The position numbers were made by a program, and so were the translations under genes. DNA of 64,000 bases from Macrostomum lignano. Its lineage: Eukaryota. Below the pieces are notes generated by a model. The model did not search any database and was not told the DNA's origin. It saw only the letters and a program-made list of their open reading frames with translations. Shown here one piece after another: positions 1 through 64,000 of the stretch; position 1 is the first letter of the stretch; every line of letters starts with the position of its first letter. Location of the stretch: contig NIVC01000616.1 in NCBI GenBank assembly GCA_002269645.1, positions 124,001-188,000 on the forward strand. Direction: 5' to 3'.

Positions 1-204
1 TGCGATTTTGCACCCTTGTCGCTGGCAAAAAACCCAGATCTGAGTGCGAAGGCCTGAATTTTTTTAAGCACGGACATTGCTATAGTTGAGCTTTAACTCA
101 TGTTGCTATATATTTATATTATTATTACACATGTCCGTGTCCGTGCTTAAAAAATTTTGAGAGCTTCAGAAATGTTAAGAGCATGATGAAAAATCACGCT
201 CAGG

Positions 205-540
205 TGTCCTTACTCACCTGGTGCCACCTGTTGAAGGTGCCGACGGCGTCGGGGTGATGACTGAAGGCTCGAGAGACTAGCTGAGAATGTTCGGCAGTTG
301 AGGTTTGCCCATTATTGAAGCTTGATAAGAAAAACCTGACATATTTTCAACAGAATGTCCATAGTCACCTGGTGCACCTGTTGAAGGTGCCGACGGCGTC
401 GGGGTGATGACTGAATGCTTGACTGACTAGCTGAGGATGTCCAGCAGTTGATTTTTGCCCACTGTCGAGGCTTGATCAGCAAAACTAGAGAAATCCGCAT
501 CAGGGTGTCCATAGTCACCTGGTGCCACAGCTGTTGAGGG
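205..540. repeat. Imperfect 150-bp tandem duplication (about 2.2 copies)
   Basis: CACCTGTTGAAGGTGCCGACGGCGTCGGGGTGATGACTGAA starts at 225 and 375; ATAGTCACCTGGTGC at 361 and 511. Confidence 0.8.
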
Positions 541-1951
541 TCCAGAAGCTCCACCTGGGGGAAGGCCAGTGACCATCGAAGTCAGAACTGATGCAGACAC
601 GTGGTCGACGTGCTGATGAAATTTGGAGACTTGGCAAGGCTGCACTGAGGCGCAGTGCTATTTGGCGCACAGGGGTGTACTGAATACACTAGCACTTATG
701 GGAAAAATCCGACCTTCTGGCAGAATCGTCGAATATCTCGACGCTCCGGAGGGCTGGCGACTTGATTCTTGTTTGAGAAGGTGCGCAACAAAAAGTTAGC
801 CCGTGTTCTTGAATTTCGTGTGCCTGCGTTGCTCCGTTCCGGCGCAGCAGAAAATTGTCGGGGGGGGGGATTTTTCGCCCCCTCTTGGTAGTTCGACGGG
901 CGGAAAAATGACTTGGTATTCCTACTGTTAACAACCACGCTGGAAAAGAGATAGGAGAATCATGGATAGAGTTGGATTAAATCTACCACTTGTTGACCAA
1001 CTGGTTTCTGAATGAAAACTTCATCATTTTACCATTTTACCTCTTAGTTCGCACAGTCTTGTTCAAAAGAAACGAGCAGGACTTCAATTCAAGCAATAAG
1101 AAATCTCAGCGCTTGCGGAAATTCAATTCAAACGAAGTCCCTTTTCTATTGAAACAGATGAAATTCGATCTAGAGAAATTAGCCCCTAGAGAGCCTTGAT
1201 GATAGTCTGTCACTGTTGCTTATAATAGTATATTTCCGAGGCTGCTGCCCCACGATCTCTTCCTCGAATTCTGCTTCAACTTCATTGAGTTCATCCTCAG
1301 TCTTCTAGCAATTCGTCTTCAATCTGATCTTCAGCACTCATGTTGATTCTAGCTTCTCTATACCCTCTCCTCTCTACATTCCATTGCCCTCAGGTCATGC
1401 GCTGGGTTGTCTGGCCCTTATGGTAGCAATGTTTTCCGGCCCCTGGTCTAGCGCAATGAAACTGTTTATAGAATTGAGCATGGCAAATGCAATCTAAACT
1501 TGAGTTGCAGTCGGACAGGCAGGATTGTTTTCTTTGGCACGAAGCTTAGAAAAATAAAATGCAACGAAGACAATAGAAAGAGAGACCTGCGTGCGACCTA
1601 AAAAATAAAAAATATTGCAGTAATTTTCTTGACAAGTTCCAGATTCAATGCCATGCATTTTGTGACCCTGGCCCTCGGCCCGAGCCACTTCAGTCTCACC
1701 ATCAGGAGCCTCAAGGCTAGGTAGCATTGAGCAGGCTTGTATGAAAAAGAAAAAGCTCAGATGCTTACGTCTAGATGTCGCAAAATTTGCGCAGTCTCTG
1801 TATGCATTCAATTGCCTAATTGCTATGCCATTCAAGTTGAGAGGCCGGTTATGCATTGACCCACTCCCCGAAATTTAGGTTAAGAGCACGTTTTTTAGGG
1901 CTTTGTTTTGCAAGTAAGCAAAAACGTGCTCCCCGCCCCAGATTGCTTGTC

Positions 1952-1957
1952 TATAAA
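1952..1957 (+). promoter_or_regulatory. TATA box of the Arg-rich prepropeptide gene
   Basis: TATAAA about 90 nt upstream of a GCCATG start at 2044. Confidence 0.6.
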
Positions 1958-2043
1958 TTCGACCGCCTCGAGCTCACAAGAGCCCCAAGACCCAAGACGG
2001 GATCGGCTCTGCAAAGCGAATCTCTCTGAATTCAGCAGCAGCC

Positions 2044-2496
2044 ATGAAGTGGCAGTTCGCCCTCGGTCTCCTCCTGTGCATGGCGCTGGCGGTCTACGCC
2101 AGCCCGGCTGAGCACAAAGAAGAAGACGAAAACCTCGAAAAGGTGTCCTCCTCCGCACTGGCCGATCTGGCCGAGCCCGACCAGGCCGAGCCCGACCTTG
2201 CCGAGTCCGACCTGGCCGAGCCCGACCTGGCCGAGTCCGAGTTGGCCGAGTCCGATGAGAGCACAAATCCGGAAGAAAAGCTCCGAATTAGGTTCGGCAG
2301 GCGGCGCTACTACCGCAGGCGCATCTTCCGCAGGCGCATCTTCCGTAGGCGCTTCTACCGCAGGCGCATCTTCCGCAGACGCATCTTCCGTAGGCGCTTC
2401 TACCGCAGGCGCATCTTCCGCAGGCGCATCTTCCGCAGGCGCATCTTCCGCAGGCGCATCTTCCGCAGGAGGCGCTGCTTCCGCTACCGCGGCTAA
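2044..2496 (+). CDS. Secreted prepropeptide: signal peptide, acidic propiece, Arg-rich (RRRIF)n cationic region
   Basis: Single-exon 150-aa ORF with GCCATG context. Signal-like N-terminus MKWQFALGLLLCMALAVYA; 22 D/E in residues 21-79; 41 Arg in residues 81-150; ends in Gly then stop. Upstream TATA and downstream AATAAA are present. Confidence 0.85.
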   Translation: MKWQFALGLLLCMALAVYASPAEHKEEDENLEKVSSSALADLAEPDQAEPDLAESDLAEPDLAESELAESDESTNPEEKLRIRFGRRRYYRRRIFRRRIFRRRFYRRRIFRRRIFRRRFYRRRIFRRRIFRRRIFRRRIFRRRRCFRYRG

Positions 2497-2593
2497 ATGA
2501 ACCGGATCGTTTTCTGACTGATCGCCTTGGACATTCTGACTAATCTTCTTTGACAAATAATCTTGACTAAAATCAATGACAAAATATCTCAGT

Positions 2594-2599
2594 AATAAA
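2594..2599 (+). terminator. Polyadenylation signal AATAAA
   Basis: AATAAA about 100 nt after the stop at 2496. Confidence 0.55.
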
Positions 2600-2902
2600 T
2601 ATCAGCTATAGTGACTGTTTAATATCCTGGATTTTGAAGTTTCGCCAAGCAAAATACACCCGGCAGTTTGAAAGCACAAGCGAATATTTTTCAATATTAT
2701 AAAAATATTCTCAGCATCTCTCTCCGCTCTTCCCTTTCTGGCCATGCTCAACTATTTGTGTTAGTGCGTTGTTTGAATTCATTAAATGCTAATAGAAACC
2801 ACGCACTCGTACTATAATAAAACATATATAGCTACGCGCATCAGAATGCTAAAAATCATCTTTTGGTTTAGTCTGAAGCTTTGATGTGTGTCTCAATAGC
2901 AA

Positions 2903-3190
2903 GGGGATTGTAGCCCAGTGGTCAGAGCGTCGGTCTCGCCACTTTAAGGTGGGGCTCTATTCCCGATCTAACTGAAACAGTTTGTGTCCTTAAGCAAGAC
3001 ACTTAACTCTGCATTGCTTCAGTTCACCCAGCTGTAAAATGGGTGCTAGCATTAGCTGGGGTAATTGAGGGTGTGTGTGGCGGCCCCCCAGTCCTTGGAC
3101 TGAACAGCCGAACGCAGCCTTGAGATGCGCCGCGCAATAGCTGCGGTTGAGCTGTCGGTTGCACATCTGGCCCGAATGGGGCAGATGCAA
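2903..3190 (+). mobile_element. tRNA-derived SINE with CORE-like central domain (copy 1)
   Basis: tRNA-like head (TAGCCCAGTGG A-box-like), then TGTGTCCTTAAGCAAGACACTTAACTC...CAGCTGTAAAATGGG resembling the MIR/CORE domain. The body is shared with 33856-34116 and 62602-62882. Confidence 0.75.
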
Positions 3191-4175
3191 ATCTCTTCTC
3201 TCCTAATACTAAAACCGACGCGATGTTTGTCTGTCTGTCTGTCTGTCTGTATGTAGCAAGTGAACTCCTACAATACTGCCAAGTCAGCGTCGAAACTTAT
3301 ATGGGAAAACTGCAAATTTTCCGGAGCAGGCTTTAGGCTATTTTAATTTTTAATTTTCACATTTTAACATCCCTAAAAAAGCAGAAAACTGCTTTTTTAA
3401 CCCCCAATAACCTTCTTTGGCCACTCTGACTGGGGCTGCAGCCAGTTTGTAAAAATAGCCACCCCAACCTCCGCCCGCGGGCCGCTGTGTATTGAGGGGT
3501 GGTGGGTGCGCGTGTTCTGGGTTCAATGCAAATAAAACCCCCGCCTGTTGGGGGGTTGAGTTAAATTTAATGATTCCCCCAGAACGGGGGTTGGGCTTGG
3601 GCTGAGTGTACATAGCAGTTGTACAGTGTAAACAGATAGATAGGAGTCAGGACTGTGTCGAGATTCAATTGGTTTTATTATTGGCGCCTTTTTTCTCCAT
3701 AGGCAGCCCTGTGTATTAGTTTGGCAGTGAAATTCAATGAATTGCGAGCTTCTCTAGCAAGCAGTCGGGAAATCGGTAAATTTCAAACGCTAACTGTTCC
3801 TCGAGTTTTAAACTTTGAGAGGAGAGACTTATATTGCTGGAAAGATCTTGCAACGCTGAGTTCGGGGATATAAATTGTTTGCTTTAAATATGAAAAGAAA
3901 AAGCACAGCATTTGAAAAACTATTTCCATACTTTTAACTTTCTGCAAAGATTGTACTCAGTTTTGCGAGACGTAATAGATAAAGTTGGGGGAGGGTTCAA
4001 CTTCTCACTGCTGCTGTGTATTGGAGGGTTGATTTAGATTGCGCAATGTTTTTGCTAACTTTAACTGAGACTGATACTGACTGACTGACTGTGAAATCGG
4101 TTGCGCAATGAATTGATTCAATTAGTTCAATATTTTCATCAGTGCCTTTTAACACGAAGCTAGCTGTGTGTAGTT

Positions 4176-4205
4176 CTAACCCTAACCCTAACCCTAACCC
4201 TAACC
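4176..4205 (-). repeat. Interstitial telomere-like repeat (TTAGGG)5
   Basis: (CTAACC)5 on the + strand. Confidence 0.9.
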
Positions 4206-4269
4206 AATGAATCCGGAGAGTTGAGTTGTTTGGCGGAAAAGATTCGATTGAGTCCAGTTTAGCGGAGAC

Positions 4270-4560
4270 GATTTCAATGTTTTAATTTTGACGGAGAGGA
4301 TTTCTGTTTCGTGGAGAGGATTTCGATGGTGTTCAGTTTCACGGAGAGGATTTCGATGATGTTCAGCTTCACGGAGAGGATTTCTGTTTCGCGGAGATAA
4401 TTTATGATTGAGTTCTGTTTTATGGAGACAATTTTGATGGATTTAAGTTTCAAGGAGATGATTTCGAAGGATTCCAGTTTCACGGAGCGGATTTCGACGG
4501 TTTTCAGTTGCACGGACAGGATTTCTGCTTCGCGGAGAGCATCTTGATGGATTTGGCATC
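4270..4560. repeat. Degenerate 21-30 bp tandem repeat (GGAGAGGATTTC core)
   Basis: Recurring CACGGAGAGGATTTCGATG / GGAGAGGATTTCTGTTTC. Confidence 0.7.
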
Positions 4561-4569
4561 TTCAATCAG

Positions 4570-5415
4570 TCAGAGAAGAGAGTAAAGAGAAGAATGAAAA
4601 GAGAAGAGAGATTAGATGATAGAAAACAGAGTAGAAATGAGTGGAGAGATTAGACATGACAGATGGGAGAGAAAAGGGGAGTAAGGCGAGAACGAAGGAG
4701 AGAGAAGAGAAGAGGAGAGAGGAGATGAGATGGGAGATATGAGATAGCAGAGAGAGACAAGAGAGATGATAGGAGAGAGAATAGATGAGGGATAAGAGCG
4801 TACAGAGGAAATAGAAGAGAGGGGAGAGTAGAGGAGAAAGAAAGAGTGAGATGAGGAGATGAGAGATGAGAGAGGAGGGGAGAGAGGAGAGAGAAGAGAG
4901 GAGAAAAGAGGGGAGACAGGAGACAGGAGAGAGTAGAGACAAAAGACCAGGGAGAAGATATAAATAAGGTAGTAGAGATGAGAGGAGAGAGAGGAGAGAG
5001 AAGCGAAAGGAGAAGAGAGAGAGGAGAGAGGAGAGAGATGAAAGATCAGAGATGAGAGAGTTAAGAGAGGAAAGTAGTGAGGAGAGGAGAGGAGAGATGA
5101 GAGATGCGATGAGAAGAGATGAGTGAGAACATAAGAGAGAAGAGATTAGAGATTAGAGAAGAGAGGGGAGAAGATGAAAGGAGCAGGGAGAGGAAAAAAA
5201 GAGAAGTGAGAGAGAGAGGGTTAAGAGAGACGATAGATAAGTGAGTAGAGATGACATATGAGAGAGGAGAGAAGAAGGAGAGATAAGAGAGAAGAGACGG
5301 GACAAGAGACAGGAGAGGGTACAGACGAAAGACGAGGGAGAAGAGATAAATAAGGGAGTAGGGGTAGAGATGAGATAAGAGAGAGGAGAGAGAAGAGAGT
5401 CAAGAGAGAGGAGAA
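4570..5415 (+). repeat. GA-rich low-complexity tract
   Basis: Almost purely purine + strand; produces spurious S/L-rich antisense ORFs. Confidence 0.9.
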
Positions 5416-5575
5416 AAGTTTTGTAAAGGTCTTTGAAAAGTTTTGTAAAGAATTTGGAGACGATTTGGAAGATAGGGTTCAAAACGTGGAATTTCAGTTG
5501 ATGGATATTTCAGGGAATGGAATTCCGGTGATGGGAGTTCTTCCCCTTTCTTCTCCGAAGGAGGAGTTGGCCTCG

Positions 5576-8300
<2,725 letters not shown>

Positions 8301-8589
8301 TCTCTGTAGTGCATGCACCATTCTTACTTTGATTGAGTAGCTTTTTATTGAATTCATGAGAGGTTTTATTCAATTCTCAAAAATAGCGTCTATGTCTTTA
8401 AGCTACTGAACTCAAACTTATAAGCAACCAATGTCGGCTTTTTCGCAAAACAGCGATCACTGCACTTCCCTATTGCCGCAATGCAAAGTGGCCTATCCAG
8501 GGAATATAAGATCTATGGGCAGATGTATTATTATTGTTACTATATTACTTAATAGCAAGTAAATAATTAGCAAATAGAGACAGCAGTGC

Positions 8590-10730
8590 GGTTAATAGGG
8601 CCGTCTTGGGGACCTCCTTTGACTCTTAAAACGGCGCGTACTGTTGGCAGAACAGGTTGCAGCCTTCTCTGGGATGGCTACTGTCCTGCGTTCCGGTCTT
8701 CAGTCTCTGGTGGGCATTTAGCGCAGCGTGCGGAAAAGATCGTTGTTGATGGTGAGCGAGCTCGACTGCCTCCTTTGCCAGGTTTTCCTCGTTCGACTTG
8801 AGCTCTGGGGATCCTGTGTTGGCGGCAGTCAGAATGCCACTGCAGATAGTGTCGTGAAGGTGGGCGAGCTGGACTCCGTTAGTTGGGTAGCTAGCTCGGC
8901 GGCTCTCTTTCTCGGTAGGCTCTTCATTCAAACCGCCCCAGTCGGCTTTCCGGAAGCACATCCTGGGTTGTCCAGCCTCCGACGATGCCTTGTAGCAGGT
9001 TGCTGCTGGTCCAGGTTTGGTCAGGTTTTGATTTGCCTCCTGTCGCTGGGTTCGTCCGCGTGTGGCTGTTGCCGTTGACAAGTCTCAGGTTGCGGGTGGC
9101 GGCCCATGCCTCCACCATTCTGCCGCGCTCTTCTTCGTCTTGGTGCCGGTCCCAGCTTCTGTGGGTGTTGAGTCGCCAGCGACGATGATGGGGCCTGCGG
9201 CGCTCAGGACCAAGTGGAGCGAGGGTTGCCAGATTTCACCGCGTTGGCTGCTAATCGGTGGTGCGTGAGAGACCAGGGTGACCGGTGCCTGTCCGTTGAG
9301 GTGGATAGTGACGGTGGCGCAGTCTAGGAGTTGGCGTTCGTCGTCCAGCTACGTCGTGTCAAACGCAATGTCAGAGCGCACCAGGGTCAAGGCATTTCCT
9401 CTGGCGTGGGCTGCTTTTTGTTGGTCTTGGGTTTTCGGTGTTGGCGGTTTGGTGGTTGTTCCGGGTCAAATGGCAATTCCGGGTCTGCGGTCAGCCTCAG
9501 TTCCTGTTCCGGGAGGACTTGTTCCGGCGGGTGTGTGTCGCTGGCTATCCTCTGGCGTTGGGATGCGTGACGCGCTCCAATCTGGTGGGTCTGTGTCAAC
9601 GGCTGCGCTAACTGCGGCCACGGCTCGTCTCTGCGGGCGCAGGCGGTCCTACCTGAGCGGCAGCCGCGGCACCACTCTAATTTTTCGGTTTTGTCCGCCG
9701 GCCAGCGAAGGCGACAGCGGGGATGCTTGATCTTGCGGCCGCAATTGGACCACATGCGGCGGGACCAGCAGCGGGGCCAGCAAATTGATTGGCAGAGCCC
9801 CCCGGCGTTCTCGGTGTCAAGCCCGGGTGCTGGCGGTCTCTTTTGATAGGCCATTGTCACGGAGTTTTGTCGTGGTGAAGAAATACTAGTTGAGACAACA
9901 CGGCGGTTTGTAGCGGTAGCACTGGCAATATAGCAGCAACAAGTTGGCCGGAGGCTTGTTTATTTGAGTAGTAGTCAGATTGACACAAAGGTTAACAGTT
10001 TCAATATAGTGGACTACTGTACTGGGCACTGGCGGCAGCGCAACAATAAGTTGAGATAAGTTGAAGGCGGTTGAGCACGTTGAAGGTGATCCCAAGTGGC
10101 GAATGATGGCAGTGAGCAAACAGTGCGGTGGCACTAGGAGAATAGACAGGCAATGGAAAGGCGTAAACAGGTCTGGCTGGCGAGTCGGGCCCAGACAGGG
10201 TGGGCCGTGGCGAGCGATAAGGAGAGAGAAGGAAAACGAGAGTCCACGAGAGAGAGGAGAGGCCACAAGGGGGAGGAGCAGGAGGAACGCAAAAGTGAAG
10301 TCCCCCCAGCCCGCCGCCAGGCGGGGGTTAATAAAGAGCGCAGAAGGGTTAGCATAATACACGCGGAGAGTTTTCATTGGCTGGCGGGGAAAAAAACAAG
10401 AACTTGAAATTATCGATCGTGCTAGATTTTACAGGCGAACGCAAGGTCTATCAAATACACAGTGAATTAGCGATTGATACATATTAGTTGCACGCTACTA
10501 CAAGTAAACGTGAGAATAAACTATTGGATAATTTTAACCGAGAAATTGTAGTGAAATTGCAGTCCAACGGCCCTTTTGCGGGACCACTTTAAACCAGCAA
10601 CGTCACAGCCATCGCACCGCGCGGCGAAACAGTAGCAGCACGGCAGCCGGGCGACTGGCATGGAGCCATTTGGTCAGCTCAGTACGACGGGCCCGAAAGC
10701 CGGTACAGTTGAGCTGTAGGATGAGCTCTG
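8590..10730 (-). mobile_element. Decayed non-LTR retrotransposon (AP endonuclease domain and linker), fragmented
   Basis: Minus-strand motifs in the expected order but broken frames: ILQLNCTGFRARRTELTKWL (about 10662-10728), LTLVRSDI (about 9370), IIVAGD (about 9180), LRLVNGNSHTRTNPATGGKSKPDQTW (about 9010-9090), FRKADW (about 8945). About 1.1 kb of unexplained sequence interrupts it; no RT core seen. Confidence 0.6.
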
Positions 10731-11035
10731 GGCCTGGCTCCGCGACGGTTTTTAGGCGGCCGGGGAAGCCGCAACCGCTCCGCACGCGAAGGACTTGGTT
10801 GGTGGGCAAGAGCTCAGCATCTAGTTGGTCGGTTGAGAATAGATGCAGTTGCTGAGGCTCGGTCTCTTTTACGTGTCCACACAGTTTTGGCTCTCTCGCT
10901 CCAGTCGGAGCATCGCTGGGTGGGAAAGCCACAGCTGGCTAATTGTAGCTCATTACGGCTTAGAAAATAAAGCATTGACAGAGAGCTAGCTTGGAACGGA
11001 AGTTCACTCATTTAAAGATGGGTCGACTTTTTTAG

Positions 11036-12220
11036 ACGCTCTCTTGACCAATCGGAGTGGAGCAACCACCTGTACTCTATACTCTCTTAATTTTTGGATT
11101 TTAATGCAACATGACCTTGAAATATTCAGTTGCTGATGACCTACAAGATTTTCTTCAAAAAAAGATGGCTCCCAGACAAATGCTTTGTTATTTGGTAGCT
11201 TCTCCGAGGGCCGGGGCACAGCCGATTACACCGGATGAACGAACAGACATTGATTCTGATGTTGATGTTCGAACCAATCAAACACGCTGCACGAGTGCTG
11301 CAACGGACGCATTTCAGAAGCATGTCGTGGTTTGGTAAAAAAGTTTTTTTTCAAAGAACCGCTGAAAGTATAGAAGGCAATTGCTGCGCAATAGCATTTT
11401 TTATTGCAATGCAACTGATATTCTGAAGAATAGATTTTTTATATTGTACATTGTATACTTAATACTTACGAGTAATATGAAATCAAGCAGCTTGAGTATA
11501 TCTTCAAACATTTTCATATTTGCCACGCATTCATCACACAGTTACTTTGAATCGCATTCTTCACACAGTTACTTTGCAATTTGCATCGCATTCATCACAC
11601 AGTTACTTTGCAATTTGCATCGCATTCATCACATTCCAGAGTTGAATCCAGCCGGCTCATTTCCGCGGCTAGGCCATCAGACCAAACTTTGGACGAAGTT
11701 TCGGCGCACGGCCTCTGTTGCTACTCTCAGATCGCGCCACTGATACCTATAGCCGAGTCTCCAACTCCCCCAGCCTGCCGCAGCCGCATGCCCACTGCTC
11801 ACGATGAAAGCCTGTTTGAAGCAAGTCATAAATCCGGGTGTCTTTCCGGTTGCTTCTACTGCCCATGCTGCCCGGTCTCTACAGCCCAACTGTTTCGAAA
11901 GCGATTTATGGCATAATTTTAGCATCGATCGTTTGTCTGTCCGCTAGCGGCTCTGGTCCAATGTGCCGGGATTCTCTTGGGGAGATGATTGAAAAATTTC
12001 CAGACTGTCCCTCAGAGCTCTGGCTTGTCTTAAGTTTGGTGACAATGTAGCTGATAAGACAGTTTTGAGCAAACTTGAGGGTCTCAAAGCAACTGCAGAG
12101 GCATCCAATGGCCTGCCCGAGAGGTCAGGGAGGGAGGCGATCGTGGAGGTTGTGCGGCAGCACATGAGGAAGAAAGACTGGCTGATTGTAGACGGATTTC
12201 CTCTTCAAGCCAAGTAGCCA
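11036..12220 (+). pseudogene. Decayed paralog of the cGAS-like/Mab-21 NTase exons 2-3
   Basis: Acceptor TTTTAG at 11035. Fragments SVADDLQDFLQKK, GSFSEG (11194) and ERTDIDSDVDV match ADVLQEILRKR, GSFSEG and GRTDIASDIDV. After acceptor ATTCCAG (about 11639): LNPA, LDEVSAHGLCCYSQIAP, IYGIILASIVCLS..SLGEMIEKFPDC and LRALACLKFGD match the intact gene. Several stops, frameshifts and a large internal deletion. Confidence 0.8.
11524..11635. repeat. Short intronic tandem repeat (CGCATTCATCACACAGTTACTTTG, about 4 copies)
   Basis: Direct reading; ends at the pseudo-exon 3 acceptor. Confidence 0.8.
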
Positions 12221-12928
12221 CTCTGCTGAATTCTAGAATGCGTACTTTGCTTTTCAAGTACTTTAGCGACTGCGAGCGACCAACCCCAACCAAGTACGAT
12301 ATTTACCGCGTACATTTCTGAACCGCTTTTATTTGAAGTACAAGGACCGACCGTTTGGCTATGGGGAAGCAAAACAGTCGCATAATCACATGATATCGTA
12401 CTTATTGAAATGTTTTGTCAGATCAGAGCAAAGATTTCCTCCTGTGCACAGCTAAACACCGAGTGCAGCCAACAGTCTTAGCGAACCGGACGGCTTCATA
12501 ACCAAAACAAGTCTACACGCAGTTCAGTTTTTGTTCCTGTCTTTTGGGTAGTTGAAGCATGCTTTAACTGCCTTTAATGACAGCGTGCCGCCTCCTGCAG
12601 CCCCTCTTTTATTTTTGTAAATTGTGTATTTTACCCTTGTGCGTTCCACTCTTGAATGTACAGTGCGCTCCCTATTTTGTGCAATTTCATACAAAGCCTT
12701 GTCTCGCCTCTCAGTGCAACTAGTTTTTTTCGCAGCCTTACCATTTTTGTTCAAGCTGCTTTGCCAACAGTTTTTATCGCTTTTAATCGCCTAAACGCCC
12801 GGTATCGAGTTAAATGCGTGGACTGCTTCATTATGGCTACTTTTCGCATTAGCGCCACCCTTTCCTGTCTTCGCCTTCCTGCTTAGGACATTAATAGAGC
12901 AGAAACCTGCTTTTTTGTCCTGGTCAGC

Positions 12929-15900
12929 ATGAGCTCTGTTTGGAGAATTTTGCAAACTATTGCAACTTTTCTGATGCAGGCCTTTGAACTATCTGATAAG
13001 GAAGGCTTAGACTCCGAGGTGAGTGATCAAGCTGTCATTGAGGCGGTGACGGCGGACGACGCAGATCTTACCTACAGGTACCTACAGCGCAGGCCAGCAT
13101 TGGTGGGTATATTAGTTCCGATGGACGACAAATTGTTATCCCCACCTCACCTGGCCTGCAGACTGGGCAGGCGAAATGTGCTAGAGATATTCTTGGCAGC
13201 CAAAATTGACATCAACCTGGAAACAAAAACCGGCGAGTCGCTTCTTTACATCGCGTCGCAAAACGGGCACCAACATGTTGTTGATCTACTTATTAAGGCT
13301 CAAGCCGATGTCAACCTTCAAGAGTTCGAAGGATGCACTCCAATCTACATTGCATCACAGAATGGTCACAGTAAAGTTGTTGACCTACTCATCAAAGCTC
13401 ATGCCGATGTCGATCTTCAAGAGACTGTTCATTTCACCTCACCTCTCTACATTGCATCACAGAATGGTCATCTTAAAGTTGTGAACTCACTTATTAAAGC
13501 TCAAGCCGATGTGGATATTCAAGACACTGAAGACTGCTCACCGCTCTATATCGCAGCGCACAACGATCACCCCGAAGTCGTGCACGCACTAGTTGAAGCG
13601 CAAGCCAACGTTGACATTCAGGAAATGGACAAAATGACTCCACTTTACATTGCATCTGAGAATGGTCATCGGAAAGTCGTGGAGTTGCTCATCAACGCAA
13701 AAGCCAACGTCAATCTCCAAGAGATTGAAGGATGCTCACCCCTGTATATCGCGTCACAAAATGGTCATTTTCGAATTGTAGACTGGCTTATTCAAGCGAA
13801 TGCCAATGTCGATGTTTCAAAAGCGGATGGGATGTCACCTATCTTTATTTCATCGCAAAACTGTCATTATAGAATAGTCGAATTGCTCATTAAATCCCAA
13901 GCTGATGTTAATCTTCAAGAGGTTGATGGATGCTCACCTCTCTACATTGCATCGCAGAATGGTCATCGTCAAATTGTTGACCTGCTTATCAAAGCTCAAG
14001 CCGACGTCAATCTTCAAAGGAACACTGGATCTTCGCCTCTCTACATTGCATCGCAAAACAACCATCTCCAAGTTGTTGCCCTGCTTATCAAAGCACAAGC
14101 GAGAGTCAATCTCCAAAGAAGCACGGGCGAGTCACCTCTTTACATTGCATCTCAGAATGGACACATTCAAGTGGTTGATGCCCTTATAAAAGCGCAGGCT
14201 GATGTCAATCTACAAACAAGAAATGGCTCCACATCTCTTCACATATCGTCTCAAGAAGGTCACTTGACGGTAGTGAAGGCGCTCATTAGAGCACAGGCTG
14301 ACGTAAATCGTTCAAAAAACCTCGGAGAGACACCCATCAAAATCGCCTCGGAGGCTGGGCACCTCAATGTGGTAAACATGCTCATAAAAGCGCATGCAGA
14401 CGTCAATGCTTCAGGATATGCTGGCTCTACGCCTCTCGACATTGCCTCTCAGAATGGCCATCAAGAAGTGGTGGCCTCACTGATTAAAGCGCAGGCCAAT
14501 GTAGATCTCCAAAGACACACAGGAGTCACACCACTCTACACAGCCTCACAGAGAGGTCACCCGCAAATAGTGGACATGCTCATTAAAGCAGGAGCTGACG
14601 TTAATCTCCAAGAAAAAGTACAAGGCCCATCACCTCTCTATATTGCGTCACAAAACGGTTGCCAGACGATCGTTGACTCGCTCATCAAAGCACAAGCGGA
14701 CGTGAACCTTCGCGAATTCGATGGGTGCTCCCCTCTCTACATTGCATCACAGAACGGTCATCTGCCTATCGTAGACTCACTCATCAAAGCCCAAGCCGAT
14801 GTCAATCTTCAAAGAAGCGATGGAATGTCGCCTCTCGACATTGCATTCCACACCGGGCGCATTCAAGTCGCGAATTTGCTAGTCAGCGCGTTAGCCGACG
14901 TCCATCTGCGACAATCCAATGGAAAGTGGCAAATAGAAACTGCAACCAACGCGCCAAAGGCTTCAGATTCCATAGACATGCTATTCGACTTAAGCTTGAG
15001 CGAAGAAGAGGACGAAACTGTTCCCAGCCTAGAGACGGATTCTGAGTCTGATTGCTCGTGAGATATTGCAATATTTTCTTTAATAAAAGCTTTTCAACTC
15101 AATTCCTGAAACTTTTGAAACTGTTACGTTTTACTGGGACTTGATAGAATAAAACAGTTTCAAAAATACTTTAGTAGAAATTTTGAATTTTAGGCCCCTA
15201 AATAAAATGAATATGAACACTGATTTACATATTTTAGAACACCTCCAGACGACACAGAGCTAAGCCGGCAACTGTACCTGGCACTCTCTCAGGCAGGATT
15301 CGTAAACTCGAGAGCTGCGCTGCAGAGTGCAGCAGCCGATGTTTTGCAAGAAATCTTAAGAAAGAGGCTTGAGAATGAAGACCAGTTTGTAGTCGGCAGC
15401 TTCTCCGAAGGCTGGGGCAACAGTCTGAAGACACTCGACGGTCGAACTGACATCGCGTCCGATATTGACGTGCTAAGTTTGACTCAGGGCCGCATGTACC
15501 ACCTGAAAGGCATCTGTGAGTGCGCGGAAGAAGAAACATTGCTTCATGAGTACAGTAACGGCCACATTGTGTGTTCCGGCTTCGGTAAGAGTTTCTCTGA
15601 GATTGGTATTTGTTGTGTCTTCTGTTTTTTGTGACAAATCAAAGGAACGAGTCTGGAACTTAAAATGTTAAATTAACCAGCCGATCCTCGGCTTTTGTTT
15701 TTTTTTTATTTCTGCAAGCCTAGCTTGCTCTCGTTACGCGTAGATTGCTAAGGCGTACGGTGCGCTTGGAAGCAAATCATTTTGTTTATGGTTCGGCTTG
15801 GCTTATACCTTATAGCCACAGCAGTATTGTAATACGAGCGTATTATGCCTGTAGTTCCGGTAATCAACTTTTTCGGTATACCTCTTGAATCTAGATAATA

Positions 15901-17418
15901 TTATTGCTAATACAGATTCCATGTAATAATTGACTCACAATTGTTTTTCGCAAATCCATTCCAGCTTCCAACCCAGCTCATGCGTATTCCGGAGCCACTC
16001 TGAGACCAGCAATTGACGATGTGACGGCTGGCCGGGTCTGCCGGTACCCGCCCATTGCGCCAATCCAGACGGACAGAGTCTCCAATTCCAACATTCCCTT
16101 GTCAATACTACAGGCGCTTCAAAATGACATCAACTCTGCCTCATCTCCCTGCCATGCTGTGCATGCAGCATCTCCAGGTCGAGGAGGTCAAGAACTCCGT
16201 GTTAGCACTAACTTTCTGGAGAAGAGAATGCAGCGATGTCTCACCACCCTGCAAGGACAGCTGTTTGTCACGCTGAAGTATCTAGTGAAAAAGGTTATAT
16301 GTCACAGTGATGCATTTAACATACAAGGTTTGAAGCCGTACCACGTAAAGACCATCACTTTCCGAATGCTGGAGGAGACGCCGGTCGACCAGTGGAAGCC
16401 AGAGAATCTTGTGCATCTGACGAGGAGATCACTGCAGATGCTGCTTGACAGCGTCCAGAACAGTCGAGCTCCAGAAAATATTCATGGCCGGATCATGGAG
16501 CATTTCTTCCTGAAGGATGCCGCCCTGTACCTCAAAGGCGCAGTTCAGAGAGACGGCAGTATGTACCAGACTCTAGGCGACATCGCAAACACACTGGAAA
16601 CGGTGATTCATCAGCTGCCTCAGCTGTTGCAGCAGTTCAGCCGTGCTCTGAGGCCCGTGAGTGACTCGGGAATTTTCTTCTTTCACCCGTTCCAAATCCT
16701 ACCGGATATGAGAGAGGCTGCCTTGCCGAATTCAGACGTCATCGAGTATTATGAGATCTACGATGTGGTGAGGGAATGTGTGGCAAAACTCTCCTTCACC
16801 AGCTACAGCATTCAATCTCAATATTCTTTAATAAAACTGATTGCCCGGCTGCCAGACTGCGCCTGCTCAGCACGGGATGCCTTGAGAACTTTAGCCTGCT
16901 TAAAGTTCGGTGACCGAGAAGCTGCTGAGACAACTGTGCTTCGCAGTAGTGGCCACCAGGTGTGCAGGGGCATTTCATGGCCAGCTGAAAAGTCGTCTAC
17001 CGAGGCCTCTGAAGAGTTCGTCTGGCGGCATCTGCGAAGCCGGGACTCCGCGTGGAAGTTCTGCTTTTACTATGAAAAGCAACCGGAATTTCGGTTTCTG
17101 AAAGGAGATCTGACCGACATCTTTCCGGTTCGCCTGGACAATTACGCTGTGTACTATTACATTAACTTTGACGCCCTGCTTTGGGCTCTGCGGTTTGAGC
17201 TGCTGGCAGACAGGGACTCCAGCGGCCAGGACTGGATTCGAGACGTGGCCGACCGCGAAGACGCAGACGAGCAGGAGCTTCGAGTGGCCGCCACCTACTA
17301 TGCCTGTCGCTGGCGGAGAAATCTTCTGCTGAAGAGACTGGCAGGCTCTGGATCCCCTAGCCAGCAGAGTGTGCTCAAGAAGCAGCAGGTTGAGCGGAAG
17401 AGCAGGAAAAGGAAGTAG
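12929..17418 (+). CDS. Ankyrin-repeat / cGAS-like (cGLR, Mab-21 family) nucleotidyltransferase fusion, about 1309 aa, 3 exons
   Basis: Exons 12929-15057, 15238-15584, 15965-17418. Intron 1 TC|GTGAGA...TTTTAG|A is phase 2 and removes the TGA at 15059. Intron 2 G|GTAAGA...TTCCAG|CT is phase 1. Total 3930 nt in frame. About 18 ANK repeats (SPLYIASQNGH). NTase motifs ELSRQLYLAL, GSFSEG..SDIDV and AIDDV; Mab-21 C-terminal motif KPYHVKTITFRMLEE...W..ENL...MEHFFL. Confidence 0.85.
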
Positions 17419-18791
17419 TTTTGGAATTACTCTACTAATGAAAAAGATTTCAAAGCTATTGCCCGTTATTGTCTTCATGCGCTATTTTGGCTGTGCAATA
17501 AGTACGAGTACTCAAATTATTGCTACAGACTCAAATCCATTTGTTGTCTCTCCACCCGATCCGCGCCCTTTACCTCAGAGCCACTATAGCTATGCTTAGC
17601 GTCTGTCTCTCTGACTGCTGTCTTCAAAAACAACATTTCGTATACCAAAGTACGTGTTAGCCATCATTTTTAATAAACCACCGAGCTACTTATTAATTAT
17701 ACATGCCAAAAGCATTGGAAACGGAACTGGAATGTCATATATGCGTGAAGCAGCAAATAATTAACAACAGATAGCACGGCTGGCACGTCTCATATGGTAA
17801 AAAACACAATACATTAACATAACATTCCAATATCAATGAAGTTATTGTCTAGCACTGTTTTTAACAATTTTTCTACGAAATCTGTTCCGTGATAATACAC
17901 CTTTTGCAAGCTTTGTTACCTGGACTCTCATGTTGAATTACAATTTTTAAATTACTAGCTTGTATTATTGTTATTGAAATTATTACATGGCATTGGACTG
18001 CAGTTGGGCAAGACTCAAGAGTTCCATTGTTATATTTTCAATGTATTTGTGTCTACATGTAGCTATAATACAGACATTGCTTTAAAGACGCTACTTTTTG
18101 CTGTAAGTAAGTGAATTCTATGAAGAATTCTAGAATGCTAGAATTTACTAGTTGTATGATTTTTAGCAAGTCTGCAACATTCTCCCAATTAATACCTCGT
18201 ATATTGTGGTCTTTAAGACACCGTGCGCAGGAATGCTGACAGAATTCCTCCCGCAGAAATGATTTGGACATGTCTGGGACGCTTTTTACTGCACTGCTGT
18301 GTGCAATCATAAATTTATTATTAAATATCAAAGTTAAATATTTGGATACCACAGTAGTCCTTGAAATATCGAACGAGCATAAAAAGATGCTTGGAAAAGA
18401 CGGAATAAATAACAAGCCGAATTGGCCAAAAAAAAGATTGAGTTTCTTTTACTGTACTTACTGTTACGAGTACTGTAAGAAAGCTTTACAAAAATCCATA
18501 GAGCTATTGGCTTCCAGAAAATACAAATTTTTAAATGGGAAAGATGCCAAGCTCAGTCTCTATCTGCGTAGTGTCTTGCATGAAGCTCGAATTTTCTAAA
18601 AAAAGCATGTGGCCTCACGTCTTTACTGGAAGCCACCTGAGTCGTACTTGTTCTCGGATGGCATTCAATGGAATCTCGAGATTAAATGACTGAAGCTGTA
18701 TATAAATGGTATTTTTTAAGTGAATTACGTCTAAAGTTGCATTATTTACTGAAGAGCTTCAGTCATCGCCTTCGTTGAATTACGGCGGCAC

Positions 18792-21700
18792 TTAAGAGGC
18801 CAAGTCGTCTGCAGGCCCGTCGTCGTTGTTCACCGTGCTGCGCGTGTCGTTGACAGTCGCATCCTTGGCTGACTTGGCCTTGCTGCACCGAAATGGGCCC
18901 ATGTAGCTCGACCTTGGCAATTAGAAAGTGGGCAAAATCAATCAACCAATGGCATGTCTACATATAAAAACGAAAACTCTGTCTCGCCCAGGTCGGCACC
19001 ATATAGTAATCTTACTAATTTTCATAATAATAGTAGCGTTAAAGTGGGTAATCTTACTAAGATTCTTACTAAGATTCGTAGTAGGATAAGGCGAAATTAG
19101 TACTTCTTACTACGACTTTGTTAGCTAATCTTGGTAATCTTATCAGGTGATCTTGGTAATCTTATTAGGTGCACAGTAGCAGAATTAGGGGGGGGGGGCG
19201 TCCCTAGGCGCCAAAAACATCGCCACAATGTTGATGCAATGTTGTCCGTAAATGTCATAATGTTGCTTTTGTTGTGGCAAATGAAGCACTGTTGACATGT
19301 CAACTTTCGCACGGAATGCTACTAATAGTACTAGTATATATACCTGAAAATGTGTATTTTCCATATAAAAAAGAAAAAATCAAACTCGACGGGGGGCGCG
19401 CGCCCTGTGCGCCCCCCCTCTAAGGCTCTAAATCCGCTACTGGTCATTGCAACAAGTGTGAAACCATAATAATCTTTAGTGTTTTCTTGAATACTAGCTT
19501 ACTAAGAAGATGACAAAACTTCTTTGTAAAAGTAGTAAGTTACTTATTAATATTCTACTAATAATACCAAGAAGATGATCTTAGTAATCATAATATGAAT
19601 CTTAGCAAGAAACTACAAAGATAACTACGAATTGTGTAATCTTAGTAAGATTAAACAACCTAAGACTTATCTTGCGAAGATAACTATATGGTGCCCGACC
19701 TGGGTGCGTACAAATTTGTTCGCTATGGATTCCCAAACCACTCAGTCAAATAAATACAAAGTATCAAATGAGATGAATTTGCACCTTCAACTCTTCTATA
19801 ACTAGTTTTACGACGTATAACTAAACTAAACTTCATTCGAAGTCCTAATCCTACTTAAATTTGACACAATCTGCAACTTTTTGACACAATTCTGTAAATT
19901 TTCTAGTCTCGATATTGGTCTTGTCTGAACGGTGCTATTCACTTTTAAATTTACTCTGTTTTCTTCTGCGAGACAACCACTTAACCTCCAGCTGTCTTCC
20001 TCGGTTTTGACTCTTAAAAAAAATGTCTCAACTCTGTAACTCAATAGGACGGAAACTGTAAGCATGTGAAGTTCATCTGCTTTTGCTTTGATTTTCGATT
20101 TGCTTCAAAATACTTCAATTTTTTACCTCCCATCTCTATCTTGAATGTTATTAGGCTTTTGTTTGAGTATGAATTTCAATGTCAGAATGCAGAATGCAAA
20201 AATAGTTCCGGGGATTGGGATTCAGCAGGTTTCAAGAGCTTGTATCTGCATATATGTATAGTTCGGAGAAGCATTTAAATCGTTTTGCCTCAGTGTAGCA
20301 ATGTATGTACGAGCTATGTAATGTATGCATTTGTGTGTAGGTATGTATGATTGTATACGTGTGTGCCTGTGAGTACGAGCTTATTTAGGAATTTGTGTGC
20401 ATGTATTGCATGTACATGTATGTACGAGCTATATATGTAGTACGGATGTGTGTGCATGAATTTATGCATGTCTTAATTTGCCTACTTTTGTCTATAGGCT
20501 GCGGCTGCATGCAGCAGATGGCAGATTTTCATATTGGATGCCTAGTCATTCAGGGACTCAGTTCGGTGCCATGAAATCTTTCTTAAGGACTCCGCTCACT
20601 AATAAATCTTACCTGTCGTCGTCAATCTCTGCACCGGCTCCCGCTGCGTCGCCTCCTTCCCCGTTTGGCGAGTCGGGGACCGATGGCTGTGACGGCAAGC
20701 TCTGCTCCGCAGTGCTCAACTCCATTTCGATGTCCCGTAGGATTAACTCGGTCTCAATGGCCGGTTCGCTGAAATTGGCGCAGGCTTAGTGTAGAACCCT
20801 AACCGCAACGCGTTACAATGTTACAATGAACCCTATTTCAACTTTGTGCATCTGTTCGGACTCTGATTTTTATGAAGTAACAGCTAGTGAAATTCACAGG
20901 CCATGAAATTCAGGGTTTCTGACCAGTATCCTGCTATTATGACGTTTTATAGCAGACTTGCTCTGGCGCTTCAGTAGCTTACATGTACATATCTGCATCT
21001 GCTACGACTGCTCGCTGCTTCTCATTACTCACCCGCCGCTGTCCTCGGGCAACTGGAGGCCTCTTCTCTGCATCTCCAGTCTCACATCGGAACTGGCCCA
21101 GGATGACAGCTGTGCCAGCAGCCTCCTGCTGCTGTCGTCCCCCAGTCCCGCGTTCTCAGCGATCAGAGTCGCGCAGACCAGGCAGTCGCGATAGACCGCC
21201 ACCATCAGCGGAGTGACACCGTTGGAGTCCGTCACATCGAGACTGGCTCCGTGCTGCTGGAGAAGCTGGAGGATGTCGGACCTGCCTGCCAAAACCGCGA
21301 GATGCGCCGGCGTCCGACCCTGTCCGTTGGCTTTTTTCGGATCAGCTCGTCCGTCGCTTAGCAGGAACTCGACAACGTCTTTGAAGCCCCGACGGCAGGC
21401 GTACATGAGCGCCGTGTTTCCCTGCTGATCCGCGTGGTCGAGCGGCAAGCCCTGTTCGCATGCAAACTTCACAATGTTCAGGTGACCTTCCTGATCGGCG
21501 CTAATGCAGGCCAAGTGCACAATGTCTCTGCCCTTCTCGCTCCTGTGGCCAATGTTGCAGTCGTAGCCCTGGAGCAGCTTCAAGGACTTCAGATGGCCCC
21601 TGCTGGCGCTCTCGAGAACCGGAGTGTTCCCGTCACGATCCGCCAAGTCCAAGGGAGCATTATTCTCTCTGAGAAATCTGAGCACATGGGCATGCTTAGA

Positions 21701-24700
21701 AGTGGCGGCAATTTGAGCCAAACTCCTCTGATGACCATCGCGATGCTCTTTCCAGTCGGTCATTTCAGAGGTCACTTTTTGGATCAAATGAAGGTTGCCG
21801 GATGCCACAGCCCAGCTAATGGTGCCCTTGGCAGTCGGCTCGTCATCGGCTATTAGCTGTGCACCTCGCTTGACCAGCCAGTCTGCGATGTGCTGGTGAC
21901 CGCGTTGCACAGCCAGGTGGATGATGCAGTCGGGCAGCGCGGGATCTTCGGCGTTCTGGTGCAGAAAATTGGCGACCTCCTCGTGCCCGTTGAGCACTGC
22001 GAGCTGAAAGGGCGTCAGTCCTTGGGCATTCAGCTTCCTAAAACAGTCGGGACAGGTCTCATGAATGCGCTTGAGAATGTTTAAGTTTCCATGCATTGCG
22101 GCATAGTGAGCGCTGTTGCATTTATTGCTGCAGGTCGCAGCTTCTTTGAAGCCTTTTAGTAGCAGAAGTTTAAACACTGAGAGGTTGCCAATGGCTGCGG
22201 CAAGTTGCAGGGGCGACAGTGTGCCAGAAGGCTCAGCGGCATCTGGTTGAGCAGCTATCTGGCAGTGATCGAACAGCCACTGAACCAAGCTCAACTTGCT
22301 TTTCATCACTGCCACGTGCAGTGGTGTGCGGCCTTCAGAGTTTCTGATGTCCGTGCGGCAGTTCATGGCGAACAGCTCGGCGGCCATGTCCAGTCTTCCT
22401 GTCATGAGTGCACAGTGGAACGCCGTGTTCCCCTGAGCATCCTGTTTGTCTACAATGTCAGCGAGGAAGGCGCATCTCGAGTTCCTTCTTAGAGACCGCA
22501 ACAGTCGAATGTTCCAAGTTCGAACTGCGTGGTGGAGAATAGTTGCTCCCTCGTTGTCAATTTTTTCATCTAAATGTAAGCCTTTATTCAAAAGAAAGTC
22601 CAGGTGCTTGATGTCCATGTGCTTGAAAATTTGCTCCATCTTGAGCACACTGGCTACGTGCCTCATGCTCAATTGAGCTTCCCTTGCAGCCAGAATATCC
22701 ATGATCTTCACCGAGTTCAGTGCCGCCGCCAATGAGTAAACTGACAGCCCGAGCTTGTTCTCGGCGAGTGCGTCCGCCCCTCGATCAAGCAGAAGCGCGG
22801 CCGCCTTCTCGTTTCCGAATCGAATCGCGCTGAAAAGTGGCGTTTCACCTTCATTGTCTTTAAGGTCAATAATTTCTGACAGACCCTTAGAAAGTAGTAA
22901 TCGAATGATCTCCTTGCTTCCACCGGCAGCCGCAAAGTGATGCGCGCTTTTGCCATCTTTATTGGTTGCTTTTACATCCAGTCCGGGTGCTTCAATCAAG
23001 TCTTTCAGGGCTTTAATTGCGGCGTCTCTTGTGACGAATCCCTGTTGCAGATCAGATTTTACGCTGGAATCCGGGACGTCATTCCCGTACATTTCGAGTG
23101 GGGGCATCAGTTTTTGCTGGTTATTTGAATGCTCCCTGGACTCAGGGTTTTGCAGCTTGGATGTGCATTTCTTGCCGCAAAGTATGAGAAGGGCATTGTT
23201 GCCCTCCAGATTGACTTCCGATGCCCTGGCTCCAGCCTCAAGTAACAGGGGAATCAGTCTTACGTGGCCATTTTTCACAGCAACAATCAGGGCGTTGTCG
23301 CCCAGCGAATTCTTGTAGTTCAGGTGCACTCCTTGCTCAAGCAGAAACTTCACTATGCCTTCGTTCCCATTGGCGCACGCGATAGTGAGGCAGTTTTCAC
23401 GTGATTTTGTTCGACTTCTTAGGGAAACTCGGACATTGGCGCTTTGCGTTTTCTTGAGAATTTCCAGACTTCCGGATTGACACGCCAGGTGAGCAACGGT
23501 GCGATCTTCGTGGTCCACTGTTTCATCGATTCTGCCATGGTTGCTCTGAAGGATATTCAGGATGGATTCGCAGCCAAGCACAACGCTTAGCATGACAGGC
23601 GAAGTTCCAGAGTCATCCAGTGCATTTGGATCGCCAACCCCCTGATCGAAAAGAAAGCGAATGGCCGCCTCGTTCTTGCCCTGGACGGCATAGTGGAGAA
23701 CAGTTTTCAGTGCATAGTCGGTGACAGAAAATGAGCACTTAATATTGTGCAGAAACATCAGGAACTCGCGGTCTTGCTTTTCAGCCGCCAACATAACTGG
23801 AACAACGCCGTTCCAATCCGGCTGATTAAGTTTGGCGGCATTGTCGTGAAGAAGCTTTATCAGGTTCAAAGATCCTGACTGACAGGCGAAGTAAGCCGGC
23901 GTCTTGCCATCGTGATCAACTGCATTCACGTCGGCACCTTTCTTAATCAGGAACCTGGCCATGTCAAACTTGTTGCTCGAGCAGGCCAGCATAAGTGGCG
24001 TGACGCCAGCGCTGTCCTCCTGGTCCATGACGCAGTCGAACAGGGACAGGCACTGGACGATTTTACGGCTGTCCGGTCAGAAACTCCAAAATAGCCAATG
24101 AATTTTTCGTGGCCTTCAGCGCCTCTAGAAGAAGAGAATTTCCGTCGTGGTCCACCGTCTGCAGATCGGCTCCTTTTTCATGCAAGTACTTGACGATGTC
24201 AAGCTCCCCTTTGGAAACAGCGTAATTCATAGCAGTTTTCCCGAATCTGTCCTTGTGGTCAACCATGCACATTTTCGACTGGCCTGTCAGGAGTTTTATA
24301 GCATCGAACGCACCATTCTGAACGGCAATGATCAGTGGCGTCATGCCGTTAATATCCGGCTCGTCGAGGCAAACTTTTCGTTGTAGGAGAAACTGCAGCA
24401 GCGCCACGTTGTTTTCTCTGACAGCGTAGAAGGCCACAGTGTGCCCGTGGCTGTCTTTCCTGTCAAGTCGGAATTTTTTGTCTGCTAAAAACCGAACCAT
24501 CGACAGCGATTTGTTCCGCGCGGCGCAAAGGATGGCCGTCTCTCCCAGCCGATCAGGGGTGTCCAGATTAGCGCCCCGCTCTCCGAGCAGCATCAGTATT
24601 TCTTCCTGCTTGCTGGCAGCCGCTCTCAGCGCCGGCGTTACGCCGCGAATATTTTGGACATTCATATTGCATTTCTGGTCAATTAGAAACTCCAGGGCTT

Positions 24701-25832
24701 GAATTGGACCTTTCTGGCTGACTGCCAATAAAGGCGTCTCCTCGGTCCTAAGACCTGGTCTGTCAAGTTCAACGGCCTTGTCCGCGAGAAACTTCAGAAA
24801 CTCGAGCACATCGTTTTGCCTGAATGATGCCGCCATCAAGCTGAGCTCTCCCATCTTTCCATGCCCTTCCAGTGAACATTTTTGCTCGACTAGATACTTC
24901 AGCATCTCAATTGGGCCATGAGCAACTGCCAGCTGAGCAGGGGTGAAATTTTGCTCCGCTCGGTCGAAAATCGGAGCCTCCTTCTCTCGGAGAAGCTCTA
25001 AGATTTCGAAATTCCCGGCTTGAATGGCCACCTTGATGCACTCTGTGTTTTGCTTCACATCGCATCCGTTGTCAAGCATGTACTTCACGGCATCGTAAAA
25101 ACCGCTCCGGATTGCGCAGCAAAGTGGGCTGTCTTCATCAGACGGAACTTTGCCATTGAAATTCACGTTAAAGTACTGCAGCATCTGCGTGTGGCCGCAG
25201 CGGGCCGCTTTGGATGCCAAGCTCAGTTTGGTAGCGTAGGATCCGTCACAACTTCTCTCTATCATAAAGCAGACCACATGGATCCAGTTTTTCTTCACAG
25301 CTTTTTCAAGAATGCCGGCTATGGGCTGTTCATCAAGCTGGTGGATGCACGATTGCTTGTCTTCTAACTTTTTAGCAATTTCAGTGTGGCCAAAGTACAG
25401 CGCGTAATACACAGCCGTCAGACCCTCGCTAGTCTTCTTTTTCACGTCAATTTCTTTGCCGAGAAGCTGGTCCACGATGATTTCACTGCCTACTTGAGCG
25501 GCACACATCAGGGGAGTCAGACCCGCCTTGTCGCATTTGTCCAGATCTGCGCCCTTGTTGATCAGAGTGCCGACCAAGTCGTTGTGGCCGGCCAGGGCTG
25601 CCAGGTGCACTCCAGACTGGCCATCGTCATCTGTGCAGTTGACATCGATGCCTTTCTGCAGAGCTTTGTTCACTGAGTGCCAGTCTCCTGATAGGATTGC
25701 TGCAAAGAAGCTGCTCTTCTCCGCCTCTGCTTTCCGCTCAGCTTCCCGGCCGGTACTTGGCAGACACTGCTTGGCCGGCAGCAGAAACTTCTCTAGCATT
25801 TGGCGCAATTTTTTTCTTATTGTCTTATTGAC
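18792..25832 (-). CDS. Very large ankyrin-repeat protein (about 1700 aa if repaired) with one internal frameshift; 5' end unresolved
   Basis: ANK ORFs 24063-25808 and 21029-24028 lie in frames offset by one base with no room for an intron. Inferred 3' exons: donor GG|GTGAGT at 21032; exon 20768-20613 (TTTCAG acceptor, AG|GTAAG donor, EPAIETELILRDIE..DDDR); last exon 18912-18792 (SSYMGPFRCSK..LAS*). All are phase-compatible. Possible acceptor ACAG before 25832. Confidence 0.65.
18987..19704. mobile_element. MITE-like element with about 21-bp terminal inverted repeats
   Basis: CCCAGGTCGGCACCATATAGT (18987-19007) and ACTATATGGTGCCCGACCTGGG (19683-19704). AT-rich interior with TAATCTTACTAAG repeats in both orientations. 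No clear TSD. Confidence 0.7.
19174..19442. mobile_element. Inner MITE-like element with CAGTAGC termini
   Basis: CAGTAGCAGAATT at 19174 and AAATCCGCTACTG ending at 19442; subterminal G and C runs are complementary. No TSD seen. Confidence 0.55.
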
Positions 25833-25885
25833 CTGTCGTTGTAACCAGAGTTGGGAGCTTTTAATAAATGTACCGATTTTTCAGT

Positions 25886-26575
25886 GTTCTCTCATGACCG
25901 CTTTAATTTCTCTCATGACCGCTTTAATTTCTCTCATGACCGCTTTAATTTCTCTCATGACCGTTTGATTTCTCTCATGACCGCATCAATCTATTTCATA
26001 ACCGCATCAATCTCTCTCATGACAGCATCAATCTCTCTCAGAACCGCATCAATCTATTTCATAACCGCATCAATCTCTCTAATGACAGCATCAATCTCTC
26101 TCAGAACCGCATCAATCTCTCTAATGGCTGCTGCATCAATCTCTCTCATGACAGCATCAATCTCTCTCATGACAGCATCAATCTCTCTCATGACAGCATC
26201 AATCTCTCTCATGACAGCATCAATCTCTCTCAGAACCGCATCAATCTCTCTCATGACAGCATCAATCTCTCTCATGACAGCATCAATCTCTCTCAGAACC
26301 GCATCAATCTCTCTCATGACAGCATCAATCTCTCTCAGAACCGCATCAATCTCTCTCATGACAGCATCAATCTCTCTCATGACAGCATCAATCTCTTTCA
26401 TGACAGCATCAATCTCTCTCATGACAGCATCAATCTCTCTCAGAACCGCATCAATCTCTCTCATGACAGCATCAATCTCTCTCAGAACCGCATCAATCTC
26501 TCTCATGACAGCATCAATCTCTCTCATGACAGCATCAATCTCTCTCATAGACGCATCAGTCTCTCTCAGCACCAC
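25886..26575 (-). repeat. 21-bp minisatellite (about 32 units) encoding heptad (MREIDAV)n on the minus strand
   Basis: Unit GCATCAATCTCTCTCATGACA. ORF 26054-26605; two units carry GAG>TAG and one unit is 20 bp. Confidence 0.9.
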
Positions 26576-27543
26576 ATCAAGCTCTCGATTTTGTAGCTCA
26601 TTCAAACTCTCATCACAAGCATTTCCCTTTCTATATACCTTACAGGCTAGATAGAGTACAGTAAATCTTATCTACTTAAAAATGAATAACTGTACTAATA
26701 GGCAAAATGAACTGTAGTTCTTACCAAGCTTGATGAATAGAATTAGCCACTAGCAACTCATTGTACAGCCTTTATACCCTCACTAGAGTCTCGCAAAATT
26801 GATAGTCAAATCAGATAAACCGGCTTAAAACTTTCTAAATAGATTAAAAAGGCGTTGTCAAAAACACCAGGGTTTTATCCGCTGTGGAAAAAAGAGTTAC
26901 GAAGTTCCACTTTGTAGGCAGTTGGCAATGTACGCAGCAATGTACGGCCGCGGGTGTAAATGTTCATAAGGGACAAGGGACAAACTGGAGCTGTAAATGC
27001 TTCTATTTATAGCTCCGCACGTTCTGCTTTTTGAGGCGCTCATTTAGCGAATAAAAAGTTGCAGTTGAAATTACGATAGTAAAATGTATAGCTCTGCTTG
27101 TGTACGTTCAGCTTGCAATGTGCATTCCAATGTTTACACTTAACTTACTAGTTCATCTTTCTGTACTTGCCAGTTCATCATTATAATTTGCGTTTAACCC
27201 ATTTCCTGAAAATCTAACACTTTAACAGGAATCACTACAACTACTCGCACTTCGGTAATCAGTCGAATCTTAGCTTATGACTCTGAATCAGCCGCGGAAG
27301 AAAATAAAATGACAAGTAGGACAGGACCGAAAACTAGAACGCGACACCTTGCAGGCGTGATTTATTAAGTGTTATTAGTATTGTTTTGTGCAAGTAAAAT
27401 CATGAAAAGTACATCTCAGCACTGCTTGCGTGTCAACACTAACCCATTTCGAACGACAGCAACGAATGAAATTCTGTACGTTTTATACCCATCAAAGAAA
27501 ACTAGCTGGTTTTCCTTCAGTTCTCACCGTTATGCTCGGCGGT

Positions 27544-30370
27544 TCAGGGCTTCCGACAGGCCTGGATTTTGGCGATCGCCCTGCCAATGCCAGGCGAGAG
27601 CCACACGTTGAGCAGCCTCTGACGGAACTCGCGCTCCGGCATGCCGGTCCTGATTCGCCTTCGCCGTAATAAAAACGTTTCGACGCCCCACGTAGTCAGG
27701 GCCACAATCCCGAAAACGATGAGAAAAATGAGGGTCACTGTGGCCCCGACCAGCGCTGCGTTATTCAATGTTCGCAGCACCTTTACCACAATTTCCCCGA
27801 TTCCGTTAGGCAGCATGACGAGCTGCGATCCTCGCGTCATCAGCTGAAGTGAGGCTCGTCTGCCATAAATCAGGAAGTTTACAAAGTGCTCAGTTGTTGT
27901 TGAACAGATCGTAGCTCTCAAAACCTTGGAACTCTCTGAATCTTGAATCGATCTTCTCCCAGTCCGGCTCACAGTTGTGCACAACCTTCTCAATGCTGTT
28001 GGCTGTTGCAATTCTAAGAAATCCGCGGAACTCCTTGAACCCTTTGTCCTCGCGCTCAGCTCCGAACTCGTACGTCACGCCTTGTCTGCTACACTGAGCT
28101 GAATCCCAGTCGGTGATCACAAAGTGGACATCTTTCTCAACTCCATGCACTCGGCGCTTCAGCACGATGTGATCCCACCGTCTCAGGTCCGACTTCGTCA
28201 CTCCGTCTTCGAACTGCAGACTCTCGCAGCTATCTTTGATTTTTGTTAATTCGGTCCCGAACAGACTCTGCACGCCACGTAGTCCTTCGCAAGACCAGAC
28301 CATCTTCAGCCCGAAGCAGAAGTCCTTGTCAGTGACCTTGCTGCCTCCTTTGCCAACTGAGCCTTTGAAGTCATCGTCCGAGTTAAGAAATGTGCAATCC
28401 TGAATCTCATCCAGACGAGACGCACTCGGCTCGACATCCAAGCTGGGGTGCTGCACTCTGCGGATGATATCTGTGCTGCTAAAGTCCAGAGGCTCCATCC
28501 GCACTTTCCGGTATGGAGCATTGTTCTCGTAGATCCGAACTCGCACGATGTCCGAACAGCCCGAGACCTTTTGAATGTCTCTCAGAATGGCATCGTGCGT
28601 GTAAAATCTCGCAAACTTTTGATACTTGATGTGACATTTACCGAACTCCAGCAGCTGAGCGGCTGACTCGATAGGCACACAACACTGCTCCCTGTTGCTG
28701 GCGTGCCTGATGCTGCACCAACGAGCAAAGTCTCTCGAGCTGTTCCACTGTAGATCAAACTGCCGTTCACCGATCCGCGACTTTGCTCTGGCAACCACTT
28801 GGTCAGGAGAAAAGTGAATTTCAGCAGGCACTTTGTAATCGACTTCAAAGAGTTCATCTTCTACTTTAAAGCTTACACTCCTTTCAATGATTTCGTGCGA
28901 GTTCTCGCACGGGTTTACTCTGAATTCAGTGTACTCATACATTGCTAAGTCTAATTCATACTCGCCAGTAGCCTCTGAAATAACTTTTGGATTTTCTAGA
29001 ATGGCTGCTCTGGTGTACATCCCGCTGTCTTTCTCTTTCTTGAAGCTGACTATGCTGCCTCTCTTAAGGCAGCTTGGCTTTTTCACCCTAGTGCGGGTAT
29101 CAATTGGTCGTTTTGAACCGCCTCCGTAGAGAGAACAGTTCTCTTTGACGTCATTGTGAACTACAAGTTGTGCTTCAGATTCCCTGTTACCAATGACGTA
29201 CTTGATCTCCCGGTGTTCACTGACATTCTCAGCGTCATCAATGCTGTACTGCAGAGTTTCCAGTTTAATCTGCTGAGAGGAGGAGCCCAGCTGCACTCTG
29301 AGAACAGCGCGATGTGTTTTTCCTGAGCAGATTATGTCACCAGGACGAAGGTCTCTCGCTTTTACCTGCTCAATTCGGTTGCTAGTTGGTGACGCTCTTC
29401 CATTGAGCAGACTCTGCAACCAATACGTCTCATCTTCTGATTGCGAGCATGAGACCACAATCTGCGCAACGTCTTTGCTCGATTTTGGGGACCTGAACGC
29501 CAGGTCTTTAATCACGTTTGCCTTCTCAGCGAGTCTTGCCTGATAGGTTTGAGGCAGTTGGGATCTTCTGGTCTTCAGAGCTGTGTCAGCTTTGAGTTCT
29601 TCGCCCGACTTGTTAATGCTTTGGAATTTCGAATTTTTCCAGTCTTCCTCTGCGACAAGAACTGTGAGCAAGTGCCCGGTGTCATCCAGGTCCGTGACTT
29701 TCTTCACCTCTCCGTGAATCGTGCTCCAGCCGAATTTCAAATTCATGTGGTCATTCTCCTTCACCTGGTGAATCGGATGCTGATCAGACAGGTAGATCGG
29801 AACTAGAACTGTATCCAGATGAGTAGAGTTGATCGTCTTGCACCATCTCGCGAACTGTCCCGAGTTACTCGCCATTCTGCCATAGTTCCGGTCGTTCAGT
29901 CGGCTCTCGGCTCTCTGAAGCACCACCTCGGGTGGGTAGCAGCAGCTCTTGGAGAACAGCAGGAGTCTGCAGTAGCGACGGCCTGACAGCAGAAATTCCT
30001 CTCTCACGACAGTCTTCACCGCTCTGTGCCACCCGTAGTGAAACGCAGTGGCAACAGTCTTGTCGGCTGTTGTTGTGACTCGTTCGATCAGGATTGTGCG
30101 GGGCATGCCGTTATACCTGATCTCCAGCACGTCCGCAGGCTTCAGTTGGTGTAGGTTGTACTCTGTGATGCTCACCCAGCCTCGCTTTATGGCTTCATCA
30201 TCTACCACAACATCGGCGTCGGTAGCCAAAGAAATAAACTCATTTTCGTTCAAAAAACCGTGGTTGCACAGCAGCGACTCGAGGTCGGTTCCGAGGTTGT
30301 GCAGAACAGGTAGGACATCGCTAGCATCGAAGGCTGCGCTAGTGTGAGAGGCTGGCAGTTTGTGCTGCAT
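27544..30370 (-). pseudogene. Multi-LRAT (permuted NlpC/P60) protein, copy 1, frameshifted at the catalytic Cys (about 942 aa if repaired)
   Basis: ORF 27890-30370 ends DLFNNN*; the tail EHFVNFLIYGRR..hydrophobic segment..CRKP continues in the frame of ORF 27544-28011. Relative to copy 2 (AAC TGT GAG CAC) it reads AAC TGA GCA C, a 2-nt deletion. May be an assembly error. Confidence 0.75.
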
Positions 30371-31735
30371 CTGTTGAGTAATAATTTATGCCGGATTTCA
30401 TGCATTCGTATGGACAAAGAAATATTATAAATCGATTTTTTAGATTTAAAGGGACTTATTGAATCGTGAAAAGTAATTTTTTTAATCCATTCCAGGAACA
30501 GTTCTACATTAACTTTCGGCAGCAAGCTTGAAGCTAAAGCAAGGCTGGTGTGAGCAGCAGGGTATTCCACAATCTCAGGTGCATACATTTGGCTGCATCT
30601 AACTTTACTGACTAACCAAAGTGTTGAATTAGCAAATCAGCAAAACAAAATCTCAAACACAATTGCTGACAGTGCTGCTTGATTCCACTCGTATCTGATC
30701 GTGAGGGGGACACAAATATTCAAATAATAGTATTCTCGATCATATTCACGTTTTGACTATACTATGACTTTCGATTGCAGCTTAATATAGAGTAAATATA
30801 CGAGCTAAGTTAAGACTTACTGATGACAAAAATATTTGCCAAATATCCGCGTTCAAAAAAGAAGAAAAGGTGTCTTCGCTTCCGAAATTTCAGCAGTCAC
30901 TTTTCCTAATCATTTCAAATTGTTTTGAATATCGTTTTTATAGTCTTAGTGGAGATTAGCTTATCAAATTACGAAATAAAAACTCACTCTCAACTCCTTG
31001 AAAAAGAAGCCTTCTTGATTTTTTTTCGAAACACGACGTCATACGAGCGTATCCAAGTACAGAAGGCGGTTTCATTTTAATTTGCTACTATTTTATCTCA
31101 GAAACTATTGATTTAACGCACCTTTGGGCGTCCGCATGACATGCTTGATAGCTGGCTTGCGGCTGAATACTTTTGCATTTATCAGTTAGCTAGCGAGATT
31201 TTAATCTCTGGTTTTAGCAATTCGGTTTTCGTTACGGTAGATTGGGTACAGTTCTCTCCACAAATGCAAATGCAGATATGAAAACAAATTGAATGTGCTC
31301 GCACCCAAGGTGGATTGAAAGGCTATTCAATGAGTTAAAAATGATTGACTTACTCAATAATTTCAGTTAGTCAACGAACACTAACCACTGAAAAGCAGCT
31401 AAGAGCAAGCAAAGTCACGATTCTTTACAAGTAACTGCATGGCCCATGCCATGTTGTTTTATTCTGTTCTCTTCTTAAGATCATATGCATTTTGTACAAT
31501 TTTCCATAACCTAACTCATTTGCTCGTTTATATTTTCTAAATAATCAGAGTGCTCTTCAATTGGCAGAGTGACATTATCAGAGTTCTTCCAGAGAGACAT
31601 CGTTAGAGTGCTTAATATAGCCTGAGGCAAGATTGAAGTAGGAGTTTTCACATTTGTGTGATAGCATTTAAATACTCCTAGGGAAATCTGAGAGTCATTT
31701 TCTAAGAAATATCAGAACGACACAAAAGAAAGTAT

Positions 31736-32526
31736 TAGAGTGCTCCCAGAGTGACATTGCGGTAGAATCAGATGCTTCTAGAGTAACATTGCAGTAGAAT
31801 CAGATGCTCCCAGAGTGACATTGCAGTAGAATCAGATGCTCCCAGAGTGACATTGCAGTAGAATCAGATGCTCCCAGAGTGACATTGCAGTAGAATCAGA
31901 TGCTCCCAGAGTGACATTGCAGTAGAATCAGATGCTCCCAGAGTGACATTGCAGTAGAATCAGATGCTTCTAGAGTGACATTGCAGTAGAATCAGATGCT
32001 CCCAGAGTGACATTGCAGTAGAATCAGATGCTTCTAGAGTGACATTGCAGTAGAATCAGATGCTCCCAGAGTGACATTGCAGTAGAATCAGATGCTCCCA
32101 GAGTGACATTGCAGTAGAATCAGATGCTCCGAGAGTGACATTGCAGTAGAATCAGATGCTCCCAGAGTGACATTGCAGTAGAATCAGAGTGCTCCCAGAG
32201 TGACATTTTAGTAGAATCAGATGCTCCCAGAGTGACATTGCAGTAGAATCAGAGTGCTCCCAGAGTGACATTGCAGTAGAATCAGATGCTTCTATAGTGA
32301 CATTGCAGTAGAATCAGATGCTCCCAGAGTGACATTGCAGTAGAATCAGATGCTCCCAGAGTGACATTGTAGTAGAATCAGATGCTCCCAGAGTGACATT
32401 GCAGTAGAATCAGATGCTCCCAGAGTGACATTGCAGTAGAATCAGATGCTCCCAGAGTGACATTGCAGTAGAATCAGATGCTCCCAGAGTGACATTGCAG
32501 TAGACTCAGATGCTCCCAGAGTGACT
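31736..32526. repeat. 32-bp minisatellite (about 24 copies)
   Basis: Unit CAGAGTGACATTGCAGTAGAATCAGATGCTCC; starts at 31811 and 31843. Confidence 0.95.
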
Positions 32527-33855
32527 TGAAATATGAATGCTAAACCTTAATAAAATTTGAAATTTAAATGAATTAAATAATAGAAGAGGAAGAGATGACA
32601 CCAATGGTTTGATGCGGTGCTATGCTGAATAACAAAAGTTCCACAAAGAGCAACACTCTGAGTCGAGACGTTGATGGAACAGGAAGAGCAGACAGGCAGA
32701 GAAAGCCAAGCGGATGCGCACGCACAGCTCTGCATCGCTAAAGCCTATAATAGTTAATAAGTCTTTCCGTTTTTGTGCTCTAGATCGCAGCACAGAATAT
32801 AGCCTGGATATTGCTTCACTGAACAAATAAAGACCACTCCAGATTCTGGAAAGTGCCGCAAATAAATATAAAAAATTAGATTTTCAAAATTTATTCAAGT
32901 GCACCATTTGCCTGACTAAGCAATATTGTACAATTGAATAGCAAAGATAAAGTTTCATGGGATAGCTAAGTAAGCAGCAGCGCAAAGCAGCAAGGTACCA
33001 TAGGCAAAAATTTGAAACTTTATGACTCAAAAACATAATGACACAAAAACCGATTACCAGAACACACCGAAAAACATACGAGCTAACTTGACAATGGATA
33101 AATACTGAAAATATTAAAAATGTAAAGAATAATATCGTAATTAAAGGAAGTGGGAAATATCAATTAGCTGATTTTTTACTTTTACCCCTTCATTCTTTTA
33201 AACTTCTTTCAAAAGCCTGATATTTAGCCCAGTTTTGATTGTCTTGACCAAATGTGACTGAGAAATCAGTACAGGTGACTGCATGTTTAAGTGTAATAAA
33301 TCCTTAAATTTCGCCATTAGAAAGCAATACGTATTAGTGCTCAATAGATCCTGGCTAATTCTTACCTGACCCCACTAAAATAGGAGTTTGCTTATTTTCT
33401 CCATGCAAAATTGGGTGAATATTTTCTACTATATGCTCTATATGCTCTACTATAGTTAGCGGAACGGCCGGAGGGAGAGAGCAAAGGCAACGATTGGAGA
33501 GCACGAGCAAAACATCCTACCGCCCTGTATGGGCAACTTACGAGACACGAGTATTTTTTGGAAAGCATTCGAAAAACTATTTAGAAGAGTAAAAGTTGAA
33601 CGAAGCGAAAGGAAAAAAGAAGTTGCAAAGATTGCGAGAAAGGGGGGCTAAAAGCAGAAAAAGAACGCACGCAAGCTGGCGAGGCGGGCACAACGCACGG
33701 GGCTAAAAAGGCCCCACAGACACCCACCCCCGCCCCGGCGGCGGCGCACCCACCCCCGGGCCAAGCACCCCCAAACACGGGAGACGACAAGCCCCCCCCC
33801 GGCCCCGCTAACAGCGATTGGCCAGCCAATCTACACTTGGAGCCTAGAAAAGTCT

Positions 33856-34116
33856 GGGTTGCAGCCTAGTCGTCAGAGTTGGCGGACTCACGACTTGAAG
33901 GTCGGGGGTTCGATTCCCGATTCGACTCGGAACAGTTTGTGTTTTTGAGCAAGACACTTAACTCTGCATTGCTTCAGTTCCCCCCGTGGAAAAATGGGTA
34001 CCAACATTAGCTGGGGGAATTGAGGGTGTGGCGACCCCCCCCCCCCAGTCCTTGGACTGAACAGCCGTATGCAGCCTTCAGATGCTGTCGGTTGCGCATA
34101 TTTGGGCGGGTGTACT
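33856..34116 (+). mobile_element. CORE-like tRNA-SINE (copy 2)
   Basis: B-box-like GGTTCGATTCCC; AGCAAGACACTTAACTCTGCATTGCTTCAG and CCCAGTCCTTGGACTGAACAGCCG shared with copy 1. Confidence 0.75.
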
Positions 34117-34265
34117 CAATAGTAGTTATTATTATAGTGAATGCATTTAGTCCAAAAACCAAGTCTTAATAAGCAAAGCATGATACGCTGGCAAAAGTCT
34201 GTCGCAGCAATAGAATCCAGTCTGCGACCAACCTATAGCATGTAAAATATTTCAGTTCAAACAAG

Positions 34266-37100
34266 TCAGGGATTTCGGCAAGCTTTAAGATAGGCTATCG
34301 CCATTCCGGGCACTGGCGTGAGCCAAGCGTTCAGGATTCGCTGTCGAAATTCATTAACTGGCATGCCAGTTCTGATCCGCCTCCGGTGCAGTAAAACTGT
34401 TTCCACTCCGCTGGATATAACGGCCACAACAGAAGCTACCCAACTCACAACGAAAGTAACCCTTCCAAGCTTTGAGCCCGCAGCAAGGACCCTAGAAAAT
34501 ACTTCCACGAATTCTATTACCCGAGATGATATCGAGCTGATTCCACTGGGTATTCTCACGAGGATTGTGCCTCTCGACATCAGCTGAAGAGAAGTGCGTC
34601 TGCCATAAATCAGGAAGTTTACAAAGTGCTCACAGTTGTTGTTGAACAGATCGTAGCTCTCAACACCTTGGAACTCTCTGAATCTTGCATCGATCTTCTC
34701 CCAGTCCGGCTCACAGTTGTGAACAACCTTCTCAATGCTGTTGGCTGTTGCAATTCTAAGAAATCCGTTGAACTCCTTGAACCCTTTGTCCTCGCGCTCA
34801 GCTCCGAACTCGTACGTCACGCCTTGTCTGCTACACTGAGCTGGATCCCAGTCGGTGATCACAAAGTGGACATCTTTCTCAACTCCATGCACTCGGCGCT
34901 TCAACACGATGTGATCCCACCGTCTCAGGTCCGACTTCGTCACTCCGTCTTCGAACTGCAGACTCTCGCAGCTATCTTTGATTTTTGTTAATTCGGTCCC
35001 GAACAGACTCTGCACGCCACGTAGTCCTTCGCGAGACCAGACCGTCCTCAGCCAGAAGCAGAAGTCCTTGTCAGTGACCTTGCTGCCTCCTTTGCCAACT
35101 GAGCCTTTGAAGTCATCGTCCGAGTTAAGAAACGTGCAGTCCTGAATCTCATCCAGACGAGACGCACTCGGCTCGACATCCAAGCTGGGGTGCTGCACTC
35201 TGCGGATGATATCTGTGCTGCTAAAGTCCAGAGGCTCCATCCGCACTTTCCGGTATGGAGCATTGTTCTCGTAGATCCGAACTCGCACGATGTCCGAACA
35301 GCCGTCTGTCCTATGCGACTCCATCAATAAGACGTCATGAGTGTACACACCAAGCGACTTTGTGAACTTGATGTGACCTTTACCGAAATCCAGCAGCTGA
35401 GCGGCTGACTCGATAGGCACACAACACTGCTCCCTGTTGCTGGCGTGCCTGATGCTGCACCAACGAGCAAAGTCTTTCGAGCTGTTCCACTGTAGATCAA
35501 ACTGCCGTTCACCGATCCGCGACTTCGCCCTCGAAACCACTTGGTCAGGAGGAAAGTGACGTTCAGCAGGCACCTTGTAACTGACTTCAAAGAGTTCATC
35601 TTCTACTTTAAAGCTTACACTCCTTCGAACGATTTCGTGCGAGGTTTTCCACGGGTTTACTCTGAATTCAGTGTACTCATACATTGCTAAGTCTAATTCA
35701 TACTCGCCAGTAGCCTCTGAAATAACTTTCGGATTTTCTAGAACGACTGCTCTGGTGTACATCCCGCTGTCTTTCTTTTTCTTGAAGCTGACTATGCTGC
35801 CTCTCTTAAGGCAGCTTGGCTTTTTCACCCTAGTATAGATATCAAATGGTCGTTTTGAACCGCCTCCGTAGAGAGAACAGTTCTCTTTGACGTCATTGTG
35901 AACTACAAGTTTGGCTTCAGATTCCCTGTTACCAATGATGTACTTGATCTCCCGGTGTTCACTGACATTCTCAGCGTCATCAATGCTGTACTGCAGAGTT
36001 TCCAGTTTAATCTGCTGAGAAGAGGAGCCCAGCTGCACTCTGAGAACAGCGCGATGTGTTTTTCCTGAGCAGATTATGTCACCAGGACGAAGGTCTCTCG
36101 CTTTTACCTGCTCAATTCGGTTGCTATTTGGTGATGCTCTTCCATTGAGCAGACTCTGCAACCAATACGTCTCATCTTCTGATTGCGAGCATGAGACCAC
36201 AATCTGCGCAACGTCTTTGCTCGACTTTGGTGACCTGAACGCCAGGTCTTTAATCACGTTTGCCTTCTCAGCGAGTCTTGCCTGATAGGTTTGAGGCAGT
36301 TGGGATCTTCTGCTCTTCAGAACTGTGTCAGCATTGAATTCTTCGCCCGACTTGTTAATGCTTTGGACTTTAGACTTTTTCCAGTCGTCCTCTGCGACAA
36401 GAACTGTGAGCAAGTTCCCGGTGTCATCTAGGTCCTTGACTTCTTTCACCTCTCCGTGAATCGTGCTCCAGCCGAATTTCAAATTCATGTGGTCATTCTC
36501 CTTCACCTGGTGAATCGGATGCTGATCAGACAGGTAGATCGGAACTAGAACTGTATCCAGATGAGTAGAGTCGATCGTCTTACACCATCTCGCGAACTGT
36601 CCCGAGTTGCTCTGCATTCTGTCATAGTTCCGGTCGTTCAGTCGGCTCTCGGCTCTCTGAAGCACCACCTCGGATGGGTAGCAGCAGCTCTTGGAGAACA
36701 GCAGGAGTCTGCAGTAGCGACGGCCTGACAGCAGAAATTCCTCTCTCACGACAGTCTTCACCGCTCTGTGCCACCCGTAGTGAAACGCAGTGGCAACAGT
36801 CTTGTCGGCTGTTGTTGTGACTCTTTCGATCAGGATTGTGTGGGGCATGCCGTTATACCTGATCTCCAGCACATCCGCAGGCTTCAGTTGGTGCATATTG
36901 TCGTCATCTAGCCTTACCCAGCCTCGAATTTTATCTTCATCATTTAGTTCAATTTCGGTGTCGGTGCCAGCGCCAGCTGTTCTGTTCGAGTCGCTCTGGG
37001 GTAACAATTGGATTTCGCGCTCGTCCATGACCAGATCGTCCAGCGGCTCCTCGATGTAGGCGTCTTCGCCACCCCGTAGAGCTGCCAGTTCTTGTTCCAT
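34266..37100 (-). CDS. Multi-LRAT (permuted NlpC/P60) protein, copy 2, intact, about 944 aa
   Basis: Open frame. About six LRAT-like modules (L.P.D...H...RA.SRL....Y....N[S/C]..FARWC). The last has DVHFVI...YDLFNNNCEHF (Cys codon 34632-34634), followed by a hydrophobic C-terminal segment. Likely start is MEQEL at 37100, just after a CAG acceptor. Confidence 0.85.
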   Translation of the reverse strand: MEQELAALRGGEDAYIEEPLDDLVMDEREIQLLPQSDSNRTAGAGTDTEIELNDEDKIRGWVRLDDDNMHQLKPADVLEIRYNGMPHTILIERVTTTADKTVATAFHYGWHRAVKTVVREEFLLSGRRYCRLLLFSKSCCYPSEVVLQRAESRLNDRNYDRMQSNSGQFARWCKTIDSTHLDTVLVPIYLSDQHPIHQVKENDHMNLKFGWSTIHGEVKEVKDLDDTGNLLTVLVAEDDWKKSKVQSINKSGEEFNADTVLKSRRSQLPQTYQARLAEKANVIKDLAFRSPKSSKDVAQIVVSCSQSEDETYWLQSLLNGRASPNSNRIEQVKARDLRPGDIICSGKTHRAVLRVQLGSSSQQIKLETLQYSIDDAENVSEHREIKYIIGNRESEAKLVVHNDVKENCSLYGGGSKRPFDIYTRVKKPSCLKRGSIVSFKKKKDSGMYTRAVVLENPKVISEATGEYELDLAMYEYTEFRVNPWKTSHEIVRRSVSFKVEDELFEVSYKVPAERHFPPDQVVSRAKSRIGERQFDLQWNSSKDFARWCSIRHASNREQCCVPIESAAQLLDFGKGHIKFTKSLGVYTHDVLLMESHRTDGCSDIVRVRIYENNAPYRKVRMEPLDFSSTDIIRRVQHPSLDVEPSASRLDEIQDCTFLNSDDDFKGSVGKGGSKVTDKDFCFWLRTVWSREGLRGVQSLFGTELTKIKDSCESLQFEDGVTKSDLRRWDHIVLKRRVHGVEKDVHFVITDWDPAQCSRQGVTYEFGAEREDKGFKEFNGFLRIATANSIEKVVHNCEPDWEKIDARFREFQGVESYDLFNNNCEHFVNFLIYGRRTSLQLMSRGTILVRIPSGISSISSRVIEFVEVFSRVLAAGSKLGRVTFVVSWVASVVAVISSGVETVLLHRRRIRTGMPVNEFRQRILNAWLTPVPGMAIAYLKACRNP

Positions 37101-37588
37101 CTGTGTCGTCAAGGTAAAGTTCAAAAGTAGAATTCTTTCAAGAAGCATCAGAAATCTGTTTAAAATCATTGAGAACCCTAAAAGGCTGTACTTGCGTGAC
37201 AATATGGTAGCCGGTGCTTCATCTACATGTAGCTGCTTTGTTGCATACGTGAGCTGCTTGAAAACGTGAGAAAAGCTTTTCCTTCTTTGGACAGGGCGAC
37301 TTAGTGAATGAGAAAAGTTTAAATTTGCACAGTTTTTTAGTGCATAATTTATCTACTAACAAAACAGTACCTCGACTGTCCGTTGCTTTGCATAACAAGT
37401 AGGAATTAAAGTTCCCTTGTTGGGAATAATAGCTTCGAAATATGCGTTTGCACAATGCGGTGCTTCTCTTATGACACAAAAATATTTTAGTAGATCCGCT
37501 ATCTGGGCTAGGAAAAATCAATAAGTGTTTTTCATCCAGATAGTATTTGTCATTTACTATTCAATAGATGTGACCTTGGATTTCGGGA

Positions 37589-37790
37589 GGCAGGGCAGCT
37601 CGGTGGTTGATAAGTCGGACTCTCGTGCCCACGACCCCAGGTTCGATTCCGTTCGCGGCCACATCCATTGTGGATTCACACTCATGAGAGCCAACCCTTG
37701 CGCACAGAGACTGTACATCCATGATAACAAGAAAGTCAGAGCCCTGAGTTAGCGTGTACATGAGCACCCTTCTACTGCAGGCATAGTACA
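37589..37790 (+). mobile_element. Second tRNA-derived SINE-like sequence
   Basis: A-box-like GCTCGGTGGTTG and B-box GGTTCGATTCC without a closed acceptor stem; 3' extent uncertain. Confidence 0.45.
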
Positions 37791-38368
37791 GTACAGTATT
37801 TGCGCACTTGTTTGTGCTCATGCTCAGGAATCAGTGGACTCCTGACGAATTCAGATTTTCGATAACGCTAGGCATACAGAAAATTGCGTTACGAGTATGG
37901 GGGATATCAAGGCTGAGAGGCACTTCGAGCACTCACCGAATTAGCGAATACAGTCGAATTCAAAGCAGAATTTCTGAATCGAAAACTTCCTACCAGTTCA
38001 GCACTGGCAAAAGAAATAAAGTAGCTCGACTTAATATCCTTGAGGTGTGGGCGAAAATCCTTAAACTGCTTGCGCTTTTGTATTGGTTGGAGCAAAGCAG
38101 CTGGCTTTAGTTCCTTCTTAAAGGAATAATCATTTATGCGTCATATCTATTCAAGGAAAAAAATAAGGAACCTCTTAGTTCCTTATTTCAAAGATCTAAA
38201 ACTTTTCTCACTTCCTGATACTAATATTACGATTAGCTAAGTAAACAAGAAAGTTCTCCTTAAGAGTGCTAATAATAAACCTCGATCGTATTTTGGAGCT
38301 GATGATAATACTACTTAATAATACTATAGAAAATAACTACTTAAAGAAATTATGAGAATCAAACAAAT

Positions 38369-38376
38369 AAAAAAAA
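38369..38376 (-). terminator. Pol III T-run terminator of tRNA-Asn
   Basis: T8 on the minus strand about 10 nt after the tRNA 3' end. Confidence 0.7.
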
Positions 38377-38385
38377 CTATTACTT

Positions 38386-38402
38386 CGCCCCCGGGTGGGC
38401 TC

Positions 38403-38439
<37 letters not shown>

Positions 38440-38459
38440 GCCGATTGCGCCACGGAGGC
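38386..38459 (-). tRNA. tRNA-Asn(GTT): tRNA-Asn (anticodon GTT)
   Basis: GCCTCCGTGGCGCAATCGGCTAGCGCGTTCGGCTGTTAACCGAAAGGTTGGTGGTTCGAGCCCACCCGGGGGCG; 74 nt, 7-bp acceptor stem, canonical D, anticodon and T arms. Confidence 0.97.
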
Positions 38460-39663
38460 TCCCGAAGGGGGGTCGTTTGGTAATCAATTTTCCGTGTGTG
38501 CTCAAATTCTTTGAGCTCATTTGAATGCGTACGTTCTGAGAAATTCACGCATTTGAACTTGCATGTACATAATTACATAGTTACACTTGCATTCTATTTT
38601 CTAGTCGAGATAAGGGGTGTATTTCACTGCAACCTACAGTTCACTGCCTGTCTCTGCATTGCTGCACACTCCTAGCTCTCACCTATTGCTTCAGCTATGG
38701 TACTGTAGCACATTTTAAACCATATCCCATAGGACTCTTTTCGACGCCTCGTTGTAGGATGCTTTTCCTGTGTCATTTCTTTTCCCGATTCCCATGAAAA
38801 ACTACACCTGTTGAAGAAAACCCTGATAATATTTCAGATCTTGCCAGCAAGAGCACCGGTTTCACGGACTCAAGCGGGACTAAGCACTGCTTGCTTGAGT
38901 TCCCATGGAAAAATGCATGAGAGCAAAATCCTCATTAGCTGCGGAATGCTTCCAGCAACTCAAGTTTCTGTCACAAAAATCTGACTAGTAAACGCTTAAT
39001 TGCGCACCTGCTGCGCTGCTGTTCCTTTGTTTAACGAAGACTCTTTTTACCTCTCTTACTTGCCAATGCAAGCACGTTACCCCTGGAGGCAGCCGCAACC
39101 CAAAAGCTCTAAGAATAGCTGAAGAAAACGAAGCACTAGAAATCTTATGGAATGCATCAATTATTAACAATAGCTTTTCCTGCGGTCTAATCAAGCTTTG
39201 AGCCAGTTAGACTTGCCCTTCCACGAGAAAATACCTTCCCCCTTGCGTGACAGTCAAAGTTTTGGTTGTCAATCGATGAATAATCAATCAGACAATGAGT
39301 CAATGCTATGCAGATGCCGAATCTCTTCTGAAGCTGAACTGACGTGGCAAAAATTTATTGTTTGCGTATTATAATAAAACCGAACACGCAGATTCGAGAA
39401 GAGGACAGGACAGTAGAGGGCTCAGAAGGCAAATAAAACCTGTCAGGACGTGACTTGATAGACGTTGAAGGCTTCATAGAGTCTGCATTACTAAGTTAAT
39501 TTGAACCGACTTCGTGTCTTTAAATTTCGCTCCCAGAAAGTAATTAGAAATATTGACTGGTGGTGTACTATGCTATGCTTATTATTCCGACTATTTAGTA
39601 GTCAGTTGTCTTTAAAAACGATGCATATCGGTCATCATATTTTGCTCGTGCAGTTTCCATTAG

Positions 39664-41052
39664 TCAAGGGACGAGCGGCCTCAACAAAAACACACAAAAA
39701 ATGGCTACGGTGATCAAGCAGCCGATGATAGCCATCAGTCGTTCCAAGGCGACCGCAGCGATCTGCCAGTCCGAGCGTCGCTCTCCGGAAGCCGCCGCGG
39801 GTACCTCATTGGCGTCGAATTTCCTGACCTCAGTGTCGCAGCTTTGCGTCTCTTCCTGCTGCGGCTCCGTTCTGCCGTCCGATCGCCGACTGCAGAGCAG
39901 CAGACGTCCGAAGATTTTCACGAAGACAAAGTGGAGACACGACGGCATCGGCTGGGACTCCGGAGCGAAGTGGAATCGAATGACAACGGAGGTGAGCAGC
40001 AGAGACACAGTCGAAAGCACCATGGCCGCCGTGATGAAGGAGGCCACGGCCGGCATCGACTGCGACTTGGGCAGCAGGCCGTCCAGCAGCAGCAGAAACA
40101 CAGTGTAGCTCAGCATGATGGAGATGCCGAAGCTCATCTTCTCGCCGGACTCCACAGGCACAAAGAACACCAGTACCTGGAGCAGCGTGAGCAGCAGCAG
40201 GGGAGTCACCACGTTCAGCATATAGTAGGTGGACACTCGCTCGATCTCCACACGCATCACATAGGTTGACAGAGGAATTTTCGGCTGGCCTTTGAAAACT
40301 TCATAGAGACGGTAGCTCGCAAAGGTGCTTATGTTTAGCAGATTCCATTCGTTATTCTCACCAAAACCGGCAACTTCGTTGTACTCCATAGTTGGAGGCA
40401 GCAGAGGATGTCCCTTCTTCAGAGAAATGCTGTCCAGCGCGCGGCCTTGGTCGGAAGCGTACAGCTCCATGTCACAGACATGCCGATCAAACGGAAAGCG
40501 ACTCATGTCGAAGCGGCAGGTGAACTCAAGCTCCTTTACCCAGGCGACTGACATCAGGGACTTGCTGGGCGACACGGATGTAATGTAGGACGGGCACTGA
40601 GGACTCAGCAGCATGTTGTCACCCATGCCGTTGTAGACAAACAAGAGCGGATACCAGGTCTGGCCCATGTCCCAGTCCAACACGGTGACGTTGCCGAACT
40701 TCTCTGGCTCCCAGGTGAGTCGTTCTTCGAACCAATGTGCGTATACTACAACAGAAACTCCAATGCTCTGCTTGGAGCTGTCCACGGACACTATCTGACC
40801 GAGCATTGTCACCAAAGACACATTCAATTTCTGTTTCGGATTCAGAATGGGTCTCAGTGACGGACTAAAGTTCGTGATGTTGCTTTTCAGATACTGCAGC
40901 AATTCGAATTGGAAATCTCTGGCAGCATCTCCAGATTGAAATTCTGTACTTAGGATAGAGACTATCACAAACAAGAACAATATCTTTTGTTGGGATAGCA
41001 TGCTGTTTCTTAATTGAGAACTACCAAACGATAGAATAAGACGGGAATTCAT
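39664..41052 (-). CDS. Cys-loop ligand-gated ion channel, nAChR-like non-alpha subunit
   Basis: Signal-like ILFLFVIVSIL, Cys loop CRFDMSRFPFDRHVC, M1-M3 with GEKMSFGISIML, short M3-M4 loop, M4 IAAVALERLM. No vicinal CC. The real start is likely M at 41001, or a mini-exon 41650-41637 (ATGTTCCTCTATCG|GTAAG) spliced to 41002. Confidence 0.9.
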   Translation of the reverse strand: MNSRLILSFGSSQLRNSMLSQQKILFLFVIVSILSTEFQSGDAARDFQFELLQYLKSNITNFSPSLRPILNPKQKLNVSLVTMLGQIVSVDSSKQSIGVSVVVYAHWFEERLTWEPEKFGNVTVLDWDMGQTWYPLLFVYNGMGDNMLLSPQCPSYITSVSPSKSLMSVAWVKELEFTCRFDMSRFPFDRHVCDMELYASDQGRALDSISLKKGHPLLPPTMEYNEVAGFGENNEWNLLNISTFASYRLYEVFKGQPKIPLSTYVMRVEIERVSTYYMLNVVTPLLLLTLLQVLVFFVPVESGEKMSFGISIMLSYTVFLLLLDGLLPKSQSMPAVASFITAAMVLSTVSLLLTSVVIRFHFAPESQPMPSCLHFVFVKIFGRLLLCSRRSDGRTEPQQEETQSCDTEVRKFDANEVPAAASGERRSDWQIAAVALERLMAIIGCLITVAIFCVFLLRPLVP

Positions 41053-41255
41053 TAAAGAGGCATGAGCGCTTTCGTTTATATGAGTTAACTCCGTCCCCAG
41101 TATCGCTTCATCTCCCGTCCAATCAGCGATGTCTAAAAACTAAGAATAGGATGGCTAACGTTTGAAAGCTACTGACCGTCGATCCCGGTGCAAACTAGCT
41201 GCGCTGACTACAATTTTATAAGTTTGAGGGCGGACAGTGGCTTTTGTGGAAGAGA

Positions 41256-41553
<298 letters not shown>

Positions 41554-43369
41554 AAAGAGACTTGTAAGTCTAAGGAATATACGAGCTAACTAAATACTCA
41601 AATAGAATAAATTCAGACCCGATGCGAAGTACTTACCGATAGAGGAACATCGCCGACCTGGTGGAAGAGATTTGACAGCAGATCCTCTAATAAAACAGGG
41701 TCAAGGCATGATGGGTTGACGAGGCTGCGGGATGATGGACTGGGACCAGGGTAGATTCATGTCTGAGACTGGAATTCGAGGCTAAAAGCAGATATTGCTT
41801 TTTGTTTAAATTACAATCAATTGTTAGTTTGTTTTCAGGCCTGCGCTCCCAACCATTCTGCGCCTCCAGTTCGCCCATGAATTCGGTCGACCATACGAAG
41901 GGTTCAAAATTTTGGGAAAATGGTCATATCATTTTCTCAACGTAGCCTCCGACCTGCTGATCCATCAGCAGAGTCGCCACTGGACACTAATATAAAATTT
42001 GATCGAGGTGGACCTTCTCGCTGGACTTCGAAATGAGTAGACTGAAAGAGTGGCCTCTTGAGCTGGTGAAATGGCCACTCTGACCTAAGGGCTGGGAGCT
42101 GAAATCGACGCATAACTGAGTTCAAAGATCCTTAGCGCAATGTTTAATTAACACCGGAGTTTCTTGGAAGCTACCATCTTCAATTCTGACCGCTCAGCGC
42201 AATCGGACGAAAAAATCTCCTATGCAAAATCTTTCGTTTGTTGAGAGTCTCTCAGATCGGCCATGGCTTAACTACTCATAGTTGAGGTCTTTGCTAAATC
42301 CTCGAACGCAGCAGGCCGGGAGTCCCATTTGGTTAACTGGGATTTATTCAAGTGTTCTTCTGCTCAGATGACTGACTGGTGGTGGCTATGGCCTCTAACG
42401 TAATACCTTCATACACAGTGGCGACTCTGTCAGACTCAAAGCTACGAGTACATATATATACCATGCGCGCACATAAAGGCATGCAGCTGTAGCGTTGCTT
42501 GGAGATTACGTCATAATAATGTAACACCAGTAATTGGCGCTCGGACTACCACTAAACTACGATTCTTTTTCATTGCATGTACAATTAATTGTGCAACTGC
42601 AAGAGGCGTAAGCATAGCTATAGCACCCACTTGAAGCCAAAACGTGCCATTATAACATCAATCGGCGACACCATCGGCAGATAAATCTCCAATTAATAGG
42701 GAGACATATTGAAATCCTTTTCCTATATACTAAAAATGAGTTGTTTGTTTGTACGCAATCGATTAGAGAAATCCTATATACTAAAAATGAAATGTCTGTA
42801 ACTAACTAGCTATGCGATAGATTTCAGAAAAAATGGCTCAACCGATTTTCTTCAAACTTGCACCATTCGATCAGAAATTTTCCTGGGACGGTACATGCAT
42901 CTTGGCTAAAAAATTGCTCAATGATAAAGGGATTAAATATTCGAAAAACATGCTTTTTTGCAAAGGTCAAGCAGCTCTTTCGACCTAAAATTCATTGTAA
43001 GAATGCTAGAGAAAAAAACTGACTGGCTGAATTCTGATTGTCATAAAGATTGCATCACAACAAGTTGAAAACAGTGCCGAAGAAATGCACACACGACTTG
43101 ATTAAAATTGCGTAACCAATATTGCTAACTTGAACTGAGACTGATACTGGCTGACTGAGAAATTGATTATGTCATAACTTTTTACCCCAATTGACTTGCT
43201 GTAAGAATTTAATTATAAGGGCCACAATTCATGTACTCCAATTGAAAAGAGATAGCCTAGATACGAACAGACTGGACTGCCAACGTAGCGACCTGGGTTC
43301 GAATCTTAGTAGTGCAAAATAATTTTTTTATAAAACACCTTGAAAACACGAAACTGCTAAACATAAAAA

Positions 43370-45062
43370 AGCACAATGTCAAACATAAAAGAGGCACCAT
43401 GTCAAACATTACATGGGCACCATGTAAAACAAATACGTGACTCTATGTCAAACATTAAAGAGCCACCATGTGAAACATTAAAGAGTCACCATTTCGAACA
43501 TTAAAGAGCCACCACGTCGAACATTAAAGTGCCACCATGTCAAACGTAAAAGAGCCACCATGAAGAACATTAAAGAGCCACCATGCCAAACATAAAAGAG
43601 CCACTATGTCGAACATTAAAGAGCTAGCATGTCAAACATTAAAGAGCCACCATGTCGAACATTAAAGAGCCACCATTTCGAACATAAAAGAGCCGCCATG
43701 TAAAACATTAAAGAGCCACATTGTCAAACATAAAAGAGCCACCATGTAAGACATTTAAGAGCCATCATGTGAAACATTTAAGAGCCACCATGTCGAACAT
43801 AAAAGAGCTACCATGTCAAACCTAAAAGAGCCACCATGTCAAACCTAAAAGAGCCACCATGTCGAACATAAAAGAGCTACCATGTCAAACCTAAAAGAGC
43901 CACCATGTCGAACATAAACGAACCTTTATGTCGTACATTAAAGAGCCACCATGTCAAACATTAAAGAGCCACCATGTCAAACATAAAAGAGCCACAATGT
44001 CAAACATAGAAGAGCCACAATGTCAGATATTAAAAAGCCACCGTATCAAACATAAAAGAGTTACCATGTAGAACAAAAAAGATCCACCATGTCGAACATA
44101 AAAGAGCCACCATGTCAAGCATAAAAGAGCCACCATGTCAAACATTAAAGAGCCACCATGTCGAACATTAAAGAGCCACCATGTCAAGCATAAAAGAGCC
44201 ACCATGTCAAACATTAAAGAGCCATGTCAAACACTAAAGAGCCAACATGTCGAACATAAAAGAGCCACCATGTCAAACATTAAAGAGCCACCATGTCAGA
44301 CATTAAAGAGCCACCATGTCAAACATTAAAGAGCCACCATATCGAACACTAAAGAGCCACCATGTCAAACATATGTGACTCCATGTCGAATATATACGTG
44401 CCTCCATGTCACACATAAAAGGGCCACCATGTAAAACATATACATATGACTACATAACAAACATTAAACAGCCCACCATGTCGAACATTAAAGAGCCATC
44501 ATGTCAAACATAAAAGAGCCACCATGTCAAACATTAAAGAGCCACCATGTCAGACATTAAAGAGCCACTATGTCAAACATAAAAGAGCCACCATGTCAAA
44601 CATTAAAGAGCCACCATATCGAACACTAAAGAGCCACCATGTCAAACATATGTGACTCCATGTCAAATATATACGTGACTCCATGTCACACATAAAAGAG
44701 CCACCATGTAAAACATATACATATGACTACATAACAAACATTAAACAGCCACCATGTCGAACATTAAAGAGCCATCATGTCAAACATAAAAGAGCCACCA
44801 TGTCATAAATTAAAGACCCACCATGTCAAACATTAAAGAGCCACCATGTCAAACATTAAAGAGCCACCATGTCAAACATTAAAGAGCCACATGTCGAACA
44901 TAAAAGAGCCACTTTGTCAAACATCTACGAGTCACCATGTCAAGCGTATACATGACTCCATTTCAGACATTAAAGTGCTACCATGTCAAACATAAAAGAG
45001 CCACCAGCTCAAACATTAAAGAGCCACCATGTCAGACACAAAACAGCTACCATGTCAAACAT
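43370..45062. repeat. 23-bp satellite ATGTCAAACATTAAAGAGCCACC
   Basis: Period 23 (43951, 43974). Confidence 0.95.
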
Positions 45063-45065
45063 AAA

Positions 45066-46150
45066 TGGGGTGCCTACTATCTTGGAGTGCTTGCTATCTG
45101 GAGATGCGTGCTATCTGGGGGTGCTTGCTATCTGGGGGGATGCTTGCTATCTTGGGGGTTCTAGCTATCTGGGGGTGCTTGCTATTAGGTGGATGCTTGC
45201 TATCTGGGGTGCCTGCTATCTTGGAGTGCTTGCTATCTGGAGATGCGTGCTATCTGGGGGTGCTTGCTATCTGGGGGTGCTTGCTATCTGGGGGTGCTTG
45301 CTATCTAAGGGTGCTTGCTATTAGGTGGATGCTTGCTATCTTGGGGTGCTTGCTATTAGGTGGATGCTTGCTATCTGGGGTGCCTGCTATCTGGGGGTGC
45401 TTGCTATCTAGAGATGCTTGCTACTTGGGGTGCTTGCTATCTGGGGGTGCTTGCTATCTGGGGGTGCTTGCTATCTAAGGGTGCTTGCTATTAGGTGGAT
45501 GCTTGCTATCTTGGGGTGCTTGCTATTAGGTGGATGCTTGCTATCTAGAGATGCTTGCTATCTGGGGGTGCTTGCTATCTGGGGGTGCTTGCTATCTGGG
45601 GGTGCTTGCTATTAGGTGGATGCTTGCTATCTGGGGGTGCTTGCTATTAGGTGGATGCTTGCTATCTGGGGGTGCTTGCTATTAGGTGGATGCTTGCTAT
45701 CTGGGGGTGCTTGCTATCTGGAGATGCTTGCTATCTGGGGGTGCTTGCTATCTGGGGGTGCTTGCTATCTAAGGGTGCTTGCTATTAGGTGGATGCTTGC
45801 TATCTTGGGGTGCTTGCTATTAGGTGGATGCTTGCTATCTGGGGTGCCTGCTATCTGGGGGTGCTTGCTATCTAGAGATGCTTGCTACTTGGGGTGCTTG
45901 CTATCTGGGGGTGCTTGCTATCTAAGGGTGCTTGCTATTAGGTGGATGCTTGCTATCTTGGGGTGCTTGCTATTAGGTGGATGCTTGCTATCTGGGGTGC
46001 CTGCTATCTGGGGGTGCTTGCTATCTGGAGATGCTTGCCTTGCTATCCAAGGGTGCTTGCTATCTGGGGATGCTTGCTATCTAAGGGTGCTTGCTATTAG
46101 GTGGATGCTTGCTATCTGGGGGTGCTTGCTATCTGGGGGGTTGCTTGCTG
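45066..46150. repeat. 17-bp satellite TGCTTGCTATCTGGGGG
   Basis: Period 17 (45261, 45278). Confidence 0.95.
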
Positions 46151-46974
46151 TCCTGGGATATTTTTTTGCATTGCACTTCATTTGAGCAGTTTTTCTATTG
46201 TCTATGTGAAGGCTTTATTTGGCCGTCTTTTTGATACTTGTAGAGTGCCAGAGATTCTATCTAGATGCCCCCCATCGGGGGGCGAAGATTGCTAGTCCAT
46301 ATACTAAAAATGGTCTGTCGGTATGTGTGTGTGTGTATGTGTGTGTGTATGATCGATTTTAGCAAAAACGGCTCAACCGATTTTCTTCGAACTTGCACTG
46401 TTCGATCAGAAATTTTCCCGTGACAGTACATGCATCGTGGCTAAGAAATTGCTTGATGCTAAAGGGATTAAATATTCGAAAAACATGCTTTTTTGCAAAG
46501 GTCAAGCAGCTCTTTCGACTTGAAATGCATCGTAAGAATGCTAGCAGAAAAACTGACTGGTTGAATTCTGATTCTGAAATAGATTGCATCACAATACACT
46601 TTATTTATCGTCTGTGTACTGGCTGAATTTGACACTCAATTGAATTGCGTCACAGCTTTGAGTGTGAAAGCATAGCGCAGTACTGAATTTATATTTCGTA
46701 ACCATATTGTAAACTTTCATAGACACTGGTACTGACTTGCCTAAGAAATTGATTATGTCATAACTGCTTCGTGAGACTTTTTACTCTACCTGACTTGGTG
46801 TGAGTGTTGAATTATATAAGTGGTACAACATCACTGATAACTTCGATGAGAGCTAGCCTAGAGCTGAACAGACCAGACTGCTAATGCAGCGACCTAGGTT
46901 CGAATCTAAGTAGTTTAAAAGTAGTAGTGTAATTTTTTTATTAAAAGGTTTTATTAAAGGACTAAATAAAAACA

Positions 46975-49880
46975 CTTAGATTACTGCACTCGATAAGCCA
47001 AGGATTATTGCTATTAATAAACCAAGGACTACTGCACTCGATAAACCAAGGACTATTGCTCTTGGCAAACCAAGGATTACTGCACTCAAGAAGCCAAGGA
47101 TTATTGCTATTAATAAACCAAGGATTACTGCACTTGGAAAACCAAGGATTACTGCACTCGATAAACCAAGGACTATTGCTCTTGGCAAACCAAGGATTAC
47201 TGCACTCAAGAAGCCAAGGATTATTGCACTTGGAAAACCAAGGATTACTGCACTCGATAAACCAAGGACTATTGCTCTTGGCAAACCAAGGATTACTGCA
47301 CTCAAGAAGCCAAGGATTATTGCTATTAATAAACCAAGGATTACTGCACTTGGAAAACCAAGGATTACTGCACTCGATAAACCAAGGACTATTGCTCTTG
47401 GCAAACCAAGGATTACTGCACTCAAGAAGCCAAGGATTATTGCACTTGGAAAACCAAGGATTACTGCACTCGATAAACCAAGGACTATTGCTCTTGGCAA
47501 ACCAAGGATTACTGCACTCAAGAAGCCAAGGATTATTGCTATTAATAAACCAAGGATTACTGCACTTGGAAAACCAAGGATTACTGCACTCGATAAACCA
47601 AGGACTATTGCTCTTGGCAATACTGCACTCAAGAAGCCAAGGATTATTGCACTTGGAAAACCAAGGATTACTGCACTCGATAAACCAAGGACTATTGCAC
47701 TTGATAAACCAAGGAATATTGCACTTGATAGGCCAAGGATTACTGCACTTGATAAACCAAGGATTATTGCACTTGATAGGCCAAAGATTACTGCGCTTGA
47801 TAAACCAAGGATTATTGCACTTGATAAACCAAGGATTATTGCACTTGATAAGCCAAGGATTACTGCGCTTGATAAACCAAGGATTATTGCACTTGATAAA
47901 CAAAGGATTATTGCACTTGATAAACAAAGGATTATTGCACTTGATAAACAAAGGATTATTGCACTTGATAAACCAAGGATTATTGCACTTGATAAGCCAA
48001 GGATTATTGCACTTGATAAGCCATGGATTATTGCACTTGATAGTAAAGAATGTTGCACTTGATAAGCCAAGGATTAATGCACTGGATTATTCAAGGATTA
48101 TTGATATTAATAAACCAAGGACTACTCCACTCGATAAACCAAGGATTATTGCTCTTAATAAACCAAGGATTACTGCACTTGGAAAACTAAGGATTACTGC
48201 ACTCGATAAACCAAAGACTATTGCACTTGATAAACCAAGGATTATTGCACTTGATAGGCCAAGGATTACTGCACTTGATAAACCAAGGATTATTGCACTT
48301 GATAGGCCAAAAATTACTGCGCTTGATAAACCAAGGATTATTGCACTTGATAAACCAAGGATTATTGCACTTGATAAGCCAAGGATTATTGCACTTGATA
48401 AGCCATGGATTATTGCACTTGATAGTAAAGAATGTTGCACTTGATAAGCCAAGGATTAATGCACTTGATAAGCCAAGGATTATTGCACTTGATAAACCAA
48501 TGATTATTGCAGTTGATAAGCCAAGGATTATTGCATCTGATAAACCAAAGATTATTGCACTTGATAAACCAAGGATTATTGCACTTGATAAGCCAAGGAT
48601 TATTGCACTTGATAAACCAATGATTATTGCAGTTGATAAGCCAAGGATTATTGCATCTGATAAACCAAAGATTATTGCACTTGATAAACCAAGGATTATT
48701 GCACTTGATAAACAAAGGATTATTGCACTTGATAGGCCAAAGATTACTGCGCTTGATAAACCAAGGATTATTGCACTTGATAAACCAAGGATTATTGCAC
48801 TTGATAAGCCAAGGATTATTGCACTTGATAAACCAAGGATTATTGCAGTTGATAAGCCAAGGATTATTGCATCTGATAAACCAAGGATTATTGCACTTGA
48901 TAAACCAAGGATTATTGCACTTGATAAACCAAGGATTATTGCACTTGATAAACCAAGGATTATTGCTCTTGGCAAACCAAGGATTACTGCACTCGATAAG
49001 CCAAGGATTATTGCTCTTAATAAACCAAGGATTACTGCACTTGGAAAACTAAGGATTACTGCACTCGATAAACTAAGGATTATTGCTCTTGGCAAACCAA
49101 GGATTATTGCACTTGATAGGCCAAGGATTACTGCACTTGATAAACCAAGGATTATTGCACTTGATAAACCAAGGATTATTGCACTTGATAAGCCAAGGAT
49201 TATTGCACTTGATAGGCCAAGGATTACTGCGCTTGATAAACCAAGGATTATTGCACTTGATAAACCAAGGATTATTGCACTTGATAAGCCAAGGATTATT
49301 GCACTTGATAAACCAAGGATTATTACACTTGATAAACCAAGGATTATTGCACTTGATAAACCAAGGATTATTGCACTTGATAGGCCAAGGATTACTGCAC
49401 TTGATAAACCAAGGATTATTGCACTTGATAGGCCAAAGATTACTGCGCTTGATAAACCAAGGATTATTGCAGTTGATAAGCCAAGGATTATTGCACTTGA
49501 TAAACCAAGGATTATTTCACTTGATAAACCAAGGATTATTGCACTTGATAAACAAATATTGCACTTGATAAACCAAGGATTATTGCACCTGATAAGCCAA
49601 GGATTACTGCGCTAGATAAACCAAGGATTATTGCACTTAATAAACCAAGGATTATTGCACTTAATAAACCAAGGATTATTGCACTTGATAAACCAAGGAT
49701 TATTGCACTTGATAAACAAAGGATTATTGCACTTGATAAACCAAGGATTATTGCACTTTATAAGCCAAAGATTACTGCACTTGATAAACCAAGGATTATT
49801 GCACTTGATAAACCAAGGATTATTGCACTTGATTAATCAAGGATTATTGCTATTAATAAACCAAGGATTATTGCACTAGC
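46975..49880. repeat. 24-bp satellite GCACTTGATAAACCAAGGATTATT
   Basis: Period 24 (48481, 48505); source of several spurious long ORFs. Confidence 0.95.
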
Positions 49881-50009
49881 TGAGAAGCTGATTACTGCGC
49901 TGTCTAAAAAAGAGATTATTGCGCTTGCTGAGACGTGGATTGTTGCACAACCTGAGAAAGCGATTATTGCATTAGCGGAAGTAACATTTGCACTAGCTAC
50001 TTGCTGTCT

Positions 50010-50410
50010 CGTGGATGCTTGCTCTCGAGGGGGGATACTTGCTATTTGGGAGAGGGGGTACTGGCTACATGCATGGGATTCTTTCTATCCAGGGATGCTT
50101 GCTATTCAGGGATTCTTGCTATCTGCAGGATGCTTGCTATTTAGGGATTCTTGCTATCTGCAGGATGCTTGCTATCTGGGTGGATGCTTCTATAATATCT
50201 GGGGGGTGCTTGCTATCTGCAGGATGCTTCTATAATATCTGGGGGTGCTTGCTATCTGCAGAATGCTTGCTATCTGGGTGGATGCTTCTATAATATCTGG
50301 GGGGTGCTTGCTAATCTGCAGATGCTTGCTATCTGTGGTGATTCTTGCTATGAGCATTAGAGGATGCTTGCTATCTGCGATTGTTCACTTTTGGAGGGGG
50401 TTGCTTGCTG
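50010..50410. repeat. Degenerate TGCTTGCTATCT satellite, related to 45066-46150
   Basis: Recurring GATGCTTGCTATCTG. Confidence 0.85.
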
Positions 50411-50655
50411 TCTTGGGAATATTTTCTATTTAGGGAAACGATATTTTGTTGACTGTTTGTTAATTTTAGAGAAAAAGTGATTTTTTAATTTTGCAAACAT
50501 CTTAGTCCGTGACAATTTTACACGAATAAGGTGATTTTTAAAATGTGAAGAAGGAATTAGTGTTTAAGAAAATGTGTTTTTTTATTGTTTTCCATGAACT
50601 ATTTTTGCTCCTTTCTTATTGGGCGCCCCGAAGGGGGGCCGCACTAGATTGCTAG

Positions 50656-53600
50656 TCCTATATACTAAAAATGAGTTGTCTGTATGTGGGTAGGTATGCG
50701 ATAGATTTCGGAAAAAATGGCTCAACCGATTTTCTTCAAACTTGCACCATTCGATCAGAAATTTTCCTGGGACGGTACATGCATCTTGGCTAAGAAATTG
50801 CTCAATTTTAAAGGGATTAAATATTCGAAAAACATGCTTTTTTGCAAAGGTCAAGCAAAATTTTCGACTTGAAATGCATTGTAAGAATGCTAGAGAAAAA
50901 ACTGACTGGTTGAATTCTGATTCTGAAATAGATTACATCATAACTGAATTGTAACTCCGACTTGAATTGCGTCACAGTATTGAAAATGCAGTGTGGAAGC
51001 GTAGCACTGCAGACTTGATTTAGATTGCGCAACAATATTGTTAACTGATACTGACTGACTGAGAAATTGATTATGTAATAACTGCCTCGTGTGATTTACT
51101 CTATGCTTGGAGTTTTGAAACTTATAATTATAAGTGCTGAATTCATGTTATCAAAACGATGAGAGCTAGCCTAGAGGTAAACAGACTGAACTGTTAAATG
51201 CAGAAACGATGGTTCGAATTTTTAGAGAGTAGAGTTTTTTTAATTAAAGCTTTTTAACGCCAAGAAATCATAGAAGCGTCATGTAAAAAATCGTGGAAGT
51301 GTCATGTAAAAAATCGTGGAAGCATCATGTAAAAAGCATAGAAGCGTCATGTAAAAAATCATAGAAGCGTCATGTAAACAATCATAGAAGCGTCATGTAA
51401 ACAATCATAGAAGCGTCATGTAAACAATCATAGAAGCGTCATGTAAAAAATCGTAGAAGCGTCATGAAAAAATCATTAAAGCGTCATGTAAAAATCATAG
51501 AAGAGTCATGTAAAAAATCATAGAAGCATCGTGTAAACAATCATAGAAGCGTCATGTAAAAAATCGTAAGAGCGTAATATAAAAATCATAGAAGCGTCAT
51601 TTAAAAAATCATAGAGGCGTCATATAAAAATCAAAAAAACGTCATTTAAAAAATCATAGAAGCGTCATGTAAACAATCATAGAAGCGTCATGTAAACAAT
51701 CATAGAAGCGTCATGTAAAAAATCGTGGAAGTGTCATGTAAAAAATCGTGGAAGCATCATGTAAAAAGCATAGAAGCGTCATGTAAAAAATCATAGAAGC
51801 GTCATGTAAACAATCATAGAAGCGTCATGTAAACAATCATAGAAGCGTCATGTAAACAATCATAGAAGCGTCATGTAAAAAATCGTAGAAGCGTCATGAA
51901 AAAATCATTAAAGCGTCATGTAAAAATCATAGAAGAGTCATGTAAAAAATCATAGAAGCATCGTGTAAACAATCATAGAAGCGTCATGTAAAAAATCGTA
52001 AGAGCGTAATATAAAAATCATAGAAGCGTCATTTAAAAAATCATAGAGGCGTCATATAAAAATCAAAAAAACGTCATTTAAAAAATCATAGAAGCGTCAT
52101 GTAAACAATCATAGAAGCGTCATGTAAACAATCATAGAAGCGTCATGTAAAAAATCATAGAAGCGTCATGTAAACAATCATGGAAGCGTCATGTAAACAA
52201 TCATAGAAGCGTAATGTAAAAATCATAGTAGCGTCATGTAAAAAATCATAGAAGCGTCATGTAAAAAGCATAGAAGCGTCATGTAAACAATCATAGAAGC
52301 GTCATGTAAACAATCATAGAAGCGTCATGTAAAAATCATAGAGGTGTCATGTAAAAATCATAGAGGTGTCATGTAAAAATCATTGAAGCGTCCTGCAGAA
52401 ATCGTAGAAGCGTCATGAAATAATCATAGAAGCGTCATGTAAAAAATCAAAGAAGCGTCATGTAAAAAATCATAGAAGCGTCATGTAAAAAATCATAGAA
52501 GCATCGTGTAAACAATCATAGAAGCGTCATGTAAAAAATCATAGAAGCGTCATGTAAAAAATCATAGAAGCGTCATATAAACAATCATAGAAGCGTCATG
52601 TAAACAATCATAGAAGCGTCATGTAAAAATCATCGAGGCGTCATGTAAAAATCATAGAAGCGTCATGTAAAAAATCATAGAAGCGTCATGTAAAAAATCA
52701 TAGAAGCATCGTGTAAACAATCATAGAAGCGTCATGTAAAAAATCATAGAAGCGTCATGTAAAAAATCATAGAAGCGTCATCTAAAACATCATAAAAGCG
52801 TCATGTAAAAAATCGTAGAAGCGTCATTTAAAAAATCATAGAAGCGTCATATAAACAATCATAGAAGCGTCATGTAAACAATCATAGAAGCGCCATGTAA
52901 ACAATCATAGAAGCGCCATGTAAACAATCATAGAAGCTTCATGTAAACAATCATAGAAGCGTCATGTAAACAATCATAGAAGCGTCATGTAAAAAATCGT
53001 GGAAGTGTCATGTACAAAATCGTGGAAGCATCATGTAAAAAGCATAGAAGCGTCATGTAAAAAATCATAGAAGCGTCATGTAAACAATCATAGAAGCGTC
53101 ATGTAAACAATCATAGAAGCGTCATGTAAACAATCATAGAAGCGTCATGTAAAAAATCGTAGAAGCGTCATGAAAAAATCATTAAAGCGTCATGTAAAAA
53201 TCATAGAAGAGTCATGTAAAAAATCATAGAAGCATCGTGTAAACAATCATAGAAGCGTCATGTAAAAAATCGTAAGAGCGTAATATAAAAATCATAGAAG
53301 CGTCATTTAAAAAATCATAGAGGCGTCATATAAAAATCAAAAAAACGTCATTTAAAAAATCATAGAAGCGTCATGTAAACAATCATAGAAGCGTCATGTA
53401 AACAATCATAGAAGCGTCATGTAAAAAATCATAGAAGCGTCATGTAAACAATCATGGAAGCGTCATGTAAACAATCATAGAAGCGTAATGTAAAAATCAT
53501 AGTAGCGTCATGTAAAAAATCATAGAAGCGTCATGTAAAAAGCATAGAAGCGTCATGTAAACAATCATAGAAGCGTCATGTAAACAATCATAGAAGCGTC

Positions 53601-56600
53601 ATGTAAAAATCATAGAGGTGTCATGTAAAAATCATTGAAGCGTCCTGCAGAAATCGTAGAAGCGTCATGAAATAATCATAGAAGCGTCATGTAAAAAATC
53701 AAAGAAGCGTCATGTAAAAAATCATAGAAGCGTCATGTAAAAAATCATAGAAGCATCGTGTAAACAATCATAGAAGCGTCATGTAAAAAATCATAGAAGC
53801 GTCATGTAAAAAATCATAGAAGCGTCATATAAACAATCATAGAAGCGTCATGTAAACAATCATAGAAGCGTCATATAAAAATCATAGAAGCGTCATGTAA
53901 AAATCATAGAAGCGTCATGTAAAAAATCATAGAAGCGTCATGTAAAAAATCATAGAAGCATCGTGTAAACAATCATAGAAGCGTCATGTAAAAAATCATA
54001 GAAGCGTCATGTAAAAAATCATAGAAGCGTCATCTAAAACATCATAGAAGCGTCATGTAAAAAATCATAGAAGCGTCATGTAAAAAATCATAGAAGCATC
54101 GTGTAAACAATCATAGAAGCGTCATGTAAACAATCATAGAAGCGCCATGTAAACAATCATAGAAGCTTCATGTAAACAATCATAGAAGCGTCATGTAAAC
54201 AATCATAGAAGAGTCATGTAAAAAATCATAGAAGCGTCATGTAAAAAATAATAGAAGCGTCGTGTAAACAATCATAGAAGCGTCATGTAAACAATCAGAG
54301 AAGCGTCATGTAAAAAATCATAAAAGAGTCATGTAAAAAATCGTAGAAGCGTCATATAAAAATCATAGAAGCGTCATTTAAAAAATCATAGAAGCGTCAT
54401 GTAAACAATCATAGAAGCGTCATGTAAACAATCATGGAAGCGTCATGTAAGAAATCATAGAAGCGTCATGTAAAAAATCGTAGAAGTGTCATGTAAAAAA
54501 TCGTGGAAGCATCATGTAAAAAGCATAGAAGTGTCATGTAAAAAATAATAGAAGCGTCGTGTAAACAATCATAGAAGCGTCATGTAAACAATCAGAGAAG
54601 CGTCATGTAAAAAATCATAAAGAGTCATGTAAAAAATCGTAGAAGCGTCATATAAAAATCATAGAAGCGTCATTTAAAAAATCATAGAAGCGTCATGTAA
54701 ACAATCATAGAAGCGTCATGTAAACAATCATAGAAGCGTTATGTAAACAATCATGGAAGCGTCATGTAAACAATCATAGAAGCGTAATGTAAAAATCATA
54801 GTAGCGTCATGTAAAAAATCATAGAAGCGTCATGTAAAAAGCATAGAAGCGTCATGTAAACAATCATAGAAGCGTCATGTAAACAATCATAGAAGCGTCA
54901 TGTAAAAATCATAGAGGTGTCATGTAAAAATCATTGAAGCGTCCTGCAGAAATCGTAGAAGCGTCATGAAATAATCATAGAAGCGTCATGTAAAAAATCA
55001 AAGAAGCGTCATGTAAAAAATCATAGAAGCATCGTGTAAACAATCATAGAAGCGTCATGTAAAAAATCGTAAGAGCGTAATAAAAAAATCATAGAAGCGT
55101 CATCTAAAACATCATAAAAGCGTCATGTAAAAAATCGTAGAAGCGTCATTTAAAAAATCATAGAAGCGTCATATAAACAATCATAGAAGCGCCATGTAAA
55201 CAATCATAGAAGCGCCATGTAAAAATCATAGAAGCATCGTGTAAACAATCATAGAAGCGTCATGTAAAAAATCGTAAGAGCGTAATATAAAAATCATAGA
55301 AGCGTCATTTAAAAAATCATAGAAGCGTCATGTAAACAATCATAGAAGCGTCATGTAAACAATCATAGAAGCGTCATGTTAAAAATCATAGAAGCGTCAT
55401 GTAAAAAATCATAGAAGCGTCATGTAAACAATCATAGAAGCGTCATTTTAAAAATCATAGAAGCGTCATGTTAAAAATCATATAAGCGTCATGTAAACAA
55501 TCATCGAAGCGTCATCTAAAAATCATAGAAGCGTCATGTAAAAAATCATAGAATCGTCATGAAAAAATCATAGAAGCGTCATTTAAAAACTAATGAAAGT
55601 GTCATTTAAAAAATTAAGAAGCGTCACGGTAGAATAAAAGAAACGTCATGTCAGACATGAAGGGTTCATGTAAAAATTAAATGCAGTTATAATGCTGTGC
55701 TGGGGAGAAAAACTGAGACGTAAAGGCTCTCAGAGAATAACTGAGATTACGGGGGGGGTTTCTGAGATGTCAAAGCAAAAGTCAGAAGCTACTTCAAAGT
55801 TCATGTACTTTACTCAATTTTTTTTATTGCATTCTTTGTTGGCTCGCCACGGGAGGCGCTGATAGAAGCAGAGTCATGTAAAAAATAAAAGTAGCACTAT
55901 GTATACATATAAGAAAAGTCATGTCGAAGTTAAAAGATTCATTTGGGAATTGCTACGATGTCAAAGCTAGGTGGAAATCGTTATAGTGCTGTGATTCTTA
56001 AAGAAGGAATCACTAAAATGTCAAGGCTTAGGGGAGAAGAATTGCTGAGATTTCAAGGCTTTATGTTGGGTTAAAGTTAGGTTTAGGTCAGGTGTGGGTT
56101 GAGGGTTATATTTTATCGAGTTTCAAGGTTAGCAGGGGATTTTTCAGATTTCAAGGTTTATGGGCGCCATCGCTGACATGTTAAGGCTTACGGGGGAATA
56201 GCTGAGATGTCAAGGCTCACGGGGGTATAAATGAGATTTCAAGGCTAAAGTCAGAAGCTACATGTAGTTTATTGAAAACTTTTTATTACATTATTTGATG
56301 CCTCCTCAGGGGAGGGATCGCTGATTAAAAAAGCGTAATGTAAAAAATAAAAGAAGCTTCATGTCGAAGTTAAGATATTCATTTGGGAATCCCTACGATG
56401 TCGAGGCTTGCAGGGAATCGCTATAATGCTGTAGTAGTGCTATAATGACTCTTAAAGAGAATTACTGAAATTTCAATGCTTTAGGGTTAGGTTAGGGTTA
56501 GGGTTAGAAGGTTGACAGATATTTTTAGATTTCCAAGGCTTATTGGGGGCATGGCTGAGATGTCAAGGGGGGAAGTTGATATGTTAAAGCTTGTGGGGGG

Positions 56601-56730
56601 GAATTACTGACATGTCAAGGCTTACAAGGTTTGATAGGAGATTTTTTAAGATTTCAAGGATACATGTAGCTTATTAAAAAAACGTGTATTGCATTTCTTT
56701 GGCTCCCCAACGGGGGGCGTAGATTGCTAG
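50656..56730 (+). mobile_element. Helitron-like unit 3
   Basis: Starts TCCTATATACTAAAAATGAG directly after CTAG. Ends with hairpin GCTCCCC-AAC-GGGGGGC, then GATTGCTAG|T at 56730. Confidence 0.75.
51268..55650. repeat. 23-bp satellite ATCATAGAAGCGTCATGTAAA(C/A)A with higher-order structure
   Basis: Period 23 (51381, 51404); the variant block TCGTGGAAGTGTC recurs at 51291, 51723 and 52997. Confidence 0.95.
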
Positions 56731-57020
56731 TCTTGAAACTGTTTTTGGAATTGTTAATTTGAGTTTCAGACTCGCCTTTTCATCTTTTCTGATCCCTCCG
56801 CACGAGTAATAAAAGTACAACATACTCTCTGCCGCGTGACTAATCTGCTCACCCAACCCCATCGCTTTCGACAAATCAAATTTACACATGTACTCGTAAT
56901 TAACACAGCGTGAAATTAAGAGGGCGTAATTTTCATGTCTCCTAAAAGCAGCTTCTTTCACAACTCCGACAGTTATATCTCTGACAAGCTTAGGGCTAGG
57001 GAAAGGTTTCTAACTTGATT

Positions 57021-57778
57021 TGTCGGAGATATGACGTGTCGGAGATATGAGGTGTCGGAGATATGACGTGTCGGAGATATGAGGTGTCGGAGATATTAGA
57101 TGTCGGAGATATTAGATGTCGGAGATATGAAGTGTCAAAGATGTAAAGAGTCAGAGATTTGAGGTGTCGGAGATATGAAGTGTCAGAGATATGAGGTGTC
57201 GGAGATATGAGGTGTCAGAGATGTAAAGAGTCAGAGATATGAGGTGTCGGAGATATGAGGTGTCAGAGTAATGACGTGTCGGAGATATGAGGTGTCGGAG
57301 ATATGAGGTGTCGGAGATATGAGGTGTCAGAGTAATGACGTGTTGGAGATATGAGGTGTCGGAGATATGAAGTGTCGGAGATATGAAGTGTCGGAGATAT
57401 GAGGTGTCGGAGATATGAGGTGTCGGAGATATGAAGTGTCAGAGAAATGAAGTGTCAGAGATATGAGGTGTCGGAGATATGAGGTGTCGGAGATATGAGG
57501 TGTCGGAGATATGAGGTGTCGGAGATGTAAAGAGTCAGAGATGTAAAGAGTCAGAGATATGAGGTGTCGGAGATATGAAGTGTCAGAGATATGACGTGTT
57601 GGAGATATGAAGTGTCGGAGATATGAAGTGTCAGAGAAATGAAGTGTCAGAGATATGAGGTGTCGGAGATATGAAGTGTCAGAGATATGAGGTGTCGGAG
57701 ATATGAGGTGTCGGAGATATGAGGTGTCGGAGATATGAGGTGTCGGAGATGTAAAGAGTCAGAGATATGAGGTGTCGT
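57021..57778. repeat. 16-bp minisatellite TGTCGGAGATATGAGG
   Basis: Period 16 (57021, 57037); an inverted copy lies at about 56961-56986. Confidence 0.95.
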
Positions 57779-58375
57779 ACCTTAACCGCTTGTACGCATT
57801 TCATCACGTGACTACTTTCCATCTCTATTTTCTATCCACCTCCCCCTTATCTTTGTATTAGAGCGTGAAATAAGTGTGGAGTGGATTTATGGCATGGCAT
57901 CTGTGCTGGGAAAATGCACTCTGACTCTACCATAGGACTGCTACCAAACCAAAGCAGGGCTTTGTAATTTGTAAATTGTCGATTCTAACAGGAACATTAA
58001 GTCATGAATGTACATTTTTTGAAGGCGGCTTCTTCGGCTGAACTCACCCAGTGTGTCAGTGTACACTGCCGGGGAGGGGTTTTGGGGTGGCGGGTGCGGG
58101 GGACCCCAATGTGCGCCAGGCCCCCTGTGGAGGAAGGATAGAGAGGGGCGAAGTTCAACAAGCCGCTACAATAAACGCCTTACAAAGGCAGGCAGCAGGA
58201 AGGACAAGTTCAACCCAATGAGGTTGGTTGTGTATTATCAGGCCGTTAATAGTTAGGGCAGCAGGCTTTAGGCTCTGGCTTCGCTCTCAGCAAGACAGAT
58301 ACATAAACCTGCCCATACCTTGGCCAGTCAGAAATTCAGAAATTCAGAATTCAGAAATTTAGTCAGAGAAAAATA

Positions 58376-61300
58376 ATGCAAGCACTTTATCTCGGCTTAG
58401 TCATCGCTCCCCTGTTGTGGACCGGCTGCTCCGCTACCACACTGTACTACCGGCCACTGCCACAGAGCTACTACAAGCCAGCACGAGATGCCGCCTGCAA
58501 CCTGTCTCTGGTAGAAAGCATACCTGAAAATCTCACCTATCCTAATTCTACAGCGCCGAAGCACTTGAGCACCTATGCCGCCTACCGATTCTTGGTTGGG
58601 AGTGCAGTTAATGAGCTCAAGGTCGCCTCGCTATACTGGAGCCTCAGGGGTCCGGATATTATGCAGAATCCGGGACATCTGGCTGCTGAGGTAATTTTCT
58701 ATCTAGCATATGAACCGGAATTCAAAATCTAAGAAAGCATATGACTGGCATGACCCTTTGAACTCCCCTGGATGGCTCCCCGTTCTAGCTAAAATATAAT
58801 TTCGAATATCAGGGGGCAGTGTCCCCCGTCTCCACGTCATTTCCTCTGCCCCACGCTCCAATTTCAAAGTTTCACCCCCTCCCTCCCACTCCATAGTCGC
58901 TAATATTATTTAACCATGATAAGAAGTGACAGACATTCCTGCATCGCAGGTCCAAAGTGCCATGGTAGCAACTTAGTGGCTACAAATGCATTTCTGACAA
59001 AAATATCGATTTTTTTCAACTTCTGCAGGGTGAGGAGCTCCTAGCAGCTCTGGTGAAGCGCAGCCAGCAGCTGCCAGTTCGCATTGTGAACAACATCGGC
59101 GGCCTGGCATTCAACCACAGCGACCTGCAGCTGCTGGCCCGCCAGCCCAAAGTCAGCTTGGCGTGGCTGAATGTCACCGGCCTGCTGGGGAGCGGAGTGC
59201 AGCACGCCAAGCTGATGCTGGCTGATGGACAACACGGATACGTGGGCAGCTCAAACATTGACTGGAGATCCTTGACTCAGGTGAGGCACAGCCCCAGCAT
59301 TGACTGGAGGTCCTTGACTCAGGTGAGGCACAGCCCCAGCATTGACTGGAGGTCCTTGACTCAGGTGAGGCACAGCCCCAGCATTGACTGGAGGTCCTTG
59401 ACTCAGGTGAGGCACAGCCCCAGCATTGACTGGAGGTCCTTGACTCAGGTGAGGCACAGCCCCAGCATTGACTGGAGGTCCTTGACTCAGGTGAGGCACA
59501 GCCCCAGCATTGACTGGAGATCCTTGACTCAGGTGAGGCACAGCTCCAACATTGACTGGAGGTCCTTTAGTCTTGTTTTCCATGATTCTGAGTTCCAAGT
59601 TCCAGCTATTCCCAATAATCTCTCAGGTCTCAGCAGTAATCCACCAGATCTTTCGAAATGTCCCCACCAGACTTCTTTAGCACTCAACTCTAAAAGGCCA
59701 TTAAGCCCAACAGTGCACAAACGCTGATCCGCAGGTGAAGGAGCTGGGTCTGCTAATGACTGGCTGCCCCAGCCTAGTGCGCGAGCTGGACAAAATCTTC
59801 GAGGCCTTTTGGCTGACTGCCAGCGAGAACCAGGTGCCCCACAGCTGGCCGGAGAACCTCACGGCCAGCATCAATGCCAGCCACCCGCTTGTGACCTCGA
59901 TCGGAGACTACAAGTATTCCATCTACCTAGGGGTGAGATTTCCATCTGCTCGGTTTGAAATTCAAAATCTACTCAAGTGACATTAATAATGTACTCAAGT
60001 GAAATTGAGAATGTACTCAAGTGAGATCGATAATGTACGCAAGTGAGATCGATAATGTACTAAAGTGCGATTAAGAATGTACTAAAGTGTGATTGATAAT
60101 GTACTCAAGTGGGATTCAGAATGTACTCAAGTGAGATTGATAATGTACTCAAGTGGGATTCAGAATGTACTCGAGTGAGATTGATAATGTATTCAAGTGA
60201 GATTGAGAATGTACTCAAGTGAGATTGATAATGTACTCAAGTGAGATTGAGAATGTACTCAAGTGAGATTGAGAATGTACTCAAGTGAGATTGATAATGT
60301 ACTCAAGTGAGATTGAGAATGTACTCAAGTGAGATTGAGAATGTACTCAAGTGAGATTGATAATGTACTCAAGTGAGATTGAGAATGAAGTAAAGTGTGA
60401 TTGCGAATGTACTCAAGTGAGATTCCCCCTTCCTTAGATGTCCCCCGCCCCGCTGACGCCGCCGCGCTGGTCGCGCGACATTGACGCCATAGTGAGCGCC
60501 ATTCTGTCAGCGCGCAGTTTTGTCCACGTCGCTGTGATGGACTACGAAGCTGAGCTCTCGGACGGCCACTCGCACAGCTACTGGGGCAACATCGACAACG
60601 CCCTGCGGACTGCCGCCTTCAATGGCGTCAAAGTGCGCTTCCTGTTGTCGTACTGGAAGCATTCAAACAAATTCAATGAGCTGTTCCTCAAATCTCTCAC
60701 CGTCCTCAACACCAGCAGCACCTTTATTGAAGGGGTGAGTGGCTAAGCACTGGAGGCAGTTCTCAGGGCCTTCGTTTAATCCGAAGCCTTGGTTATGATT
60801 ATCCACATCCCGATCCCGATTCCACATCCTGATCCCGATTCCACATCCTGATCCCGATTCCACATCCTGATCCCGATTCCACATCCTGATCCCGATTCCA
60901 CATCCTGATCCTGATTTAACATCCTGATCCCGATTCCACATCCTGATCCCGATTCCACATCCTGATCCCGATTCAACATCCTGATCCCGATTCAACATCC
61001 TGATCCCGATTCAACATCCTGATCCCGATTCCACATCCTGATCCCGATTCCACATCCTGATCCCGATTCCACATCCTGATCCCGATTACACACTCTTATC
61101 CCGATTCAACATCCTGATCGCGATTACACACTCTGATCCCGATTCAACATCCTGATCCCGATTCCACATCCTGATCCCGATTCCACATCCTGATCCTGAT
61201 TTCACATCCTGATCCCGATTCCACATCCTGATCCCGATTCCACATCCTGATCCTGATTTAACATCCTGATCCCGATTCCACATCCTGATCCCGATTCCAC

Positions 61301-62024
61301 CTTATCCGAGTTCTAATTCGTTATCCCAAAACCTCCATCCGGATGTCAGATGTTTGTAAAAGCCAAAAATTGATTTTCTCAAGTCAAACGCTCCTCATTA
61401 TTCCGTCGTTTTCTCCGCAGAAATTTTTCAAAGTTCCGATTTACACGAAGGAGCAGCGCAGCATTCCGTACGCCAGGGTGAACCACAACAAGTACATGGT
61501 CACCGAGGATACCGCCGTCATCTGTGAGTTCTGGACTTTTTGAGACGAGTTGAAATAGTTTCGGTAAAAAAGCCTTCAACTCGCCCAGATGATGGGGCTA
61601 TTTTGAAACCATCGAGAAGCTTTCAGCACTCTCTGCAGAGAATCGCCCCTCAGTCACCCCAGGGAATCGCCCCTCAGCCACCCCAGAGAATCGCCCCTCA
61701 GTCACCCCAGGGAATCGCCCCTCAGCCACCCCAGAGAATCGCCCCTCAAAACTTCAAACAAGAAGCCGACTAGCGCGATTTCAGTTCCGACTCTCTTGAA
61801 CGCTTTTTAAGTGCGCAACCCGTCCGCCCGCAGGCACATCCAATTGGCAGGGCTCATACTTCACGTACACTACCGGGGTGGCTGCCAGCATCACGCTGCT
61901 GTCTGAGTCTGTCAGTGGCTTCCAGCACCAGCAGCCGCAGCCGTCCATTGTCAAACAGGTGCAGGATGTGTTCTGGCGCGACTGGACCTCTGAGTATGCT
62001 CACGACCGCGTGCCTAAAATGTGA
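58376..62024 (+). CDS. PLD3: PLD3/PLD4-family phospholipase D-like 5'-3' exonuclease, about 451 aa, 6 exons
   Basis: Exons 58376-58690, 59029-59280, 59735-59932, 60438-60734, 61421-61523, 61834-62024; all GT-AG and in frame (1356 nt). Motifs LVESIPENL, HAKLMLAD..GSSNIDWRSLTQ|VKELG, RVNHNKYMVTE, TSNW, VFWRDW. Confidence 0.9.
59257..59566 (+). repeat. 42-bp tandem repeat duplicating the PLD3 exon 2 end and splice donor (7 donors)
   Basis: CAG|GTGAGG at 59281, 59323, 59365, 59407, 59449, 59491 and 59533. Confidence 0.95.
59985..60425. repeat. 22-bp intronic minisatellite (PLD3 intron 3)
   Basis: GTGAGATTGAGAATGTACTCAA, period 22. Confidence 0.95.
60803..61300. repeat. 19-bp intronic minisatellite (PLD3 intron 4)
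   Basis: CCACATCCTGATCCCGATT, period 19. Confidence 0.95.
61637..61748. repeat. 24-bp intronic repeat, about 5 copies (PLD3 intron 5)
   Basis: AG(A/G)GAATCGCCCCTCAG(T/C)CACCCC. Confidence 0.9.
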
Positions 62025-62601
62025 GACGGCCGACTCTGAGCCAAGGGCAGGCATGAGACTGCTTTGACTCTGACTCAGCATCTGCCTGGCAATAACAGCT
62101 TGTTTCAGTTTTAGCCCATTGTTTTTAAACTAGATTCTTATTTTCAGGCTCAATATTTACCATTACGAAATTAATACTTATTATAGAATAACAGCATTAC
62201 AATATCCGGTGCAATATTTTTGTCTTATTTAACTGACAATTTAATTTCGCCTTACAAAAAATCAATAAAACAAATTTATGGTCTACTTGAAAAGATGCAG
62301 TAGCAGCTGTCTCCATGGTTATTCACCGTCACGCCAGTTCAAGTCTTCCTGCTTCCTACTTACCGTGAGCCTGCTTGTGAGACTGCTTGTGCATGTACGT
62401 ACTACTGCAAGTAGGCTGCACTGATTTAGGTCAGTAAAGACCCGCTCTAATAACATAAAAGTACTACATGTACAAGTAAAATGAAGGCTTATGTTGAAGT
62501 GTACAGCTGAGCCAAACTCAAGCCGAAGTTGACGAAGCTGCAGACAGTAAAAGCATAAATGTGCACCGATCTTGTGGTATTTCATTCGTTTTCATTTAAG
62601 T

Positions 62602-62882
62602 GGGGGTTGCAGTCTAGTGATAAGAGCCTTGGACTAACGACTGATGAAAGGTCGGGGGCTCGAGGCTCGACCCACTCGGAATAATTCGTGTCCTTGAACA
62701 AGACACTTTTAGCTCTGCATTGCTTCAGCTCACCCAGCCAGCATCATTAGCTGGGGTAATTGAGGGCGCGTGTGGCGACCCCCCAGTCTTTGGACTGAAC
62801 AGCCGTACGCAGCCTTCAGATGCGGCGCGCAATAGCTGCGGCTGAGCTGTCGGTCGCACATCTGCCTAATAGGGCGGGTGTA
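62602..62882 (+). mobile_element. CORE-like tRNA-SINE (copy 3)
   Basis: GTGTCCTTGAACAAGACAC..TGCATTGCTTCAG..GGACTGAACAGCCG..GCAATAGCTGCGG shared with copy 1. Confidence 0.75.
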
Positions 62883-63581
62883 ATAAATTGTTATTGTTAC
62901 TGTTTCGATTATTATTTAAAACAAAAAAATTATTTCACTTTAAAACCTGGTACTTTATGTCGGAATTTTTAAAATGATTTCTTTGCTACACTACTGGAAA
63001 GATTGATTTCCTAAGTAGGTGGGAACAAGACAAGCGACAAGGAGTAGCACTGAATCCCGCCATGGCTAAAAGAAGGCACGCAGCAGAATAAAAAGCTAAG
63101 ACGCGTTCTACGTTTCCATGACAAGGCTATTGAGGAAGCCAGCTGCTGCACTTCATCGCCTCACAGCCTCTCAGAGTCAGCTCTGGCTTGCAATATGGTA
63201 AAACGCTTCGGTTGGGTAACCTGCCAGCCCATGCTACCTGACAAGCGCTGAGCTTCACGCCCACCTGTTGAAGACTATTTTAAAGCTGGGTAGATGAGCT
63301 GAGCTGAGCCAAGAGGAGACGAGAAGAGAAGGAAAGACAAGCATGTCAGACCGGTGATGCTGAGTTAAATTGAAGCTGCAAAGCAAGACAAACAGTGGCT
63401 GAAAAAGGACTGCTTTTGCATACACGGCGCACAAAGTTTATCTAAAGACTGTGATTTCGCTAGCCAGTGAGCAAACTGAAAAGCACCTGTTTGCAGTTAA
63501 TAAGTCTGATTCAAGTTCGCAAACTCAAATGTTGAGCTGATTTTCGCTCAAAGCGCACTGCTTAACCTCCAAAGAGCAGAG

Positions 63582-63736
63582 ATGAGCCAGGTGCGCCTGG
63601 CACTGTCCGACCCCATCAGCAGCTCGGCCGCCCCGACTGTCCGAGAGCCGGCCACGAACCGGGAGAGGCTGGACCAGCTGCAGGCGACTGCGCAGCGCTA
63701 CCGCAAAGTGTTCAATGCGCGACGGGTGGCCTACAA
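63582..63736 (+). CDS. Probable first coding exon of an unidentified gene continuing beyond the window
   Basis: GC-rich open frame MSQVRLALSDPISSSAAPTVREPATNRERLDQLQATAQRYRKVFNARRVAY ending at a strong donor AA|GTAAGT (63737). Confidence 0.45.
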
Positions 63737-64000
63737 GTAAGTGCTAACAATAGCAATAAAAACTGTAAAAAGGCTGCGAGAAACCTGGCGCAACCCCTTC
63801 AAGTGGCTGATAGAATGACAGTGAGTTCAGTGAGTCAGTCAGTGAGTTCTTCCAAAGGATTAAGCGACTACCCCAATCAGGCGTCACGTGGATTGTGTTA
63901 GACACCCAAAAAGTACGCTTCCTGACAGCTAAAGAGAGGCTTCTGACACTAAACTGGAATTCTTGGCACTCAAGCTGGCATGTCAGATACCCAGCAAGCC

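Follow-up and report, generated by a model that had tools for sequence, protein, structure and literature searches.

The window analyzed in this study, a stretch of DNA of 64,000 nucleotides, carries on its forward strand an intron-less open reading frame (ORF) for 150 amino acids at positions 2044-2496, exactly as first described in the earlier note. Upstream of this ORF lies the core promoter (1860-1957, forward strand), composed of a block CACGTTTT...AAACGTG... and of TATAAA at 1952-1957, 92 nt 5' of the ATG, and between promoter and ORF lies the transcription start region plus the 5'-UTR (1958-2043, forward strand; …CTCTGCAAAGCGAATCTCTCTGA…CAGCAGCAGCC), in which the start site is placed approximately. 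The initiation codon stands in the context gcagccATGa, and a polyadenylation signal, AATAAA, is located on the same strand at 2594-2599, 98 nt 3' of the stop codon; both the TATA box and the poly(A) signal had been claimed in the earlier note, and both are present. Pattern searches for the two repeats of which the ORF is built gave 10 and 5 matches, all within the ORF, against 0 expected from shuffled sequences, and neither repeat was found elsewhere in the 64-kb window. Further copies of the gene were likewise absent from the window, as judged by tblastn and ORF scan. An antisense ORF of 174 amino acids (2032-2556) with AEDAP repeats was rejected as a mirror artefact of the array, and an explanation by RNA structure was ruled out after the mRNA was found to fold worse than shuffled sequences (z = +2.1). 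A neighbouring ORF encodes a cys-loop channel, for which the best database match is only 46% identical, exact-protein look-ups returned no record for three long ORFs nearby, and the window is rich in other minisatellites.

The predicted translation product can be divided into three parts. The codons for amino acids 1-20 (2044-2103, forward strand; MKWQFALGLLLCMALAVYAS) encode a typical signal peptide, MKWQFALGLLLCMALAVYA with S following, with V at -3 and A at -1, the cleavage site being judged by the -3/-1 rule only. The next part, amino acids 21-79 (2104-2280, forward strand), is the acidic pro-piece, which ends in the junction P-E-E-K79; its residues 21-78 (58 amino acids) include 22 D/E and give a net charge of -20. 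Within its coding sequence, a 15-nt tandem array (2162-2255, forward strand) was identified by Tandem Repeats Finder (15-nt period, 6.3 copies, 87% matches), by repeat search and by in-register listing, and this array encodes six to seven in-register pentamers AE[PS][DE]L, with Pro in three units and Ser at the same position in the others. The remaining part, residues 79-150 (72 amino acids), includes 41 Arg, 12 Phe, 9 Ile, 5 Tyr, 1 Cys and the terminal Gly. The predicted mature peptide, L80-R149 (2281-2490, forward strand), is 70 residues long, of which 41 are Arg (59%) and 26 Ile, Phe or Tyr (37% aromatic/aliphatic), carries a single Cys and a charge of about +42, and would have a mass of about 10.29 kDa if amidated. 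It is followed by the codon for Gly150 and the TAA stop (2491-2496, forward strand), the Gly being a putative amidation donor. The acidic half with 22 acidic residues and the 70-residue stretch with 41 Arg, one Cys and terminal Gly agree in full with the first description of the ORF.

The basic part is also built of 15-nt repeats, as had been claimed for both halves and as Tandem Repeats Finder agrees. The array (2299-2469, forward strand), detected by Tandem Repeats Finder, repeat search and codon listing, contains 11 units of RRR plus two residues, with 10.5 copies and 90% matches at the 15-nt period and 95% matches at 45 nt, the latter corresponding to a higher-order unit FY-IF-IF. Its description as (RRRIF)x11 was right for the number of pentamers and imprecise as to their composition, since the array consists of 8 RRRIF, 2 RRRFY and 1 RRRYY, followed by RRRRC-FRYRG-stop. 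The two arrays had further been called matched, and they do have a period in common, including the 45-nt higher-order period found for both by Tandem Repeats Finder, but they match neither in copy number nor in charge (-20 versus +42). The repeat search detected no relation at the DNA level between the acidic and the basic array and no inverted repeats, and the possibility that the acidic array was copied from the basic one by inversion or by a shift of frame was ruled out with the absence of inverted repeats.

A search of 5.8 billion proteins gave a single match, the hypothetical protein P0001 of Macrostomum lignano. Its signal peptide is almost the same as that of the window protein, its acidic part follows the same skeleton, and its tail, rich in Arg, Tyr and His, likewise terminates with Gly. 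When 1.84 billion representatives were scanned exhaustively with HMMER, a second M. lignano paralog, P0002, was obtained, which is encoded at three loci; a profile search with the prepro-region alone returned P0001 and P0002 as the sole matches. The search for paralogs that the earlier note had proposed thus yielded true members of one family, here referred to as the 'MKWQF' prepropeptide family, which in M. lignano corresponds to the unnamed and uncharacterised genes BOX15_Mlig025063g1, Mlig027113g1 and Mlig019489g1. The family signal peptide, MKWQFALGLLLC[MV]ALAVYA[SN]PAE, is identical between the window and P0001 at 22 of 23 positions and between the window and P0002 at 21 of 23, so that the 20 residues of the signal peptide proper differ by only one or two from those of either paralog; the window protein matches the family signal and prepro-region with profile E-values of 1e-31. 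Alignments of the three proteins indicate a common acidic skeleton, ALAD[LM]AEP…ELAESD, ending in P-E-[EL]-K, followed by an Arg/aromatic-rich part that ends in Gly-stop (window, …CFRYRG-stop; P0001, …VAYHG-stop; P0002, …YFRLG-stop). The window gene and the intact paralogs, all with a single exon, have in common the core promoter (CACGTTTT…AAACGTG…GTCTATAAAT), as found upstream of L001:10001 and L002:10001, and the 5'-UTR, which between the window gene and the P0002 gene (L002) is about 80% identical and much better conserved than the coding region past the signal peptide. When the window protein, the paralogs and the analogs described below were compared with Pfam-A, NCBIfam and PDB sequences, nothing above sub-threshold noise was obtained, and no literature match was found for the family, its repeat strings or its gene IDs.

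One of the M. lignano loci, L001, is a small cluster with two or three members and one broken copy. The true ORF at L001:10001 encodes 105 amino acids, the deposited P0001 model lacking 27 nt inside the repeat, a gap that hints at polymorphism in repeat number. Located 9 kb upstream, L001:719 encodes 148 amino acids, starting with a signal peptide of another sequence, which is followed by an acidic piece, an (RRRYY)n array and a terminal Gly; this array is comparably long to that of the window and carries a charge of +43. BLASTP gave no alignment between L001:719 and the window protein, and we regard the former as probably a distant paralog only, because it lies in that cluster, has the same architecture and carries CTGGCGGTCT in common within the signal-peptide DNA. 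Further downstream, the broken copy is 73-84% identical to the window over window positions 1481-3173; its promoter, start codon and signal peptide are gone, and its reading frame stops early (FRIRFRFRKHRYFRRRSQF-stop). The variation in repeat number, for which the earlier note had proposed a search, was also observed, with two acidic units in P0001 and P0002, four in the broken copy and about 6.3 in the window. Taken together, the sequence comparisons indicate a small, genus-restricted, clustered and fast-evolving family that appears to be gaining and losing copies.

The ORF at window 2044-2496 is a real gene, belonging to a flatworm of the Macrostomum type. For M. lignano, the GenBank gene models derive from a transcriptome that was assembled with the genome as guide and from which novel transcripts under 0.5 RPKM had been removed (PMC5730564), and the paralogs of this species are hence, by indirect evidence, transcribed. 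The gene IDs of the family were absent from the examined supplements of M. lignano expression studies, which are possibly incomplete. One could alternatively consider a decaying or neutral locus, in which a minisatellite has grown in a runaway manner, the gene has lost its function or its expression, and in-frame steps of 15 nt have kept the ORF open because the growth is recent. This would account for the repeat units that are 90-100% identical, for the abundance of other minisatellites in the window, for the broken state of the copy that M. lignano has in the corresponding place, and for the result of the exact-protein look-up, in which the window protein was absent from all assemblies and transcript-derived sets. 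Such decay is nevertheless improbable, given that every element from promoter, TATA and 5'-UTR through ATG and signal peptide to junction, Gly-stop and poly(A) signal is undamaged and conserved in the expressed paralogs, that two different arrays are both in frame, and that the independent member L001:719 has an array of comparable length. The near-identity of the repeat units corresponds to a recent expansion, which could be neutral.

The rates of substitution between paralogs differ greatly along the precursor. For the 20 codons of the signal peptide, dS is 0.07-0.15 and dN 0.02-0.05, for the pro-piece dS rises to 0.65-1.0, and in the basic part substitutions are saturated and hardly any alignment is possible. 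A conserved signal peptide, in which even synonymous sites are almost frozen, combined with a divergent product is the pattern of conotoxins and frog-skin peptides. For the antimicrobial peptide families of Hydra, a bipartite charge, clustered paralogs and confinement to one genus have been described as hallmarks (PMC10945409). By analogy, the conserved prepro-region with hypervariable product, the clustering, the pseudogenisation and the genus restriction found here are, in combination, as described for taxon-restricted secreted effector peptides.

Based on these observations, we propose, with a probability of about one in two, that the window gene is functional, has a single exon, is transcribed from a TATA promoter and encodes a secreted prepropeptide, which would give rise to an Arg polycation, likely used in host or surface defence. 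The signal peptide would take the precursor into the ER, and the Pro-punctuated acidic pro-piece (-20) may, by analogy, partly neutralise or shield the polycation during transport and storage. Cleavage after P-E-E-K79, a junction that is conserved in the family, would free the 70-residue peptide, of which the C-terminal Gly150, likewise conserved, would be converted into an amide. The product, with its charge of about +42, would be a secreted, protamine-like polycation of poly-Arg and aromatic residues, which may bind and condense polyanions such as microbial envelopes, nucleic acids or sulfated glycans. By analogy with Hydra arminins and frog-skin peptides, host or surface defence appears to be the most likely role.

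Secretion, removal of the pro-piece and amidation, as we infer them, fit the conserved sequence features. A terminal Gly is present in all four intact Macrostomum members and in three of three unrelated eukaryote-type analogs (as G or GKK), of which two are metagenomic and were classed by sequence features, and in none of the 16 bacterial-type analogs. Since this Gly is kept though the basic parts are otherwise unalignable, and Gly accounts for just 3% of basic-part residues, it may be considered a functional amidation donor. The amidation Gly predicted in the earlier note fits this distribution (seven of seven eukaryote-type, 0 of 16 bacterial-type), supporting the prediction of amidation, and the proposed secreted prepropeptide with anionic pro-piece and cationic C-terminal product gains support from the conservation of signal peptide and junction in the family. 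The mature part carries 25 overlapping dibasic positions plus one R-X-[KR]-R site; because of these dibasic positions the product would be shredded in a prohormone-convertase cell, and its survival in intact form would depend on which convertases are present where it is made.

The same processing sites bring in a neuropeptide precursor as an alternative, in which cuts at K79 and at G85-RRR would give LRIRFamide and the Arg repeat would be spacer or waste. The motif K-LRIRF-G-RRR is formally perfect as a textbook combination of amidation and dibasic cleavage, and the tail of P0002 (RR-YLRSYFRL-G) likewise looks processable. The FMRFamide-like peptides of flatworms end in -IRFamide, as LRIRFamide would, and GYIRFamide-immunoreactive neurons have been observed in M. 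lignano (PMC2717932). This alternative, raised in the earlier note, could not be sustained with the family: RF-G-RRR occurs as a single copy only and is missing in every paralog, the corresponding sequences being EEK-LFFRRRRRR in P0001, EK-FRIRFRFRK in the broken copy and LK-WFSRWFRITY in P0002, with none in L001:719. The Gly that closes the entire basic part, by contrast, is conserved, and the family is genus-restricted, unlike neuropeptide genes. We consider a neuropeptide precursor to be quite improbable.

For the secreted polycation, the mode of action was considered from its physical character. For the basic array, hydrophobic moments of 0.06 (100 degrees) and 0.09 (170 degrees) were calculated, compared with 0.45-0.56 for magainin 2 and LL-37, and the moment spectrum gives a single peak at the trivial angle of 72 degrees. 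The reading as a classical amphipathic antimicrobial peptide finds no support in these values: the basic peptide is not a facial amphiphile, and resembles protamine and synthetic Arg/aromatic peptides. A polycation mode of action, rather than a pore-forming helix, is suggested because an amphipathic moment is lacking.

The lack of a moment, the extreme charge (+42) and the content of 37% aromatic/aliphatic residues also suit condensation or coacervation over membrane lysis, and this leads to the possibility of a structural or material polycation, which would act as a component of secretory granules, mucus/rhabdites, adhesive glands, eggshell or seminal fluid by forming Arg-aromatic cation-pi coacervates or condensing polyanions, and for which the acidic pro-piece would block premature condensation. 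In line with a reproductive use, genes related to reproduction in Macrostomum reportedly evolve fast. The adhesion of Macrostomum is known to involve highly positive, Lys/Arg-rich repeat regions (PMC8621496). The known Macrostomum adhesive proteins are, however, giant and multidomain, not 10-kDa peptides. Moreover, amidation and a conserved signal with a hypervariable product tend to mark a bioactive peptide rather than a matrix protein. A material role is the main rival to defence, though less probable. Protamines themselves were taken into account, as the composition of the peptide (59% Arg, Tyr/Phe and one Cys) is, by what is generally known of this class, protamine-like. An intracellular sperm nuclear basic protein would be without a secretory signal; the conserved signal peptide, the acidic pro-piece and the amidation Gly, present in all members, point to the secretory pathway, and we consider a protamine-like sperm nuclear protein very improbable.

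The relation of the two charged parts was examined within the family. The charges of the precursor sum up to +22 in the window and to between -7 and +28 across the family, and in seven precursors the pro-piece (-15 to -24) and the basic part (+9 to +43) are without proportionality, the pro-piece of the window precursor neutralising under half of the charge of its basic part. AF2, run on the single sequence (pLDDT 64, pTM 0.24), predicted one long helix, of low confidence, across the basic array and a coil for the acidic part, without hairpin. The same-period charge zipper, by which the earlier note had explained the inactivity of the precursor, finds no support in the unequal charges of -20 versus +42, in their lack of proportionality in the family, in the Pro-bearing acidic units, in the unrelated DNA of the arrays or in the low-confidence AF2 model. 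Partial neutralisation of the polycation by the pro-piece is plausible. As a speculation, a zipper in a 1:2 register might be conceived, in which the extended acidic array of about 6 units could span the length of a helical basic array of 12 units.

Exhaustive search also detected analogs with the same layout and unrelated sequence in a jellyfish, in eukaryote-type contigs and in more than a dozen bacterial proteins. Among the eukaryote-type analogs, P0013 (GCA_011087705.1), whose contig is eukaryotic and carries hAT and Tc5 transposases, has (RRRYV)n and ends in …RRRRFG, P0050 has (RRRLF)n and ends in …RRRFG, and P0042 ends in …RRRYYGKK. The jellyfish analog, P0022 from Sanderia malayensis, has (RRRW/V-X)n. 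The bacterial analogs have twin-arginine or Sec signals, a spacer of Ala/Pro/Asp/Glu and (RRRYW)n or (RRRFY)n, with no Gly, and a further protein of this layout was found in the cyanobacterium Chlorogloeopsis. The layout as an RRR-aromatic pentamer polycation looks like convergent evolution. A wider and rather unlikely proposal, which we make tentatively, is that the order of signal, acidic spacer and (RRR plus two aromatic/hydrophobic residues)n represents a recurrent, independently evolved class of secreted natural poly-arginine peptides, to which the window family and L001:719 would belong in flatworms and which in eukaryotes would end in an amidation Gly, with the capture or condensation of extracellular polyanions as a shared job. 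To our knowledge, a secreted class of RRR-aromatic pentamer peptides has not been described before. The analogs make a testable case for convergent, low-complexity secreted effectors that are missed by homology-based annotation. If the prediction is true, the window peptide would be a natural, encoded counterpart of the synthetic poly-Arg/aromatic cell-penetrating and CARP peptides and, if made as predicted, its precursor would carry a built-in acidic inhibitor or chaperone. It would then offer, with RNAi and transgenesis in M. lignano, a tractable system for how cells make, store and release an extreme polycation, and possibly a template for an antimicrobial or polyanion-condensing reagent. 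For the M. lignano promoters studied in PMC5730564, some 1-2 kb of sequence 5' of the start sufficed.

In comparison with known systems, the precursor has the signal peptide, anionic pro-region, cationic product and processing site of the cationic host-defence class, while its charges are not balanced (sum +22) and no amphipathic secondary structure was found in the basic array. The frog-skin (dermaseptin/temporin) and conotoxin precursors have the same signal peptide, acidic spacer, basic site and hypervariable product, often with the Gly donor. Their mature peptides are short amphipathic helices or Cys-knots, in contrast to the window peptide with its moment of 0.06, the window junction is the monobasic P-E-E-K instead of KR, and there is no homology. 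Tachyplesins and polyphemusins, defence peptides of horseshoe crabs, are also Arg/aromatic-rich and amidated, and the window tail …RRRRCFRYR-NH2, as predicted, resembles their …CYRRCR-NH2; they are, however, beta-hairpins of 17-18 amino acids that contain two disulfides and have their acidic pro-piece on the C-terminal side, whereas the window protein has one non-conserved Cys and an N-terminal pro-piece. The arminin precursors of Hydra are composed of a signal peptide, an anionic N-terminal part and a cationic C-terminal part with an amidation signal. This layout is the same as that of the window precursor, and so is the occurrence as clustered, genus-restricted paralogs (PMC10945409). The arminins differ in the absence of sequence similarity and in an active part of about 31 amino acids with a charge of about +12, against the 70-residue pentamer array with +42, and their activity has been demonstrated, whereas the role of the window peptide is a predicted one. 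As to the FMRFamide-like precursors of flatworms (GYIRFamide, YIRFamide and RYIRFamide; PMC2717932), the single K-LRIRF-G-RRR of the window would yield the same -IRFamide ending. This motif is not conserved in the paralogs, and the bulk of the Arg repeat has no counterpart in FMRFamide-like precursors. Protamines and the synthetic Arg-rich CARPs have the same content of more than 55% Arg with aromatic pairs, the synthetic designs in a near-identical pattern; protamines are nuclear and lack both signal peptide and pro-piece. The CARPs, listed as R12F8 (FFRRRRFF…, FFRRRRFFRRRR…) and R12Y8 (YYRRRRYY…) in PMC7052017, are man-made, whereas the window peptide is natural, predicted to be secreted and about three times longer.

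On the strand opposite the gene for the 150-aa secreted precursor (window 2044-2496, plus strand), an ORF of 174 aa extends over window 2032-2556 (minus strand) and encodes (AEDAP)n and (GLGQV)n. It was rejected as a second gene, being a mirror artefact of both in-frame arrays.

In the M. lignano family cluster L001, the paralog P0001 is encoded by an uninterrupted genomic ORF of 105 aa (L001:10001-10318), against 96 aa in the deposited M. lignano model, BOX15_Mlig025063g1. The 27 nt (9 aa, RRRFYRRYY) of this ORF that are missing from the model are too short for an intron, and the gap probably reflects a repeat number that differs between the source transcript and the L001 genomic copy. The gene at L001:719-1165, located 9 kb upstream from that of P0001, encodes a protein of 148 aa. 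The signal peptide of this protein (MKLQLLCLSLLVLGLAVFCVAAEE) is a different one, its acidic piece has a charge of -15, and its 80-aa tail, of the (RRRYY)n type (+43), has Gly at the end; no alignment of this protein to the window protein was obtained by BLASTP. Two further sites hold what is left of other family members. At L001:12108-12130 there is an isolated ATGAAGTGGCAGTTCGCCCTGG start, preceded by sequence that resembles a promoter; at L001:13743-13922 there is a copy whose position corresponds to that of the window gene but which has no promoter, ATG or signal peptide. The window (2838-3173, 33858-34085 and 62685-62864) and L001 (16383-16734) also have in common a dispersed repeat whose head resembles a tRNA (GGGGATTGTAGCCCAGTGGTCAGAGCG…); it is probably a SINE of tRNA origin that the window shares with M. 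lignano.

The micro- and minisatellite load of the window is very high, with satellite-rich regions at 4570-7960, 25850-26650, 41188-41589, 45000-49600 and 51500-55300. Among these satellites are GA/AGAGA tracts, a long ACN (poly-Thr) tract and the 30-nt 'MTASISL' array; in addition, arrays of 24-30 nt extend over several kb and leave several reading frames open. The long ORFs in such regions were dismissed as artefacts. The window also contains intron-less ORFs, including a cluster of three large ankyrin-repeat ORFs between 12929 and 25808 (12929-15061, plus strand, 710 aa; 21029-24028, minus strand, 999 aa; 24063-25808, minus strand, 581 aa) and two paralogs with an LRAT/NlpC-P60-type domain on the minus strand, of which the 826-aa ORF (27890-30370) appears C-terminally truncated relative to the 978-aa ORF (34266-37202). 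A cys-loop ligand-gated ion channel ORF, also intron-less (39664-41052, minus strand, 462 aa), shares only 46% identity with its closest database match and is adjoined by a tRNA-Asn(GTT) gene (38386-38459, minus strand). The phospholipase-D (HKD motif) ORF at 59053-59727 (plus strand) contains, directly after the active-site motif, about 7 repeats of SIDWRSLTQVRHSP, which are an in-frame minisatellite expansion within the catalytic domain; this ORF is possibly a pseudogene.

Proteins of similar layout, analogs and not homologs of the window protein, were found in bacteria and eukaryotes. The bacterial analogs are P0004, P0008, P0014, P0016, P0019, P0020, P0030, P0031, P0037, P0039, P0040, P0044, P0046 and P0049, which come from metagenomes, together with L006:2637-2960. 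They are about 100-150 aa long; their signal is of the twin-arginine or Sec type, their spacer is made up of Ala/Pro/Asp/Glu, and their C-terminal part is built from (RRRYW)n or (RRRFY)n pentamers. None of those listed ends in Gly, and no match to them above threshold was found among the curated families of Pfam-A and NCBIfam. The L006 analog has a FemAB-like gene on one side and a gene of the HIT family on the other, with an EipB-like gene close by, a neighbourhood that looks alphaproteobacterial. The eukaryote-type analogs, P0022 (Sanderia malayensis), P0013 (L005:2759-3148, GCA_011087705.1), P0050 and P0042, carry unrelated signal peptides followed by a strongly acidic spacer and arrays of (RRRW/V-X)n, (RRRYV)n, (RRRLF)n or (RRRYY)n, and three of the four terminate in G or GKK.

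Follow-up and report, generated by a model that had tools for sequence, protein, structure and literature searches.

Fast-duplicating ankyrin-Mab21 and multi-LRAT gene families in a 26-kb region of Macrostomum lignano DNA

RESULTS

Gene content of the region

We analysed a 64,000-nt stretch of M. lignano DNA (the window), whose 11–37 kb part contains a Mab21/cGAS-like gene with its relic, ankyrin-repeat ORFs and two multi-LRAT genes, as determined by ORF, Pfam and tblastn analyses. These genes probably represent two tandemly expanded families and an orphan ankyrin gene that are merely juxtaposed and have undergone birth-and-death evolution, without a demonstrated functional module. Except for the ankyrin-only gene, the components (an intact ANK-cGLR, a relic and two tandem LRAT genes) belong to fast-duplicating families, and the ANK-cGLR and LRAT genes are additional members of gene families already known. 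The families have expanded in this lineage and form tandem arrays, and their turnover also shows in a relic pseudogene, in gene conversion and in a recent frameshift. The close homologs of the window genes are all named M. lignano, and tandem arrays of ANK-Mab21 and of LRAT genes were also found at other loci.

An earlier note had read the region as an innate-immunity cluster. Its family assignments (cGLR-type NTase, ANK arrays, PLAAT/LRAT-type enzymes and a PLD3-like neighbour) hold and the families are present as described, but their anatomy differs. Both proposed flanking genes are there: a PLD-like gene matching Pfam PLDc and PLDc_3, and a real ORF for an Arg-rich secreted peptide. An immune role for the region, as we infer it, is plausible, and functional coupling of the window genes is unsupported. 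The features are as follows (window coordinates, strand).

11117–12181, +, ANK-Mab21 relic, a decayed paralog detected in a tblastn search of the window with the live Mab21 part
12929–15057, +, ANK-cGLR exon 1: start ATG, N-terminal segment and ankyrin repeats (ORF, Pfam Ank families)
15238–15584, +, ANK-cGLR exon 2: NTase N-lobe, with GS at 15395–15400 and S-D-I-D-V at 15458–15472
15965–17418, +, ANK-cGLR exon 3: third catalytic Asp, Mab21 C-lobe, helical extension and stop codon
21029–24028, −, ankyrin ORF B: 999 aa, ankyrin repeats only, frame shifted by one relative to ORF A
24063–25808, −, ankyrin ORF A: 581 aa, ANK only (ORF, Pfam)
25888–26586, no strand, 21-bp minisatellite, 33 copies
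27544–27891, −, LRAT1 tail, no longer in frame, with EHFVNFLIYG..., a membrane anchor and the natural stop
27890–30370, −, LRAT1 body: 826 codons + TGA
34266–37100, −, intact LRAT2 gene, 944 aa starting at the ATG at 37100

An intact ankyrin-Mab21 fusion gene and its relic

The cGLR had been regarded as a stand-alone, disrupted gene. What looked like breaks are two canonical introns, and the cGLR constitutes the C-terminal half of an ANK-Mab21 fusion of 1309 aa, with three exons (12929–17418, + strand) and one terminal stop. A 710-aa ankyrin ORF joins the Mab21 exons via two GT..AG introns with matching phases: intron 1 has its donor at 15058 and its acceptor at 15237, in the same phase, and intron 2 (15585–15964) is in frame. 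The last 2 bases of exon 1 belong to a Ser codon and precede the donor GTGAGA at 15058, and exon 2 is bordered by a TTTTAG acceptor and a G|GTAAGA donor. The intron position GF|AS is conserved between the ANK-cGLR and its paralogs, and paralog P0008 on L005 has an exon unit equivalent to exon 2. Judged by sequence logic and paralogs, the basis of these splice junctions, the ANK and Mab21 parts are predicted to be one intact fusion gene.

Exon 1 encodes ~18–19 ankyrin repeats, 17 of them in strict 33-aa register by repeat count. The GS, SD[IV]D and P-x-x-D-x-V motifs conserved among the paralogs are all present, with the third catalytic Asp in AIDDV (D at 16015–16017). Sequence likeness to cGAS was marginal (phmmer against PDB, E about 0.2), and the Pfam Mab-21_C match was weak (20 bits vs a cut-off of 24.1). 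The predicted fold is cGAS-like: the AF2 model (pLDDT 87.8) had its best Foldseek matches to Sp-cGLR1 (8gjy), cGAS, MAB21L1 and MiD51, with probability 1.0. The family-specific C-terminal helical extension of ~230 aa that follows the Mab21 core gave no PDB match in Foldseek. By analogy with cGLRs, the activated protein would make a nucleotide second messenger. The Mab21 core is near-neutral (pI about 6.3), and recognition or regulation may be the task of the ANK array rather than of a basic nucleic-acid groove.

At least 40 M. lignano paralogs make up the ANK-Mab21 family. Many are annotated as ANK+Mab21 fusions, of 800–1000 aa and with the same junction motif as the ANK-cGLR. No protein in a 5.8-billion-protein collection was >64% identical to the window ANK-cGLR. 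The live/dead Mab21 pair of the earlier note was confirmed, with the intact gene at 12929–17418 next to the relic at 11117–12181. The relic is split over three frames, with stops, and its fragments match the region of the GS motif (GSFSEGRG), that of DxD (TDIDSDVDV) and a helical segment of the C-terminal part; ~300 middle codons have been lost, and no ANK array was found upstream.

Ankyrin-only ORFs

ORF A ends with a TAA at 24063–24065, within TAAAAT. ORF B starts 34 nt away with an ATG at 24028, its frame being open for 16 codons upstream, and the frame changes at an AAAA run. Either the two ORFs form one gene of roughly 1590 aa, its frame changed by 1 nt through a true frameshift or an error of the assembly, or they are separate genes; the ankyrin ORFs of the "giant ANK" gene proposed before thus stand, but they may belong to a single frameshifted gene or to two genes (581 and 999 aa). 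No close homolog of either ORF was found in the protein search.

Two multi-LRAT genes, one with a lesion in its catalytic codon

LRAT1 and LRAT2 are co-oriented and apparently intronless. LRAT2, from Met to stop, is identical to UniRef A0A1I8H137; it matches Pfam LRAT with 61.9 bits, three separate modules contributing matches. Modules 1 and 2 are LRAT-like with Cys to Ser changes (NSGQF and NSSKDF, respectively), and the catalytic module carries DHIV.., VHFV.. and NCEHF, with the Cys codon at 34632–34634. In every paralog the Cys of modules 1 and 2 is replaced by Ser/Ala and the last module retains NCEHF. A single hydrophobic segment spans residues 911–938 of the 978-aa ORF. A PDB sequence search with the LRAT protein matched only PLAAT2/3, and the full-length AF2 model was poor (pLDDT 63.7), with no significant fold matches for that model. 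In this family, a catalytic His/His/Cys module follows two ancient Cys-less LRAT-like modules, and a membrane anchor stands at the C terminus, as expected for a putative tail-anchored PLAAT-type phospholipase/acyltransferase with pseudo-enzyme modules. Close relatives were found in M. lignano only, and distant multi-LRAT proteins in bivalves, e.g. Mytilus, Potamilus, Sinanodonta and Mercenaria.

In LRAT1, the NCEHF Cys codon has suffered a deletion of 2 bp (TGTGAG to TGAG), which creates a stop at 27890–27892. This codon belongs to the only active-type LRAT module of LRAT1, a gene that has thereby recently lost its sole catalytic Cys codon and its anchor. The ORF is found on NIVC01001020.1 (GCA_002269645.1) and is entered in NCBI/UniRef as an 826-aa protein; the 115-codon frame of the tail is still open. 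The proposed live/dead LRAT pair is therefore real, LRAT2 being intact and the LRAT1 Cys codon having become TGA. The dN/dS check suggested at the outset gave an omega of about 0.15 for the LRAT1 and LRAT2 tails (pS 0.72–0.80), and the bodies had a dS of 0.09. On these divergences, the two genes are probably old tandem duplicates whose bodies were recently homogenised by gene conversion. Three of five genes had been counted as disrupted; only the Mab21 relic and LRAT1 are securely so, since the cGLR breaks are introns and the giant ANK may be two genes.

Alternative explanations and linkage

Only the window's assembly joins the ANK/cGLR half of the region to the LRAT half. Contig NIVC01001020.1 of Mlig_3_7 starts at window 25857, beside the 21-bp minisatellite, and the second-assembly comparison spans the LRAT half from that point. 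A single-base ANK indel, a 2-bp LRAT1 indel and/or a wrong minisatellite join at 25.86 kb could be assembly artefacts, which we regard as unlikely. Small indel discrepancies are common between the assemblies, given 79 differing alignment columns in 14.5 kb, several of them 1–2-bp indels; the ANK frame change lies at an AAAA run and may be an error, the contig boundary falls at a tandem repeat, and the tail of LRAT1 has kept an unbroken ORF with long-term purifying selection. However, the LRAT1 deletion is the same in both assemblies, within a 4.5-kb, 100%-identical stretch, and removed 2 bp in a TGTG context, unlike a homopolymer slip; the Mab21 relic is too decayed for an error, and the join comes from the later assembly, which reads through the repeat. 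It is very improbable that selection maintains a STING-independent module in which the ANK-cGLR responds to a pathogen cue with a nucleotide signal that, directly or via ANK proteins, activates membrane-anchored poly-LRATs. The earlier note had proposed arms-race evolution, and rapid turnover is evident in both families; every gene in the 26 kb is of a sensor-like or lipid-enzyme family, and a regulatory part is conceivable for the N-terminal pseudo-LRAT modules. Contig NIVC01001606.1 also has both families, its ANK-Mab21 array lying about 80 kb from an LRAT array that contains the closest paralog of LRAT2, so some ancestral or functional linkage may exist. The sensor, second-messenger and membrane-effector module itself is unsupported on several counts. 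The LRAT proteins gave only LRAT-type Pfam matches and no nucleotide-receptor domain; none of eight paralogous loci (five ANK-Mab21 and three other LRAT loci) had the two families adjacent within ±10 kb, flanks that could miss a neighbour at 10 kb, the spacing in the window; other LRAT arrays lack ANK-only neighbours; and the linkage crosses the minisatellite join of one assembly. Operon-like functional clusters are also not usual among animal genes.

A non-immune role, in which ANK-Mab21 and poly-LRAT proteins act in other fast-evolving biology (reproduction, secretion/adhesion, lipid remodelling or organelle turnover), is possible though doubtful. The cGAS-like domain may then make no signalling nucleotide, as may also hold for MAB21L1 or MiD51, non-immune Mab21 proteins that score similarly as fold matches. 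PLAAT enzymes have housekeeping lipid roles. The core, at pI 6.3, is not basic, unlike that of nucleic-acid-sensing cGLRs (Li et al., bioRxiv 10.1101/2023.02.22.529553). The part of that screen considered here lists five M. lignano BOX15_Mlig cGLRs, which share the GS and DxD motif blocks with the ANK-Mab21 family; in those table entries the Note field is empty, without labels of named enzymes, which is in line with a non-immune role and also counts against the signalling module. On the other side, the GS/DxD/D triad is complete and conserved family-wide, which argues for catalysis. MAB21L1 and MiD51 are not known to have NTase activity. Immune receptors typically show large expansions, specific to a lineage and accompanied by pseudogenes, though such expansions are not confined to them.

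DISCUSSION

Comparison with known systems

As juxtaposed members of expanded families, the window genes bear a superficial likeness to bacterial CBASS operons, in that the gene of a cGAS-type NTase has the gene of a membrane-directed lipid enzyme in its vicinity. The effectors of CBASS possess a domain that senses nucleotides, and they are always encoded in one operon with the NTase, whereas the window genes lie 10 kb apart or are convergently oriented, no sensing domain was found by Pfam, and their adjacency is not conserved across paralogous loci. The nearest known kin of the LRAT genes are the PLAAT/HRASLS/LRAT proteins (NlpC/P60 superfamily; PF04970; PLAAT2 4dpz, PLAAT3 4dot). Like PLAATs, the C-terminal module of LRAT2 has the NCEHF Cys motif, two upstream conserved His and a hydrophobic C-terminal anchor. 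Unlike PLAATs, which are of about 160 aa, the window LRAT protein is of about 950 aa, with two degenerate Cys-less modules before the catalytic one and further beta-rich segments. The ANK-cGLR resembles known ANK-fused cGLRs, such as those of Stylophora pistillata, a minor cGLR architecture noted by Li et al. 2023 (bioRxiv 10.1101/2023.02.22.529553): it has the Mab21/cGAS fold, with 8gjy as the top Foldseek match, and the GS, [DE]x[DE] and D active-site motifs of cGLRs. It differs from them in its very long ANK array (~18–19 repeats), the near-neutral Mab21 core (pI 6.3) and the ~230-aa helical domain added after that core.

Predicted structure of the ANK-cGLR gene

We analyzed the genes lying at 11-37 kb:

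11117-12181 (+): relic Mab21 pseudogene
12929-17418 (+): ANK-cGLR, three exons, ankyrin repeats and a Mab21/cGAS-like nucleotidyltransferase
24028-21029 (-): ORF B, 999 aa, ankyrin repeats only by Pfam
25808-24063 (-): ORF A, 581 aa, ankyrin repeats only by Pfam
27544-30370: LRAT1
34266-37100: LRAT2, co-oriented with LRAT1

The Mab21-like frame lacks its own start codon and opens straight after a TTTTAG acceptor at 15237. The 710-aa ankyrin ORF at 12929-15061 (+) closes as ...TGC TC|GTGAGA, with a strong donor at 15058 whose phase is exactly that required by this acceptor, and a second intron (15585-15964, G|GTAAGA ... TTCCAG|) is likewise in frame. The spliced product is 1309 aa long with a single, terminal stop, contains about 18-19 ankyrin repeats (17 in strict 33-aa register) and reads ...ETDSESDC-S-TPPDDTELSRQLYLAL... 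across the exon junction. Using the Mab21 part as query, we recovered at least 40 homologous proteins, all of them from M. lignano, at identities of 64-30%; many are annotated as proteins of 800-1000 aa with ankyrin repeats at the N-terminus and Mab21 at the C-terminus. The junction motif SD.ELS.QLH.AL is common to ANK-cGLR and its ANK+Mab21 homologs, and the intron position after ...GF/GY|AS is kept across paralogous loci. The earlier note had listed the cGLR sensor apart from the ANK protein and called three of five genes disrupted. A stand-alone or broken gene is ruled out by the splice sites, their matching phase and the fusions among the paralogs, since the apparent breaks are two in-phase introns. 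Judged from these sequence features, ANK-cGLR is one intact ANK-Mab21 fusion gene in which the cGLR part forms the C-terminal half.

At another M. lignano locus, L008 (NIVC01001606.1 10761-50205), the annotated gene for the 871-aa protein P0009 covers 19 kb. Two complete ANK-Mab21 copies fall within this span (locus positions 10.2-15.0 kb and 24.1-29.3 kb), a reverse-strand fragment lies directly upstream of it at 4.8-5.7 kb, and tandem paralogs may have been merged in the public P0009 model.

Fold, active site and family of ANK-cGLR

The Pfam Mab-21_C profile scored 20.0 bits on ANK-cGLR, below its cut-off of 24.1, and a phmmer search of the PDB gave marginal matches to cGAS (E ~0.2). An AF2 model built on 23 family members reached a pLDDT of 87.8 and a pTM of 0.88. 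The best 20 Foldseek matches in the PDB were Sp-cGLR1 from coral (8gjy), cGAS of human and pig, MAB21L1 and MiD51 (E 4e-6 to 7e-4, probability 1.0, TM (target) 0.45-0.58), and bacterial CD-NTases and OAS ranked below these proteins. The modelled structure supports a Mab21/cGAS-type bilobed nucleotidyltransferase fold. The catalytic motifs G[GS] and [DE]h[DE] and the third acidic residue are present as GSFSEGWG, SDIDV and AIDDV; their consensus (hVGS[YF][SA]EGWG, SD[IV]D, P[AS]xDxV) is kept in those paralogs whose sequences extend over the motifs, and the DID and third Asp are located on predicted beta-strands. By its motifs, the putative active site is complete. The Mab21 core has a pI of 6.3 and is not basic; basic surfaces have been linked to dsDNA- and dsRNA-sensing cGLRs (Li et al. 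2023, bioRxiv 10.1101/2023.02.22.529553). Behind the core, a helical extension of ~230 aa (16900-17418, exon 3) was modelled with high confidence, found no fold match in the PDB by Foldseek and is kept family-wide in M. lignano (LPDCA.SARE.LRAL.CLKFG, DSAWKFCF, NFDALL..LRLEL).

Most platyhelminths were reported to lack cGLRs, and a minority of cGLRs to be fused to ANK or TPR repeats (Li et al. 2023), though M. lignano has dozens of ANK-fused cGLRs. The screen table of that study contains five M. lignano proteins (BOX15_Mlig, #89-93), which share the GS and DxD motif blocks with the ANK-cGLR family of the window. They were expressed as the Mab21 part without ANK, and their Note field, which in the other rows examined names enzymes taken further, is blank (Li et al. 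2023). The ANK-cGLR of the window is thus a new member of a recognised cGLR clade, with putative nucleotide synthesis. Biochemistry on this family needs the right gene model, which is the full-length 1309-aa ANK-cGLR and not a "broken cGLR" plus a separate ANK gene; the constructs in that screen were Mab21-only fragments. Pfam scans of the submitted ORFs, a part of all ORFs in the window, gave no STING, TIR or SAVED match, and we found no specific literature linking Macrostomum with cGAS, STING or LRAT.

Mab21 relic and ankyrin-only ORFs

Upstream of ANK-cGLR, tblastn revealed fragments of the ANK-Mab21 family in three frames with internal stops, and ~300 middle codons are absent. The fragments were:

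GSFSEGRG: GS motif region
TPDERTDIDSDVDV: DxD region
SRLSLRALACLKFGD...: C-terminal helical part

This stretch is a genuine relic pseudogene, so the dead Mab21 copy proposed earlier does exist. A second ANK array ahead of the relic was sought, and none was found upstream of it.

ORFs A and B are offset by one frame, the TAA of ORF A lying inside TAAAAT and the frame of ORF B opening 16 codons ahead of its ATG. A homolog search spanning their junction returned just generic ANK proteins at ~25% identity. The two are possibly one frameshifted gene or two adjacent, perhaps trans-spliced, genes, and a one-base indel at the AAAA run may be real or an assembly error. The window and the Mlig_3_7 assembly disagree at several sites of this kind. 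The ankyrin content of the giant ANK protein suggested earlier was accordingly confirmed, and its status as a single gene is ambiguous.

The LRAT1 and LRAT2 pair

LRAT1 and LRAT2 are tandem copies, 94% identical over 2.4 kb. The Pfam LRAT profile (PF04970, cut-off 24.3) scored 61.9 bits on LRAT2 and 34.7 bits on LRAT1, and separate segment scans resolved three LRAT modules (20.9, 23.8 and 29.5 bits). With whole proteins and with segments, no Pfam family other than LRAT was found at E <= 0.01, and the few weaker matches included no nucleotide receptor. A sequence search of the PDB with LRAT2 matched solely PLAAT2 (E ~0.07) and PLAAT3, at the NCEHF motif; the matches to PLAAT2 and, for ANK-cGLR, to cGAS are directionally consistent with the family assignments and are not evidence alone. 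A word-indexed homolog search with LRAT2 found nothing beyond the window's own paralog, and an exhaustive HMMER search recovered M. lignano paralogs at 35-40% identity as well as distant multi-LRAT proteins of bivalves.

In the family alignment, Ser or Ala replaces the Cys of modules 1 and 2 in all paralogs, which points to ancient pseudo-enzyme modules. The last module of LRAT2 has DHIV, VHFV and NCEHF (two His and a Cys), invariant or near-invariant in the paralogs, and is the predicted catalytic module, of phospholipase A1/2 or acyltransferase type. The poly-LRAT architecture would combine a single live catalytic module with two ancient pseudo-enzyme modules ahead of it, and bivalves share this architecture distantly. 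The only 19-residue windows of LRAT2 with a Kyte-Doolittle value >1.6 fall in residues 911-938 of 978, where a C-terminal hydrophobic membrane anchor is predicted; AF2 placed long helices of low confidence at this end. The whole LRAT2 model, from a 10-sequence alignment, had a pLDDT of 63.7 and gave no Foldseek match with E <0.01, and weak matches suggesting a tandem-Tudor-like fold were disregarded.

The Met-to-stop sequence of LRAT2 is identical to UniRef A0A1I8H137. In LRAT1, AACAACAACTGTGAGCAC has become AACAACAACTGAGCAC through the loss of 2 bp, by which the sole catalytic Cys codon is gone and a TGA is formed. This deletion is present in the window and in Mlig_3_7, and the truncated 826-aa ORF (P0001) is listed under NCBI and UniRef. 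Past the TGA, 115 codons are still open in a shifted frame. The dN/dS comparison that had been suggested was carried out for this pair: synonymous divergence between the LRAT1 and LRAT2 tails is saturated (pS 0.72-0.80) with omega ~0.15, and the bodies have a dS of 0.09 with omega 0.63. Tail saturation together with the low body dS suggests that an old duplication would have given the two genes, that both tails would then have been under long purifying selection, and that the gene bodies may have been converted recently. LRAT1 would finally have been inactivated by a very recent deletion, or the deletion is an error instead. With this alternative kept, the live and dead LRAT copies described earlier are borne out.

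Three differences separate the window from Mlig_3_7 in the LRAT2 region (37134, 35421, 36427), of which two are substitutions and one is a 2-bp indel. The indel (CG present in the record) lies upstream of the LRAT2 ATG at 37100, likely in the 5' UTR, and explains why database ORFs, P0046 and P0279 among them, differ in their N-terminal extensions.

Other features of the region

Around these genes we observed the following features:

2044-2496 (+): 150-aa secreted-type precursor ORF that starts like a signal peptide and continues with an acidic propiece carrying DLAEP-type repeats and a C-terminal arginine-rich repeat, (RRRIF/RRRFY)n, coded by 15/45-bp tandem repeats
31741-32525: 32-bp x24.5 array between LRAT1 and LRAT2
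2903-3190, 33856-34085 and 62602-62883: three copies of a dispersed repeat of ~230-290 bp, 77-81% identical, one of them directly downstream of LRAT2
38386-38459 (-): tRNA-Asn(GTT) between LRAT2 and the channel gene (Rfam 66 bits, ARAGORN)
39664-41052 (-): uninterrupted 462-aa ORF of a Cys-loop ligand-gated ion channel (Neur_chan_LBD and Neur_chan_memb), just past LRAT2
43359-45062, 45067-46157, 46979-49877, 51265-55626, 57021-57777 and 4.7-7.9 kb: satellite arrays, ~12 kb, with units of 23 bp x74, 17 bp/464 bp, 24/48 bp x94, 23 bp x192 and 16 bp x47
~58.3-62 kb (+): PLD3/4-type phospholipase D gene, whose exon ORFs (e.g. 59053-59727, 60438-60746) match the PLDc active-site motif and PLDc_3, with tandem repeats amid it (42-bp, 59256-59567; 22-bp, 59966-60424; 19-bp, 60802-61300)

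The 150-aa precursor had no Pfam match and looks like a candidate antimicrobial-peptide precursor. The dispersed repeat may be a transposable-element fragment. At 4-8 kb, the GC/AT skew is strong owing to AG-rich microsatellite tracts.

Linkage of the ANK-cGLR and LRAT genes

P0001 is encoded on contig NIVC01001020.1 of the Mlig_3_7 assembly (GCA_002269645.1). Position 1 of this contig corresponds to window position 25857, adjoining a 21-bp minisatellite at 25888-26586, so the window would represent another assembly, in which two Mlig_3_7 pieces are joined there, and the linkage of the cluster crosses the minisatellite join. Over the shared 14.5 kb, the window and the contig differ in 79 alignment columns, which are mainly intergenic (37.7-40.4 kb) and include several 1-2-bp indels; 26890-31370 is identical. 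For the left-hand genes (ANK-cGLR and the ANK-only ORFs), no counterpart was found among the catalogued proteins searched.

We compared paralogous loci in M. lignano. Flanks of +-10 kb around five further ANK-Mab21 loci (L003-L007) and around L008 contained no LRAT gene, those around three further LRAT loci contained no Mab21 gene, and no ANK-only gene was found beside the other LRAT arrays examined. Neighbours at the compared loci include HLH, metallophosphatase, peptidase S10, vinculin, small GTPase and TGS-domain genes, and each of the two families forms tandem arrays of its own. On the 168-kb contig NIVC01001606.1, an ANK-Mab21 array (~15-40 kb) and an LRAT array (~120-139 kb), the latter holding the best paralog of LRAT2, lie ~80 kb apart; this co-location may reflect an ancient shared segment, and the two arrays are not tightly linked. 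Intergenic ORFs at 17.5-21, 30.3-30.6 and 37.2-38.1 kb had no Pfam match.

The earlier note had proposed a sensor, second-messenger and membrane-effector module under arms-race evolution. Its gene content is largely real and the rapid evolution is supported as birth-and-death turnover; its anatomy changed, with a fusion gene, ambiguous ANK ORFs and the LRAT pair, and the module was not supported, given no adjacency within +-10 kb at paralogous loci, no nucleotide-receptor domain found by Pfam in the LRAT proteins and a linkage across the join. One could still imagine a STING-independent Macrostomum immune pathway of ANK-cGLRs and tail-anchored poly-LRAT phospholipases, in which a nucleotide product or ANK contact would trigger membrane lipid hydrolysis, the Cys-less modules would be regulatory or decoys, and the recurrent co-location (10 kb here, ~80 kb on NIVC01001606.1) would be what is left of the coupling. 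We regard such a pathway as very improbable, and the present evidence reveals no new immune module. In CBASS-like logic, the effector carries a domain binding the nucleotide signal and sensor and effector keep a conserved adjacency; the M. lignano genes depart from it in the domain content of the LRAT proteins, in which Pfam detected no nucleotide-receptor domain in whole proteins or segments, and in the separation of the two families at paralogous loci within +-10 kb.

Follow-up and report, generated by a model that had tools for sequence, protein, structure and literature searches.

LRAT/PLAAT enzymes, which adopt a circularly permuted papain-like (NlpC/P60) fold, are small and consist of one domain; they take part in the storage of retinoids, the synthesis of N-acyl-phosphatidylethanolamine, the breakdown of organelle membranes and the entry of picornaviruses. 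The question raised by the locus described here is what a protein might do that carries a whole series of LRAT-derived modules, as encoded by two tandem paralogs, A and B, on the minus strand of the 64,000-nucleotide stretch of Macrostomum lignano DNA that was analysed (the window). In the reading which we consider somewhat better supported than not, gene A would encode a membrane-anchored LRAT/PLAAT-family enzyme with its last module, M6, as the catalytic domain and the upstream degenerate array in a regulatory or binding role, while gene B would be a paralog that lacks the nucleophilic Cys.

The features of the locus are collected in Table 1, where residues of gene A are numbered according to a 978-aa ORF (34266..37202, minus strand). 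The likely start codon is residue 35 of this ORF, with an acceptor-like site (acag) just 5' of it. A preliminary description of the locus had set its limits at 27544 and 37100, and both are exact, the former being the stop of the ORF that encodes the gene B tail and the latter the likely start codon of gene A. On a second M. lignano contig the gene A product is found with 951 of 952 residues identical, and UniProt entry A0A1I8H137 ('LRAT domain-containing protein') is 97% identical to it; an exact look-up of the 944-aa product in the assemblies returned no record. The surrounding region is rich in minisatellites, and ankyrin-repeat genes surround members of the gene A/gene B family. Downstream of the last module, where a hydrophobic tail had been noticed before, there is indeed one predicted transmembrane segment, which lies about 55 residues beyond the NCEHF of M6 (Kyte-Doolittle maximum 2.07, 19-residue window); the paralogs have two to three such segments.

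Table 1. Features of the gene A/gene B locus. Positions refer to the window, residues (aa) to the 978-aa ORF of gene A.
Feature	Position	Strand	Description
Gene A	34266..37100	-	Intact single-exon CDS; 944 aa; six LRAT-derived modules, then C-terminal transmembrane tail
M1	36558..36920	-	aa 95-215; Ser-type LRAT module; H121, H141, S200 kept
M2	36168..36557	-	aa 216-345; degenerate; LRAT-like β1-β2 hairpin (DHMNLKF...H249)
M3	35853..36125	-	aa 360-450; half-module; five β-strands (PGDIIC...H383)
M4	35427..35852	-	aa 451-592; Ser-type LRAT module (WNSSKDFARWC, S575)
M5	35028..35426	-	aa 593-725; probable LRAT-derived module; H622, Y644
M6	34563..34970	-	aa 745-880; canonical LRAT/PLAAT-type domain
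Codon of predicted catalytic Cys857 (TGT), gene A	34632..34634	-	
Predicted transmembrane segment, gene A	34389..34460	-	aa ~915-938, VTFVVSWVASVVAVISSGVETVLL; Kyte-Doolittle
Gene B	27890..30370	-	826-aa paralog, modules M1 to M6, ends ...FNNN*
Premature TGA stop, gene B	27890..27892	-	From 2-nt deletion
Gene B C-terminus remnant, out of frame	27544..27891	-	EHFVNFLIYGRR...; one strong transmembrane segment; conserved ...ACRKP end

With respect to the domain family, the gene A protein matches Pfam LRAT (PF04970) in three stretches with 61.9 bits against a cut-off of 24.3 (E = 9e-17). Self-BLAST of the protein found no internal repeats, since the modules are too diverged and are revealed by profile methods alone. 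By profile comparison (hhalign), M1, M4 and M6 clearly classify as LRAT domains, with probabilities of 97.8 to 99.5%: M1 matches the canonical LRAT profile with 99.5% (E = 4e-22, 108 columns, z = 49.5 against shuffles), M4 with 99.3% (E = 9.5e-21) and M6 with 97.8% (E = 1e-12, 118 columns), and M1 and M4 match each other with 99.4% (E = 1.4e-21). Taken alone, M6 exceeds the Pfam LRAT cut-off of 24.3 bits with 29.5 bits, and M1 (E = 4.7e-4, 20.9 bits) and M4 (E = 5.7e-5, 23.8 bits) lie just under it. M5, for which no Pfam match was found, is probably an LRAT domain as well, given 84.3% against the canonical profile over 74 columns and 70.6% against the M1-type profile over 110 columns (z = 9-10). 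For M2 and M3, which have no Pfam LRAT match either, the likeness to LRAT is limited to the N-terminal β1-β2 hairpin, M2 reaching 75.5% against the canonical profile (z = 11.8) and M3 86.8% over 41 columns of the M1-type profile (z = 14). When each module profile was compared with the LRAT profiles alongside 100 column-shuffled versions, none of the 100 shuffles reached the observed score (z = 6.6-102). Of the about six LRAT modules originally proposed, three are thus firm, a fourth is probable and two are recognisable by their hairpin only; the one that had been called truncated is M3, from which the two C-terminal helices are missing, as is a position for a nucleophile.

All the module-end motifs listed in the preliminary description are found in gene A and in the order given, and mapping of residues across the six modules bears out its view that a single domain looks active, as only M6 has the pair of a His (H779 in DVHFVI, aa 777-782) and the Cys of NCEHF (C857 in NNCEHFVNFL, aa 855-864). 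At the Cys position M1 has Ser, with NSGQF where NCEHF would be expected (NSGQFARWCKT, aa 199-209), M2 and M3 have no counterpart, M4 again has Ser (NSSKDFARWCS, aa 573-583) and M5 has Asp712 (TDKDFCFWL, aa 711-719). M2 is devoid of Cys and closes with two helices ending in KSSKDVAQIV (aa 322-331); these α2/α3-like helices and the SSKD..A..[IV] end parallel M4. The order of the residues in M6, with the His on an N-terminal strand and the Cys opening the C-terminal NCEHF helix, is the permuted one of PLAAT1-5 (HRASLS) and LRAT, and, as in these proteins, a (here predicted) hydrophobic anchor follows. All PDB sequence matches are to PLAAT2, PLAAT3, PLAAT4 and a PLAAT3-LRAT chimera, the family profile matches PLAAT2 (4dpz) with E = 3.9e-6, and C857 aligns with Cys113 of PLAAT2/3; in the alignment to the canonical LRAT profile, both H779 and C857 fall into place. 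M6 differs from PLAAT in the third residue of the triad, where His35 of PLAAT3 corresponds to Thr796 or Tyr797 in an alignment of moderate confidence at this point; M1 has His141 at that position. Among the 13 aligned family members, N856 is kept in at least 90%, and on inspection C857 is absent only in gene B and in one further paralog (P0008).

The serial architecture, which the preliminary description did not recognise, is not unique to the two genes. A word-indexed protein search, run with the protein and afterwards with the family alignment, yielded nothing beyond the window's own paralog; exhaustive HMMER searches were needed for the relatives and revealed six other divergent full-length clusters in M. 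lignano, which share 22-40% identity, are alignable end to end and contain invariant residues in all modules, in favour of a constraint that acts along the entire array. In P0002 and at locus L002 the M1-M2-M3 block is duplicated, and in the shorter paralogs P0102 and P0021 the M5-M6 pair stands alone. Arrays of two to nine modules also occur in bivalves (clams and mussels), in one hemichordate (an acorn worm) and in amphioxus. Proteins from bivalves (Potamilus KAK3603616.1, Mytilus XP_076105740.1), Ptychodera flava and Branchiostoma belcheri combine one NCEHF domain with one to eight modules of the Ser type (N-R-S-S-H-F), homologues of M1 and M4 (M1 HMM domain E-values down to 1e-29). However, the order differs, as in bivalves the active domain is followed by one to three transmembrane segments and then by the Ser-type array, while in M. 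lignano the array precedes the active domain and its anchor. The module types M2, M3 and M5 turned up almost exclusively in M. lignano, and the M2 and M3 HMMs cross-match M1-type modules in the bivalve proteins. All multi-LRAT relatives in the databases are unnamed or automatically named, and literature searches for tandem LRAT domains and for LRAT in Macrostomum or Mytilus found nothing relevant. The multi-module architecture is therefore widespread in database proteins but uncharacterised, so that of the circumstance named at the outset as speaking against the idea, an architecture both widespread and characterised, the first half holds and the second does not.

The modules with Ser in place of Cys deserve particular consideration, as by their sequence M1 and M4 are members of a conserved Ser-for-Cys module type. 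A His-His-Ser set is kept in 85 of 99 M1-type modules, which stem from 60 representative non-Macrostomum proteins and have a median pairwise identity of 28%. By conservation, the columns of H141, S200 and H121 rank within the top seven, and in the HMMER alignment the Ser falls precisely on Cys113 of PLAAT2/3. Since M1 of gene A likewise keeps all three residues, the label 'dead' is unproven for the Ser type, and the retention of these residues in most relatives argues against modules that are simply inert. The initial view of five pseudo-enzymes thus holds in that M1 to M5 have no Cys at the critical position, but is weakened for the Ser type. It is conceivable, though in our estimation unlikely, that the Ser-type modules of gene A (M1) and of the bivalve arrays are working serine-nucleophile variants of LRAT or covalent acyl carriers, so that these proteins would have more than one active site. 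A His-His-Ser (N-R-S-S-H-F) module in which the permuted papain-like fold catalyses with a serine nucleophile, or which carries acyl groups covalently, would then be conserved in flatworms, bivalves and deuterostome invertebrates, and the arrays would be multi-site lipid-remodelling machines around one Cys-type domain and not an enzyme with dead copies. However, the Ser position drifts within M. lignano itself, being Ala in M1 of most paralogs and D, G or R in M4 of some, and both His are gone from M4 of gene A (R484, E510). Moreover, PLAAT3 and LRAT with the Cys mutated to Ser serve as inactive controls. In vertebrates there is the pseudo-enzyme FAM84B (LRATD2), whose LRAT domain has both His but not the catalytic Cys and which is thought to be non-catalytic and stated to be without PLA/AT activity (PMC7140883). 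In its residue state, with H121 and H141 but no Cys, M1 of gene A can be likened to LRATD1/LRATD2 (FAM84A/FAM84B), which does not apply to M4; the LRATD proteins differ in consisting of a single LRAT domain with no active domain attached. The reading of the upstream array as regulatory or binding remains the preferred one for gene A.

A different origin might be considered for M2 and M3, and possibly for the β-halves of other modules, namely that they are Tudor/chromo/Agenet-like SH3-type barrels inserted as reader domains between the LRAT modules. An AlphaFold2 model of the full gene A protein, built on the 13-sequence alignment, has a mean pLDDT of 59, with moderate confidence in M1-M4, where values are mostly between 60 and 88 per 10-residue block (about 63-88 in M1, where most blocks reach 73-88; 77-88 in M2, which falls to 56.6 when modelled alone) and poor confidence in M5, M6 and the tail, M5 and M6 being mostly below 50. 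The order of secondary-structure elements in M1, M2 and M4 fits β1-β5, α2, α3, and M3 consists of strands only (DSSP). A Foldseek search of the PDB with this model gave no match at E <= 0.001 and did not retrieve PLAAT, not even with M1 and M4; its top local matches were Tudor/chromo barrels (SETDB1, MRG15/MRG2, AGDP3), and the same kinds of barrel were listed, again without significance, for the low-confidence model of M2 alone. As PLAAT was missed in this way, the negative search weighs little, and the sequence profiles alone back the LRAT fold. In favour of barrels could also be cited the lack of a Pfam LRAT match in M2 and M3 and a fragment of this gene that UniProt automatically names 'Agenet-like domain-containing protein'. 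However, the barrel matches all fall short of significance: the lowest E is 0.06, local matches with a probability of 0.9 have E = 0.25-0.3, and TM does not exceed 0.66 over some 65 columns. Pfam Tudor, Agenet and chromo have no match in the gene A protein or its modules. In addition, the M2 and M3 profiles are in register with the GD.I...H β1-β2 hairpin of LRAT at z = 7.6-14 above shuffles, and their cross-matches in bivalves and the M4-like C-terminal half of M2 likewise speak against inserted barrels. We thus regard this origin as unlikely and continue to read M2 and M3 as degenerate parts of the LRAT-derived array.

As the fold superfamily of M6 includes peptidases, M6 might alternatively be a peptidase or isopeptidase that resembles PPPDE/DeSI or NlpC/P60 and acts on proteins, and the preliminary description had indeed named PPPDE next to LRAT/PLAAT. 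A weak match to Peptidase_C97 (PF05903) does exist at the NCEHF helix, where it spans about 20 residues (E = 0.034 for the whole protein, 0.012 for M6 alone). However, with 14.4 bits it lies below the Pfam cut-off of 29.2 and is overlapped by the stronger LRAT match, the PDB sequence matches are exclusively to PLAAT or LRAT, and NCEHF followed by a transmembrane anchor is the signature of PLAAT/LRAT. Because of the sub-threshold match PPPDE was dropped as the primary reading; LRAT/PLAAT fits the gene A sequence better, and an action of M6 on proteins appears quite improbable.

Gene B shares 94.5% nucleotide identity with gene A over 2408 nt and differs from it, inter alia, by R in place of H121 in M1. 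Alignment of the two genes shows that gene B has lost 2 nt (TG) from its Cys codon, which changes AAC TGT GAG to AAC--TGA G, and the repeat spacing shifts from 6742 to 6740 exactly at the Cys857 codon. As the deletion creates a TGA, the product stops at ...FNNN*, and EHFVNFL and the transmembrane tail follow in another frame with their own stop; the motif list attributed to the tandem genes consequently applies to gene A but not to gene B, whose NCEHF is broken. An assembly error was ruled out, since an independent contig (NIVC01001020.1), which differs by 0.54% (99.46% identity), encodes the same 826-aa product, and no GT...AG was seen around the deletion by which an intron could bypass it. 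Between the two bodies dS is 0.081 and dN/dS 0.58, which is compatible with either relaxed constraint or diversifying selection; for the frame-corrected tails dN/dS is about 0.15 at a saturated dS above 2. Gene B may thus be an old paralog whose body was recently homogenised with gene A by gene conversion, upon which the 2-nt deletion would have cost it the Cys, the remainder of the catalytic helix and the anchor, so that what is left would be either a pseudogene of recent date or a soluble array that is dead as an enzyme. That the whole locus is a decaying duplicate pair without selected function, as the frameshift, the dN/dS of the bodies and the minisatellites might suggest, is very improbable in view of the uninterrupted 2.8-kb reading frame of gene A and its near-identical copy on a second contig, the full-length alignability of the family with its many invariant residues and conserved NCEHF, and the low dN/dS of the tail.

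For the enzyme chemistry, membrane topology and upstream-module role of the gene A product we infer the following. Held at the membrane by the predicted transmembrane segment, M6 would use His779 and Cys857 of NCEHF and, by analogy with PLAAT1-5 and LRAT, may form a thioester acyl-enzyme with an acyl chain of a phospholipid, which it would then either hydrolyse (PLA1/2) or transfer (N- or O-acyltransferase). Whereas the known enzymes comprise a single domain of about 160-230 aa, gene A adds about 650 aa with five degenerate copies upstream, which might have arisen by repeated internal duplication of one domain and, lacking the Cys nucleophile, would most likely be non-catalytic binding, scaffolding or regulatory parts for M6. 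An analogy may be seen in the D1/D2 domains of receptor tyrosine phosphatases, where an active domain is joined to inactive copies of itself with a supposed regulatory or scaffolding function, although neither fold nor chemistry is related and a series of five degenerate copies is unusual. It may also be speculated that the gene A/B family has a fast-evolving role in defence or conflict, as would fit with tandem expansion, gene conversion, the moderately high dN/dS and the neighbouring ankyrin-repeat genes.

Long serial arrays of LRAT domains are thus built by invertebrates, and they include a strongly conserved Ser-for-Cys module type of which the literature searched holds no description. As M. 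lignano is experimentally tractable and amenable to RNAi, and as C857, H779, S200, H121 and H141 offer themselves as residues for mutational tests, this family could help to reveal in what way pseudo-enzyme copies control a lipid enzyme at the membrane, or whether the fold has activity in its serine version.

The minus strand of the window carries, between 27544 and 37202, two long reading frames belonging to two tandem paralogs, genes A and B, which are 94.5% identical over 2408 nt. The probable start of gene A is codon 35, an ATG at position 37100 that lies 3' of an acceptor-like ...cacag and would give 944 aa; residue numbers below follow the 978-aa ORF. Near-identical database entries for the gene all come from Macrostomum lignano.

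With respect to module identity, the Pfam LRAT profile (PF04970) matches three stretches of gene A (E 9e-17). The PPPDE profile (PF05903) stays below threshold for the whole protein as well as for the modules singly; LRAT/PLAAT fits better than the PPPDE membership considered in the preliminary description. Profiles of the six successive modules M1 to M6, cut from an alignment (A1) of 13 full-length family members, were compared with one another and with two reference profiles, one of 52 canonical domains bearing the catalytic Cys motif NCEHF (non-Macrostomum matches) and one of 155 M1-type modules. All module scores exceeded 100/100 column-shuffled controls (z 6.6-102). Judged by these profiles, M1, M4 and M6 can firmly be assigned to LRAT and M5 is a probable member, whereas M2 and M3 appear very degenerate, with only their N-terminal halves in register with LRAT, so that the six LRAT modules originally proposed stand in part. 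M3 lacks the helical half (DSSP of the model), as expected from the truncated module described before, and all motifs quoted there occur in gene A in the order given. In addition, the family profile matches PLAAT2 (E 3.9e-6), PLAAT3, PLAAT4 and a PLAAT3-LRAT chimera.

LRAT modules of gene A: residues at catalytic positions, Pfam match and profile comparison
Module	β2 His	β3 His	Cys position	Pfam LRAT, module alone	Profile comparison
M1	H121	H141	S200	E 4.7e-4	canonical LRAT 99.5%; M4 99.4% (E 1.4e-21)
M2	H249	not mapped	without Cys	no match	75.5%, restricted to β1-β2 hairpin (GD.I...H)
M3	H383	not mapped	without helix	no match	M1-type 86.8%, restricted to hairpin
M4	R484	E510	S575	E 5.7e-5	canonical LRAT 99.3%
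M5	H622	Y644	D712	no match	canonical LRAT 84.3%; M1-type 70.6%, 110 columns incl. DFC.WL helix
M6	H779	T796 or Y797	C857	E 9.7e-7	canonical LRAT 97.8%, full length

The full structural model of gene A has a mean pLDDT of 59, M1 to M4 mostly reaching 60-88 per 10-residue block and M5 and M6 being poor; M2 modelled alone had lower confidence than within the full model. A Foldseek search of the model against the PDB gave no significant match, the best being weak Tudor or chromo-barrel matches. However, PLAAT structures were not retrieved even for M1 and M4, and the negative fold search is therefore no evidence against the LRAT fold.

Mapping onto the canonical LRAT profile places a His-Cys pair in M6 only, and the sole active-looking domain is thus indeed the last one. 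The hydrophobic tail reported behind it corresponds to the one predicted transmembrane segment of gene A (aa 915-938, ~55 residues past the catalytic helix), two or three being predicted in paralogs. By analogy with the PLAAT/LRAT family, Cys857 would form a thioester with an acyl chain taken from a membrane phospholipid, which would then be hydrolysed or transferred by an enzyme held at the membrane by its C-terminal segment.

In gene B, alignment with gene A reveals a 2-nt deletion exactly within the NCEHF Cys codon (AAC TGT GAG to AAC--TGA G), and the product therefore ends in ...FNNN(stop); past it, EHFVNFLIYGRR and the hydrophobic tail run on out of frame. An assembly slip is ruled out by a second M. 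lignano contig, NIVC01001020.1 (99.46% identity to 25857-40391), which encodes the identical truncated gene B, besides a gene A with one residue changed. Comparison of A with B gives a dS of 0.081 and a dN of 0.047 (dN/dS 0.58) in the body (aa 95-856) as opposed to a saturated dS (>2) and a dN of 0.355 (dN/dS ~0.15) in the frame-corrected tail 3' of the deletion; the N-terminal 60-70 residues are unrelated as well. The tail of gene B has hence been under past purifying selection relative to gene A, and a body dS this low beside a saturated tail dS suggests that the paralogs are old and that their bodies have undergone gene conversion. In the simplest reading, an old duplication would have yielded two functional genes with tails evolving apart, the bodies would have been homogenised by recent gene conversion, and an even later TG deletion in a TGTG run would have disabled the catalytic helix and anchor of gene B, now a young pseudogene or, at most, a soluble array without enzyme.

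The window consists of animal DNA, in which ankyrin genes, a Cys-loop channel gene and numerous minisatellites occur. Two adjacent ankyrin ORFs on the minus strand may form one gene, and a tRNA-like stretch, not called by ARAGORN, whose plus strand contains a B-box-like GGTTCGATTCC, is possibly a fragment of a tRNA-derived SINE. The 21-nt minisatellite, inside which NIVC01001020.1 ends, gives rise, on either strand, to long but spurious ORFs (REIDAVM repeats), and the large satellite arrays account for skewed composition and long unannotatable ORFs at 47008-49615.

Coordinates of features (in the window unless a contig is named)
Feature	Position	Strand	Remark
Gene A ORF	34266..37202	-	uninterrupted, 978 codons from TTG
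Gene B ORF	27890..30370	-	826 aa
Premature stop of gene B	27890-27892	-	created by 2-nt deletion
Second ORF after gene B	27544..28011	-	frame different from gene B
Gene B tail	27544-27891	-	frame still open; strong transmembrane segment
Second locus (NIVC01004522.1)	4761-8899 and 10128-13079		tandem layout as in window
tRNA-Asn (GTT)	38386-38459	-	~1.2 kb upstream of gene A
tRNA-like stretch	~37590-37680		
32-nt minisatellite	31741-32525		between both LRAT genes; 24.5 copies, 95% matches
21-nt minisatellite	25888-26586		just downstream of gene B; 33 copies
Satellite array	43359-45062		23 nt x74
Satellite array	46979-49877		24/48 nt x61-94
Satellite array	51265-55626		23 nt x192
Satellite array	41278-41530		(ACT)84
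Satellite array	7313-7882		AG-rich tract
Long ankyrin-repeat ORFs (n=3)	12929-15061; 21029-24028; 24063-25808	+; -; -	Pfam Ank_2, lowest E 1e-130
Cys-loop ligand-gated ion channel ORF	39664-41052	-	single-exon, 462 aa; Neur_chan_LBD, Neur_chan_memb
465-aa ORF	16021-17418	+	weak Mab-21_C match, E 8e-4
224-aa ORF	59053-59727	+	PLD HKD-motif match; overlaps 42-nt tandem repeat

Among the 92 relatives found by an exhaustive HMMER search, full-length six-module proteins are confined to M. lignano, where six further divergent clusters exist (22-40% identity), one protein (P0002) has nine modules through duplication of the M1-M2-M3 block, and some shorter proteins consist of M5-M6 alone. The second locus likewise carries two such genes in tandem, the upstream one with nine modules (M1M2M3-M1M2M3-M4M5M6) and a frame interrupted near 6104-6209 by an intron or a frameshift, the downstream one (P0004) with six. 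Outside flatworms, an NCEHF domain combined with arrays of Ser-type modules, i.e., modules with Ser at the catalytic Cys position such as M1 and M4, occurs in bivalves (Mytilus, Potamilus, Sinanodonta, Mercenaria, Ruditapes) and the hemichordate Ptychodera, and Branchiostoma arrays have several NCEHF domains within one protein. The order differs, as in bivalves the active domain is followed by hydrophobic segments and then the Ser-type array, whereas in M. lignano the array precedes active domain and anchor; the membrane segment directly after the active domain, as in PLAAT and LRAT, is constant in both. With 1-3 transmembrane segments predicted between domain and array in the bivalve relatives (P0009-P0052), the two could, depending on segment number, lie on opposite sides of the membrane. 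All array proteins are named "hypothetical", "uncharacterized" or, automatically, "LRAT domain-containing", and literature searches on tandem LRAT arrays found nothing. Therefore, of the possibility raised beforehand that the architecture is already widespread and characterised, only the first half holds: gene A is a multi-module architecture within a known enzyme family, with relatives already in databases but unstudied.

The Ser-type module itself is abundant outside flatworms, with up to eight strong M1 HMM copies per bivalve protein (e.g., Potamilus KAK3603616.1). Of 99 such modules, drawn from 60 cluster representatives other than Macrostomum (median pairwise identity 28%), 85 keep His-His-Ser; N-R-S-S-H-F replaces the canonical N-C-E-H-F, the Ser aligns with Cys113 of PLAAT2/3 (HMMER), and H141, S200 and H121 fall within the seven most conserved columns. 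Such conservation is unlike that of a freely decaying dead domain and would speak for modules that are active or acyl-carrying. However, the vertebrate pseudo-enzyme FAM84B/LRATD2 shares the conserved His without Cys (PMC7140883), and among the M. lignano members Ala, Gly, Asp and Arg also occur in place of the Ser. The complete His-His-Ser is present in M1 of gene A, while in gene B residue 121 is Arg. Activity or acyl carriage is therefore improbable, and non-catalytic binding or regulatory modules are the best reading. The five modules described beforehand as pseudo-enzymes, M1 to M5, lack a His-Cys pair, but for the M1/M4 type that label goes too far, which is the chief correction to the preliminary description. 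Overall, the observation made there is confirmed and the interpretation partly supported.

Speculatively, the upstream modules might bind lipid or protein ligands, keep the enzyme inhibited or oligomeric, or place it on its target membrane, and tandem expansion, gene conversion and moderately high dN/dS would suit a role in conflict or defence. A strongly conserved and previously unreported module type with Ser in place of Cys merits a direct test.
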